NCBI GenBank assembly: GCA_012295275.1 | Contig: CM022679.1 | Location: forward strand, 5,890,001 to 5,954,000 | Source: Chrysomallon squamiferum | Lineage: Eukaryota; Animalia; Mollusca | Length of the DNA stretch: 64,000 nt | Direction of reading: 5' to 3' | Part shown: positions 1 through 64,000 of the stretch, one piece after another | Position numbering within the stretch: position 1 is the stretch's first letter | Layout: each line of letters begins with the position of its first letter | Made by a program: the position numbers and the translations under genes | Notes under the pieces: model-generated | The model's database searches: none | The model's input: the letters and a program-made list of their open reading frames with translations, nothing else | Told to the model about the DNA's origin: nothing

Positions 1-1102
1 CAGTATTCTGATTCATTTTTATTTTTTACAAAAGATTTGAAATAGGAAAGAAACTGATTCAGCACAAATTCTAAATTATTTTTTCAATATTTCTTTATTT
101 TAATAGACTGAAGTGGTTTTTCTACTGTTTTTATTACCACTACAACTGCTACTGCTGCTATTGCTGCAATTATTGTCAATGTTTTTGATGACATTACTGC
201 TAATACTGTTATTCCTGTTTCAGTTGTAATTGTTACTTACAATACAGTTACAAATCTTTCCCACAACTTTCAAAAGCATCATTTTTGACTGTTCAGATTA
301 ACACATTTTTTTTGGATAAAAATATGGTTTTGAGATCTAAATCGTTAGTTTCTCATCTTCTGCTTTCACTGAAAACTTCACTGATAATTCACCACAGCCC
401 TTCTTCCCCAGAAAAGTGATTCTCAAAATGTATGGATTTATGACTGTTGTCTGTGTTTTGAGGCAACTGTTTTCAATCTAATTTTGAATAAAAAAAAGTC
501 ATTATTACTTACAATACAGTCAAATCTTTCCCAAGCTTTCAAAAGCATCATTTTCTACTGTTTGAATTAACAAAGTTTTCTATAAAAATTTCCTTATAAG
601 AGATTCTTAATTAAATTTATCCATGAGGATATAGTAAATGGGATGGTTGATTTATATATATTCAGCACATTTACATTGATAACGGTCAGTGACATATTCC
701 TAACAGTTTTCCATCAATGAAAAAACACTCCCATGTAAGTGACTTTCTGAGACCCTTCTCTTTCTATACCAATTAAAATTTTGTATAAACTTTTTCAATT
801 TCTATTTTATATTCTTTCATTTTTATTTCTTCTTCTTCTTCCATTTTTCTTTAACCTTTTTTTGCTTTTCTTTTTTCATTTTCTTATTAGACATGGTTTT
901 GAGAACTAAATCTTTAGTTTTTCATCTTCTGCTTTCACTGAAAACTTGACTGAAAATATGCCACAGCCCTTCTTCAGCAGAAAAGTTATTCTCAAAATGT
1001 ATGGATTCTGACTATTGTCTATGTTTTGAGGCAACTGTTTTCAATCTAAGTAACTTACCCGTATCTGTTGTTAAATAACAATAAACCTTAAACACACACA
1101 CT

Positions 1103-1123
1103 AGGTACCAGACCATTTATCTG
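1103..1123. mobile_element. Solo TIR fragment of the 38155 MITE family
   Basis: AGGTACCAGACCATTTATCTG matches the reverse complement of the right TIR with one mismatch. Confidence 0.55.
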
Positions 1124-1666
1124 AAAGTTGGATAAATCCCTGTGTAGTGTTGTTGTTTCTATTATCATTTTGTAGTTGTTGTTACATTTGCAACCGACAA
1201 AACACTAATTTAATTAATATTTAATCATCCCAGATAGGTTCACTGTCTCATGAAATGTTGGTCTGAAAAATAAAGAGTCAGTCACCTTCTTTTCTAATAA
1301 ACAATTATTATGATAATTACTTTTTAATGTCATTGACTTGTGTTATCAGAAAACTATTTTGCAACCAAGTGAGGTCAATCAAAGCAGTGAAACACACAGA
1401 ATAATTATTTTACAAACCATAACCTAGATTTTTTGAACTGCTTGAAATTAAAAGTAAAATCAGTTTAATTGACAAGTCAACCAATATGCTTAAATCGATG
1501 TGATTAAAAATGCATCTTTTGTGTTGTTGTTTTTTTGTTTTTTTTTTCCTTTATTTGTGATATCTTTTTATGTATGTGTTTATGTCAATAGGTTGAAAGA
1601 TATATATGCACTTATTTTTATTCATATATAGGCCTATATATATATGGATGTGTGTGTGTCTGGCTT

Positions 1667-1673
<7 letters not shown>

Positions 1674-1727
<54 letters not shown>
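1674..1727. repeat. (GT)n microsatellite
   Basis: Direct. Confidence 0.95.
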
Positions 1728-1728
<1 letters not shown>

Positions 1729-3869
1729 GGAAGTGAAACTTGATACATTGACTGTTATTTACATGGTCGTTCATTTTTCAAAAGTAACTAGCCTAGGGGT
1801 CTTGATGTTTTTCAAAAAAATAATAATGTTTTCCCTAATGACATGAAGTTTTGTTACACTGGTTTCATTGGTTTTATACCAAATACTGAAAATTAAATTA
1901 ACTTAAAATGTCATTGTCATTATTCTGATTGTGGTTTTCTTGTGTCACTGATTCTAAAAGTTTTGTAATTTTTCTTCTAGATGAATAGATAGGTCTACAA
2001 CATCACCCACTATGATTGACCAAAACTGGAGTATTTATTACCTGCATACTGACATATGTGGCATATGTGAATTACACTTGATTAGAAGTTTTCTTTAATG
2101 CTCACCTTATAAGGGAATCTTTTTACAGACTACCTTGAGGATATCATAAACACACACATACAACACACATATATACAAATCAAGCACTCCCACCTTTAAC
2201 AACATTTTACAACACTTCTCTTTCTGTACTGCTAAATAAATATTTCTTCATTTCTTTTCTTAAAAGTGTGTATGTATGCGAGTGTATGTGTATGAAAAAA
2301 GCTAAGTGCAAGCTCTATTTTTTTGTATGTGTATTTATATATGTGTGTATTTCTGTCTGTATATGTATGTGTGTGTGTGTGTCTGTGTCTGTGTCTGTGT
2401 ATGTTGGAAATGGAAATACTCTCAAATACAATAGGCTGACTTCATTTTACAAGTGTTGCTACCAGGGATTTTGATGTTTTACACCCCTGGATCTGTTCAT
2501 GAATACAATTATATTATGACAAATTTATTAAAACAAATACCATTTTTCAAATAATATTTTTATTTCTATTTTTGTTTTCCCCTCAGTGTGTACAAAATAA
2601 TATAAAGAAAACATAATAATTAAGATCTTTGACAAAAAATTACATTAGACCTCTAATAAATAATGAGTTTCTTACAAAATATAAAAAGTTTTATTATTTC
2701 ATACAAATATATCAATCAGTATAAAGATACAAAAACAATAAATAGTAAAACATTTTATCTGTATATTCTAAACAACTACAAAACTGATGTGCTCAGAATA
2801 TTTAAGGCCTTATTTCATAAGGCTAGGTTCAGTAATACATGCTGAAAGGAACATTTTTTTACTATTGTTACTGTTATTTTTAGTACTGTTGTAATTATAT
2901 CATTTTTAAAAAGGAAAAAAGAAATCACTCTTTGAGTAAAATAAGTAATTATTACCAACAGTACAGTTTCAAATCTGTACCGCATTTTCAAAAGTTTCTA
3001 TTTTAAATTTGTAGGATTAACCCCACAGATTTTCTTTAATGTTTTCCTTATAAGAGAATCTTAGTTATCAATGAAGATTTAATAAAAGGATGGTTGACAA
3101 ATACATCCTGTACATGTGTCATTGACTGCGCCTAACAGTTTTCCATCAAGGACTAAACATTCCCATCTTAATGTCTAAGACCTTCTCTTTCTACACTGAT
3201 TATAATTTTCTTTTTTTCAATTTTTATTTTATGTTATTTGTGTGTACATATGTTGGAAATGGAAACTATATGTAGGGAATAATTGGTTACGGTCTTAAGA
3301 TGTCGTCTTTATCATGTGGAGGTTAGAATGCTGAGTGTAATTGTGTTTTTTTTTATATTATTCTTCAATTCTAAATAATACAAAAAGTTAAAGAAATTAA
3401 CTTTTATTTCTCAAATGACTGCTCTCAAGAGTAGTAGATTCATGCTTACTGCTAAAAAATACACATCAAAACAAAATAGTTCTTAAAAAACAACTATTTC
3501 TTGGTTATTTTTAAAATGAAAAATATTTTCAAAATGTTCTTTTTACAATATACATATATTCAAACAAGAATTAATTTACTTAAGTAAAAATAATTATTCA
3601 CCAAAAATTGTATTTTAGGTCAGTGACTTGAAATATAGAAATTTATCATTACCATATGTTGACAGTATATATAGTTTTTTAATTACAGCTTGAATTAATT
3701 TTTTAATTTTCATTAGTTTTCTATTTTTGATCTGTTCAAAGTACTGAATGATACAATAAGAGTCTGATTCATTATAACTTTTTTCAAAAGATTTAAAATA
3801 GGAAAGAAAATGATTCAGCACAAACTGTAAATTATTTTTTCAATATTTCTTTATTTTAATAGAGAGAAG

Positions 3870-3984
3870 ACATTGCCTTTCAAGCAAGTGATCTTGAGTT
3901 TTCAGAGATTTCTTTTTTTCAAAATAGAAATCCATAACAAATTAAACTTTATGGACCAGTATATGAGAAAATACACTTTTCACA

Positions 3985-4025
<41 letters not shown>

Positions 4026-6078
4026 AAAAAAAAAATAAACTCATTGAATTAAATATGAAATTAGATTTATGTTAGTAATGGTATATAGATAGAGTTACAT
4101 GAAAAATTAGAACATTACAGATAATAATCATCTAACTATAACTATTTTTGTAATTTATGCTTCTGATTACAACTTATCACACTGAAGCAGTATAATTATT
4201 TGAATACAGTTAAGGAAAAAAAAATTATATACAACATAGATATATCAGAGCAGGTAATTTTTCTCAAATGTTGGCAGTGTTTTAAAAATATTTGTTAACA
4301 TTCATTATTTTAATATATTTGTAACACTGTTCCAAAATACAGATAACATTTTCTTGGGTGATTTATAAGTAGTTATTACATATTTTAAAAACCTCTGTTT
4401 TCATAATTATTTAAACTAACTTTATTACCTGTTCAAATATTTCAAGAACATAAAATACATATTTACAAATCAAAAACTGTTGCACTATTTTAACTTCAAA
4501 TTTATTCAATTACATAAATAAAATGTGGTGGGGGTGGGAAAATCACATTAAAAATGATACATTTAAGTCTAAAAACTGTAGAAATGTATTTTATTCAAGT
4601 AAATTCCAGTTATTTCTTAAATGTATAACCAACCAATGCACATTTTGTGTATGTTGAAGATGATTATTACACATGAGAAAGATTAAAAAAAAAAATCAAC
4701 TTCCATATACCCACAAAAAAGAATATAAAGCCAATTGTTTGTTATTTTTAATTAATTTATTTATTGTTATTATTATTTTACAAACAAAAAGTTTTAACTC
4801 TAATACATCTGACACTTTCTGTAGAATTCTAAAAAATATTGGGCATATAAGTCATTTGATATGTACATTTCCACCCACTGTACTATCAATGAACAGTTAA
4901 ACAAAAACATATTTTTTGATGCAACAGTATCAAATTATTATTACATACATGTATACTATTCTACAGAGTATTAACAAAACGTTTATCTACAACAGAAAAT
5001 AAAATAGTAAGAATTATATATATACATCTACATATTATGTATATTAAAATTCATTCACAAATGAATAGCTTTCTTTGTAATGTAACACGATCTTAGTACT
5101 TCTGCACAACAAAGTACACTGAAATGAAAGTCTACATGGACAAACAAAACAAAACAATAATAATAATAAACCTTATTTTTTTTTAAATGTCAATAATTTA
5201 CAGTATTCAAACTGCATTTATTTTAGAATTACTTTTGACAATTAATCATATGTAAAGAAAAGAAATTTTTTATTTTATATTTTGTCAACATGTTTCTTAA
5301 AAAGTAAATAAGTAAATAAAATAAACATTGAAAAAATAAAAGAAATAAATAAAAGAAATAAATATAAAAATAAAAAAATTAATATTCTTATTTAGAAAAA
5401 AGAGTGGATTGAAATATACAGAAAGTGATAACAGTAAATAATAATAATAATCATAATAATAGTAATAATAATCATAATAATAATAACTGTAATTAGGGTA
5501 ATAAAGAGAGAAAAAAAATTCCAAAAAAATTAAATATCAATATAACAAAGTAAATTAGAAAATAATTTAATAAATGGATAAAAGATTTGTAAGAAAAAAA
5601 AAATTTAAATAATATATAAAAAAAAAAATTTGTTTTGTTATTTAATTACTTCATACCAACAATGATCAACAGCCAACATTTTAATGATTTAATGAGACGT
5701 GAAAATACACTTTCTTGATCAAATGAGAAGTAAAATGAAAACACACTTAGTAAATTATGATATTTTAATGCTAATGATAATCAATATATATATAAATATA
5801 TACATTTATCACCTGCAGACATACCAACACATACAGCCAAACACACACTCTCAGAAAAAAACATCGACAGTCGTACAAATCTCCCTTTACATTATCAATG
5901 ATGCCGCTTTTATTTTTTATTTTTTTATTTTTTATTTAATTTTTTTTTTTTTTTAATCTGTTTCTTATTCAAAGTATTTCTGACAAGTCATGGATAACAA
6001 AAATATTACAGTTTTTTTAATTGTTTCTTGTTTGATTCTTCTGTTAAGCTTCTTCCCTGCCATAATGGTGTATGTATT
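3870..6078 (-). other. Putative long AU-rich 3' UTR (end not defined)
   Basis: Follows the terminal-exon stop; several AATAAA on the minus strand; the lower boundary is a guess placed at the edge of the duplicated block. Confidence 0.3.
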
Positions 6079-6084
6079 TTAGCC
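6079..6084 (-). CDS. Coding start of the putative terminal exon: GGC TAA (Gly-stop for the exon-A isoform)
   Basis: Strong acceptor ttaattttattttcag followed by an in-frame Gly-stop; supplies the stop that exon A lacks. Confidence 0.55.
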   Translation of the reverse strand, partial: G

Positions 6085-9000
6085 CTGAAAATAAAATTAA
6101 AAAATTGCTGTTAAAATTATGCTACAAAACCATTATAAATAATAATAGTGAAGAATATAAATAAATAAATAATGCAATGTAATAAATAGTTAATTAATTA
6201 ATATTGAAGACAAGGGGAGAAAAAACAAACTAAAAATAATTATGATTTAAAAAAAGTATGATTTAATTATTTCATTTAACATATATGTATCATTGTGCTT
6301 GATGAAACAACCAAATTGAGTTTCATCATGTAAAAGTAGGAATATTCAGCTTTCATGAAAATGATATTAAGACTAGTAAATTTAGAATAAAAGAATTAGA
6401 AAGCTCTAAATGGCTGCAGGTTTAAAACAATTATTCACTAAATAACTGTATTTTATTACAGTCCTCTCTGATGCAATTGCAATATTTTATTTTAAAAACA
6501 ATAATTTTCATTAATTTTCTGAATATACTAAACACTGAATAATTGAAGGTTTACTTTTCAGAAAAACATCACCACTAGAAGACAGTGAAATAATTTTTCA
6601 GACATTATTTTAGTATTAAATAGCTGCTACTTAGGCATTCTGTGTGTGTGTGCATGTGTGCATATATAAGTAGCAACTATTTAACCTGCAATTTCTGGCC
6701 AAAAAGATACTACTAAATGATTGCATAAGATGTAAATTCATGCCAAAAGTAAACTTATGATTTCACTAATTAATTCAGTGGAGAATGTGATTAATTTTTA
6801 TAAAAGACCACTAAAGTTCCTGAAGTGATGTGAGTGAAACATACTAATTATGGTATGTTTCTAGGGTTTCTTCAAATAATGTACATAAATTTTTAAATAT
6901 AGAAGAAAATATGATAACAAGCTGAAATTGTCATGAGGGACTATATCTATAAGACCATAGTCTATCAACTGAATTGTTTTAAGAAGACCAAAAGTAGCCA
7001 TAGTGATAGCACATTTTTCATGAACAATGCTGGGTGGAGCATGACTTGAAATAATCTCTTGATTTTTATCTACGAACATGATTCTGCTATCAAGTCAGCA
7101 TTATTTTAATATGAAATAGAACTAAAAATACAGGGTCATAATAAAGGCCTTGTGCAATTTTACATTTTTATAGTTTCCAGTCTGTGCACAATAGAATTAA
7201 TTTGTAAAAAGAATGTTTAGATTTTTATATATATTTACTGCTGAGGTTATGGTATAAATGAAAATGAGCTACAAAATGTATTTCTAGAATTTCAGAATCC
7301 TAACATGATTTGTATCTGTAACAGTGGTCATATTGAAAATTCGTAATTTCAATAATAAATACATTTAAAAATCCCAGAATTATTTTTCTTATGATTTTTA
7401 CAATTCACTTCTAAATGTAAAAAGCACATTGTCCCTATATAGAAATTCATTTATGAAGGTTATATTCAAAACTTATATATTTATTTGTATCAAGCTGACT
7501 GAAAAAATATTTTGTCTTTAATACCACATTATACTAGAAAGTAAATAAAGAAAAGACAAAAAATTTGGTGAAATGAATGAATAATGGTACATACACTGAA
7601 CCAGAAATATTTATGTTAGGACTATGTCAAAATAAAATTTAATAAAAAAGAAAAAAGAATCATAAGTCTAGTTTTGCCTGACTTTTACATTGTCAATTTT
7701 ACTGTATTGTAATAAAGGGCTCTTATATGGAATATCTTTGACCAAGGATTATAAGTGGATATATCTATGATGCAGGTTAGATAAACTGATTTATGCACCT
7801 TTTAAAATGTTTAATATCAGCAGAAAAATACTTTCCTGTGTAATTTAAATGTATTCACAAAGATTTGTAAAGCAGGTACCATTAAGAAACTAGTCAACTA
7901 AACAACCTAATGCACTTGAAATAATAAAATGTATAACTCTGCTACATCCCATTCTCTGTCAGGTCTCAAGATGAAGTTGATAAGAACATAGAGAACTTTA
8001 TAATGACCCCAATAAACAAATGTTTGGCCTTGAGGTCTGGTCAAGGGCATACTAGCATGGTAAAGATTATCAGATGTGCAAGTCCTGCCAACAGAATCTG
8101 TGCAGATTCTTGTTTAAGTACTACAACCACATTCAGAAATGTCTGTAAATATAAAAATCATGTTTCTCTTAGCCATATTGAAGCACAGATATTCTGCTGA
8201 AAAGTGGTATGGTTCTCATTAGAACATCTGGGTAAACAAGACTGATTAAGTTCATCACCTGAAGCAAGTAACTGAAACAAGTAATATTTATCTAGTCTGA
8301 AAAAAACAATCCAGGCCCACATTTTATTTCAGTTATCAGTTAGTGAATGAAAATTGTCCTTTTTTTGTTATTAGGTTAATAATATCATAAGAAATACAAG
8401 TTTTGAATATTTATCATCCACAATTCACTGTATTATTACACAGATCATATAAAAACAGTATGTATTAATTCTTATTTCCCTGTCAAAATATTAAGACTAT
8501 GTTATATGTTTGTATATAAGTATACAAAAATACACTTCTGTCTGCTGGTAAAAGTATCCCAGTGGATTCCCTCTCTGAAATAATTATGTTGGGGTGTTAT
8601 TAAACTCTAAATAAATTATCAGAAAAATGCAGATTATTATTATCATGATTATTATTACTGTTATTGTTATTGTTAATTGTTTTAAGAAATGTATATATTA
8701 ATTACAAAATATATTCTTTTAAAAAAAAATTCATTGTTATCAAAGGTGTTTGTCCACTTTTATCTTGACATTTTGACAGATACTCTGTTTTGTTTGTAGT
8801 ACTGGTACACATTACCACAACAAGTACTAAATTAAAGCTGTCAGAATGCATACAGATGTATTATTCTGTCATTATGGGTTAGTTACAGACACTGTTGTCT
8901 GTAGTAATACTAAATGTTACTCATTTTTAAAAATATTTCTTTTAAATTCAAGATTGTTTATTGTGGCAACTGAATGAACAAAATGTTTGACACTTCATGC

Positions 9001-12000
9001 AAAATGTATAAAATAAAAAATACTTTGACAATAAAAAAATATATTTCCAAAAATGTAGATATATGTAGTTGCACCTTCAACAAGTTATATAAGTATTTGT
9101 TTCATCAGGTTTTGTTTTTCTTTTCTTTTTGGGTTTTTTCTTTGTTTTGTTAAATAATCAAGTGTAGGCTATTTCACCTGAGCTATATCTGATATGTAAT
9201 TAAATGTAACTGATGTATGCAAACATTAGCTTGTCTTAAAATGACTATTTTAACTGTCAGTGCAGATCAGTCTTTATTACTAATAAAATGTAACAAATAT
9301 CTAAAAGTCCTTTGTTATTCATAATCTGGTGTTTGTTTTCATTCCTCTTTAGTCATGATAGCATGTTTTATAATGTTTATTAATGTCATAAAATAACAAA
9401 ATTAAAACAATAATAATAACATGGCTTTACTCATGATTAGCTGATTGATAATGGTTTTAAAAAAAACCTAGATTGATTAAATAATAAGCAAGATTGCTGA
9501 ATTTGTGTAAAATGCAATGTCAGAAACATTATCAACAGTTTTATTTAGCACCAAAACAAACTTCGATAAAAGCTTGTGATACTAAGATTTTGTTGTTTTC
9601 ATGGAGGGTTTCAGTTTTTAAAAGATATAATATCTAATATAAATAAGAGAGATATCTGGAATAGTAAATGTATGTGTGCTTCAGTTCTAAACCTTAGCTG
9701 GTTCAATCTGATAATGATGAATTTAAATGACAAGTGTCATGGTTTAATACTTGGAATCAACCTAACACTTGTCCCCTTTGGCTATTGGACCCTCTATACT
9801 AAGTCAAAGCAGCCCTGTTAACAGCTCTGTTACCGAGTTACATAATGTTATTAGCTTTTATGCAATACCAATTAACAGTTGAAGGTGCATGCTGGAATCC
9901 TGTGAAATAACTTAATTAGCTATGCAATTTAGAAACAAGAACAAGGCAAAGAAAAATGTTTGATGACAGAGGAATCATGTGATACCACTGGACTAATTAG
10001 TAAACCACAGAAAAAATACAAAAAATAAATAAACAATACTTATTTTATATAGTGTTCAATATGTACATCTATGTATGTGTTTATGTATGTATCTATCTAC
10101 ATGTCTGTAGACATATGTGTAAGTGGGTGTGGGCATATATATGTATGTAGCCTATATGTGTATGTATGAATATGTATCTATTTATTTATGTATGTATGAT
10201 TATCTGCACTTGTCTTCTAGTCACAAGCATTTAAAACTGAGCCCACATTAAATGTACATTGCTTACGTCTTTTATTTACCATATGCAGCATTAATAAAAA
10301 ACTTTTGTTTTGGTAATTTACTAAAGCTAAACATGCAAATTTATATATCAAAATTAATATTTTCTCACTTATCTTAAGATTAATTAATCAAGGCAAAATC
10401 ATGTTAAAAAGGTAAAGAAAAAAGTATATCTTTATTACAGTTTCATGTGCATCCCATGAAAACATTTTAATTATGAGCAGATTTACCTTAATTAATAAAT
10501 TAACTGATAACTTTCACTCTCATCATAGAAAATGAGAAGCTGAACCTGATACTGATTAAAGATGAGAACTCAATACACACCAGTCCTCACAACTGTTCTG
10601 ACAGGAGAAGATGTAGTCTACAGAATGAAGGAAAAACCCGAAGGCACACTAAGGAATATGCTATTACTCATGCAAGATGCCAGCATAATATGTTTGAGGG
10701 AAGTTCAAAACCTATAGTTATTCATTTTTGCAAGTCTGCTGAACTGAGGATCAGCCAAAACTTTAACAAATGTTATTTCTAACTCAGTAAACATAGGACA
10801 CCAGATTCAATTACCCTAGCCAGCTGTTTATAACTAAGTTAGTCAGCCTTGAAAGTTGTCACCCCCTTATCTCAGATGGTCACTTGTGACCATCCACAAG
10901 GTTTGCAGACTAGTCACTTGTGAAAATACCTAGACTTGCTAAAAGAGCAATCTCATTTTTATGTGTGCTCCAAAATTAATGTATTTTAATTTTTGTTTTA
11001 AAATTTTGGATACAAAAATAAGAAATGCATTCAGGTTACTGATGAATGGGAAAATGCCAATTCTTTTACAAAATAAAAGTGGTCTAATGCTTAGTGAAAA
11101 GACTGAAGTGGTAATGAGTTATAATGAAGGAAGAATAATATGCTTCATAAATTAAATAATTAATTAATGAAATAAAGAATATCTTATGTTCCATGGATTG
11201 GTGGAGATACTAGTGAATTAAGAAGTGCTGTATGAACAAAACTGAAAAAAATAATTCTGACAGTATAAAAATGTGATACAATAATAAACATTAGCTTTCT
11301 GGCATGCAATTCTGACAGAGAATGTCTATCATTAACTTAATTCCTGAACTGCCACAGGCTTAGACTTTTAGCAAGTCTAGGGCTGTCAAACCTGTAGTCA
11401 GATTATAGTGATGCTGCCCAGCAACAAAGGTGAGCACTGATACATGACCAGTCACTTACAGTTACAGGTGTATGTATGTCCAGCAAACAAAATGACCAAG
11501 CTTCTCAGAGATAAGTTACAGGTGGACAATAAAGGCCATGGTGCTGGGACAGGCCAATTACATGCTTTCTTGAACAGTGTTTGTTTGCAGAGGTGAATAA
11601 GTCAGACATTTTCTTTAAAGCAATTATCACTTTAGATAATGAGAGATAAATACATCAATAATTAAACAGTGAAAACTACTCTTGTCAGCATTTTATAAGA
11701 AATAAAATAGATTTGATTTAAAAGTAAAAAAAAAATTAATAAAATTTCCATAGCTTACAATGATTTTCTTTTTTAAAATATTATATCTATTTTACAGTAA
11801 AAAATAATTAGTAATTTACATCAGCAAAACAGACTTAAATTATACTAAATGTTTAATAAATTTTGATATTTCATTTTAATGCACAAATGTAAACAGATAA
11901 AATACATATAATAAGAATCTTTTTCTTTTTTTCTTTTCATTTTGTTTATCTTTATAGACACATATTAAAAAAATTATGGTTATCAGCAACATCTTCATCA

Positions 12001-12241
12001 TTATTTTTCATATAATGGCAAGAATAAAACTGTTGTAACATATCAGCTAACACAATAAAATTATACATGCAATGCATGAATACATTTTTTTTTAAAAATG
12101 CTAAAATTGCATGTACAGTTTATTTATTTTGTATTATACATTAAAAGAAAAATTATAACAATAAATTTAAAAAAAAAAAAAAAAAAATCGAACCAGAAAA
12201 TTAAAAATTGGGAATAAAAAAAAAATCACTTAAATTATATA

Positions 12242-12244
<3 letters not shown>

Positions 12245-12339
<95 letters not shown>

Positions 12340-12356
12340 CATATATATATATATAT

Positions 12357-12399
<43 letters not shown>

Positions 12400-12441
12400 T
12401 ACATATATATACATATATACACATATATACATATATACATA
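12245..12441. repeat. Compound (CA)n/(TA)n microsatellite
   Basis: Direct; source of four spurious ORFs. Confidence 0.95.
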
Positions 12442-13126
12442 TAATTTAAGGGATTTAAAAAAAAAAATGATTTAGATACACATACACACACATATATATA
12501 CATATATGGAAGAAAATGTGTAAATGTTTTTTTATTTTATTTTTGTGTGACTTGCAGCATGCAGAAAGTTCTTGATAGGTTAAAGAAATTAAATAATTTG
12601 TTCAGGCATATTGCATTCTTTTCTAAAAAATATAATTTAAAAATATGCACAAATAACTTGCAACTAAGGGAAGATTTAATTTAACAAAACTTTGCACTTA
12701 AATATATCAAATTTAAAATTAACTGAAAGTGGAATATTTCAAAAATTATATAATATTTTTTGCTGTGAGTACTTTTCCAAATATAATTATCATAAATATT
12801 TACTACAGTATTCTAACCAGTGAGTATAAATAACAATTTTGTTTTGAAAAGCATCTACCTGGACTTTTGATTTATTAATGTTTCTTCATTAGCTATTCAG
12901 TTTATAATATGTCTATAACATCTTAATTATTAACATGCTTGATTAATGTTCACTATATTAAAACACTTCTGATAGTTAAAAATATTATCAGTGTTTAATT
13001 TCATGTCACCTTATACTAATATAGTGCAAACTTTAAAATACATTTTAAAGTGCACATACTTATATAATCATACAGAATCAGTAGCAAGTATAAAGATCAT
13101 GCAAAATGTGCAATACCTACCTATTT

Positions 13127-13258
13127 TCATGGGCGTCTGCCTCCTTCAAATGGCAGTTGCCGTACATCCTGTTGTCGAGGGTTTGGCCTATAGCCACATC
13201 CCTCTATTGGTAAACCATCTTTTCCTAGAGGACATGGTGCATCTAGTCCAGGGAGACC
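13127..13258 (-). CDS. C-terminal NC exon B: [43 protein letters not shown]-stop (exon probably ends at 13121)
   Basis: attctag acceptor, TGA at 13129-13127, TAG/gtaggt donor 6 nt further on; MACIT motif. Confidence 0.9.
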
Positions 13259-13526
13259 CTAGAATGCAGGAACATGCACAGGCATAATAAAGATAGACTA
13301 TGTAACAAACTAATGAAACTAAGGTCATATATAAAAAGAAAACACAAAGAAAAAAGTTAATATTGTCACAAACAAAAATGAATGACACCTAGAAATAATA
13401 ATTGTGTTAAAACCAAAAATATGAAATCTGAAGGTCATGCATATTGGGCAGCATAAATGGACATCACATCAAGTCAGTTGTACTGCATCCAAGGTGAAGG
13501 TCGTTCATGCCTAAAAATCAAGTTAC

Positions 13527-13610
13527 CTGATTTGGTATACTCCATCCACAGTTTGGTAATGGCAATCCATCAGGACCTATTGGACATGGTGCATCAAGAC
13601 CAGGACTGCC
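13527..13610 (-). CDS. C-terminal NC exon A: [28 protein letters not shown]
   Basis: CTAAC branch motifs, atcacag / gtaact, 84 nt, MACIT C-terminal motif. Confidence 0.92.
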
Positions 13611-15255
13611 CTGTGATATTAAGAGTTAGTTTGGTTAGTTGAAGCAATGAACTCACAGCACTCATGTGTGGAGATCAAGGCCAAGCAGAAAATTACATTT
13701 CCCATTGTCCTTTTCATGAAATATAGCTAGATTTTTTTTTTTTTTTTTTTCACCTATTTATTTTTCTTTCAAAGACAATAATCTGTTAATATTACATATT
13801 TATTTATGTCACTATTAATACCATATAATAATCCAAGATCTGTAAACAGATTTATAATGTTTTGAGACTGGATTTTTATCAAGAGTTATGGAAGCTTAAG
13901 TATATACAGGACAACAAGAATGTACTAAGCAGAATAACATCCAATTTAAATCTGTATTATTAAATATCAAAGAATCAGTCTTTTATATACAACATTTTTC
14001 TAGGAGTCATTAAAAAGTGTAAATCAGATATTTTCTGGTTCTTTTAAAAAGTATTTAAATTTTTTTTTTTTTCTAAACTATGGAAACAGCACCAGAAATA
14101 AATCAGTAGCATGCTATGTAACTCAATTTTTATTATTTTTATACGAAACATGTGGTATTATATTATGTGTGTATGTATGTATCCATATAAATAAAGTGTA
14201 ACATATCTATATTTTTTAAAGGAAATCTGTTCTCCATTATACAATTAAAATAAACAAATTAAAATTCTAAGAGAATTCTCTGTGACATCTGCTATGTTGA
14301 CAAATGGGATAAAGAATTACATAATCAATTTCCACCCCATCATAAGTGTTTATGACAAACTGGTAATCATTGAATGAAATTGTCAAGATGTATAATGGAA
14401 ATGAAAAAATGGATAAGTACTTTTTAAAATGCATTAACACAGCATTAATTTACAGTTAAATTTATAAAGGTAATGTGTTTTCTTCTTTAGTCAGTATGAT
14501 TTAAAGATAAATAATCAGTCTCTCTCACACACATGCACACATACACAATTTTTCAATTTTTTAAAAATTTGTTCTTCTTTGCTTAGAACATAAAAACTGT
14601 ATTATTTATCAACAAAATAGTAACTAAAACTTATATAATAAGTAATTAAATCAATAAATTAAAAGATTTCATACCCATAGAAAATCTGATACATTTAAAT
14701 ACATCTTTTATGAATACTAATCACTTGACACAGGTTTTTTTTTGTTGCACAATGCATAACTGATTGACCCTGATTGATCCTGACTGATCCAACCAATTAT
14801 AACCAAAGGTCATGTTCTAGCCAACAATTATGTAATATTAGGCATGCAACCACTGTAAGAACATTTTTTAGTATGATAATCAAATAACAGGTTTAATATA
14901 CTGACAGAACATTTTTGTTATTGGCAAGGCTTTTCTCCTTATATATCTATTTTCCCAATAAATCCCTTTTCTGTTTTATAGATAGAGTCACACTTTACTC
15001 AGCTTTAATGTTTTTCTGTGTTTCCTTTTCAGATGAATTAAGTAAAACTTAACTCTAATCAGTTACTTTTAATTTTAACCCAATTGTTATTTCCTAATTT
15101 CCTAATTTTTGTTACTGCTGACCTTATTTTTAAAAAAATGTGTCTTATAAAAAAAATATAAAAAATACTGTGATATATATTGATGATTTAATGTTTTTCT
15201 GCTTCCATCTCTAGAATGACATGTATTCCTTTGTGAAGTACTTCCTGTAACAATC

Positions 15256-15310
15256 CTACATGCAGTTTCAAACCACATAATTCTACATGCAGTTTCAAAC
15301 CACATAATTC
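15256..15310. repeat. 27-bp tandem duplication
   Basis: ctacatgcagtttcaaaccacataatt x2. Confidence 0.9.
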
Positions 15311-17871
15311 TTACTGGGTGATTTTGTTTTCTACATTGCTATATCGTGCATTTTGAAGGTGTTGCAAAGCATAATATGCCTAAAGTAGATGTTAATGGTA
15401 TCCCAACATTCAGATAGCAAAATACTGACTAAATTGTTAACTGACATTTCATTAATTGAAATAAAGCAAACTGAATACAAGTTGAGTGATTTTAAAGATA
15501 ATGTGTATAATTATTAAAATAAAAAGAATCCAGTTCTTGCTGAATTAATAATGAACAATTTTATTAAGTATCTTTGCAGTCAAAACTGTTTACCCTTCTC
15601 ACTGATTTTTGGTGCATAATTTAGGGTGGCCTCATATATACTTCATACTTTTGTGATGGGACACAATACAATGTGAGGGTGGTTGTGGTTCACAGTGGAC
15701 CACTCAAACATTCCTCACTTTCTTTGTACATCTGAATTAATCCCAATACTTGCACCTTTCTCCAGGTTTATATATTAGAAACATTTGAGAATTTAGTAAC
15801 CAGACCAATCAAATTTTGAACTGCTGCTATATCATAGACAGAGTTTTATTTCATCTTTGATATTATGAGCCCAAGAATGCATTTAATAAGTGAAACAATA
15901 GATAATGGTACTAAGTTACTACTTCAGTGTTTGATCAAATCATCTATTAAATTCAATTCATTTGAAAAAATGTTTCTAAAAACAGAAAGAAATGCCAATA
16001 TAAACAATTTATAGATTTTTTAAATATAAACTTTAAATATATAGTTTGGTCAAAACATTGTAGTTACCAACTGGGACAAAATGTCACTAGCCAAAATGTT
16101 ATGGATTCAATGTTAATTAAATATCACAACATTAACAGAAAATATTTTGAAAAATACAAACAAAGTAAATCTTCTGATTTGTGTGAAAAATAGGGCCTAA
16201 TTGTAGACTGATATAACCAAATAATTTTGTTTTATTATTTTAAGTTAAACAGAGATTTGAAACAGTAGAAAATGAAATTGAAATCAGTGAGTATTTTCTC
16301 TATGGGCTACTGAAAACTAAGGGATTAGCTGAAGCTTAGAGGCACTGGCATTAGGTATCGTTGGCAGGATAAATTCTCCTAAGTGTTCCTGCATTGCTAT
16401 TATATATTTTATCAAATGTTATGATATGAACTTTTCTATTTATGGAATGTTGCATATACCTTTCTATTAAGTGAAAAAACAATTAGCCCATTGTATGATA
16501 GCATTTGTTTCCTTTCATGTTGTATGTATGATATACAATAATGTACAAGATTTAATGGGGAAAAAACCCAATAATGCCACATAAGTGTAGAATTACAAAA
16601 TACTGAATGAATTGTGAATTAAAACGTTTCTTTTGCCTTGACAAAATTGTGCCATTAATAAATAAAATTTCATGTTTTGCTCAATCTTCTAATTTTTCAC
16701 TGAATTTTTTATTACATTTTTATTTTAAAATTATGAAGTTTGCATCCATATTCATTTCTTTTACAGCTTACTTGTATAACGTGTTTACTATTTAATATTT
16801 TTTCATTGAATTTTATGTATGAATTTGGTAAACTAAAATCATTTCCTAACTTGCTGCCTGTCAGTTGTAAAAGATGACATAAAACTATGGCAACAACAGA
16901 TAAGAAATATATTTCTTTTAATTAAATCCATTACAGATGAAAGGCAGAAAATTATTATCAGAATTTGTTTTATTTTTATTAATGCATAATTTTATAATAG
17001 AAATAATAGGAAGATATATTCATTATAAGAATAAAATTAGGTAAACAAGTAATAAAAGCACTTTTTTCTTTATTTAAGTCTTACCCTTTAAAAGTAAATC
17101 TTTATGCATGTATATTTGGGAACATAATTTAATTTGCCGTTTGAAAAAAAGTTCAGATTTTTTAAATGTTTAAAATTGCCCCCCCCCCCAACTACAGAGA
17201 AAAACATTAAAAAAAAACAAATTCAAAATCAAACAATAATAATAGTAATAATAATAATAAAATAAATTTAAAAAACAATCAAATCTAAAAATAAAATAAA
17301 ATTAGAACTTAAAAACCCCCAGCAACAAACAAACCAAAACTACAAAATAACTAAGAATCCCCAAGACAAATTGTAATAAAATATTGAAAACAAAAAGCTA
17401 TACAATAATGATAATAAATGTATACTGCAAAATTCTTTACCAAAAGACAGAATTTCGGTTTCATTTGTTTTACTTGCCATATATAATTCTTTTATTATTT
17501 AAAAAAAAAAAAAAAAAATTTGTAACAACAATATAATAATATTCTTTCATAATAATTTATTCTTTGATGGTTAATCCATGTGAGATGAATAGTCCAAGAA
17601 TTTTGCAGTTATTGTTTAAAATGTCTAAAAACAATATACTCTACAGTAATATTAAATAATGATAATAATAATTTAAAACAAACAAACAAACAAACAAAAC
17701 AAACTAAAAACAAAAAGGATATTAAATTTCTAAACTATTAATAACAAAAAATGTAAAACAGATGTAATAAAATTAATCTAAAAAAATAATAATAATAAAA
17801 ACTTATTATAATAAACATAAAAGAAAAACCATAAAGTTTAAAACACTAAAAAATTGTATAATTTAACAAAC

Positions 17872-17925
17872 CTCATTTCCCTTTTCACCTTTCGGCCCTT
17901 TTTTGCCTCTGCGCCCTCTTCGACC
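17872..17925 (-). CDS. 54-nt basic collagen exon, variant b: GRRGRRGKKGPKGEKGNE
   Basis: ttctttcag / gtttgt. Confidence 0.9.
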
Positions 17926-17998
17926 CTGAAAGAAGTTGCAAGGAGCAAATTTAGCATGCAAAGTAATAAAAATCATGCCAAAATCTAACTTGACAAAC

Positions 17999-18052
17999 CT
18001 GCTCTCCTTTTTCTCCTTTGAAACCAAGCCTGCCCCTGCGGCCTCGCACTCC
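17999..18052 (-). CDS. 54-nt basic collagen exon, variant a: GVRGRRGRLGFKGEKGEQ
   Basis: gtttcag / gtttgt. Confidence 0.9.
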
Positions 18053-19258
18053 CTGAAACAAACTTGGAACTTGACAAAATTGAAACTGATTTTACTCTTG
18101 GGACTATGGATGAATATATGAAATGGATTTTGTAACTTATAGGGGTTGAATATAAAAGGAATAAATGAACCAAAATCAACTAAACAGAAACAGTATCATA
18201 CTAATGTCAATGAAGTTGATACAAAGAAGAAAAATATTTAACACAATACATACTAGTAAAATAGTGTGTCTTACTTCTGATATAATTATATTTATTGTTT
18301 GGTGTGACAATAAGAAAAATTGAAAAGATTTTAAATTAAAGGCAGTGAAAAATAAAATATAAGTGATTATAAAATGAAATAAGGCTAAAAGAAAGAAAAG
18401 GAAATGAATAAATCTGAGGAAGACTTGTATTTTCTATAAATATTTATTTTTATTTAATTGAATAACAGATGTAATGGTTTTACAAAAAAATACTAATTTA
18501 TTTTTGTTTGACATTTCAATAAATGTGTGACAAATATGTTTTGTTTACCTAGAAATATTATATTAGATAAACAAAATCTAAAACTATATTTAGCCCTTTC
18601 CTAGACAAGACTACATATAATTTTGGTATACATATTACGGAGCAGTACCTGATAAAATTGGAAGGGTAAGAAAAGGATTCATACCATACCTATTGAGGGA
18701 AGTGATATTTTTCAACAATATACATTTATTTTCAAAAATCTAATGATAAAGTAATTTACATCAATGCTAAGTATCACCATAAAAACAAAGGAAAAATTAA
18801 AAAAGGGAAAAAATTATGATTTGGTATCTAACTGTAATTTTATTTCATAATAAAGTTTATAAACAGTCATCAGTACAATCTAACTACATACCTTCATTTG
18901 TTTTCATAATTCATAATTCCACAATTATTTATAATTATATCTATCTCAAGTAATAAATCTTCATTCATTTATGTCTTGCATTAATGTATCATGTAACATA
19001 TGTGTTTGCCAAGTTGTCACAAATCAAATATTAATAAAATATAGATAATTACATTTTAAAATCTTCTTTATTTATAAATTTAAAAAAAAAAATAAAAAAA
19101 TAAAAATCCTTTATTAATTTTTTTTAAAAAGCATAGATATCAAAATAATAGTTTTAAATAAATTTATAATTTTTTTTTTTTATTATGACTGTTATAAATT
19201 ATTATGTAGCAATAAGAAATGATTAAATAGGATAATTATAAACAAGAAATACTCTTAC

Positions 19259-19345
19259 CTGTGCACCCTTGTCCCCTTTGGCTCCTTTTTCACACTGGCA
19301 GCTCCCAGTTCCTGTTCCTATAGGGCCTGGTGGTCCTGGAGGACC
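19259..19345 (-). CDS. Exon GPPGPPGPIGTGTGSCQCEKGAKGDKGAQ
   Basis: aaatag / gtaaga, 87 nt, CxC interruption. Confidence 0.92.
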
Positions 19346-20857
19346 CTATTTAGGTACAAAACACATTTTGATCATTTTTATTTTAAATATTTATTTTAAA
19401 AATCAAATGTTTGTAATAGAAGTAATGATATTAATTTCCTGTTTTTTAAACATTAAAAATCAAATTAATTGGAAATAGAAATTGAATTCCTTTTACTGAT
19501 GATGCATATCCAACCACACAACCTGCTGTGAAAATAAAAATAAATAAATAAATAAATAATAAAGTGAAGAACTATTTTAAAAGAAAAAATATTGAGAAAG
19601 ATATAATAATTAGCAATAAACATAAGGCTGAAGGGAGACAACTCAATAAAAAATTAAAAATTAAGTTATATATATATATATATACACTAGTAATACAGTA
19701 CTTCTTGTATAACAAAAAAGTTACTCACAAAACAATAAATTCTCTAAAACAAATGTCTTACAAACCATCCAAATCTAATTAAGGAATTTGAAAAATAAAT
19801 AAATAAATAAAATAAACAATAATCTATATAGTATTATACAAAATTTACTTTTATGTATTTTTTAATGCTGAAAAATTAAAAAAGCAAAAACAAAAAACAA
19901 ACCGAAAAAAAAACAAAAAATACAACCCAATTATAACATGCTATGAGTCTTGAAATAGTGTTTGTAACTATTTGTAAACAGAGGCACTAAAGAAATCTTT
20001 TGTAAAGTACTTTTTTCTACTATTATCAATTTTTTTCTTATTAATCTTATTTTGTTTGTTTGTTTTTCTTCTTTTTTTTCAAACTATCCAAAATATTTGA
20101 AGCATTATTTAATGATTTCAACAAATTATTTGTTTAAAGTGCATAAACAATTAAGCTGATTATTTGTACTATTTCACCAAAATTTAGATAGTAATAATAT
20201 CTTTCAAATATTATTTTCAGTTATTTTTTAAAATGTTTTGTTTTAAGAATGGATTCATTCAGCATCCTCCACTAATTACCTGCTTCTAGCATTCTTGCCT
20301 TGACTATGAACATATTTACTAAGATAAATTTCAAAATGATCATCTTAAATCAAATCAGAAACTGGAGAAAATAAATTAAACAGTTAAAGAAATACAGCCT
20401 ACATTATATTGTGCAAAATGAAAAAAGAATGATACTGAATATTTTAGTTAACAGAAACTGAAATGAAGCGAGGTGTGAAATATGCTAGCAAATGCAAGTG
20501 TCAGCAGTTAAAATAGTTTATATTTTATAATATACAAAATGTAAATTATCTTTATCTCTGGGAAAAAATATATTTTTTGTTTAACTACTATTATTTTTAT
20601 AGTTTTAAGTTTAACAATGATAATATAACTAACTGTTAGGATTTACTGAGTTTTTTAAAGCTATCATAAGAAATTTTATTTTATAGACTATTATAAATGA
20701 ATATAAAAATAAAAAGTATCATTACATTCTTACCAAGTTCCAAATATTTATTTATTTATCTTTTATGAAAAAGTATGATATAAGAAAGCAAATTTTTATA
20801 TAGCTGGTAATAATTTAAAATAAGTGAAATATCTCATGGCATATATATTATAGGAAA

Positions 20858-21309
20858 TGTATATTATCAGGAAATATGTACAATTCCTGCAAATTTCAGA
20901 AAATATATGTGATCACTGCACTGAAAATAAAGAGGCCAGAGTTGGTGATGGTCCATAGAAAACCTAGGCATCCACAAAGCCAAGTCTCACTAGAAAAAGC
21001 AAATTATGACATTAAGGACATACTTTTTTGGTAGAAGATAACAATGTAATTAAATGGACTTTGGGAATCAAATTTGTTCTGTTTCAGAACTCCAAATTTA
21101 ACAGCAAAATTAAGTGTTCCCCATTTGTTACAATATTGGGTTCTGATGCTTGCACTGGCCTGTAATCATCTTGTCTTCCACATAAAATTCTCCATCACTT
21201 GCAATTAGAAGATTATCCATTTGCAGCCACTGCATTTCCTGGATAAATCAGAATTTATACATATTTTCTGAAATGTTCAGGATTATACATATTTGCTGTA
21301 ACATATACA
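20858..21309. mobile_element. Degenerate MITE-like element with ~55-bp imperfect terminal inverted repeats
   Basis: tgtatattatcaggaaatatgtacaattcctgcaaatttcagaaaatat versus the reverse complement of 21250-21309; interior is GC-richer than its flanks. Confidence 0.65.
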
Positions 21310-21567
21310 ATATAGAAGAAAGAATTGTTGTTTCATTTTTTTTTTTTTATGTCATTGTTTACATTGTTATTTTATTTTATCTAAAAATATTTTTATTTAT
21401 TTAATTTTTTTTTTTCAGAATGAAATATTTCATAAACACAGGCTAAGCATTCAGGAAAGTTAACACTCAAGGCATATTCTCTATGCTAAATAACTCTTTA
21501 TAAGTCTATCTAAAAACGAATTTTTTTTCATTTACTAACAGGCAAATTTTCTTAAAATTGAAAAAGA

Positions 21568-21572
<5 letters not shown>

Positions 21573-21633
<61 letters not shown>
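21573..21633. repeat. (AAT)n microsatellite
   Basis: Direct. Confidence 0.95.
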
Positions 21634-21637
<4 letters not shown>

Positions 21638-22795
21638 CAATAAAAAATCAAATAAAAATAGTAATAATAATAAGAAAAACCAAGGTCCAAGATAAACAGG
21701 CATAAGACAAAGAAAGAAACAAAAAGGACTCAAAACTGAAGTCTGTTTAATTGTCAAGGCGTAATAAATCCTTGTTTATTGACTGCTAATCATGCTTTCA
21801 TATATTCATGCTTTAAATTTTTAAATTTTTATTTGCCTTTCTTCTCATCAAATAAGTAAACATTAATATAACCTTTTATTATTAATTTTTTTAATTCATG
21901 TAAATTAGCAGAAGTACTTAAAATAAATGTATAAATAAAATAAAATGACAGACTGAAGACATACATATAAATTACTGGGCTCAGTATTTAATGGTAAATT
22001 TATTTTTATGATCTACTTAAGATTCTTTTGTGAATATTATAATTAATGTTGCAGACAATATGTTACTTAATATTTAATTATATCACCTAACTAGTTATTA
22101 TTATTTATTGTAAGAAAGAAACTACAGGACTTAAAAAAAAGAACTGTCTTTCATCTTAAATGGAAATGAGAAAAAATGTTGTTATAATAACATCCAAGTA
22201 ATGTGTCTAATTTATCATTTAATTTAGCTGTTTAATGGATAAACAAACATAATTCAATTAAATTTCAACTGATAGTAAATATATGACTAAACAAGCAACC
22301 AAGAGTTGTCTCCCACTACAAACCCAAACTAAACATTTTATGTAAAATATCACAAAATTTAAATCACATAAAATTAAATTACATATATAATTTAACAGAT
22401 CAGTGAGAAATACCTAAATATATTGGGTGAAATAAAATAATATTACACATATTTTAACAATTCAATATTTTGTAACATTAAAAATTCCAAATATTATATC
22501 ATAATTAAATTATACAATGTCTCAACATTCATCTTTTATCCTCTTAAAGCAGTTGAATTTAAAGAAACAACAACAGTGCTTACAGTTATTGTTACCTAAT
22601 GATTATATATACTATTACCAAACTGTCTCACAAATACAGAGAAGCATTGTGTAAAAAATAAAAAAAAATAAAAATAAATAAATAAAAAGTAACAGACTGT
22701 TATCTGACCAACTATATTTCATGCAGCAAACACCACAATGAACACTGCTTTGCAATTCAAACTATGGACCATGCAGCAGTAACGTGCTAACTCAC

Positions 22796-22858
22796 CCTCA
22801 GACCAGGTTTGCCCACCAAACCTGGATAGCCGGGCTTGCCAATCGGCCCCTCAGCCCC
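22796..22858 (-). CDS. Collagen exon GAEGPIGKPGYPGLVGKPGLR (likely alternative)
   Basis: cctactag / gtgagt, 63 nt; flanks are relatively GC-rich and motif-rich. Confidence 0.9.
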
Positions 22859-23954
22859 CTAGTAGGTAAAGTGCATGGCAGTGCATCAGCAGTGTCACAT
22901 CCCACAATAGCATACATTAATAATCATGAGGTAGCTGATATTACCATGTAAAACAATTATACAATATTACCATGTTTCTGGTAAAGTTTTTTTTTTTTTT
23001 TTTTCTTCTGTTATTTTCATGAACATTTATTGAAATCTATTTTATAGTTTATATTATTTGGTATCTAAATTTGGTTATTCAAACTTTTTTTTTCCACAAA
23101 AATAATGTAAGATTTGACTCTATCTTCTCTGCTGTAACAACTCTGTTTGATTGCTTTTTGTTTTTTGTTATTTTTTGTTTTGTGTCTTTTATATATATAT
23201 TTTTTGTTGTTGTTTTTTTGGTAACATCAGCTTTGAAGCAATATATCTTATCAGTATCACAGTATATAAAAAAACAGTATTATATTTACATACACATTTT
23301 TTTACTAAATTTAACAATAGCTAAATTAATTAAAACAGCCAGACAAAAACCTCTATTGACCTCATATTCATAACTGCTAATAAAAAACATATTAAAAAAC
23401 TAGAATGACATACTACGTTATTTACTGACAGAGTGAATTTATTTTAAAACAAAAGCTAAATGAATGAAATTGTATGTATATTTTGCTATTAGCCAGTATC
23501 TCTTCTGCTAGTTTTTCACAACTGATAAACTAACCTAAAACTACAGACATCCAGTGGATGAATGAAAAATAAAACACAGGTACCTGGCAAATTGTACTTT
23601 TCTCTATTACCTGAGTTCATCATGAGTTTGCTGGCACTGGTGTCCAGCTGACAAACACAACATCTAGAACTAGTGTAGTAGATTTTCATTTTTAAAACTT
23701 CCAGAACAAATGAAGTTTTTTAGTGACTTAGTACATATATTTTTCCACTTTTTAACTAATGAATTAAGCCTTTTGCCTTTCTATTTTCAAAAATACCTTG
23801 AAACAATAAGTCAAACTAAAGGAATTTTCAAAACATAAAACTACCATTACTCTATTGTTTATAAATTATCAGTCATAAATATGGTATCATTTCTTTTTTC
23901 CATGCTCTTTATAGTGATGCTGAATTAATATTAATTTGGGGACTTTTATTTCAT

Positions 23955-23993
<39 letters not shown>

Positions 23994-25194
23994 CTTATTT
24001 AATTTTTAATTTATTTATTTATTTTTTTGTCATACCTATGTAACAGTATTTTACATTTATAAAGAAATATACAGTGAATGTAAAAATTAAGAAAGAAAAA
24101 AGCAATATCTGCAGATACAGAATCTGAAAAAGGTACTAATTATTACAAAATTAAATTAAAGAGTTGGAAGCCTGAGATATGATGAGATGACTGAATCAAA
24201 ATGAAATGCCATAGTTATGTTATTAAATCATATAAAAATAAAATACAATGATTACTTTCATTACACAAAAATCAAGGACCATTTTTTTTTTTTTTTTTTT
24301 TAAATCATTACTTATGTATATAAGCATGATTGGTATCTCATAATTACTTTACAAAATAACAATAACACATTTGGCGGGATGTAACACAAGTGCAGTGCAT
24401 GTGCGACAAAATCACTGACAAACAAACATTACACACACACCCACAAAAACAGGTGTTGTTTGAACCACAGCTGTTAACAAGTGATGTGACCACTTTATAA
24501 ACATGAACTTTATTGTACAATCTTCAGTGAAAAAAAATAAAAAAAAACAAAACATGAAAAATTAGTGGAATGTGATGGTATATAAAATGAGTAGATTAAA
24601 TTTTAAAAGTTTGAAGGATAGAGATAAAATGGATAAAGAAAAATGTCAGATATCTTGTTATGATAAAGACAGAAGGATGCTGGAGTACAGTTAGTACAAT
24701 GGTCAAATGAATAAATTATTTAATAAATTAATATATGATTTGATTATGAATAAAGATGGTCAAAATCAACACATTTAACTGGAAATAACACAAGTCTTAA
24801 AGAGCAATTTTCAAAACAAAAATATTCTGTATGATGTTCTTTAATTGTATTAGGTCACATGACAAGTGGACAGCAGGGAACAGTGACTTGCACAGCACAC
24901 AACAATACTCTCTGTAACAGAGACATAAATTCTGAAAGTTATTAGCTTTTTGGAGGGCAAACATACTAATATATATTAATATCAAAATATATTTTTCATG
25001 GGCAGAAAAATCTCACAAAATAGAACTTACATTTGTTTTATATAAAGAACAGAAAAATAATGATGGATTGAAAAGATTAAAATTGATTTAAAAAAATAAA
25101 AATAAAATAAAAACAATAGTAATAATAATAATAAAGGAGACTATATAGAGTTTTTCTTTCTTTAAAATGATGAAATTGAAACAAACAAAAAATG

Positions 25195-25248
<54 letters not shown>
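25195..25248. repeat. Poly(A) tract (others at about 3989-4024, 43946-43976 and 60261-60282)
   Basis: Direct. Confidence 0.9.
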
Positions 25249-25250
<2 letters not shown>

Positions 25251-25508
25251 AAAAAAATGAAATCTACATACAGAAAGTATTTTAGCATATATTTTCACAA
25301 CATGTAAAACATTAAAAATATCAAACACAGGGGGAAAAAAAGACTAGACTTTCCCAATTATCCCCTCTAGTAAATACAATATAATGAAATCTTGAATTTC
25401 TCACCTGTAAACATGTAAACAAGGGTATAACTGAAACCAGTACATAAAGCAAAAATACACAAAATAGTCATGCATTTACATTTAAAGAATTAACATGCAC
25501 AAACTTAC

Positions 25509-25553
25509 AGGTAAGCCTATTGAGCCTGGTTCACCTTTTGGCCCTGTGGCACC
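25509..25553 (-). CDS. Collagen exon GATGPKGEPGSIGLP
   Basis: ttaccag / gtaagt, 45 nt. Confidence 0.9.
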
Positions 25554-25865
25554 CTGGTAAAATAATAATATTGTTGTTCTGATTAAAACAGAATTTTATT
25601 ACAAATGAAATAACAACTTACAGTTTCTTAGTACAAAGAACAACAAAAAAAAAAAAGGGGTAAATTAATATTGTAAACAAACATACAGAGAAAAAACCAT
25701 ATGTGTTTCATTATGGCATAAAAAAAATAAATACTATTTAATCAAGTATTTTACATATTGTAGTGAACATTTAAAAAAAGAAAGAATTAAAAGCTGGAAA
25801 AAAAACAATATTAATAATAATTTTTTTTTTATCAAAACATACATAATTCAGACAAAACAACTTAC

Positions 25866-25901
25866 TATTTCTCCCTTAATACCTTGTGGTCCACTGTCCC
25901 C
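25866..25901 (-). CDS. Collagen exon GDSGPQGIKGEI
   Basis: gttttag / gtaagt, 36 nt. Confidence 0.9.
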
Positions 25902-26225
25902 CTAAAACAATAGCAAATTTAAAAAACAACAGTAACAAAAAAAAAGCTACTAAAAACAAAACCCAACAAAAACAACTGAATATATTTTTTTCTGGAATTT
26001 TGCATGTGTGTTTTTAATACTGATCAATTTTATCAATTAAACTTTCAATTTTATGTATTTTCTGATTCCAAAATAGAGAAAAATAAAAAAACAGCACATC
26101 AACAACTGTAACTTACTGTAAAGAGTATTGCTATTAAAGTTTAAGATTAAGTTCAGTTTAAAAATGATTTAATCATTTTCTGTTTAATCATTTACTACAG
26201 CATGGATTTTATATAAATATAATAC

Positions 26226-26261
26226 CTTGATACCCGGTGGGCCCTGTAGTCCCATTGGTCC
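26226..26261 (-). CDS. Collagen exon GPMGLQGPPGIK
   Basis: taatag / gtatta, 36 nt. Confidence 0.88.
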
Positions 26262-26927
26262 CTATTAAGGTAAATAAAATCTGGTATTTTTAATGCAGTT
26301 AAAATATAAATATACTAAATAATGATATTGGGGAATAGCAATTACAGATATCAACTGATGTAGAAATTAATAGCAATATATAAAATAAATAAATAAAATA
26401 GTAATCATAAAACAAATATAAAAAATATAATTTTGGTAAATATGTTTATTTTAAGATAGAACTGAAATTAATTCTTATGGATTTTTTATTTTTTATTATT
26501 CAAATATGTTATTTTTAATTTATCATAGCTTATAACTAATTATTCCTACAGAAGCATGAAGAAAAATATAATAATAATAATATAATAATAATTATAATAA
26601 TAATAATAATAATAATAATAGTAATTAATAACTAAATAATAAATATTATTCTTTTTTAATATAATAGATGTATTATACCATATTATTTTTTCAATATTAT
26701 GGACATTATTTAAACCAAAAACAATTATAAAACAAAATAACAGAGTGGATAAAAAATATATTACAAGTACACATAATTTTATTTCTCACTTTTAAATTAT
26801 TTATTAATTCCAAGAATTTAAATGTATTAATAAACAATTAATAAATACATAAATATGCTGATATTAAATATCTGTTTTGCTTTCTTCTCAGTTATTTTTG
26901 ACATGCATACACTGGAAACATTCTTAC

Positions 26928-26960
26928 CATTGGTCCTGGTGGACCTGGTGGGCCAGGCAG
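26928..26960 (-). CDS. Collagen exon LPGPPGPPGPM
   Basis: ttacag / gtaaga, 33 nt. Confidence 0.88.
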
Positions 26961-27351
26961 CTGTAATACAATTTCAGATTCTTAAATTTTTATGCATCTT
27001 GCATATATACCTAATTTAATTTATCTTATACAAATCTAACTTTTCAAAAAACCCTAAAAAATAACATAATAATGATAATAATAATATAAAAAGGAAGCAA
27101 CTAAATTTTCAAATTTGTGTATTAAAAATATTAGTTAAAATTTGTTATAAATTAAATATTTTTAAATATACAAAATAATGATTGTAGATAAACATGTAAC
27201 AAACATAAGAATATGGCAGTACCCAATAACTTATTTTTAATTTTAATATACTGACTTTAGGTACAGTATTAAACGCTATTTGTTGCTGGTTAATATCCTG
27301 GGAATAAATATTATGACACTGTTTAATATCAAATAAACCCAGATCACTCAC

Positions 27352-27390
27352 CCCTTCTCCACTTCCACCCTCTATAATGCCAGGTTCTCC
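27352..27390 (-). CDS. Exon GEPGIIEGGSGEG (helix interruption)
   Basis: atgtag / gtgagt, 39 nt; its final Gly restores the register of the next exon. Confidence 0.85.
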
Positions 27391-28130
27391 CTACATATAA
27401 ATATAACAAAAAGTTTCTTTACAATAAAAAAATAAATAATCAAGACACAGGTAAATTTCAGAGTTTAACTACTTAAATTAAACCACAATCAGATACTGAA
27501 TATTAGAAGTTACCCACTTTAGCTGTATCATTGTCAGTTATTTATTATGTATAAATGTGTTAATATTATTAATAACACGTAATAATGCAGTATTGGGTGA
27601 TTTATTTGGAATATGTTAAAAGAACTCTATGGACATATCACAAAGTATTCATTGTTCCATTTTGTTGGTTAGTTTAAAAATGAAATAACTTACTTTTGTT
27701 TCATTATATAACAGTATCATTTCAACAAAATTCATTAACGTAAAGACAAAATTTAGTTGTTATAAATAATATCTATATAAAATATTTCAGAGATCCTCTA
27801 TTTAATATGCTCAACATCATCATTTTAAACGATGTATCTTTAAAATTTTCTATAAAATTTAGTTTGGTTGTCTTTTGTACAAGATCCATTTTTTTACAAA
27901 CAAAAAGAATCAATATAGCACATAATATGACAAATAAAGAACAGATAGAAGAGGCAATTAGTTTAAACACATGGTAGAAATGTAGTTCTTGTAAATAGAT
28001 TAGGGACACAGAACAAAAAGAAAAATATGATTTACATAAAACAACTGTATGCTATAGCATTTAAATGCAATTTATCTTGATCAGCAAGAAATAAAATTGG
28101 TCAGTGTTTCTTTGACATGCTTTAGAAATA

Positions 28131-28430
28131 TCAGGAATTTCAGATAATTTTGTTTAATTTTGGTACAGACAGATGCATGTTGTTTTGTTTTTTTTCAGTA
28201 AATTTTACATAATTTTCCTATAGTCTAATAGGAACACAAATATGCACTTTATTTGTCAAATTTCAGATAATTTTTCTTTCATCTAAAAACATCCATGTTT
28301 GTTGAGAAATTTCCCATAATTTTTCTTTAGTCTAATGTACTTTCTTTGGGAAATTTCACTTCATTTTTCTTCAGGATATTAAACATGCATTTTATTCAGT
28401 ATAATTTACATAACTTTGTTTTATTCTGAC
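28131..28430. repeat. Degenerate ~60-bp minisatellite, about 5 copies
   Basis: Recurring aattt(c/t)a(g/c)ataatttt...tctaa blocks. Confidence 0.55.
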
Positions 28431-28495
28431 AGAGGTGAACAGAAAAACACAGTAACACAACATGTCATGCACAGACACAAATCTCATGTACTTAC

Positions 28496-28585
28496 AGGGG
28501 GACCAGGTAAACCAGGTGGTCCAATCACACCTGGCACACCAGGATCACCTTTGTCACCTGGTTCACCTTTCTGACCAGGGATGCC
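28496..28585 (-). CDS. Collagen exon GIPGQKGEPGDKGDPGVPGVIGPPGLPGPP
   Basis: aatcag / gtaagt, 90 nt. Confidence 0.92.
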
Positions 28586-28863
28586 CTGATTTGTATGTCA
28601 ACAGTAAAACATTAGATTTTGTTCACCACAACAATGATTTTTTACTTGTAAGGACAATATAATTAATATTGTAATATTATTTATTTCTTTGTAAAACATT
28701 TTTAGAATTCAAAGCAGAATTTATTTTAAAATTTACTTTAATAAATTAAATTCAAATTAACACTTTTTAGAATTCAGGAAAAATAATTTTAAGAATATTT
28801 TTAGTAAACGTTTTAACTAAAAAGAAAGGAAAAATGGAACAGAACATTTTATAAGAAACTCAC

Positions 28864-28935
28864 AGGTGGCCCTGTGATACCCATTCTTCCATCAATTCCA
28901 TTTCGACCTGGTTCTCCTACTGACCCTTTCTCTCC
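28864..28935 (-). CDS. Collagen exon GEKGSVGEPGRNGIDGRMGITGPP
   Basis: tgacag / gtgagt, 72 nt. Confidence 0.92.
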
Positions 28936-29172
28936 CTGTCACACAAAATTTTATTATGTAAGAAATAATTAAAAACCTACTGACAATTATTTTAGAATAT
29001 TAAAAGTAGTTTTAACATGACTTATATATACATATATAAACCTTACTGCAATGCATTTTACATGTTTACTTTTAGCTCTATACCATTATTTAGCAAAATA
29101 AATTTAATATTTCATAAATAGATTAGTATTTTCAAAGTATAGGATTTGTAAAAATTATTATTCTTATATATA

Positions 29173-29204
<32 letters not shown>

Positions 29205-29303
29205 TGCTTTCGTTTTTTATCTGTTCTATGTGTTTCTGGCATTTGTCTCTTCAGGGTTGTTATTTACCAACACTTTAGTTTGTTATCATCAAATTTCACA
29301 AAC

Positions 29304-29429
29304 CTGTTGACCTGGTAAACCAAATGCTCCCTTCTCTCCTTTTGGACCAATAGCCCCAGGTGGACCTTGTGGTCCAGGAAATCCAAATCTCCCAAAATTA
29401 CCCTTTTCACCCCTACGTCCCCTTCGTCC
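29304..29429 (-). CDS. Collagen exon GRRGRRGEKGNFGRFGFPGPQGPPGAIGPKGEKGAFGLPGQQ
   Basis: ttgttag / gtttgt, 126 nt. Confidence 0.92.
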
Positions 29430-31339
29430 CTAACAACAGATAAAACTAATTAAATTGCTTCTTAATATTTACTTAAAATGATAGACATACCTTCTAATAA
29501 ATCAGACATTATGAAATTGTATTTATTAGCAGTAGTATTTACAGAGCTGATTAATATTATATATTTATTAACAAGGCTTCATTTACAAATAATATATGCA
29601 CAAATTAATAATACTGTTTTGTGATTCATCTATTTGATTTGTTATGTAATTATTAATTGAAAAAAAATTGGAATTTGTTAACTTAACAAATCACATTAAT
29701 TTTACATGATCAGTTAAAAAATACACATTTTCTTTTTTTCAGTTACATTAGGTATCTTAGAGAGCAATACAAAGGTGAAAACTGTACAAAACCAATTATT
29801 CAAATAACATCAATTCAACTCACACAATACAGAATGCACAGAAAATGATATACAAAAAACATATTTCAACATGCTTACAAATTATTCACATTAAATATTT
29901 GTTTCTTGAAATATGCTATTATATAATAATTATGGAATATTTATATCAAACTGGATTTTTATAAAATGTTAATTTACAGAAGAAAATATAATCTGAAATT
30001 TATTTCTATTGTTGGAAATTAATATAAATAAATACTGAACATCTACTGCATTTTACTTTCAGACCAGATACATTGATATTGCAAGAAACAAAATATTTCA
30101 GGTTTACATGCAAGATATAACAAGAAATGAATTTAAAATTCATTCTCCCTTCTATTCAGTTTTATCATGCAAAATGAAGTAACATACAAGAAAATTCGCA
30201 AAGTACTTTCTTGAGATTCTGTTTCATTCATCCTTGATGTTAGATAGTTGCTAAGAAAACGTTTCTTCTTTCCATTTATTCATGATATCTTCATGTTACT
30301 TTGTTTTGTAAAAATGTGTGTACCAGTATAACCACAAATACACAACAAATGTATGTTAAAAATTCATGCAAGCATAAGTTTTCATTCAAATTTCTTCAAT
30401 ATGCAATCAGATTTAAAATTTATGATTAATCTGAATAATATGATCTTCTTTACTTATTCAGAGATTGGTTGACTAAATAAATAACTTCTGAACTATCTGA
30501 AAGAATGAATTTATATTTTTAAAAATTATATGAAATAAATATATATTTCTTATCATTAAATGTTTCTTCTACTTGTTCTCAAACTTAAATTATAATAAAA
30601 ATTCTAAGCAGAAAAATCATTCCTTTAAAAGAAGAAATTTAACTGGGTGAAATTAGATACTTTAATATGGTTTAAATGTGTACTGATAACATTTTCTATT
30701 ATAAAAACCATACAAACAAAGCTCATGCAAAGATGCATGCAGTACAAAGTTCAAAACATTTTCTATGAGTACATATTTCACACTGAATTAAAAAAAAGAC
30801 AATGAGAAAAAATAGTCCAGTTAAAATTTCACTAGGTATGCTAGTTGAAAACATCCAGAATGAAATTGGTAAAAAGAAAGAGTATTGAAAAGAAAAGTTA
30901 ACACAACAACAACAACAATAATAATAATAAGAAAGAAAGGAACATCAAAGAAATGCTAATAAACAAGTATATACATTTTTCATCTGATACAAATATCCTA
31001 AATTTACATGTTTTAACATAACATTAAAAATCACTTTTATTATATTTTGTTGTCTAATTTTTATATATGACATATTTAATAGATAATCTAATAATTCAGT
31101 GCCCAAGATTTCAGAACAGTAACAATAATTTAAACAAATAAATAAACAAAATAAAGCCTCATTGTCAGAAAATAATAAATAGTAATAATTATGAGAATAT
31201 ATAAGACATGCTTTCTATAAAATATTTGTTTTATTTTGAAATATTTTCAGAAATAAAAATTTGATTGTCTACCAAGATTCCTGCATGCACAATGACTAAC
31301 ATAGATGCTTAGGAAAAGCAGGCAGGCTATATTATTTAC

Positions 31340-31411
31340 CCGTTTACCCCTCTTGCCCCTTTCCCCTTTCTCACCCCTGGGTCCGGGTGCCCCTGGAAGT
31401 CCAATTCTACC
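31340..31411 (-). CDS. Collagen exon GRIGLPGAPGPRGEKGERGKRGKR
   Basis: ttgttcag / gtaaat, 72 nt. Confidence 0.92.
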
Positions 31412-33322
31412 CTGAACAAAAAAATATATATAATTAAATAAATAAAAGAAAAAGAGAAAATTATAGTTATTAGAAACCTTTTGATTATTTTGAATAAATA
31501 ATGTTATTTCATTTATTGCAATTGTTTTCAAATAACAATAACACCAAACTAGAAATGCAGTGTATATCTGAAAATAAAATAAATTAGTCATGCATTTATT
31601 AGATTAGAAATTAGTAATAAACAACACCAGAACAACAAATGTCAGTACTAATACAAGAAAATAAATATACAAAAAATAAAATAAAGTGATATAAAATCAG
31701 ATATAAGATACATTTGAAACAATTCAAATATAAGAATGATATGGTATTAACTTTTAGATGATTTAAAGCAGCATCCTTTTGTTGTTTTGTGGTGGATATG
31801 CATCATCATATAATAAAGGAATTCCTGAAATAAATACAACTTAAATTATTAAGAAAATACAGTAATATTTACATGCAGTTTATAATATAAATGTTTCTTT
31901 AGATTAAAAAACAATTATTGAAATGATTGAAAAAATTTGTTGCAAATGATCTTCTTTGAAATATTCATATGTTCATACATTATTTATTTAGGATAATTAA
32001 GAAAATTAACATTCAGAACAAGACTTAATTTCCTTGTAACAAAATTTTAATATATTAAATGTTAATTTTATAGAGGAAGCAAAGCATTAACTGAAATATT
32101 TCAGCTGTGTGTGAATGTGTGTGTGGGTATTTTTATATATATATATATATATACACAAAATCTTATGTCATATAAAACAAATTAGTAGTAATGATCATGT
32201 TTTGGATATGAATTTAAATTTAAAGCTTCTTTTCATTTTATTAGCTTTTAAGATTATAAAGCTTTTATTATATATCTTTTTTAAAAGTTAATTAATTATG
32301 ATACAACTATGACAGTGAGTAGAACTAAGAAGAATATTATTTTACATGTTTTTTTAATTATTATTATTCTGGCTTTATTTAATGTGAGCCTGCTATAATT
32401 ATAATGATTAAATTTAATTTAATTCACAAAAAGTGTAAGTAAACAGAATTAATAAGACTATAAAGAGAACATAATTTTAGTATAAGATTTTCTTAATAAA
32501 GAGTTATCTCCCATACTGTATTCAGCTACCACCACCATTGAAGCTTTAGCCCATAACCTAGAAGAGCAAAATAATATACAAGGTGTATACTGGAACAAAT
32601 ATATTTTTCATTTCAAGAGGTGAGCATTGTAAATAAAAATGCTTTTTAGTCTCCTGTCTGCAACTCCAAGGACATAACATATTAGCCAAAAAAATGTCTT
32701 TTAATATTTTAAAAGCCTTTAGCTATTAAAAACTGATGTGGTAATTAAGTGGTTTACTTTTATTCCAGTAAACACATATTATACAAATAAAATAAATAGA
32801 AAATGCTGTGTGAAAATTATAAATTTCTATCTTCAGTTCAGCCATAAGTAATTTAAAAAGAGTTAAAAATACAAGCATTCTATTTAAAAAGATTTTAAAT
32901 TATAGAAAAGACTATTTATTATAAATGAATTCTTTATTTATTTTATTAAGATTTTTTTCCCCAAACAATGTATATATAATCATGAAATTATAATATTTAT
33001 ACGTTAAATCAAATTTCTTCAATAAGTACTTTCAACAAAAATGAGAAGAAAAAATCTTTATTAGTTAACCTTTATGATAATAATGTTGATGTTTGATAAA
33101 TCTAATACATATAAATTTAAAAAATGATAATAATAAATAATAAATATAATAATAATTGAATGCTTAGTGACTGATGTTTATTGATAGAAGAGTAGAATTA
33201 GCACACAGCAAATTATTAAATTCTGAAATGAAAATATTAGAAAGACACTATTATTAAAAAGGGATTTCTGTGACTGCAGCAAATATACTGTTTTTCTGTT
33301 AGTGATCTTGTATGTGGAATAC

Positions 33323-33526
33323 CTGCAACATTTCATTACACTCATCCACAGGTATAAATTTGTCTGAAGTTGCTGAGCTTTGCTTTCCATCTTGTAAGGT
33401 ATCAGAGAAATTATAGACTGGAACATCAGAATCTGACTCATCAGCACTTATACGTTTAGTTCTGCGACTGCTTTTTCTTTTCACTTCCATTCGGCATGTT
33501 CTTCCACGCTTTGAATAATGACCATA
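33323..33526 (-). CDS. Candidate non-collagenous cassette exon (68 aa, YGHYSKRGRTCRMEVKRKSSRRTKRISADESDSD...DECNEMLQ)
   Basis: CTAAC/CTGAC branch-like motifs plus ttctcatag acceptor, CAG/gtattc donor, 204 nt, phase 0-0, no stop; could instead be a transposon relic. Confidence 0.45.
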
Positions 33527-34471
33527 CTATGAGAATGTCAGCTAGTTAGTTTGTATAATCATTTTATGTCTCTTTCCCAAACCACCTAGAATCATCCCAA
33601 TTTTCATAACAATTTTCACAAAAACAAAAACATAGTACTGTTTTGGAGACTCAAATAATTTTTCACACTAGGAAAAATGTTTTAATATATATATATTAAT
33701 ATATTTTTTATTTTTATTCTTTTTTTCAAAAAGGATTTCTAACTGTCAAACAAATTTAACTGACTGGATCAAGCCAGTATTGTTTTTATCTTCTTCAAAA
33801 ATAAATTATGTGAGATAATGTATTGATGATTCTGGGTGACCGCAATAATTATTTGCTGCAGTCACCTGTGACCCAATTTTTTCACCTTGCTTCAATCAGA
33901 CAGCAAGTTTAAACCTTTTAAACCTCTAAATAATATCAAATAATTACTTATTCTATTTCAACTTTACTGTGACTTTCTTCAATTTCTTTTTTCTCAACCA
34001 CAACTCCTCACTTCTATTTTTATCTTTTTTATTCTTTTTTTATCAATATCACAACTCAAAACATAAAATTAATAATTAAAATTAATGATTTAACATGTTT
34101 TATTTTTATTTCCCATTCTGCCCTGTTTTGAAAACAACATCAAACAGATAAAATAATATACAATATATAATTTTAAAATATTAGTATTTTTGATATTTTA
34201 CTTGCTGTGACTGCAGCAAAAAGTGTGAATAGAGCACTGATGTTCACATAACTGACTGTTTATTTGCTTTGTAAATTAAATCTATTTTAAAATTTCTGCT
34301 ATTGTATATTTAAAATAAAATGATACTGACAATACTTCTAAAAAGGAGTAACAAACCTGGAAAACCAAATATTATAAATTTAGATTATATAACAGTTGGA
34401 TTAAATAAGTAGAAAGGTATAAGCATGCAAAGCAGGAGATAGCTGGTTTTAGATGCCAGTGGGCATCTCAC

Positions 34472-34591
34472 CTTCTTTCCTGGAGGACCAGGGGCTCCAG
34501 GGACTCCAGGTGGGCCCTGGATAAACCCAGCAGGAAAATTGCCAAAAGACTCAAACCCACCCCCTGAACCGCTGTTGGACTTTGATTTTCC
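34472..34591 (-). CDS. NC + collagen exon GKSKSNSGSGGGFESFGNFPAGFIQGPPGVPGAPGPPGKK
   Basis: attacag / gtgaga, 120 nt. Confidence 0.9.
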
Positions 34592-36224
34592 CTGTAATAC
34601 AACATCAAGCTTACTGTGCCAAAATTGAAAAGCCATGGCTTATAACGTAGAATTTTAAATTACCTTGTTTTATTTATGATTGCATTTTTTTTTTTTTTAA
34701 ATCTAGTGTTTTTGACCATTAATATTTTTGTTGTTTTCTTTTATAAAGCAATCTAGTGAAAATATCATGCTGTTGATTAATTCAAATTTTTAAATCTATG
34801 AATAATATTTTCACTTAATTAAAACCTTTAATATTATTATTATATAAGGATTTTTAAAATAATGTTGATTTTACTTCATATTAAAATCTAATATTGTTCT
34901 GATGGAGCTTTCATAGGTTTATTTTCAAATGGCATCAACAATTAAAAGAAACATAATTTTCCCCTGGCTATCAGGAATTTAAACAACACATAATATATAA
35001 ACAAATTGTAGATATTTATTTACATTATTATTATTAATATTTATAAATTTAACATTTGGGCAACAAGCATAAAGGATTTTGAAGTTAAAAACAAAAAAAG
35101 AACTAAAAAATAAAAAAAAATTACAAGACAATAAAATAAAACTAACATAATGAAAAAAGAAATAAAGTATAGAATATGTCAGATAAGTTATGTCATTAAC
35201 ATTAGTATTTTAAGATAAAGTGCAGTTTGAATTAGTAACATGCTTTATCTAAATGCACAGAAACAAACACAGCCTAGGTAAATAGTATACAAAGTGGAAT
35301 TTTCAATAAAATATATTTATAAAAATATATTTTTTATAGAATAATAATACAAAATATACAATGTCTGAACAATTGCCATAACTCTTTGACTAACAGTGTT
35401 ATCACAATTTTGTTTAAGTTTCACTCACTTTATTTTAAGTTTAATTGAATAATGTTAAACTCTTTCTCTAATATAATGTCATCTTCATCTTGACTGACAA
35501 ATATTGTAAATGTCAATTTTAATTTATGACTAATTTCTTATATAATATTTTGTCAATTTACATTAATATCTAAAAAGCAGAAAATAAAATAAATAAAAAG
35601 CAACACTTCACCTAAAAGCTCAAGTTGGATGATATAGAGAATACATACCTGTACTACAAAATAGTGAAAAACCAATGATCACAATTTTTTTTTTTTTTTT
35701 TTTTTAACTGATCTAGTAACTTATTCATTTAACCAAAACAAATAAATACTGATCAAGTTTTCAACTTGATAACAAAGTAATTTAATGTTTGAAACCAAGT
35801 TCAGTAAAACATGAAATTGATACAATATCAAATGAATAATTCATTTTTTGTTATACTTAGAACAATAACTTTGGGACTGTCTGCCTGGATTAGAGCTATA
35901 GAGAGTAAACACATCCAATGCAATTTGTAATTAATTTGAAATGCATTATAAACTATTAAACAGATTCAAGAACTTTACACAAATTTTTAATACCATAAAA
36001 AATACTATGAATTAATGTACTAACCTCCTTTCTGAAATTAGATACACCAGAAACAATATGTTATTTGCATTTAAGATTGAAATTTACAAGAATATGTTTA
36101 TATTACACTTTTAAATGAAAATGGAATCAATAACAATATCATAGAACAACAAAGAACAATATGTACAACAACTGTGATATGTGAAGTCATGCATGACTCA
36201 AGAATGGCACATGCATAGACTCAC

Positions 36225-36401
36225 ATTTTGCCCTTGTGGGCCTGGAGGCCCCAAATCGCCTTTGGGTCCAGGAGGACCCCTTGGACCAGGTTTGCCATTG
36301 TACTTGGTTAAGCCTGGTTTGCCAGTGTCTCCTTTGTCCCCTTTGGCACCTAAACGACCTGGCATGCCAGGTGCTCCTATTTCTCCTTTCTGTCCATGGA
36401 C
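36225..36401 (-). CDS. Collagen exon [59 protein letters not shown]
   Basis: ctaacag / gtgagt, 177 nt, short helix interruptions. Confidence 0.92.
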
Positions 36402-36857
36402 CTGTTAGTTTAGTGCAAAGCATCAATTTGTGGCACAGAAAGTAATGGATAAGCCAAAATGGTGCATAATTAAAAAGCAACAACAAAAAAAAGTAAAAGT
36501 AATAAATAAAATAAAATAATGAAAAATTAAAATAAAAGCCTAAAATCCATACCCAAAGCACTAGCAGATTACATATAGCAAACAGACCTGTGAGGCAATA
36601 ACAATTTTTACAATGTTTCCTGCTCCTAAGGAAATGCTTAAATTATTTAACATCAGCAGTCCACTAGCAAAATATTATTTTATCACTAAGAGTGATCTTC
36701 CATAAAAATCACATTAAACTTGAGATAATCAAATTAATTAAACGTATTAAAAAAATTTCTTTACTTAATAAATCTTTTCTATCTTTAGTTTATTGTTTAT
36801 TTATTTTTTAATTTATGTATTTTTCGGTTCTTATAAATTAACATTTCTGTTAGGGTT

Positions 36858-37032
36858 TTTTAATATGCTTTTAGCAGCAAAAGTATGATACTGATTAAAC
36901 TTTTTTTTTAAATGTTTTAATATGCTTTTAGCAGCAAAAGTATGATACTGATTAAACATTTTTTTTAAATGTTTTAATAAACTTTTAGCAGCAAAAGTGT
37001 GATACTGATTAAACATTTTTTTTAAATGTTTA
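36858..37032. repeat. Minisatellite, 57-bp unit x3
   Basis: ttttaatatgcttttagcagcaaaagtatgatactgattaaac... starts at 36858, 36915 and 36972. Confidence 0.95.
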
Positions 37033-37658
37033 TAATTACACCAACTTTAAATAAATAATTATTTTTGTCTTTTACTTATTTTATTAATTTAAAAAAAAAT
37101 CCTTTATTTTATTTATTTATTAATTTATTATTATTTTTTTTTTAATTTAAAAATAAGCATGCATACTTTTATTATTTGCAAAAAGTGGCAACTGCAGCCA
37201 AAAATATTAAATTCACAGGTTTGCTTGCATTGAAATTAAACTACACTACCATATATAATGCTGCAAAACTATGGATACTGACACAACTATACATGGCAAC
37301 TTGCAGTTTACGTTAATTTAATTTATTATGATAAACAACTATATTAATAGTACACAATTCAATCCTGTAAACGTTATTCAGTATACATTTTGTCTTTTTT
37401 TGTGTTATTCACAAACTCATTATTAATGTTATAATGGTGTTCAAATAAAAAATAAATGGAATATACCATTATACATTACCAAAATTATTTTCTATTATTA
37501 TTTTGGGTAAAATCTGTTTAATGTTAAATAACAACATGTTGCATAAACAATGTAAGATTTCTTTTAAAAAAGAAAAGAAAAAAGATTAGTTCTTTGAAAT
37601 ATTATAATTAACTGTATTATTATAGTAAGGCTAAAAAAATGCACATTAAAAAACTTAC

Positions 37659-37694
37659 TGATTCTCCTGGTAAACCATCTTTTCCTGGTGGACC
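37659..37694 (-). CDS. Collagen exon GPPGKDGLPGES
   Basis: attcag / gtaagt, 36 nt. Confidence 0.9.
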
Positions 37695-37925
37695 CTGAAT
37701 ATATTTATCATTCATAAATATAATACAGTATTATTATTTAGGGACATCAAAAATGAAAGATGTTTTATATCAAGTGTCTGCATCTATGTATTCATTTACA
37801 TAATAAAAGATATTCAATTTAAAAAAAACAAAAAACAAAAAACAAATATTAGAACTTGTTTAGCATGTAGTTAATTTAATTCATGATTATGAAAATAAAA
37901 TAATACAAAATGAAAAACTACGTAC

Positions 37926-37952
37926 TGGTGGTCCCATTGGGCCTGGAGGTCC
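37926..37952 (-). CDS. Collagen exon GPPGPMGPP
   Basis: tttttcag / gtacgt, 27 nt. Confidence 0.9.
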
Positions 37953-38154
37953 CTGAAAAATTATTAACATATTGATAGTGATACTTACTGATCTAATTAA
38001 TAAAACTGAAATTTAATCATTCATATATATATATATATATAAAAGAAAAATTTGAATAAAAGGTATACAATGACTGAAATTATTCTTAATACATTTAAAA
38101 AAAAAAGTATTCAAATTCTCAATTCTGAAAACAGATTATAAGCATAAAATATTA

Positions 38155-38471
38155 CAGGTACAGAACCAATTATCTGGCATCCTGAAATCTAGAAAGACCA
38201 GAAAACCGGAAGTTTTTTCCTGATGCTATTTTTATAGTTAGCATACGTGGGTGTTGTTCTCACCAGACCAGAACTACTCTTTCAAGCCACATGGCGTTCA
38301 TTCACTCGCTGCATTGTTTATGTGTTGAGTTGCCACAGTTGTGTATTGTCAATTTTCTTTATGTTTTTAATTTTAAAATGTTTAAATGCCTTGGTACCAG
38401 AAAACCGGAAAATCCAGAAATCTGGAATACCTCAGGCCCTCAAGGAGTCCAGATAATTGGTCTGGTACCTG
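38155..38471. mobile_element. MITE / non-autonomous Tc1-mariner/pogo-type DNA transposon, about 317 bp
   Basis: Imperfect TIRs CAGGTACAGAACCAATTATCTGG ... CCAGATAATTGGTCTGGTACCTG, TA on both sides, internal repeated ACCAGAAAACCGGAA. Confidence 0.8.
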
Positions 38472-38614
38472 TAATAATAATTATCAAAAAATGTAATAGA
38501 AAATAAAATGTTATTTATCTTGAAAATATTTGGAATTAGAAATAACATAAATAAAATGAAAATGTGGAAACAAATGATATAATTATACATGTTTATAAAA
38601 GACTGTCAGCTTAC

Positions 38615-38713
38615 TGGATTGCCTTGTGGCCCAGCTACACCATCAAAACCTGGTAATCCTGGGGGTCCAGGGGGTCCAGCTGGACCTGCAGGACCACGCT
38701 CTCCTGGTTCACC
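38615..38713 (-). CDS. Collagen exon GEPGERGPAGPAGPPGPPGLPGFDGVAGPQGNP
   Basis: tgcttag / gtaagc, 99 nt. Confidence 0.93.
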
Positions 38714-39543
38714 CTAAGCAAAGAAATAAAAGATAATATAATGAAATCACCTTTCATTTTCTTGATGTTAAATATTTATTTAATTTATTTTATTTTATTA
38801 TATTTATTTTTGTGAAAAAGAGCTATATTTAAATTGTAATATAATATAAACTTTCTTATTTTGGAGAAATTGAATAATTTATCACTTTATAAAAAATTTA
38901 ACTTTTTCTCTTCTTTTCCTCCTTCCTTAATGAAAGAGAGAATTTCATTTTAGGATTGTGTTCAAAATAGTGGATGTAATACTATGGGGAAAGAATAAAT
39001 TATATATATTATCAAGTTATCATACTTCAAAAATAATAACCATGCATAATTAAGAAATGTGCATAAATGTACAACATGCAATGCATACCTCTAGTAAAAT
39101 GCCACAACAGAATTATTATTATTGTTCAGACATGACATCTACATGCATACAATGGAACAGTTGAAGAAAAGACAAATCAACATTTTAACAATAAGTTTAC
39201 CAAGCACTAAATTTTGATAATGAATGATAGAAACATGTAGTTCCTCTAGGTCAACTTTTTAGACCCTCTGATATGCTAAAATAGTGATAAACAGATTCTT
39301 TCCTTCCTTCCTTGTTTTTTTCCTTGTTTTTTTTTTTTTTTATCTTCTTCTTTTTTTCTTTTTTTAACTATTAAAATTCTTTATTTACTTCTTTAATTCT
39401 TTTAATGCATAGTTCCAAATGGTTTATTTTTAATCTTTTTTTAATATATTTTTTGTATTATATTTTAATGCTAAAATTCTTTTTTCAGACAATCATAAAA
39501 ATAAATTTCCTCAGTTCTGCAGACATTGTTGTGAATAATTTAC

Positions 39544-39618
39544 CTTTAATTTAATTACTGTTGGTTCCCAGTCCTCCAGTTTAAGTGGCCCAGGCAGACC
39601 TGGTGGACCTCTGTCACC
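39544..39618 (-). CDS. Exon GDRGPPGLPGPLKLEDWEPTVIKLK
   Basis: gtttag / gtaaat, 75 nt. Confidence 0.85.
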
Positions 39619-39858
39619 CTAAACATATATCATGCACATTACAGATTGACAACAAATAATATGATCAACAAGCTGATTATTTTACAAAGAATATCAACAG
39701 TGAGAGCATTCCTTAGCTCATATAATATGCATAAACACGAACCTACACAATACTGACAGCAAGCTATAATAATGAAAACTATTAACATGCTTATGAATTA
39801 GTACAATTCTTTAAGAAGTATATTTTTTTTTGGGGGGGGTTGTTTGTATGTATGCATG

Positions 39859-39859
<1 letters not shown>

Positions 39860-39957
<98 letters not shown>

Positions 39958-39967
39958 TACACACATA
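39860..39967. repeat. Compound (GT)n(AT)n microsatellite
   Basis: Direct. Confidence 0.95.
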
Positions 39968-40560
39968 CAGAGAAAAAAAGAGAGATATAGAGAGATATTT
40001 TAAATTCGTAATAAAGAAAAATCCTCAGCACGTTAGTAGTTTGTACTGACGAATGAAACATTTTAAGTATTTTATTATATATATATATATGCTTGGTGCA
40101 AACATGCTGACATGCTAACCATCTGAAATCAAAACAAAACTTGCATTAGCATTACCAAGACAAATTAAAAGCAAGCAATAACATTTATCTTGCACTTGAA
40201 CTGTTTTCATAACATGGTGCCATTGTTTGATATCTCCTTAAATAGATTAATTACTCCATATGCAAAAATATTTGCAGGTAAAAACATTCATGATTGAGTT
40301 TTCATTTCAACAAGTTAATATACATTATCACAAAATGTCCATCAGACACTAGTGTTGTAAAATAATATATACATTAGATATGAAATATGTTACTGTAAAA
40401 ATATTTCCAACATTTATAGTACATTTCACTTGCAAATACTTTTGCATATAAAGTATGGCATTCATCAATATTTAGATATCTGTATTTTTACGTAAAAATG
40501 AAAACAATAACAAAACAACTTGGTCACAAACCATGCAGGTATATATAGGCTGAAACAAAC

Positions 40561-40590
40561 CTTTATTGTTATAACTTCATAATCAGAACC
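40561..40590 (-). CDS. Non-collagenous micro-exon GSDYEVITIK
   Basis: ttttatttcag / gtttgt, 30 nt, phase 0; ending resembles the neighbouring exons. Confidence 0.7.
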
Positions 40591-41032
40591 CTGAAATAAA
40601 ATATATCCTATCAATACCTACATTTACAGTTATTAAATTTTCTAAAATGATTTAACTGTGACATTTGTATTTCAGTTCAGTAAAAACTATATGCCTAAAG
40701 AAGATATGGGGATATGAAAAATGAAAAACCCTATTATCCAAGAATCTTGTTAAAATATGCAAATGTTTTGAAATAGAAAAACCAAAATAAGTTATTATAT
40801 AAAAATATGTTTTTCAGTAGTTGTATCTGAATCAAAAACATTTATATAAAGCAAAAAGAAAATATTTAGATCATTATTTTATCTATTTATTATTTTATTA
40901 GATTTATTATTATTTTTTTTCTTTTTATTTTTCTTTTATTTTTTTTAATTATTATTTATATTTTTAAATTTTTATTTTTTTAAAGATGAGAGACACAACT
41001 TTAAGACCCTTTCTGATTTAGGTCACTGATAC

Positions 41033-41077
41033 CTTCAATGATATAATTTCCCCATCTCGTATAGATCTTTTTAAACC
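41033..41077 (-). CDS. Non-collagenous exon GLKRSIRDGEIISLK
   Basis: ttttcag / gtatca, 45 nt, phase 0, open frame; contains RSIR (minimal RxxR convertase site). Confidence 0.8.
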
Positions 41078-41447
41078 CTGAAAACAAACAAATCTATTCA
41101 TTAAAGCAATATTCCAAACTGATTTAACATCACATGTTTAAATTAATCAGATACTTGTATGATACATTAAATAAATAAACAAAATAAAATAAAATAAAAA
41201 AATAAATAATTAATAACAATAATAACAATAACAATAATTTCTCTCCATAATTAAAAAAGTAATAAAAAATGAAATTTAAAAAAACAACCCCAAAATACAC
41301 CAATCCAAAAAAAACAAAGACAATAACAACAAAATAAAAAAATGCACAACCACTCCCCAGCAAAACAAAAAGTCAAATAAAGGTCTATTTATTATATGAA
41401 CCTTAAAAAAAAGTAATTAATTTATATTGTCTGTCATAATCTCATAC

Positions 41448-41519
41448 CTTTGTTCCTGGTAGACCATCAAATCCTGCTAAACCAGGATCACCTTTTATTC
41501 CTTTCTCTCCTCTCTCTCC
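41448..41519 (-). CDS. Collagen exon GERGEKGIKGDPGLAGFDGLPGTK
   Basis: cactcag / gtatga, 72 nt. Confidence 0.92.
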
Positions 41520-41985
41520 CTGAGTGCAGAAAAGATCAAAACATTGATTTGTAGCAACTAATTTATCAGTATTATTAAACTGTAAGATATGAGTAAGTAG
41601 AATAACTGTTAATTGCTGGAGAGTATGCGGGGGAAAAAAAAAGGACTTGTCTTTAATTCATTATCACTATTTATTTATATCTGAAAAATCTTAATGGGTG
41701 TTCTCATTATGGATTAGGCAAGATTAAATTACATTATGAAAACAGCTAACTTGCAATGTGTTACACAAAAACAGTTGGAACTGTCTTATTTCTCTAAGTT
41801 CTTAAGTTCTTAACCTATTAAACCATGCTAAAAAATCAGACAAGAGTTATCTTTGTATTTTTATATTATTTAGTATGTTTTAGTTACATGATAATACATC
41901 CATTAACAAAATTAATTGTGTATAAAGAATATTACAGACTTATATAAACTAATTTTTATTAATACATAAAATATAATACTCTTAC

Positions 41986-42021
41986 CATATCTCCTTTGTC
42001 CCCTTTTGGTCCTGGTAGACC
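41986..42021 (-). CDS. Collagen exon GLPGPKGDKGDM
   Basis: gtatag / gtaaga, 36 nt. Confidence 0.9.
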
Positions 42022-42313
42022 CTATACAAATTAAGAATAAGATTCTTCATTACTTGTAATACAACGTTTTAAATTTTAATTTATGTTTATGTTTTTTTGA
42101 ACAATTTAAATAATTATTTTCTTGTATTTCAGTTTTTACCATTATAACAGAAAAGTGGCATTAGAAATTCTTTAGGCAATAACAATAACAATAACAATTT
42201 CATTTAAAAAAAAAAAAAAGAAGTTATTTTTCCTGGGTTTTTTTTCTTTTTTAATCTTTATTATTTTTTTTTGGATGTAAAAGATCATGAGTAATTATCA
42301 AAGTATATCTTAC

Positions 42314-42349
42314 TGGTAATCCAGTTTTGCCTGGAGGTCCAATAGGACC
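42314..42349 (-). CDS. Collagen exon GPIGPPGKTGLP
   Basis: tttcag / gtaaga, 36 nt. Confidence 0.9.
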
Positions 42350-43560
42350 CTGAAATAAATAAAGGGTGAAATATAAAGCTATCAATGCTTGATTAAGAGC
42401 TGTTTGAATGAAGGAACACTGAAAAATAACTTTTATAAACATAGATTTAAAAGTATTTTAATAAATCAAAGTATTATATTATTGTTGTTAGGAACCAACA
42501 GCATTGCACAGAAAAGAAAAAATGAGGAATGACCAACAAAGGAATACAGAAATATTATTAACATGCTTCAAAACAAACATTTATAAACATTGTTATGTCA
42601 ATAATAGTAACTATTAACTTTATTATTGCATAAAGAGTTAAATAATAATAATAGAAAAATTAAACATTTTTTTCCTTTGCTGTGAATATAAAGCTTAATT
42701 TAATAATATATAATTTTTAGAAATAATTAATACAATAAAATGTTTAAAAATTAAATTATTTCATTATAATAGCACAAAATAAGTGATAATAGCAAATTAT
42801 TTCCTAATATATAATAAAATATAATACTGAGAAAAGTAATAACTAGTTATGATATTGTTTATATTAACAAAACAAAATATAAACTGAATTTATTTAAAAA
42901 ACAAAAAAACAAAACCTAAGAAACTCCCACCTAATATGTAATTTCCAAACTAAGAGGTTTACGAAAAAATTTGAACATGTAAGCTTTTAAATATAAAAGT
43001 AATTTATCGAAGTACCTAACAAACAAACACTTTATATAAATACTAAACAAGAAATAGGAAAAAAAGGTTTTAATATATATCCAAACATCTGTATCTTTAT
43101 AAGTATTTATTAGTAAAAAATGTATATAGTTTATTTATGTTTTGCTACTAAAACAAATACTTACTTCCCTGATATGACATTATGAAGGCATAACAAAGAT
43201 ACCTTGCAGAGCAGCAGTGAAGTTAAGAATATATATATGATTAAAATGTTATATGACATGTATACACATAAGCTGATTAAGGGTGGTTAAAAATTATGCA
43301 TGCTATAAGCAAATACCAGTTTCAAAAGAACAAGCAAATGTAATGTATATAACCCCCAAAAAGTATTACTTCATTAAAGTGCTTCCAATAATAAAAAATT
43401 GTTCAACATATATGGTTTGAACAGAATACAAAACAAATATAGATTTAGGGAAAAAATTAAATTTTTGAAGTTTATCTATCACAGTTAATTTACAACTAAA
43501 TAATTCTATTATTTACAGTAGCCAGTTTGTCAATACATGAATGCTTGAATATATGAATAG

Positions 43561-43563
<3 letters not shown>

Positions 43564-43598
<35 letters not shown>
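43564..43598. repeat. (GT)n microsatellite
   Basis: Direct; an inverted (CA)n run lies at 44136-44180. Confidence 0.9.
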
Positions 43599-43600
<2 letters not shown>

Positions 43601-43944
43601 TGCTATTACTTTTTAAATTTACTAATATGAAATGTATTTGAAAACTTAGTGAATACAAATTTGAGTAAAATACTGAAAAAACATGGCACATTTATCACTC
43701 TATTCAAACTGCCATAATAACAGTTATGTACAGTAATGAAAAATGTCATTATATGTAACAGCAATGTTTTGATACTAATGTACTTAAAGGCAATTGGTTT
43801 GAAAACATGGTTTTTAAGTGGTCATTGTGAATAGGTTTATCACAGCAATGAACAAGAATTCTAAGAATCCTGTGAAACTTCTTTGAATACCTATAAAGCA
43901 ACAGACCATATTCAATCAATAAAAAGAAAATGGGTTAATAAATT

Positions 43945-43979
<35 letters not shown>

Positions 43980-44133
43980 TTAATATTTGAAAAAATACAA
44001 TGAACTTTAAGATATTTGGAAAGTTGGAAAATTAAAATTTAAAGCATTTCTTTTCTCTCAGTTTTATTTAAATAAAATTGAAATCATTAATGTCATGATA
44101 CACCTGGTTAAAAGAAACTGTAGTTGCCAATTG

Positions 44134-44176
<43 letters not shown>

Positions 44177-44507
44177 ACACATATGCAAACATTTCATTTT
44201 AATTACTTTCATGAAAGAGAATACAGATATACATCTTGTCAGTAATGTAAATACCAAAAAAAATGTATTTGCATTAATTTGTTTCATCAATTTATGTATT
44301 TAGTTTTTTACTGTTTAAATATATTCTGAATAAGTAATAAAAATGTGCATAATCAATTTGATTGTTTCATGCCAAAATGCACTTCCTAAATTTAATTTCA
44401 ATTGCTACAAAGAGAGGAAAGAAAGAGGAAAAAAAGAAAAGTAAATATATAATTCAAAACTGCTACAGTAAAAAGAAAATGTTATGAGATCTCCATTTTT
44501 TACACAC

Positions 44508-44543
44508 CGGAAAGCCTGCATATCCACGAGGACCTTGTGGGCC
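44508..44543 (-). CDS. Collagen exon GPQGPRGYAGFP
   Basis: ttcttccag / gtgtgt, 36 nt. Confidence 0.88.
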
Positions 44544-44918
44544 CTGGAAGAAAGAAAACATTAGTAATTTTAATACTGAATACACCCCAGTACCCCAGTT
44601 TTGCTGGCTTTTTAAAGAAAGTAAATAATTACTGGTATCCTCAGGAATCTGCACTGTTTGAAAATATTTAAAAATCCAGTAAATTTCACATCAGTAAAAA
44701 TATAAAATGATAAAATTAAATCTTTTTAACATATAACTGTACATGTACTTATCTGTTTACATATTTAAGCATTTTTGTTTGAAATATGTTTTATGTTGTT
44801 TTATTGTTGTTTTATTGTTTGTTTTTTTTGTTTTTTTTATCCACCCTTAAATTTTTATAACAAGACATAGAGGTATGATTTTATTTTTGTTTTTATATAT
44901 GTTAATTTATTATTATTG

Positions 44919-44959
<41 letters not shown>

Positions 44960-45710
44960 TTTTTAGCTAAAATATCATTTACATATTAAATTTACTAGAA
45001 AGATATGACATAAAAACAAATTATAATTTTATATTTGATTTGATTTTATTATTTTCATTTATTTATTTATTTTGTTTTTATTTTTATTTTTGTTCATGCT
45101 GTTCTTATACAAAATGCTGAAAACTCAGTACTTGGAATTATAATTAATTTGAAAAACTTGTCATAACACCAAGATAAACAAAATTCTGTTGACAGTTACA
45201 GACACCAACACATGTCAATGCTTTCCTGATCAAAGATTAATGTTTCATTTCATTTCCAGTGCTGAAGACAGCAAAACCACAGAGATTAAGTACAGTAGAC
45301 CAGGGTAAGATAAATCTATCAAAAACATGTTGAGAATGGTTGTGTAATCAGTAATCAATCATTATTTGACTTTTTGTAAACACCTGTAGATTGAAACATA
45401 CCAAACTGCATTGCTGTGTTATATCTTAAAGGTTCTGGCAAAAAAGTAAAAAAATAAAGTAATCCTGAGTGATGAGTTTGTTTTAAGAAAACCATTAATA
45501 TTTTTTCACTTTTTCCTTCTTTTTTTTTTTTTTTTTGTAGTATGTGTGTGTGAACATACACTTTTACATATTTATAAAAAACCAAAATCAAAAAAACATT
45601 CTAAAAAGTTGTTTTTTAAATTTATATTTGTGCTTATTTTTAAAATTTCTTTTTCATAAAGCACTTTGGCAGTAATTATAAATACATTTTATTTATCTCT
45701 GTTACTATTA

Positions 45711-45751
<41 letters not shown>

Positions 45752-46770
45752 TTAAAAGACTATAAGTAATAATAATAATAACAACAACAATAACAACAAC
45801 AGATAAATAAATGATTATGCATGAAATAACATATAACATACTATTAAAGTTTGGTCTTTTGATAATGCAGAAATGTATTTAGGCTGTTTATTTTTTCTTC
45901 AGAAGTATGTTTTATTCTAATTTAATTTACCTCCTATGCTGAATAATTAAATAATAAATAATAAAAAAAAAATTTACATTTTTCTGATATTTAGATGAAA
46001 ACAGTGATTTTTAAAAAAATAACATATATCAATAAACAGTCCTGTTAAAAAAATTTAAAAAAGTAAAAAAGAAACAACAAAAAACCAAAGTCATGAAGAA
46101 AATGTGGAGTGAAAGTTATCTTGGTCCTTTTTGGAAGCACTTTAATATTTGTAACAATTTTTCAAATTATTAGTAACCTGAAAAACAAAATTTTAAAATT
46201 CAAGAACATAAATAGGTTCATTATTAATTTACTGTTTTAGTAAGCCTTTTAATTAAACTTAAGCTGTTTCTAAGATTAACAAAGTTTATTAAGCTAGCCA
46301 TTTAATATTACAATTGGTGTTAATAGAAATGTAGCAGACACCAGATCAATTAATAAAAGCATAAAACACACAATCACCACAATAATGAAAGGTTTTAACT
46401 CCATTTAAAAACAAAAAGAAAAAAAAGAAAAGTTCTCATACCCACCAAAAATCAAGAAAAAAGATGCATTATATAAAAAAAAAAAAAATTAATAATAATA
46501 ATAATGTAGAAGAAAAAATGCATAAATTAATGAAAATTGTTATATGGCAATGGTTTAATAACTTCACCAAAAAAAGGAATATGCTTTCAAAAATAAAGAC
46601 TAAAACAAAAATATGTTTTAACTCCCCCCCCCACCTGAAACAAACCATAACCATCCCCACTCCAAAACACACCTTTTCTTTCTGTTATCTTTTTGGATAG
46701 AATATTTAATATTTCATAACATAAATTACGTACGGATTTGGATAATAAACTTAAAACCTTGGTTAATATA

Positions 46771-46803
<33 letters not shown>

Positions 46804-47229
46804 CAGCATAGATGTTTAAATGTTTAATATTTATATATTTTAATTTATATCATATCATTTAGCATATCATCATTTAAGATATAAACCATGAACTTGTTTT
46901 AAATTTTTGAATTTGTTATTCCATTAAAATGAAATAAGGGGAATAACTCCTAATGTGCTTTACCAAATTAAATACATATTACAGATTTTGTAAAAGTGTC
47001 AAATGGGTTAAAATTACCCACAATCTAGTAACCTTGTTGCAAGCATAATGTGATACATGTGAGTATATAAACCTGTTTAATAGTTATAATTCCTTAACCA
47101 AGCAGATAATATTAAACAGATTAAAGTTTATTACAGATGTCAGTGATCATGTCAAGAATATAATACTAAGATTACATGTTTATATATATAAATGTATTAT
47201 TGATATTTGGGAAAATAAAGATTATGTAC

Positions 47230-47256
47230 CGGAAAACCATTTTCTCCTTTAGGTCC
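47230..47256 (-). CDS. Collagen exon GPKGENGFP
   Basis: ttgcag / gtacat, 27 nt. Confidence 0.88.
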
Positions 47257-47824
47257 CTGCAATAAAAGAAGTTTTCTTTTCTTTCTTGTAATTAAAGAGC
47301 AATCTTTCTTTAAAAGTTGGTACAGAAATCAGAAATGTAAAAATTATTCTCACTGAACAATATAAATACAAAATTTAAAAGAATAAAAAGATGTTTAAGT
47401 ATGTTTGAAGATTATGTGAAATGATTTTTAATGATATTTTTATTTGATCATCTCTGTGTTACTTATAACTCATGTATTTTGTTTCTTTAATATTTAAATA
47501 TTTTGTAATTGTAAGGTAAGATTATACCTAAAATTTAATAAAAACAACAACAAAACAATAATAATAATAATAATAATAATAATAATTTAAACAACAACGA
47601 CAAAAAAAGATAAATAAAATATGGATTTCATTGTTTAATTTTAAGTATCATTTTAAAAAGATTTTTAATAAAAAATAAACTTCTAATGAACTGCTTAAAA
47701 TCTTTCTTTGCATAAATGAAGGATAATTGTAATAAAATTGTCTAAAGTTAAATACTTGCAGGTATGTAAGGTAAACAAATCAAGGAAAAACAGTTTAGCT
47801 AACTCAGTATTTATATTTATTCTT

Positions 47825-47863
<39 letters not shown>

Positions 47864-47992
47864 AGACATATAAATAAAACAATTTTATATACTGTTAATT
47901 TGGATAAAAGTTTGAAAACGATTTATGTAAAATGAAAGAAATAAAAAAAAAGATAAAATCTATGGAAATCAAAAATAAATTTTAAATGTTAC

Positions 47993-48054
47993 CATTGGCC
48001 CACGCTGTCCATGTATTCCCTTTTCTCCAGGTAAACCAGGAATCCCAGGATTTC
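47993..48054 (-). CDS. Collagen exon, (G)NPGIPGLPGEKGIHGQRGPM; starts in phase 1
   Basis: tttttag acceptor, gtaaca donor, 62 nt, Gly-X-Y. Confidence 0.9.
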
Positions 48055-51000
48055 CTAAAAATGAAAGGAAAAAATGATAAATAAATAAATAACAGTCAAA
48101 TAAGATAATAATTATCATTTATTTTAAGTATCACTACATAAGAGTAGTTTTTATTTTCAGTTATTTTAATCATAATCCATTTGTAACTCTCATTAAAAAA
48201 AATACTGAAATAAAACATTTATTGTAAGTATTTACAAGCATGTTTTAAAATGATATAAATACTACATACTCCATGATTTCAGAATGACAATATTTCTAAG
48301 TATTTTTAAAATGTAAGTATCAAATAAATGGTAAATGACATCCAATCTAATTATTTTATGTGTTCTTCTTCCTTTCTTTAATTTCTCTATTTTCAACTAC
48401 TTCTGATGAATATTTAACCAGACTATTTCTGATAGTAATATGTTTGGGGAGTTCTCAAATGAAATAAATTAATGGCTTTTATTATTCTAAATTAATTCAT
48501 ATAATGTATAATTTGACACATATTTTGTGAAAATTAATACGAGTGGATGTTCATCTATATTCTGGCCTAAATACATTTAATAATACATGTACCATGCAAA
48601 TATCTTTTAACAATATCTCTATAGTGGAATTTAATGCTGCAGATATTGAAATAAAATAATACAATTCTTTTTCTTTTTTCCCTTTTTGATGTTAAACTCA
48701 CTGAATAACAGACATTATTTGGAAATGAAGGGAAGAGGTACTGCAAGCTCCATTTATTTTTTTGCTAACATATGTATATATTTTTCTTTTTCTTAATAAT
48801 GCAGCTTATTTCATCTTGAAAGTTTTTTTTTCCCAAGATCTGTTTCTGATACATACATAGTTCTTTTAGTAATTCATATCAAGGGCTTACAAGGTAAAAA
48901 GAGAAAAAAGATTTGCTATACTTTTCAGCTTTATCAGTATTTTGTCATCACCTTCTCAGATGCCCTTTCTATAGACTAAATAAATCAAAGCAATATTATA
49001 TTTCTGGGAAAAAAATTCATAGAAGCCTGAAAATTACTTATTTATTGCTATATCTGTAACTGGAATTTTATCAGATTTAAAAATTATATTTTTTGTTTTT
49101 AAAGCTATTTTTATTTATAGATTAATGAATTGACTTTTGAATTCACACTATGCCACAATAATAATGCATTCAAATGTTAATGTAGTCCTGTTCAATATCC
49201 CACTGTGATAATGCTACAAATTTACAATAAAACTAATTTAAGCAGCATATTAAACTTTTTTGTAGTTCACAGTTACAAAGCCTGCAAACTTCAAATATTT
49301 TTCAGTCAGCTATTTCATCTTGGAGGGTGCTGGAGTTTATTTAAGATATGTTTGTTGTTTGGACAATGTGTTTCAAGTTCTGCTGAGGCATGTGTATTAG
49401 TGTTGATGGGTTAACTGAAATGCTAAAGACCTTGTAATTGCTGGTGTTGAGTGCAGTTCAAATGCCATAACAAACATTAGATGTAGTAGATAAAATGTAG
49501 AACATCTGTATCATTGAAATAATAAATCAGCTGTTTATTTTGTAAAAAGAAAGTAAGAAAATAAATAATAATATGCATCAGTATAAATAAACAAAACACT
49601 GAAGTGGTTAGAAAATAAGAAAAATATGTATGACAAAATCCAAAGAAATATACAGCCTATCATTATAAAATTACATGTCAGAACAATTATAATATATCCA
49701 AAATATCAGATACAAAAATACTTTATTTACCTCTCCAGTTTTCTTCAATATTTGTCATTTCAATCTTTCATGAAATCGTTTGGTTATTGTTAATGGCTAA
49801 CATAAATGGCTATTCATTTTCTATTGGTGTTTATATCTACAAGTCTTAGTTCTTAACTGTTGAAATACCAGTGAAAATATTACATAGAACAACAATAACA
49901 ATAACAACAATAAATAAATAAATAAAAGGAATGACCAAATGTAAAATATATTTTAAAAATCTTTTTTATTTGGAATAAGTTGTAACCATGAGTGGGATAA
50001 CAAACAGATAAATATGAGAGAAATAGACATATATTTTTTTCACTCATTCCTTATGTAATTTCTAGACATAAATATGGCAATATAATTCAAATAATATGTT
50101 CCAGTTTACTGAACAAAATTAATTTTAGACCACCTTGTGGATAAATAGCTGTTGCTTTGACTAAATGTTTCACTTCATCAATACATTTTTGCAAGATATA
50201 AAAATTCACAAATTTATCATTGTTTTATCAGCTGGCAAACAATGCACCTGGTTGAAGAGAATCAAAATGAAACCAATATAGTTCATGCTTATTAACACTT
50301 TATTAACTAAATTGACAACTGACAAAGAAATGACATAGCAATTATTCAATTTCATTTAAATTAAAATATCCAAAAATATTTTTAAATATAAGTAATACGT
50401 AAAAAAAAAAAAGGAACAATAGAAATAGGAATTTTGTAGAATCCTAAAAGTTCAAGAAAATGTTTATGCAAGTTGTTGGTTTTTCACTTTTTATTTACAA
50501 TTTAAAAATATTAAAAAATAGAAAAAGTAAAAATAACCTGAAATAACTAATCTTTTAATTTTAAGCTGTCAAGCTGATTAGATAATGTGTACACAAACAT
50601 TCAGATACCACAAACACACATCATGTCAATTAGTTCTAAATAGGTGCCAAAAGTAAATCCACTGGTGCCCATTATCCAATGATAGCATCATTCATAACAG
50701 ACCAAAGTATTCTGACTGACATACTATCATAATAGTCTGTCAACTGTCAGTTCCATATCTCTTAATAAGCAGACTAAATCCACCTGTAACATATTATCAT
50801 GATTGTAAACTAATTTTCAGAGTTTAAATATTTATAAAAATGTGGTATCTATAAAGTTTAAAATCCACACTTATTTTTTAAATTCATTTTTTTTTTCAAA
50901 GAAAATATGTAGCCACCACTCTGGCTATTCTCAACAATTAGCTGACAAGGACCTTTTATATTCAACTTTCCAAGAATATAAAACATATATGAAGACACTG

Positions 51001-54000
51001 ATGAAGCAAACAGCCTTTGGGTGGAATGAGGACTGAAGAAAACCGATCTTGAAAAACTGAAATTTTGAACTGTAGGCCAGCAGCTATAAATATTATTTAA
51101 ACATTTTGTATTGATTTGTCTAAATACATCCCACAAACTGCTTTAGAAAAAGATCACATCTCTAGAAATAAAATTCCAAATATACCTTTGTCTAATGATC
51201 CAGACACAAAACCCCCAGTATATAAATAACATTTTGGAGATTGTAAGAATTTTTAAAGCTTATCTTCTTCATCTGGAATATATTATGTTAATTTAAAACT
51301 CAATGGTTTGACTTAACCCAAATGGTTTAATCCACAGGAAACAGTGTTAACAGATGTTTGTTCAGAAGTCAGAACATCACATGTTAAAATAAAATTTTAA
51401 GATCTACTGTTCTAAATGTAATAAATTAATAATATAATACACATTATAATAAAACTGCTCTTATAATGATATTATAAGCACATTCCACATAAATAACAAT
51501 AATAACAACAACTATAATCCACATCTAATCCACATGTAATAATATTTTTAAACTTCTTGTTATGAAATAATAGGCTATTCAAATTTTAAAATAAAAAAAA
51601 TATATATATATTTTTATAAAAGATCTTTTTTTTTTTCTTTCTCATTTAATCATTACAAAAATGTTCCTAAAAATATTAATTTAGAATTATATTCTGTACT
51701 CTTTGTCAAATGTTGGAAAATACTCCAACATCAAAAACAATTGTTCCAGTTAGTGTATAACAAAACAAAAAGCTGTCATTAAAATAAATTATAAATTGTT
51801 GTCTGCACAATGAGTGAAAATGTAGTAGGCACCTAAACATTAAAATATATGCAAGATGTTAACATCTAAAAGAATAAAAGAAAGGCATAATTAAAAAAAT
51901 AATAATAATAAAGTAAATAAATAATCTTCTGTATTCACTTACTGCATCCAATTTTAATTTTAAAAATTACATTTTTTTAAATAATTAGATTTAAAAAAAT
52001 TTAAATAAAATATTAACCAGCAACAACAAAATTAATTTAAAAAAAAAAATGTTTGTATCATTAGCAACTGAAATACTATTTATTGAGAAAACACTGAAAT
52101 AAATTTATAAAATGGTACTTTCAGTTCAGAAGTTTGTAGTTTAAAGAATGTTCTGTTTTAACTACAGATGCAGAATGATAAATAAATAAAGTTGCTAAAA
52201 TAGGCAGTTTGTGCAACAGACAATGGTTACGTGAAAGATTCAGAAAAAACAGCCTCATTAAAACATCATTTAATGTATTTTCTGACAAGTTAATATCACA
52301 TTCATGCTAAAGTAGATGGGAGAATGCAACAAGTCGTGCACTCTCATGCTTCAAGACTTAGTTGCAGGAAGGTTGATTCTACATACACGTTCCTTTGTCA
52401 CCCTAAGTAATTGAGCAAAAAGATGGTTTGCATAGCAGAGGAAATTGGTTACAAGAGTATTTTTGGTATTCAGCAAAGAAGTCAAATTAACAAGTGTTTT
52501 CAGTGAACATGTTGCAAACCAGGCTGTTTATAAAAAAATGTTTCATTAAATACATTTGTAATTATAAAAATCAAACTAAAACAATTTACATAAAATTTAG
52601 AATTATAAATTGATTTAACTGAGGATTATTATTTAAAAGTTTAAATAAGAAGAAAGTGCATGTATGGTTATAAAATACAATGTTAAAAAACACAACAAAA
52701 AACCCCATTAATTAAATAAAAATGTGGTAGAAAGATATCATACTATTTATTAAGAAAACTGTGAAATAATTTTAAATTAAGAATGAACAGTGATTTCTCA
52801 CTTTATAATACTGCATATTGTAATGTCTAGACTTCAGTTTTATTCCACAGACCTGGCATTCAATATTTTATCACCATACTGCCAGATACTATATCAAATT
52901 CAAACATCAAAATGTATAAGGAAACTCGAGTACTCTTTAAAATGAAAAAGATAATTTTGTAAATAATAGCACAGAGACTGGAAACACATTTTCAATTATG
53001 GAAAGCCATGTAATTTCTAATATGAATTAGGTGAAATGACAATTCTACTATAGGTCAGTATGTTTCTTAGAGTTCAATGTCCTATCTTTAATTCAGGCAA
53101 AAACTGTAATTCTTTGTTGTCATAAAAATCAAGTAAGTACCAAATGACATTCTGGGACAAAGCCAAGGAAAGTAGAAGGCAGTTTAGAGAACCCTGCTGC
53201 TGCCGAAATTGTCTACTGGAGATATTAATAAGACACAGACCATTAACTAATGACAACAGAGAGGCCTCATTAATTCCATGTCAGTCACTTAGAAATGGTA
53301 ATGATGTTCAATATGGCTGCACATCTCCATCTCACTGCCATCCTGACAACAACAGTAATGGTTATTTTTCTAGGAACTTGGCATGTCTTTAAATTACAAT
53401 TAAGTGACTGATGTTCCTTTCAGTTAGAATATTTCTTTACCAAATTTCCATCTATTAATTCATTTTCTCCTATTATTCAGAAATTTCTTCATTTTAATGT
53501 TTGTTACCCCCATTCCCACTTTTTTCTTTTTTAATTTTTTGCCAAATATTTTATATATGTTTGTCATTACTGTAAAGAAAAATGCATTCCTATATTTATA
53601 ACTATTTTTAAATAGTGATATTATTAAACAGTATAATATCATCTGATATTATATTACATTCTTTATTGGCTATCAGCAAATTATCTTTATCATAAACAGA
53701 TTTGAACAAAACATCTATATTACAAGTTTTAGATACCCATGATGTAAAATTTGTTCTTCATCTTCTTCATTATTATATTTTCAAAACCATTGTGCACATG
53801 TACTCATGTTTATAATAAGAAAACTTGCAAAACAAATAGTTTCTTTATATTTCAAGCATATGTTAACATGTTTTCTAGTCTCAGATTTATAACATTCAGT
53901 ACAATCCACCTTCTGTCTGAGGATATACATCCTTGATGTACTTTGCCTCCTACTTTACAAGAGCATCTGTTCAACATTTAGTGATAACCTTCTGTCTGGA

Positions 54001-55391
54001 CTAATCATATCTCCAGCTCCACGTCAGTCAAACAATCCAATATGTAATATTTGCAACAAATATAGCATGTATAAAAATCTAAATTTACACTTGAAGACCA
54101 AACCAAACCCTGGCTTAGATTCATAAGCAAATCACACATTTGTATATGGCATTTGACATATTTTTCCTGTCTTTCATAAAACTGTCCAAAAACTGCTAAA
54201 ATTTATTTTCATTATTTCAGTTCATTTTCATATTATTTGTTCTAAATGCATTTCTTATGCTCATAATGATTTGATAATAACAATAACAAAAGAACATTAT
54301 TATTATTATTATTTCAATTAGAAATCACTAATGTCTTGTGAGTGTTCATATTAACAGAAATCAAATTATTTTAAACATTGATAAAACCACTGGTAATATA
54401 CTTAACATATAAAAAAGTATTATGATACTATAATACTTATTATAAAAAATGAAATGAATTGTTTCTGTCATATTTGGCATGATGTATCTATACATTTATA
54501 TATCTTTGTTGTATTTTGCTGCACGTCATGGTGTTCTCCCTGTTTTCTCACCTGCTCATAAAGCCTATTTGGTGTCTGGCATTCCTGTACCTGCTGTCTC
54601 AACTACTGTTGTCTATTGACCAGAACACTGGAAAGCCATATGAATAAGCATGAACTGACTTCAGAAATGCATATTTCAAATTGTTTCAAATGGTTTCTAT
54701 TTTTTTAATTATTATTCAGAAAAATTCTAAAGAATATGATTAAGTAAACCAACTAAGTTATTTCAAGAAAATACTTTTAACCATGAGACACAGTCAGAGA
54801 AGACATAAATTATGTACTATAATGGTGATGATAGGATGTTCTTAGTTTTCTTGTTCTTATTCAGAGTCCCTGTGTTTTAGTATTTTTTTATTTTTTTATT
54901 ATTTTTTTTTTATTTATTATATTACACACACACACGAAATTGTGTCTATTATTATCCCATCTATTTTTTTAAAAATTTTAATTCATTAATTTCTAAAACT
55001 AACCTGTAACTCTTGACAACAAAGATTAGGCTTGAATAATTTTCAAGATACCCAGGAAAATATGTCTATAGCTGATTATCCAGAACTAAATAGTTAAATA
55101 CTAAATGAAGTTAATGTCAGTAATGAAATGCACATTTGTTTTGCCTACTTACTGCCATCATCTATTGAGCTACCTTGGTTATAATTATAACACACTGTGT
55201 ATATATTAAAAAGTTTTGCAAATCAAAACTGATAAATCAGTGTCAAAATAATATTAGATACCAAAAACAATTATTACAGTACACACCAGAAACATTATTA
55301 AATCAAAATACAAGTAACTGAAGTTTTTACATTCCAAGTACAGCAGAAGTGATGAAAAGAATACACTAGATATGCTTCCATTTTGTATTGA

Positions 55392-55431
<40 letters not shown>

Positions 55432-58400
55432 TATAAACTGCATATGGTAGACACTAATATTATGCTATTTTTTTTATTTCGTGCATGGATAAAAATAAGT
55501 TGCAAGATTTGAAGGGTTATTATTTATTTATTTATTATTTTCTGTTTCTGAAGATAAAAATTAAAAAATATATTAGGGAATACATTTGTAATGATTTTAC
55601 TCCACTATTATTAATTTTGTATCATTATTATTATTAGTCTAATAACAATCTTAGTAACTGTATTATTAATAAGTCATCAAATATATTTGACTGTTTAAAG
55701 GAGAAAAAAACATTATCTCTGAAAACACTTGTGCATAATGGTGAATAATAACAGTACAAAACCACTTCTTCACCCATGTTAACTGAGCTATACTTTTAAT
55801 ATTATACTTCACTAATATTATCACTATTAGACTCAACATTCAAATAGGCTGCAGTTCAAAAGTAATTCACAAATAATACAGAAGCAACAGCAGAGGCAAG
55901 AAGCAACTATTTAATGTGTTTACAATTTAAAACATCTGGGTGAACCAGCCACAAGCAACTGGCTAACACTTGATGGTTATAAACAAAGATTTCTGATATC
56001 TACAAAGTTGATAAAATAGACAAATTTGTACCAAACAAAATGAAAACAAATGTGGTTATTGTTCACATTTGAGAAGTTATGTTTCACTCAACACTTCAAC
56101 ATCAAATTAAGATAGAAGAGTCAGTGGGTTCAAATTCCTTGTTAACCTAGTTTGGTCTCATACACTCTAATCTCACTTTGGGTCTTATATTATGTGATAC
56201 AGTCATTACATATTTTGATTACCTATTTTATACAGTTACAAGTCTTCAACAGTAGTGATAAAAAACACCTTAATATCTACCATTCATTACTATTTTATTA
56301 CATTTCCAGTGATATTATCAATACTACAGTCAGCATTTTGATGGAATGTGTTTAAAAATTGAGGTAATAAAGTTATCTTCTGTAAAGAAAGCAGAAATAT
56401 TTTCAAAATCTCTGCAAAATAGAAATAACTGTTAGAAAGTAATTTTAATGAGTATATTAACAGAACTGAAGATATTTACCATTTACCTGTTAAGCACTTG
56501 TCAGTAAGGCCATAACTTTATCATCACATTTTGTGATGATACAAACTACTAAGATACCAGTCTGCCAAAACACAGAGATAACCATAGATCTATCTCAATT
56601 TTGTTTCCATTCATGTCTGACAGTTTTGTATCTTATATCAACCACATACTCTCTGTCTACTATTAGTTTGTGGTGTACCATTTCATCTTTACACACTGTG
56701 TCTTGTCCAGATTCAAGAACTCTGGTTAATGGTTTTCTAAAAGATGTAATACATATGTTTTAAGTTAATAAAAAATTTAAAAACAAAAAATTGGGCTGCT
56801 AAAATACAAGTGATAGCCTGATTTAAAAATTAGAATTAAAGAAAACAGTTGGTGAATTCTCCTTGTTAACATATATAAATTTGTTTTTATTAGTAGTATT
56901 ATCCATTAACAGCATAAGATAAACACACATAAATAGCCAGACACACACACAATGCACACACACACACACAAACACACACAAACACATACACAGAAACACT
57001 GACTATACCCACACCAACAAGCATGGACACACACCCACACACACACAAAGTATATGTAATATATTGATGCACTATATATGAAGTAGAAGCTTGAATGGGA
57101 ATAGTCTGGATGTACTGAGAAAAACCAGTCCTGTGACCTGTTATGACAAGTATTGGTAAACTGTGATATACAAGTATTTTTGTAAATCATAACAATTATT
57201 ACAATAATAATAATAACACCAAAAACAAAAATAACAACAAAAATTAATAAATCTATGAAATCTATTTTTATAACATGTAACCAACTTACAGCATACACAA
57301 TCTTTCTACAGACTTTTTCTGACATTAAATAATTGTATCTATCATCCATGTAATTATATATGACAGACTGTTGTTTGTCTTTGTTCACCATCTCATAGAC
57401 TGATTTAAGGAGAACACCATTAAGGAAAAAAACTTTTTTTTATCTATCCACAGCTTGTGATACATCTGTAGTTCAGTGATTACATGATCTGTTACATGAT
57501 AAGGAGAATTGTTGAGTCTACTGTAGAATAGGTAAGTTGTTGTTAAATATCTCCTTTCTCTTTTAGAAACCTGTCTGTGGTATCTTTTAGTGGAAACAGA
57601 AATGTTGTAAACCTGAAATGTAGTTTTCTTTATTGTATTAAAAGCAAAATAACTATGCTGGTATTAATAATAGTATGTTTGAATGTTGTTCTGTTAATAT
57701 CAATGTCAACAACAGTCCTAATAGAAAAACAAAGTTAATAATCATGTTATATTGGTTGTTAAGTAAAGAGTATCTTTTTTCTTATATAAATAAAGAGAAA
57801 ACATTAAACATCTTGAAACTGACACTGACATTTGACATAAAAGGATTTCCTTTTCTAGACAAATATATTCAGTTGGGAAAGAAATGAATTTCCAAAATAG
57901 TATCATTTTATCCAAGAATTTTTATTTTATTTTAAATATTACTATAGATTAATATGTAACTGAATAACTGTATGAAGCTTAGAACTTTTCTGAAGCTATT
58001 AAGATGTGTCTTATAAAAGTACATGACACAGCAGTGATAACATTATCTAATGGAACTACTATAGGTGTAGGTAAATTGAAACATCTGTTGCAAATAATTT
58101 ACTCTAAAAGATCTTTTTATTAATTTTTCTCTAATTCTATTTTTATCCTAAAAATATTTTAGAAGTGTTTTTCTTATGACAATAACATTTTTGTTTGTAT
58201 GTACTTTGATGATAATCAATGATATCTAGCCAGGGACCTATCTATTTTTTAAAAGAAATAAAGAAAAAAAAAAGAAGCAAAAAGGATCTGACAAATAGCA
58301 TCCATAAGAGTAAACTAATTTTTTTTCTGAATAACAAAGATTTTGATGATAAAAAAAAATATATACAGAGTAACGATAAGATGAATTAATCAACTGGTTT

Positions 58401-61400
58401 TGTTTCTTATTTTAAAAATGTGTGAAACATTTTTTTATATATTTAGTTCACATGCAGTGGATCCTTATGCTCCATTATTATCACTCAAACCTCACCTTTA
58501 TAGGAATACCTTACTTTGCTGTCTGTTTTAAGTATCCTATATATTTAACTGAATGATTATTTTCCAGCACACAGAATACATCAAACTGACAATGCATCCT
58601 TGTTTTACAAATGTTCCCCTTTTCTCGATGCTATCCATCACATTAGTACCTGTTGTACAGCATGTCATGTTAAATTCTTACTTTATTCTAGCTTTCACCA
58701 TAGATCATTGATGGAGCTTAAACATACATTTAAGAAATTAAATACTTGATGTACATAATATATGCCCACAAATGATTGCACTTAAAATATAAAGCATCTT
58801 TTTAATTAGTATATATTATATTATGTTTTTATAAATTATTATTTAACAAACAATGAAACACTTCAAAGGTAATTAGTTAATTGAATTTCATAATGTAATG
58901 GACTGACAGAAACAACATTTATAAAATGTAACAATAATGGAATATTAGAGAGAAATATAAATGAAATATATATCTTTGAAGTTCATCTTGAAAAGAATAA
59001 AAAGAATACAACAGAAAATGAAATGTGTTTTTTTATATATATATTTTTTTTTTTATTAAGGAAAAAAGGTTACAAAGTGCAGAATATAAAAATATTGAAT
59101 CTCTGAGATTATGTTTTGCTGCTGAAGCTCAAAATTAAATTATGAATGTTGTTTATAAAACACAGAAATGCCCTGGGACTGAGATGATAATCTGTTTTTC
59201 AAGTAACTAAGTGCATGTGAATCTAAGTACAAATAGAGAATACATGATTAATAAGAAATGTGATATTTCCATTTTGTTTTATTGAATAATAATAAAAGCA
59301 GAAAAGCTTCTATAATATACACTAATTGTTAAAATCTCAAATATGTAGTGACAAATAAGAAAATGATAAAACACAACTTAGAGTTACCACAATATTAATG
59401 GAATAAAATAAATAATTATTTTATGAAGTTATAGATAATTTGGCAAATTATGATAAGAAAATAAAGTAACATATAACAATTCTTTCACATATTCTTATGA
59501 TGAAACAACTTAATCAAAAACAGAATATGAAAACAATATTTTAAATTAATAATGACAAGAAATCTTGTTTTATATTTTTTTCAGAGTTAGAGAAAATAAT
59601 AAACTACTGGAATGGAAAAATAATTTATTTAACTACATATATATATATTATTTCTACTAGACTGATAAACATTTAAAATATAAAAAAATAAATAAAATTG
59701 GACATCCTGCAAAGAAAGATAAAATCAGTCATAGCAGTATCATATAACCAAAGCAGAAAGAAAAAACGTCTCTTTATTGTCTTAATCAGATTTATGAATC
59801 ATAAAGCATGACCATTAGAGGGAAGGAAAAGCCACATAATATAATAATTTGTCGAATCCTAACAGAGATAATTGACCTATAATGAGCTAACAAGTGACAC
59901 AACATACCATGATGCAACTGGTTCCCAGCAACTAGTCTCTAATAATGCAATCAACCTACAGATGTCATGTGAACTAATTCTACATTTACATTCACTCACT
60001 GATATATACTCTAAAACACCAAGTTTCCATTATTGTCCTGAAAGCCACATTTAACAATTTCTCAAAGAATTACAAAAGATTTACTGAAACAAATATTTGT
60101 TTATAGAACAATTACAGATTTATTTTTTCACTTATTAAAAATAAACAATTTAAAAATATATAAATAAAATAAGTACAGATACACAAAACTGAACTAGATT
60201 AAATTAATTAACCAAATTATAAATAGATTTTTTAATTTTTTGTTTTTTTAAAGTTGAAGAAAAAAAAAAAAAAAAAAAAAAATTATTGCATGGGTTTTTC
60301 TTTTCTTGTTTTTAAATAATTAAATTCTTATAAAGAGAAAGTTGTTAAATTGTCTTAAAAACTTTACTGCATGTAACTTATGCCTAGAAGGATAAATTAG
60401 CATTAGGTACAAAAATTAAAGATACAGTGTCTTGTATTTTAGTAACTGGGATATTTATAAACTTATTATTATTTATAATTATAGGACTATTAGGTACTAC
60501 AATAAAAAAATCAGTAAATGATGATATGAAAAAAGGCAACAACAAAAAATAAATAAATAATAGTAAACAAACTACCACCAGCTTTTAGAATACTTTTATT
60601 AAGTGACAGCAAATATACATTTTCACATGCAGCAGCAAAATATACCACTGGTTTTTGTCATGGGACACTGCTTGTAAAGACCCAGGTGTCACAACAAGAT
60701 GAACACATTACATCTTAGTCCTGGGCTATACAATTACTCTCCCATTTCAGTTAAACATGCATTAAATGTCTGTTCTACATCTGATGAAAATAAACTGAAA
60801 ACAATTAATATTGTTAAAAAAAATTAAATTATATTCATCGTATTTCTGTTATCAGTTCCAATTTAAATTTATAACCCAAATTCAGAAAAGCTTTTCTAAT
60901 GTTGTCACAAAAATGTTAAGAGATAAGCAAGTAACAAATATTTTTGAAGACATAGGTGCAAACATGTATTTATGTGTAAGTGTATATGTGTATGAATGTG
61001 TATTTTTTTGTGTGTGAATTAGTAAATATGGATACTCTGGATTCTTTAATGGTAGAAATTGTGAGGCGGGCATGATTTCTTTCAAAAGAACCACAAAATG
61101 TTTTGGCTGACAGTTTTATGACATGATATTCATCACAGTCCACTATCATGTATGGCATCTGGTACAATTAAATTAAAAGTTCATAACCAGATTTCAGAAA
61201 GCTATGAGCATAGATGAAATGAGCCAATAAAAATAATAAACTAAAACTTAAAAGCAGTCAGCTTTGCTTAAGCTAGCACAGACTAAAATAAATGTGATTA
61301 AAAAGCATTTAAATTTGTTTCAAAAATGATTATATTATAAATTATTTATTAATAGTCATCTGTAAACTGATATAAATAAATTTTGATAAAAAAACACAGA

Positions 61401-64000
61401 ATATGATTCTGATTTGGAAAAAACAAAATACTACTAACATATAAATTAGTCACATTGATGCTTGTATGCAAACATCTTTTTCAGAAACATGAAAAACTAT
61501 TTCAAATGCTTCTTTAATTCTTGTCTGAAGCAATTTGGCAAAAAACACAAAGTAAAACATATTTGCTTAGTTTACCTTTCAGATATCTATATAGATTTTC
61601 TTCTTACTAAACTAGTTCTCTGTGACTACAGCAAATAACGCTGTAAAACAGATGTTATGTTTTGTTTGAGAATGTAAAATGTGTATGTCAGTATATCTTC
61701 TTGGCAAAAAATGAATAATAGTGTGCACAATGTTACATAAACTTTATAACTAAATTAATACACAGAAAAAGTGAAATCCCTGAAAATATAATCACTGGGG
61801 GAGTTTTTTCAAGTCAATAAACAAACAGACACAAATATTTAAGAATGTGAAAAAATGCTGTAACCACATGATCACTTATCATTAAAGTAATCATATATAA
61901 ATGTGATAGTTAAGTCATGAATAATGGCTCGTGCAAAATTCTCCTAGTTTTCAACTGAAGATAATAAGTTTGCTTCCTGTTTTATGGCTGCTTTATTGGA
62001 TGTTATCAGCAGGACCTCTCCCCAAGCTTTAACCTTGTTAACCAACAACATAGCACCAAGGTAGCATGCTTGACTGAGCATTCAACCCCAGCACTATCAG
62101 GGAAATAAAAATTAATGATAAACTATTACAGCAGTTTTTTAAAAACTAATTGCTGAATATTAGAACAGTTTAGTAAAAATAATGCTATGGAAGAATTAAT
62201 TTATTAATTTATTTTATTACCTGAATCTTTGATGTCTTCATGCTGTACTAAACAACCATGCAATATTTTTAGCTTTTATATATATATATATATATATATG
62301 CAGAATAATTATCATTGCTCTTATAGTTTTATTACTTAACTAAAAAAAAGAAAAAAAGGATGAATATAAATGAAAATTTTAAAATACATTACTAACGTTG
62401 ATTTCTTAATTAGAGTTCCTAAATATCTTGTATGTTTTCCTGTTAACCAACCAATCCTTATTTTCATATGGCTTTCTGCCAATACTACAACAAAGTATAC
62501 CCTATGATGTATTTAGTAAAACCTGGTGCTACCAAGTACCTTAAAGTGTGAATACAAACTTCACAAATGCCCACAAAAGTGTTGATGGAATTTTTTCAAG
62601 TGTGATATAATTTAATTTATCATATTATCAAAGCCAAAGACTAATGACTTCCTTCTTAAAGGAAATAAAATAATTAGACTACCAGCAGCATATATAAAAA
62701 ATTAAAATAAATAAAAAATCAATTTAAAAATCAAAGGGAATCAATAAAATTAGTCAACTCTGCTTAATTTATCCAGTTTATTTAATGGAAAAACTGTAGG
62801 AATAACCACTGCACAGATTTTGAGCTGTTTTATAATTCATCATTTCTATGAAACATCAGTTTATTTTGTGATTTATACAAAATGAAAACAAGTTATAATA
62901 AGAAGAAAAAAGACAGAAAATGAGCGACTATTAACCCTTAAAAATGCAGAGAATTAATAAAATATAAATAAATAATTAATAATAGTTTCTGTAGTATTTG
63001 TAAAAATGTATGTCAGTTAATTCTTAAATGTTTATGGCACTGAGCTGTCTGTCAAAATAAGTATATTCCTCAAACTTTAATTTATACAAAATTTATTTTA
63101 AGTTAACTATTTTTAATTTTACTTTTGCTGACATTTTAAGTGTTCCCTTTGACTTAGTAGTCATTGTTACCTTCAAATACTTACCTAACATATAATTTTT
63201 TGTTTTCTTTGGTGCAGATTCATTGATATATAAATTAAACCTTAAAATACTAAGTACCTCATTTAGTTGAGTTTGAGGTGAGTAATGGAGGTTGTTTTTG
63301 AAAATTTGGCTGATCATTAGCTTGACTAGAAGCCATATCAACATGTTGATAGTTCATTAATGGTTTTCTACTCCTAACATATTTACACAGATGTGTATAA
63401 AGAGTATGTTCCAAGACTGGCAAACTGTATGATACCACACATCACTTAAAATAAGTAAGGGTAATTTCATTTTTGATTATTGATTCTGAGTTTACTTTAA
63501 CCTGCTGATCATAAATATTTCAATGTTTATTTCTGAATGAATAAAGCATTTCCTAAAACAAACATGAATTGGTTGATTGTTTAGATGGTATTAGTTGTTT
63601 TGCTTTTTCATTTTTTTTTTCAATTTTTTTTTTACATCTTGTTATTATTTTCAAAACATTTTGTTGCATCTCATCAAATAAGAATATGGGTTGCATCAAA
63701 TAAATAACAACCATCAATTTTTAAATCAACAATGTTTTATATAGACAGTAAAAAAACTGACCAGTAATTACTTATTATGAAAAAGTAATGCCAGGATTTT
63801 ACATTTTGACTAATTTTAAAAATAAAAATGTTTCATTAATATTTCAAATATCTTTGTATCAGTTGTATGTTATTTGCCACAATGATGTTCACTGCCTTTA
63901 TAGTCCTCGTTTTGCAGTTTGCAATTTTTAAAACCAGTTTTTCCAAATGATATATATTAGTTCCATAACCACACTTCAACTGTATTCCATTGTTTTGAAT

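Follow-up and report, generated by a model that had tools for sequence, protein, structure and literature searches.

The window, i.e. the whole stretch of 64,000 nt that was analysed, contains on its minus strand the 3' part of a gastropod gene which, judged by its sequence, is a MACIT collagen gene. Its Gly-X-Y exons are interrupted by the NCa, NCb, NCc, NC3-type, EGGSGEG and CxC segments, which corresponds to the interrupted triple-helical ectodomain of this family, and its alternative C-terminal exons C1 and C2 both encode the two-cysteine C-terminal motif used to recognize MACITs (PMC4678570). These two properties support the MACIT identification made in the initial annotation. Further, an orthologue of the gene has a Pfam Collagen match, and the matches in protein searches carry annotations of the XIII/XXIII/CG42342 type. 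The 5' exons and the juxtamembrane furin position lie outside the window; in the orthologue P0001 the N-terminus is short, a hydrophobic stretch was recognized by eye, and the furin position reads VKR, not RxxR, while scallop orthologues have RVAR. A mollusc MACIT contradicts the published model of MACIT loss in Lophotrochozoa, since the available part of PMC4678570 proposes that the family was lost in molluscs and annelids; public annotations already say XIII-like.

All features are present on the minus strand, their boundaries are phase-0 AG/GT, and the introns between modelled exons have at least 231 nt, with the exception of the 73-nt intron between exons A and B. Two candidate exons, at 52402 and 31823, were rejected because they have no compatible frame. 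A repeat scan revealed microsatellites only, and an Rfam scan gave 0 matches. The features of the upstream part are:

41033..41077, minus strand: exon NCa, 45 nt, carries RSIR
40561..40590, minus strand: exon NCb, 30 nt, UGCAUG at +25
39544..39618, minus strand: exon NCc, 75 nt, UGCAUG at -17
36225..36401, minus strand: 177-nt collagen exon, absent from the short form, UGCAUG at +11 and +33
34472..34591, minus strand: NC3-type exon (FPAGFIQGPP), possible internal acceptor at 34516, absent from the short form
33323..33526, minus strand: cassette exon X, encodes 68 non-collagenous aa with RTCR and RTKR, has an internal alternative acceptor
22796..31411, minus strand: ten collagen/NC exons, 204 aa, intact frames, skipped in the short form
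19259..19345, minus strand: CxC exon, 87 nt, acceptor joined from X

The database isoforms are computed models, on which the X-CxC joint and the choice between NCa+NCb and NCc rest. In the Gigantopelta models NCc takes the place of NCa+NCb, whose added lengths (45+30 nt) equal that of NCc (75 nt); NCc is used in three of the four G. aegis models, and NCb together with NCa in P0001 and in bivalve models. The trio of related NC exons noted earlier is present, but the relation is limited to a short VITIK/VIKLK/IISLK end, and the exons are used as (NCa+NCb) or NCc, not as one of three. The KRS motif of NCa is also found in insect MACITs, and FPAGFIQGPP-type motifs recur in arthropod MACITs and in L014, the locus of a distant animal.

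The furin-site cassette exon proposed from the sequence exists as X, with RTCR and RTKR. It shows 75% identity to its Gigantopelta counterpart and has a homologous exon in L014 (1141-1485), while Pfam and Atlas gave no match for it. In the Gigantopelta models X replaces twelve collagen exons (303 aa), the ten-exon block being absent from the G. aegis models, and models of six named mollusc species have this short-form architecture. In L014 the exons of the ten-exon block have counterparts with 67% aa identity over the compared exons. A long mollusc isoform was not found in a search for longer proteins or in an N-terminal profile search (66 matches, mostly fragments). The replacement of twelve exons by X is the largest event at the locus and had been missed in the initial annotation.

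The 3' part contains the two tandem paralogous pairs, A/B and C1/C2, which were both present as annotated:

17999..18052, minus strand: exon A, 54 nt, 6 Lys/Arg, A-C2 joint in an RNA contig of X2
17872..17925, minus strand: exon B, 54 nt, 8 Lys/Arg, B-C2 joint in an RNA contig of X1
17926..17998, minus strand: A/B intron, 73 nt, GCAUG at +21, UGCAUG at +40, branch-point-like A at +48
13527..13610, minus strand: exon C1, Trp-type canonical MACIT C-terminus, GCAUG at +17, UGCAUG at +87
13121..13258, minus strand: exon C2, Tyr-type C-terminal motif with RRP at its end, stop codon located 6 nt before the donor, UGCAUG at -19 and +19
6057..6084, minus strand: start of the last exon, GGC TAA followed by the 3' UTR; Gly-stop after C1, UTR only after C2

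The annotated region begins at 6079, where the stop codon of the last exon ends. C1 and C2 share 67% aa identity, and C2 is 95% identical to that of G. aegis. The gene is alternatively spliced: RNA contigs join either exon A or exon B to C2 with C1 skipped, so that the combinatorial splicing suggested earlier is borne out and there is not a single constitutive isoform. The joint between C2 and the last exon is contained in the RNA contig of X2, and in the X1 contig the letters upstream of C2, of which 30 are shown, agree in number (141) with the CxC exon plus B. In the RNA contigs, which were compared over 12500-14480, C1 was seen only unspliced, which does not argue for the absence of its spliced form; the long block was likewise not seen in the RNA of this species, and the RNA run X4 gave short spurious matches only in this region. 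In other animals the W-type exon is spliced (contigs L035 and L052).

This unspliced C1, together with the fact that all four G. aegis models represent the short form, with B and C2, would fit a gene with essentially one short protein, in which C1 and the block exons are on their way to loss. We consider this hardly credible, since all 12 block exons retain frame and splice sites, one of their peptides is identical in L014, and A and B are both spliced.

The initial annotation had also envisaged Dscam-like docking/selector pairing at the duplicated exons. A and B as well as C1 and C2 are indeed tandem duplicates, apparently used singly, and several moderate partners (at 11413, 9220 and 40052) exist for an element at 18892-18858. 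However, these partners lie inside the null range and the element was rejected; the best duplex in the region 19258-11600 (-26.8) was reached by 15.5% of 200 shuffles, so that a duplex search found no pairing above chance around A/B or C1/C2; and the matches common to the C1-C2 introns of relatives centre on UGCAUG. No one-to-one selectors for the tandem duplicates were found, and the pairing elements D and S described below flank the non-duplicated cassette X. Choice within the two pairs by Dscam-type pairing is thus very improbable.

For the exon-proximal UGCAUG motifs, non-random placement was confirmed. Between 6086 and 41519 TGCATG occurs 38 times on the transcript strand and 13 times on the opposite one (Markov expectation 10-16), and 15 of the 38 are located at most 150 nt downstream of an exon, a zone which makes up 11% of the intron length (p 5e-6). 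The motif follows 7 of 12 skipped exons versus none of 10 backbone exons, and in both A/B and C1/C2 it follows the first exon and precedes the second. GCAUG is present in the 60 nt before C2 in 4/4 related loci with tandem C exons, versus 12/63 for W-type exons, and the sites at +11/+36 of a 45-nt exon have counterparts at +10/+38 in L014. GCAUG was found neither in the A/B intron of L063, nor within 200 nt downstream of C1 in L014, nor within 150 nt upstream of X in the window. Enrichment near alternative exons and position dependence, as found here, are characteristic of Rbfox-regulated exons; in the available part of PMC11874969, which gives the position-dependent rule, upstream repression is the less consistent effect.

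Complementary intronic elements were found around X and at the borders of the skipped block:

61622..61637, minus strand: S0, distant partner of D, one G-U pair, 28 kb upstream, no matching isoform
37187..37198, minus strand: S3, partner of D, two G-U pairs, 461 nt downstream of exon 37694-37659
34207..34220, minus strand: S1, partner of D, 252 nt downstream of the NC3-type exon
33850..33865, minus strand: D, candidate docking element, 323 nt upstream of X
33270..33285, minus strand: S2, partner of D, 38 nt downstream of X, 16/16 Watson-Crick pairs
31766..31825, minus strand: B5, 5' arm of a 12.3-kb duplex
19483..19528, minus strand: B3, 3' arm of this duplex, 137 nt upstream of the CxC exon

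Ten intronic duplexes of -28 kcal/mol or stronger exist in the gene, compared to a mean of 2.2 (maximum 6) in 30 shuffles. D has four transcript-strand partners at or below -22 (mean 0.1, maximum 1 in 40 shuffles), and on the opposite strand it has none except its own complement. S0-S3 are complementary to the same bases of D, i.e. one element faces several. S3 alone is weak, a value of -24 being reached in one of 40 shuffles. All three substitutions within the S0 and S3 helices lead to G-U pairs; at a cut-off of -20 a gene-wide transcript-strand G-U excess was absent (sense 239 vs 206+-14, antisense 197 vs 147+-13), and therefore the wobble signal is limited to S0 and S3. Of the long-range complementary elements with G-U wobbles in the initial annotation, the duplex excess is real, but the wobbles carry a signal in these two elements only. 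Two further strong duplexes, 38476/38150 and 40455/40252, are local hairpins with TA-flanked inverted ends, which we take to be MITE-like by their pattern.

The two best matches in the orthologous L014 intron are D and S1, both of which had been picked out in the window without reference to L014, and at this distance third codon positions are saturated (28/103). For S1 the match is exact over 14 nt, and none of the 14 orthologous intron pairs compared has a longer one (a match of at least 13 nt has a chance of 0.011). The D/S elements of L014 lie in the same order and in the same intron as in the window, and the 9-nt D core, present twice in this intron, was found nowhere else in 410 kb of 80 loci. 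The pair spanning X, equivalent to D:S2, is kept in L014 with 19/20 bp and a change from G-C to U-A; its energies are -30.0 and -27.5 within species and -12.4 and -19.5 across species. Since two D copies exist in L014, the pairs there need not compete, and D1 has, in this GC-richer locus, partners as strong as S1 elsewhere. Conservation with compensatory change, which is typical for docking/selector systems, is thus present in a thin form, the covariation comprising one other distant animal and one compensatory pair. The comparison of orthologous introns, which the initial annotation had named as a check, supports competing pairing around X; at the duplicated exons the proposed structure-guided splicing code is not supported.

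Alternatively, protein regulators (Rbfox and others) alone could set the splicing, and the complementary elements could be repeat remnants or a protein-binding motif occurring in both orientations. In line with this are the copy S0 at a distance of 28 kb, the two bases which S0, S1 and S2 have in common beyond the paired part, and the MITE-like nature of the two hairpins. We nevertheless regard it as unlikely, because all four D partners occur in the sole orientation able to pair, order and intron are retained with a compensatory change in a codon-saturated relative, and the D core is confined to the orthologous intron.

The strongest duplex of the gene (in 35 kb) is B5:B3, with -49.1 kcal/mol stronger than the best duplex in 55/55 shuffles. 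Its loop spans exactly the ten exons skipped after X, and its arms, of which the window contains no third copy, differ by bulges and one G-U, not by mismatches. At one hand, its energy on the opposite strand is almost equal (-46.4), no counterpart was found in L014, and S3 is weak, which would suit the assumption that only D/S around X is functional, that B5:B3 and S3 arose by chance or are remnants of inverted copies, and that block skipping is the default without Rbfox. On the other hand, the strength of B5:B3, the kind of differences between its arms, the fit of its ends to the skipped block and its single occurrence argue against this assumption, which seems to us quite improbable.

We therefore favor the explanation that competing intronic pairing around X, together with Rbfox at UGCAUG, probably decides whether the long, triple-helical form is made or a short one that has a loop predicted to be cleavable by furin. 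D:S3 would bring the donor of exon 37694-37659 beside X and loop out two exons, which agrees with the joint into X in G. aegis; D:S1 would place the NC3-type exon beside X, and D:S2 would loop out X itself. With B5:B3 formed, the ten collagen exons further downstream would lie in a loop, and X would be spliced to the CxC exon. Binding of Rbfox would promote inclusion where its sites follow the exon (NCb, seven block exons, A and C1) and repress it where they precede the exon (NCc, B and C2), probably in favor of the exons of the long form and, in each tandem pair, of the first exon. The 73-nt intron would hinder A-B joining. The coupling between forms is loose, since A joins C2, NCa+NCb occur in short forms and scallop short forms end in the W-type exon. 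It is tempting to speculate, and we do so tentatively, that one D element, conserved since distant spiralian lineages diverged, may serve as an entry switch for the non-duplicated X among four partners and, with the 12-kb bridge, turn a membrane collagen built as a long rod of three domains into a short protein shedding a small disulfide-linked C-terminal collagen fragment, under tissue-specific control by Rbfox at the level of cell types.

Compared to COL13A1, COL23A1, COL25A1, C. elegans col-99 and insect CG42342, as far as described in the available parts of PMC4678570 and PMC12669723, the snail gene has in common with MACITs the interrupted triple helix, the two-cysteine C-terminal motif and extensive in-frame exon skipping, and with the invertebrate members additional predicted furin sites in the ectodomain. 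It differs from them, since exon deletions only are described there, by its duplicated C-terminal exons, a cassette replacing 300 aa of helix and a candidate cis-mechanism with short elements, the first for the complex splicing of MACITs. An X-type replacement was not found in the arthropod MACIT isoforms inspected, and in the open-access literature none of the matches listed dealt with MACITs of molluscs or with paired RNA elements in the splicing of MACITs or collagens.

If the favored explanation is true, control by competing RNA pairing reaches beyond duplicated exons of arthropods and vertebrates to a collagen and to spiralians, with a new pairing geometry which swaps whole domains. As in Dscam1, 14-3-3zeta, Mhc and MRP1, one element is complementary to several, with S3 and S1 placed behind the alternative upstream exons and D in front of the receiving one (excerpts of PMC6071210). 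Unlike in these systems, the exons chosen are not tandem duplicates, the true duplicates are without pairing, and S2 is located beyond the receiving exon and would silence X. A local competing module combined with a separate ultra-long-range duplex is known from R1-R5 of human ATE1 (30 kb, versus 12.3 kb in the snail); there, according to the available part of PMC7797038, one exon pair is switched, as proven by compensatory mutants, whereas the predicted snail duplex would remove ten exons. The tandem pairs resemble the RBFOX-regulated exclusive exons of C. elegans unc-32 and egl-15 in the UGCAUG-dependent choice, predicted here from the motif map, and in the short intervening intron, which between A and B is predicted to block double inclusion (excerpts of PMC3585155 and PMC4165533). 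In the same sources, exons 9/10 of let-2 (collagen IV) provide a collagen precedent, which in contrast to the snail gene uses ASD-2 and a 30-nt intron, and the snail motif map differs from the C. elegans pairs in covering three exon sets and a 12-exon block.

A collagen gene with almost wholly phase-0 exons is represented by its 3' two-thirds on the minus strand of the window (GC content about 26%). Its exon C2 and a Gigantopelta aegis protein labelled collagen XIII-like share 95% identity, which points to a source gastropod close to G. aegis. Related proteins were found in scallops, clams and, as CG42342, in arthropods, and a profile search for the N-terminus reached Lottia, Plakobranchus, Lymnaea and Capitella (ten matches looked up, five with names or named sources). 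In PMC4678570, no membrane-associated collagens (MACITs) were found in Mollusca or Annelida, and loss in Lophotrochozoa is proposed. Of the three MACIT features used there, two are present, namely an interrupted helix and a C-terminal motif with cysteines; the transmembrane part is not covered by the window. Three recurrent C-terminal types (KIAPHE, KMTRHE, KLPPVE) were seen across the hosts of metagenome loci L005-L080 taken together. This suggests possible MACIT paralogues in some hosts, contrary to the single-gene statement for invertebrates. The exons and candidate pairing elements are:

41077-41033, 40590-40561 and 39618-39544, minus strand: exons NCa, NCb and NCc
33526-33323, minus strand: cassette exon X
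19345-19259, minus strand: CxC exon
18052-17999 and 17925-17872, minus strand: tandem exons A and B
13610-13527 and 13258-13121, minus strand: tandem exons C1 (W-type end) and C2 (Y-type end)
33865-33850, minus strand: candidate docking element D
61637-61622, 34220-34207, 33285-33270 and 37198-37187, minus strand: its partners S0, S1, S2 and S3
31825-31766 and 19528-19483, minus strand: duplex arms B5 and B3

Alternative splicing, as claimed in the initial annotation, was borne out by RNA contigs and by database models. In the contigs, which come from two runs of one study and were compared with the window over 12500-14480, B is joined to C2 (run X1) and A to C2 (run X2). Thus, A and B are each used beside C2, and C1 is skipped. 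C2 is spliced to the last exon, at a distance of 7 kb, and C1 is covered by an unspliced contig only. Among the four G. aegis models (computed, as are those of bivalves, and not cDNAs), NCa+NCb are present in one and NCc in three, both choices corresponding to 75 nt. All four proceed from exon 37694-37659 to X, the CxC exon, B and C2, leaving out a block of twelve exons (303 aa). Models of five bivalve species share this short-form plan, with an Arg/Lys-rich cassette containing the motif C-[RV]-L-E-V. Two further exons are optional: 44543-44508 is absent from all four G. aegis models and 47256-47230 from one. Judged by comparison, the omitted block is the ancestral part of the gene, since its NC3-type exon matches arthropod MACITs, locus L014 carries the same exon series (134 of 199 aa identical in the ten exons compared), and spliced contigs from other animals (L035, L052) pass through block-type exons into a W-type C exon. 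L014 belongs to a distant relative, because its third codon positions are saturated (28/103) and 72- and 36-nt exons stand at the place of the molluscan CxC exon.

The structure-guided splicing code proposed for this gene was supported in part: the sequence features were confirmed and predicted pairing above chance lies near X, but around A/B and C1/C2, where docking/selector pairing had been suggested, it was at chance level. When all intron-intron helices were scanned after masking of exons and low-complexity DNA (26% masked), strong duplexes were in excess on either strand; the presumed transcript-strand signal of G-U wobbles did not appear as a general bias gene-wide. Three signals stood up to controls: the partners of D, their recurrence in L014 and the duplex B5:B3. 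Four partners of D reach -22 kcal/mol or lower (S2, S0, S1 and S3), all on the transcript strand (mean in 40 shuffles, 0.1). S2 lies just downstream of X, S1 downstream of the NC3-type exon and S3 downstream of the exon spliced to X in the G. aegis models. In addition, D is able to fold on its own 3' flank (33866-33835, about -17 kcal/mol), and this fold can serve as a predicted fifth competitor.

For the comparison with the orthologous L014 intron, the elements had been chosen from the window before that sequence was retrieved. S1 recurs there as an identical 14-nt stretch, accompanied by two copies of D, in the same order and upstream of a homologous cassette. The second copy and an element on the far side of the cassette can pair over 19 of 20 bp, and the core of this cassette-spanning pair shows one compensatory change and one mismatch. 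Within-species D pairings are stronger than cross-species ones.

B5:B3 is the strongest duplex of the gene, with -49.1 kcal/mol against -45.2 for the best duplex in 55 shuffles. The exons it spans are precisely the ten that separate X from the CxC exon. L014, where the CxC exon is missing too, yielded no counterpart. L014 has a 26-bp duplex around three block exons (1716-1742 with 2778-2804, -31.6) without clear counterpart in the window. A 14-bp duplex with two G-U pairs (24387-24374 with 22905-22892; -36 when extended) ends about 35 nt upstream of a 63-nt exon and may shorten or mask its acceptor. Two short TA-flanked elements with 32-34-bp inverted ends (38150-38476, 40252-40455) are probably MITEs; the latter, the one strong hairpin of the NC cluster, stands between NCb and NCc and shows five transcript-strand G-U pairs, and its co-option is possible.

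The docking/selector systems of PMC6071210 offer a parallel to D and its partners, which would operate alike. However, selectors there map to duplicated exons, so we do not class the collagen gene as a Dscam-type cluster. The closest likeness is ATE1 (PMC7797038), in its design of local plus long-range pairing. Among the matches listed in a search of open-access text, no description of such pairing-guided splicing in MACITs or molluscs was found.

At the protein level, a non-helical loop encoded by X contains RTKR and RTCR, and NCa supplies RSIR, all of them candidate furin-type cleavage sites. When X is joined to the CxC exon, the succession of basic site, CxC and collagen found in the juxtamembrane region recurs, and from this we infer that a small C-terminal fragment could be released from the short form. 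Exon A encodes six basic residues versus eight in B; basic patches in triple helices bind heparin. MACITs act at neuromuscular junctions and in axon guidance (PMC7848082).

The reported exon-proximal UGCAUG was confirmed as enriched on the transcript strand just 3' of exons. Seven of the 12 block exons have it within 150 nt downstream, as do NCb, A, C1 and C2; on the upstream side it accompanies NCc, B and C2. Ten short-form backbone exons (48055, 47256, 42349, 42021, 41519, 38713, 37952, 37694, X, 19345) all lack it on both sides. Under the rule that downstream Rbfox binding enhances and upstream binding represses an exon (PMC11874969), Rbfox would promote the long form together with NCa+NCb, A and C1, and in its absence the default would be the model most frequent in G. 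aegis (NCc, X, B, C2). Against this count the absence of GCAUG from the A/B intron of L063 and the mixed isoforms (A-C2; a scallop cassette with W-type end), the latter showing that the choices are loosely coupled. The A/B intron measures 73 nt with a branch-like A at +48, which suggests steric blocking of double inclusion, a mechanism described for short introns (PMC4165533).

Among 80 host loci from a metagenome scan, many redundant, tandem W-type then Y-type C exons occur in four (L014, L063, L010, L046), the Y exon having its stop a few bases before the donor as in C2. Several loci lack a second C exon despite 5-10 kb of downstream sequence, so the tandem pair is not universal. Of 32 loci that have a 54-nt exon, one (L063) carries it as a tandem pair, with an 85-nt intron. 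In 4/4 tandem loci, GCAUG is found no more than 60 nt upstream of C2, versus 12/63 W-type exons, a redundant set including a few arthropod exons that are fused. On the downstream side of C1, it is present within 100 nt in L063, L010 and L046 and absent in L014. In the C1-C2 intron, UGCAUG is extended to AUGCAUGAC in three lineages (window 13443-13430, L063 ~4800, L010 ~141), and AUGACC(C)UUCAGA is common to the window and L063; these are possible sites of a second factor or decoy acceptors.

At 52402-52388, a good acceptor precedes a short GDKGT frame; GCAUG stands at +39 and +81, and no frame-compatible donor was found. Further repeats are a perfect 17-bp inverted repeat in the last intron (10929-11381, 420 nt apart, present once in the window), an intronic tandem repeat of three 60-nt copies (36840-37030) and, downstream of the gene, dispersed repeats (1-1100 and 2950-3900).

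What the first reader, a model, noticed from the sequence alone, without database searches (positions are those of the whole stretch)
22871..24404. Strand-specific long-range RNA duplex over the branch region of the 63-nt exon
On the transcript, GUGUUACAUCCCGC (24387->24374) pairs fully with GUGGGAUGUGACAC (22905->22892). That is 14 bp, and both non-Watson-Crick positions are G-U wobbles; on the other strand they would be A-C mismatches. The helix can extend through UGCA/UGCA and CAUGCA/UGC(C)AUG (24400-24391 with 22885-22875). The arms are 1.5 kb apart, are GC-rich islands in AT-rich intron, and one lies 34-47 nt upstream of the exon. Inference: an RNA bridge or branch-point mask regulating this exon.
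Basis: partly seen in the sequence, partly recalled or inferred. Interest (0 to 1): 0.75.

Follow-up and report, generated by a model that had tools for sequence, protein, structure and literature searches.

The report
Long-range RNA helices in snail collagen
Two short stretches 1.5 kb apart in an intron of a snail membrane-collagen gene can pair into an RNA helix beside an optional exon, likely one of several such pairings that help choose between a short and a predicted long form of the protein, though neither conservation nor effect was tested.

Summary
The 14-bp helix is in the sequence as described (12 Watson-Crick, 2 G-U, -23.0 kcal/mol). The proposed extension and the branch-point mask are not supported: the best branch A (-28) lies outside the helix and stays mostly unpaired. 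Alone the helix is marginal (9% of 569 gene shuffles give one as strong near a splice site). With a nested second helix the pattern falls to 1 of 441 (post hoc). The gene is a gastropod MACIT collagen. The 63-nt exon ends a 10-exon block missing from all four annotated Gigantopelta aegis isoforms. Of 406 intron pairs, three of the five strongest helices enclose exactly the exons those isoforms skip, including a 38-bp, 12-kb duplex around the block. Best reading: an RNA bridge that halves the intron and docks a triple-GCAC patch at the acceptor, within a gene-wide pairing network. No conservation or read data were obtained. The scan noted similar helices on other DNA (CK1-alpha, UBR2). New member of a known kind.

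The parts
24374..24387 (-). Arm A, 5' arm of the 14-bp helix
   Evidence: single copy in the window
22892..22905 (-). Arm B, 3' arm of the 14-bp helix, 34-47 nt before the exon
24390..24404 (-). Triple GCAC patch directly 5' of arm A; candidate RBPMS/MEC-8/couch-potato site (inferred)
   Evidence: only GCACx3 within 30 nt on either strand of the window; one of 2 loci in 35 kb with three copies of any GC-rich 4-mer in 17 nt; motif chosen after seeing it
23219..23232 (-). Arm C of a nested 14-bp helix (-20.3 kcal/mol, 1 G-U)
   Evidence: pairing probability 0.88
22933..22946 (-). Arm D of the nested helix, 27 nt 5' of arm B
24565..24575 (-). A2, weaker second partner for arm B (11 bp, -17.5); takes over when arm A is blocked
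   Evidence: 0.10 free, 0.93 with arm A blocked
22885..22891 (-). Best branch-point candidate UGCUGAU, A at 22886 (-28); predicted, outside the helix
   Evidence: consensus recalled
22859..22884 (-). U-poor acceptor region with two GCAC motifs
   Evidence: T fraction 0.29, joint lowest of 29 acceptors, but leave-one-out score 10th lowest of 29; GCAC count
22796..22858 (-). 63-nt Gly-X-Y exon, last exon of the 10-exon block
   Evidence: absent from 4 of 4 G. aegis isoforms
22720..22775 (-). Two UGCAUG (Rbfox-type) motifs, +21 and +71 below the exon
25509..25553 (-). Upstream 45-nt exon; donor of the 2650-nt intron that holds the helix
22796..31411 (-). Optional block of 10 in-frame exons (615 nt, 205 codons)
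31781..31824 (-). 5' arm of a 38-bp duplex (-49.1 kcal/mol, perfect 16-bp core) that encloses the block
19484..19522 (-). 3' arm of the block-enclosing duplex
19633..19644 (-). Docking-like 12-mer above exon 19345, with two competing partners
22303..22314 (-). Selector-like partner below the 63-nt exon (12 Watson-Crick pairs, -21.3)
   Evidence: 5 of 200 shuffles
32501..32512 (-). Selector-like partner below exon 33526-33323 (1 G-U, -19.4)
19259..19345 (-). Common downstream exon
33323..33526 (-). 204-nt non-collagenous exon joined straight to exon 19345 in the G. aegis isoforms
33850..33866 (-). Element II above the 204-nt exon; partners at 37198-37187, 34220-34207, 33285-33270 and a local hairpin

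Best explanation
The two arms are complementary and likely form an RNA bridge in the pre-mRNA that shortens the intron before the last exon of an optional collagen block and would dock a triple-GCAC patch beside that exon's acceptor. Shown: the pairing, the nested second helix, the motifs, the exon map, and the absence of the block from the annotated G. aegis isoforms. Predicted: the helix closes before the exon is transcribed and cuts the donor-to-acceptor path from 2650 to about 1170 nt, leaving the branch A free. Inferred: the docked GCAC patch plus the acceptor's own two GCAC form a site for an RBPMS/MEC-8-family dimer in a repressive position, while Rbfox at the two downstream UGCAUG favours inclusion, so the protein mix of the cell sets the outcome. 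Inferred at gene scale: a 38-bp duplex loops out the whole 10-exon block, and two selector-like 12-mers compete for one docking-like site above the common exon, giving a short form (as annotated in G. aegis) or a long form (not observed here).
For: Helix best of 25 introns into the last 100 nt; 0, 0, 0, 1 of 250 shuffles. Nested helix 27 nt away, both at probability 0.88; such a pair near one splice site in 1 of 441 shuffles. Triple GCAC unique in the window; RBPMS-family proteins prefer double GCAC spaced more than 6 nt (PMC5311487 passages), and RBPMS motifs within about 80 nt upstream mark repressed exons (PMC6613909 passages). Exon missing from 4 of 4 G. aegis isoforms. UGCAUG within 150 nt below 9 of 15 exons absent from those isoforms against 2 of 15 present, Fisher p = 0.021; both motifs below exon 36401 appear kept in a relative's read-through protein P0036. 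Of 8 skip junctions read from those isoforms, the flanking-intron helices rank 2, 3, 5, 24, 106, 160, 233 and 328 of 406 intron pairs, combined p about 4e-4. Energy and span match validated human cases (ENAH -19.8 over 1728 nt; DST -25.0 over 9431 nt; PMC8052449 Table 1).
Against: No orthologous intron DNA, covariation, polymorphism or read evidence was obtained. Alone the helix is matched in 9.3% of 569 gene-wide shuffles. The nested-pair and GCAC tests were framed after seeing the features. The GCAC flank is mostly paired in the folds (unpaired 0.22). The helix encloses no annotated exon, so the junction test does not cover it; 4 of the 8 junctions show no helix beyond chance (34, 167, 225, 236 of 300), and the tests share introns. 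The block may simply be unannotated or absent in G. aegis; none of the 127 fetched proteins carries the 63-nt exon's peptide (best 14 of 21 identities). The long isoform is inferred. PMC8052449 (passage) reports a substantial false-positive rate even for conserved complementary pairs.
Confidence: 0.42

Rival explanations
1. Chance or neutral complementarity: arm B is GC-rich because it lies in a constrained acceptor region, and arm A is a fortuitous match or the remnant of a small DNA inverted duplication. The helix may form but does not affect splicing.
For: 9.3% (near a splice site) and 25% (anywhere) of 569 gene shuffles give a helix of -23 or better. It ranks 13th among the minus-strand helices listed for the window, and the non-transcribed strand has six listed at -23 or better. 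Similarity stops at 14 nt. The extension is not strand-specific.
Against: Nested partner helix (1 of 441); 9 intron helices at -20 or better against a shuffle mean of 1.5 and maximum of 6; 5 of 17 long introns have a within-intron helix at 5 of 200 shuffles or fewer; no other copy of either arm in the window.
Confidence: 0.35
2. Branch-point mask: the helix covers the real branch A (A22895, -37) or the U2/SF3 contact zone just 5' of A22886, and so represses the exon until it is unwound.
For: A URAY match at -37 lies inside arm B. The helix ends one base before the UGCUGAU heptamer. In a two-fragment fold with the GCAC flank forced open, further pairing covers the branch A (unpaired 0.21).
Against: The better match at -28 is outside the helix and unpaired at 0.83 in the full fold. 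In the two-fragment model the helix raises its exposure (0.85 against 0.33 with both 5' partners blocked at 37 C; 0.64 against 0.24-0.27 at 15 C). Conserved complementary regions in human introns tend to avoid branch points (PMC8052449 passage).
Confidence: 0.12
3. Loop-out of decoys: the helix hides cryptic acceptors and a frame-shifting pseudo-exon (23647-23611, 37 nt, or to 23584, 64 nt) inside its loop, so that the U-poor true acceptor is used.
For: Four of the five AGs of the intron that outscore the true acceptor on the gene's own matrix lie inside the loop; the pseudo-exon acceptor scores 7.1 against 7.3. PMC8052449 (passage) describes an obstructive effect of such pairs on cryptic sites.
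Against: The loop spans 55% of the intron, so 4 of 5 is unremarkable; the top-scoring AG (25404) is outside it; the matrix rests on 29 sites; no transcript evidence for any cryptic use.
Confidence: 0.11

Closest known systems
RNA bridge of human ENAH exon 11a/12 and other pairs of conserved complementary regions (PCCRs) (PMC8052449 passages; PMC10790352 passages)
   Same: Intronic arms of 11-14 nt, about 1.5-1.7 kb apart, -20 to -23 kcal/mol, a nested second helix, one arm within 50 nt of an alternative exon and a protein motif beside the distant arm.
   Different: The distant motif here is GCAC, not UGCAUG; the Rbfox motifs are already proximal; conservation and protein dependence are untested.
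Multi-exon loop-out of human DST exons 46-52 (PMC8052449 Table 1 and passage)
   Same: One long-range duplex encloses a run of exons that is skipped as a unit (15 nt, -25.0, 9431 nt there; 16-bp core, -25.0, 12,281 nt here).
   Different: Here the duplex extends to 38 bp with bulges and the skipped run is a collagen triple-helix block; not validated.
Docking site / selector competition in Dscam and serpent (PMC4691838 abstract; PMC10790352 passages)
   Same: One site with several mutually exclusive partners placed next to alternative donors.
   Different: The choices here are not tandem duplicates of one exon but a non-collagenous exon against a 10-exon block; the focal helix itself has no comparably strong competitor (next -17.5).
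MACIT collagens: collagen XIII/XXIII/XXV and C. elegans COL-99 (PMC4678570 passages)
   Same: Interrupted Gly-X-Y exons, conserved C-terminal region, and complex exon skipping described as common in these genes.
   Different: No RNA-structure control of MACIT splicing appeared in the listings of my searches.

Membership tests
RNA bridge / PCCR | Complementary intronic arms of 10 nt or more, -15 kcal/mol or better, within 10 kb | tested here: met
   14 bp, -23.0, 1469 nt; criteria from PMC8052449
RNA bridge / PCCR | Both arms conserved across species, ideally with compensatory changes | not testable with these tools
   No orthologous intron found: 0 and 5 unrelated-looking hits in two metagenome scans; no genome held
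RNA bridge / PCCR | Protein site within 50 nt of one arm and an exon within 50 nt of the other | tested here: inconclusive
   Geometry met by a GCAC triple and the exon at 34 nt; binding not shown
RNA bridge / PCCR | Exon inclusion depends on the helix and on the protein | not testable with these tools
   Needs a minigene or knock-down
Rbfox RNA bridge (ENAH type) | A distant UGCAUG delivered by the helix | tested here: not met
   No UGCAUG beside arm A in the sequence; the motifs lie +21 and +71 below the exon
Branch-point-masking structure | Branch A base-paired by the helix | tested here: inconclusive
   Best candidate outside and mostly unpaired, second candidate inside; branch point unmapped
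Docking site / selector system | One site with two or more exclusive partners next to alternative splice sites | tested here: inconclusive
   Met in sequence for 19644-19633 and for element II; weak for arm B; exclusivity of the exons and conservation untested
MACIT collagen | Conserved C-terminal region after interrupted collagen domains | tested here: met
   Last exon 95% identical to G. aegis collagen alpha-1(XIII)-like XP_041363376.1; Pfam Collagen, 4 stretches in that protein
MACIT collagen | N-terminal transmembrane segment and juxtamembrane furin site | tested here: inconclusive
   The orthologue has a hydrophobic segment from residue 19 and a KR at 99, but no RxxR there; the matching exons were not found in the window

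The most novel reading that the evidence does not exclude
The ectodomain of a mollusc MACIT collagen is switched between a short form and a long form with about 200-300 more collagen residues by a wired set of competing long-range RNA pairings: a 12-kb loop-out, two docking sites with selectors, and a bridge that delivers a GCAC cluster to an RBPMS/MEC-8-family repressor opposite an Rbfox activator. This would carry docking/selector logic from duplicated exons to whole collagen modules and give an RNA bridge for a non-Rbfox protein.
Probability: 0.25. Interest if true: 0.72.

Novelty: new member of a known kind. Interest (0 to 1): 0.46.

Why it matters
MACIT collagens act at neuromuscular junctions and are known for complex exon skipping (PMC4678570 passages), but my searches listed no work on how that splicing is directed by RNA structure, and none on such pairings in molluscs. 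The AT-rich introns make the candidate elements stand out, so the gene offers a short list of disrupt-and-restore tests. If the focal helix is chance, it is an ordinary coincidence beside stronger candidates in the same gene.

Tried and rejected
No whole genome is held, so repeat content was checked only within the 64-kb window. No read-level data were obtained, which leaves expression, exon inclusion, polymorphism and conservation open. The run search listed 11 runs, 9 holding part of 17700-27500, two of them RNA at shares 0.21-0.22; unlaid, these are not used as evidence. Metagenome scans for the exon: 0 hits, then 5 hits, four high-GC matches that do not continue as this exon and one 63-nt collagen exon (L002) of uncertain orthology without recognisable arms on reading. 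Protein searches: 1004 hits, of which the 120 listed were generic collagens apart from one close relative, P0036; none for exon 34591; one 47-aa relative of that exon, P0127. An exon-enclosing stem between the acceptor and the downstream flank appears in folds but is not beyond chance (30 of 150 shuffles): rejected. The UGCA extension: rejected. Rfam: 0 matches in 12900-48200. Earlier findings near this place, in look-alike stretches, or on MACIT: none. The candidate pseudo-exon lines were off by one base, so their acceptor and donor scores are not used; the 7.1 comes from the AG scan. Helix scans dropped low-complexity arms (dinucleotide entropy under 2.3, under 2.6 later), and searches dropped helices touching exons. 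One search used a preliminary exon list with two mis-set starts; later calls used corrected ones. The rank-1 intron pair (skip of exon 33526) is not an observed junction and was left out of the combined p. Supplements of the papers were not read; the PCCR tables there might bear on COL13A1/COL25A1.

Full report
Observation. On the minus strand, 24387-24374 pairs with 22905-22892 over 14 contiguous pairs, 12 Watson-Crick and 2 G-U, at -23.0 kcal/mol; the other strand gives -16.4. The helix forms with probability about 1.0 in a fold of 24460-22740 and 0.88 in a fold of 24620-22700, where a weaker partner A2 (24575-24565) takes 0.10. Arm B lies 34-47 nt before a 63-nt in-frame Gly-X-Y exon, 22858-22796. 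The proposed extension does not hold: it is about as stable on the other strand (-34.1 against -35.3) and loses to a local hairpin in context.

Chance. Among 25 introns it is the strongest helix into the last 100 nt (next -15.5), reached by 0, 0, 0 and 1 of 250 shuffles under four schemes, and by 4 of 200 for the whole intron. Corrected for the whole gene it is marginal: 9.3% of 569 block shuffles hold one as strong within 100 nt of a splice site. The non-transcribed strand also has six listed helices at -23 or better. Two G-U pairs are weak evidence of strand preference (inference: about one in four for a decaying inverted repeat). Two features raise the odds, both noticed before they were tested. 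A second 14-bp helix (23232-23219 with 22946-22933, -20.3) is nested inside the first, 27 nt from arm B; such a pair at one splice site occurs in 1 of 441 shuffles. The only triple GCAC within 30 nt in the window abuts arm A.

The gene. The exons encode an interrupted collagen whose last exon is 95% identical to a Gigantopelta aegis protein named collagen alpha-1(XIII)-like; its non-collagenous exon is 75% identical, so the window is likely from a related snail. The conserved C-terminus and the orthologue's N-terminal hydrophobic segment fit a MACIT collagen as described in PMC4678570 (passages); the N-terminal exons were not found in the window. All four G. aegis isoforms go from exon 33526-33323 straight to exon 19345, so they lack ten in-frame exons, 31411 to 22796, of which the 63-nt exon is the last. 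They also lack exons 44543, 36401, 34591, 18052 and 13610. Unnamed relatives have exons 36401 and 34591, but no fetched protein carries the 63-nt exon's peptide (127 checked). UGCAUG lies within 150 nt below 9 of the 15 absent exons and 2 of the 15 present ones (p = 0.021). That Rbfox bound downstream favours inclusion is recalled; PMC3082911 (search listing) states only that Fox proteins bind UGCAUG.

The wider pairing set. With no distance limit, a perfect 16-bp helix (31808-31793 with 19512-19497, -25.0) encloses exactly the ten-exon block and extends to 38 pairs, -49.1, with little strand preference (-47.5 on the other strand). A 12-mer above exon 19345 has two partners that differ at one base, one below the 63-nt exon and one below exon 33323. 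Element II above exon 33526 has partners below exon 37659, below exon 34472 and below exon 33323, plus a local hairpin. To test this, I ranked the best helix for all 406 intron pairs. The eight skip junctions read from the G. aegis proteins rank 2, 3, 5, 24, 106, 160, 233 and 328, with 0, 7, 3, 34, 5, 167, 225 and 236 of 300 shuffles reaching them; combined p is about 4e-4. Four junctions show nothing, the tests share introns, and I had seen some of these helices before framing the test. Rank 1 encloses exon 33526, a skip that is inferred, not observed. A near-copy of element II's partner at 61619-61637 keeps a repeat origin open for that set.

Mechanism. The focal helix encloses no annotated exon and nests inside the block loop, so it cannot by itself choose between the forms. 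It would cut the path from donor 25509 to the acceptor from 2650 to about 1170 nt (arithmetic). It would place three GCAC next to the acceptor's own two. RBPMS, MEC-8 and couch potato prefer double GCAC (PMC5311487 passages), RBPMS motifs just upstream mark repressed exons (PMC6613909 passages), and RBPMS works with RBFOX2 in mammalian cells (PMC10570038 passages). I therefore favour a bridge that serves as a scaffold for opposing proteins (0.42). Against it, the GCAC flank is mostly paired in the folds and nothing shows binding. A mask is less likely (0.12): the best branch candidate, A22886, is outside the helix and unpaired at 0.83 with it and 0.92 without arm A, although one constrained fold covers it and a weaker candidate lies inside. 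Hiding cryptic acceptors is possible (0.11). Chance remains a strong rival (0.35).

Comparison. The helix works like the ENAH bridge and meets the sequence criteria for a PCCR (PMC8052449 passages), but the defining conservation could not be tested, and it is not an Rbfox bridge since no UGCAUG lies beside arm A. The block duplex resembles the DST exon 46-52 loop-out, and the shared-site sets resemble docking/selector systems (PMC4691838 abstract; PMC10790352 passages). Searches for MACIT splicing, for such pairings in molluscs, in collagens and in COL13A1/COL25A1 listed nothing on this; I saw listings only. Rfam gave no match. The scan's own notes hold similar untested helices on other DNA.

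Verdict. The core observation is right, the extension and mask are not supported, and the helix is best read as one likely member of a gene-wide set of long-range pairings in an alternatively spliced snail MACIT gene. The 12-kb block duplex is the stronger candidate. Without conservation or transcript data this stays a prediction: new member of a known kind, interest 0.46.

Noticed in passing
window 31824-31781 and 19522-19484 (minus): 38-bp duplex over 12.3 kb that encloses exactly the 10 exons missing from the G. aegis isoforms; 0 of 300 shuffles. Stronger candidate than the finding itself.
   Followed up: partly
window 33866-33850 with 37198-37187, 34220-34207, 33285-33270; near-copy 61637-61619: One element with three distant partners and a local hairpin around the 204-nt non-collagenous exon; looks like a docking/selector set, repeat origin not excluded.
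   Followed up: partly
window 19644-19633 with 22314-22303 and 32512-32501: Docking-like 12-mer with two partners below the two donors that can join exon 19345; the 32512 pairing crosses the block duplex (pseudoknot order).
   Followed up: partly
window 18052-17999 and 17925-17872: Two similar 54-nt exons separated by a 73-nt intron, with UGCAUG between them; G. aegis isoforms use only the second. A 12-bp helix from 19015-19004 covers the first exon's donor. Mutually exclusive candidates.
   Followed up: partly
window 13610-13527 and 13258-13130: Two alternative exons that both encode the conserved C-terminal motif; only the second is in the G. aegis isoforms.
   Followed up: partly
window 41077-41033, 40590-40561 and 39618-39544: Two small exons against one 75-nt exon, used exclusively in the G. 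aegis isoforms; a 25-bp stem at 40455-40431/40276-40252 lies below the second, and 42503-42489 is complementary to the 75-nt exon.
   Followed up: no
window 46147-46131 and 43388-43372: 17-bp helix enclosing the 36-nt exon 44543-44508, which all four G. aegis isoforms lack (7 of 300 shuffles).
   Followed up: partly
window 23647-23611: GC-richer stretch with AG/GT ends inside the helix loop; 37 or 64 nt, so frame-shifting if used.
   Followed up: partly
window 38470-38140: Segment with inverted ends (38462-38449/38177-38164) that looks like a small transposon remnant.
   Followed up: no
L002:1110-1173 (minus): 63-nt collagen exon of another animal with GCAUG just downstream; orthology unknown.
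   Followed up: no
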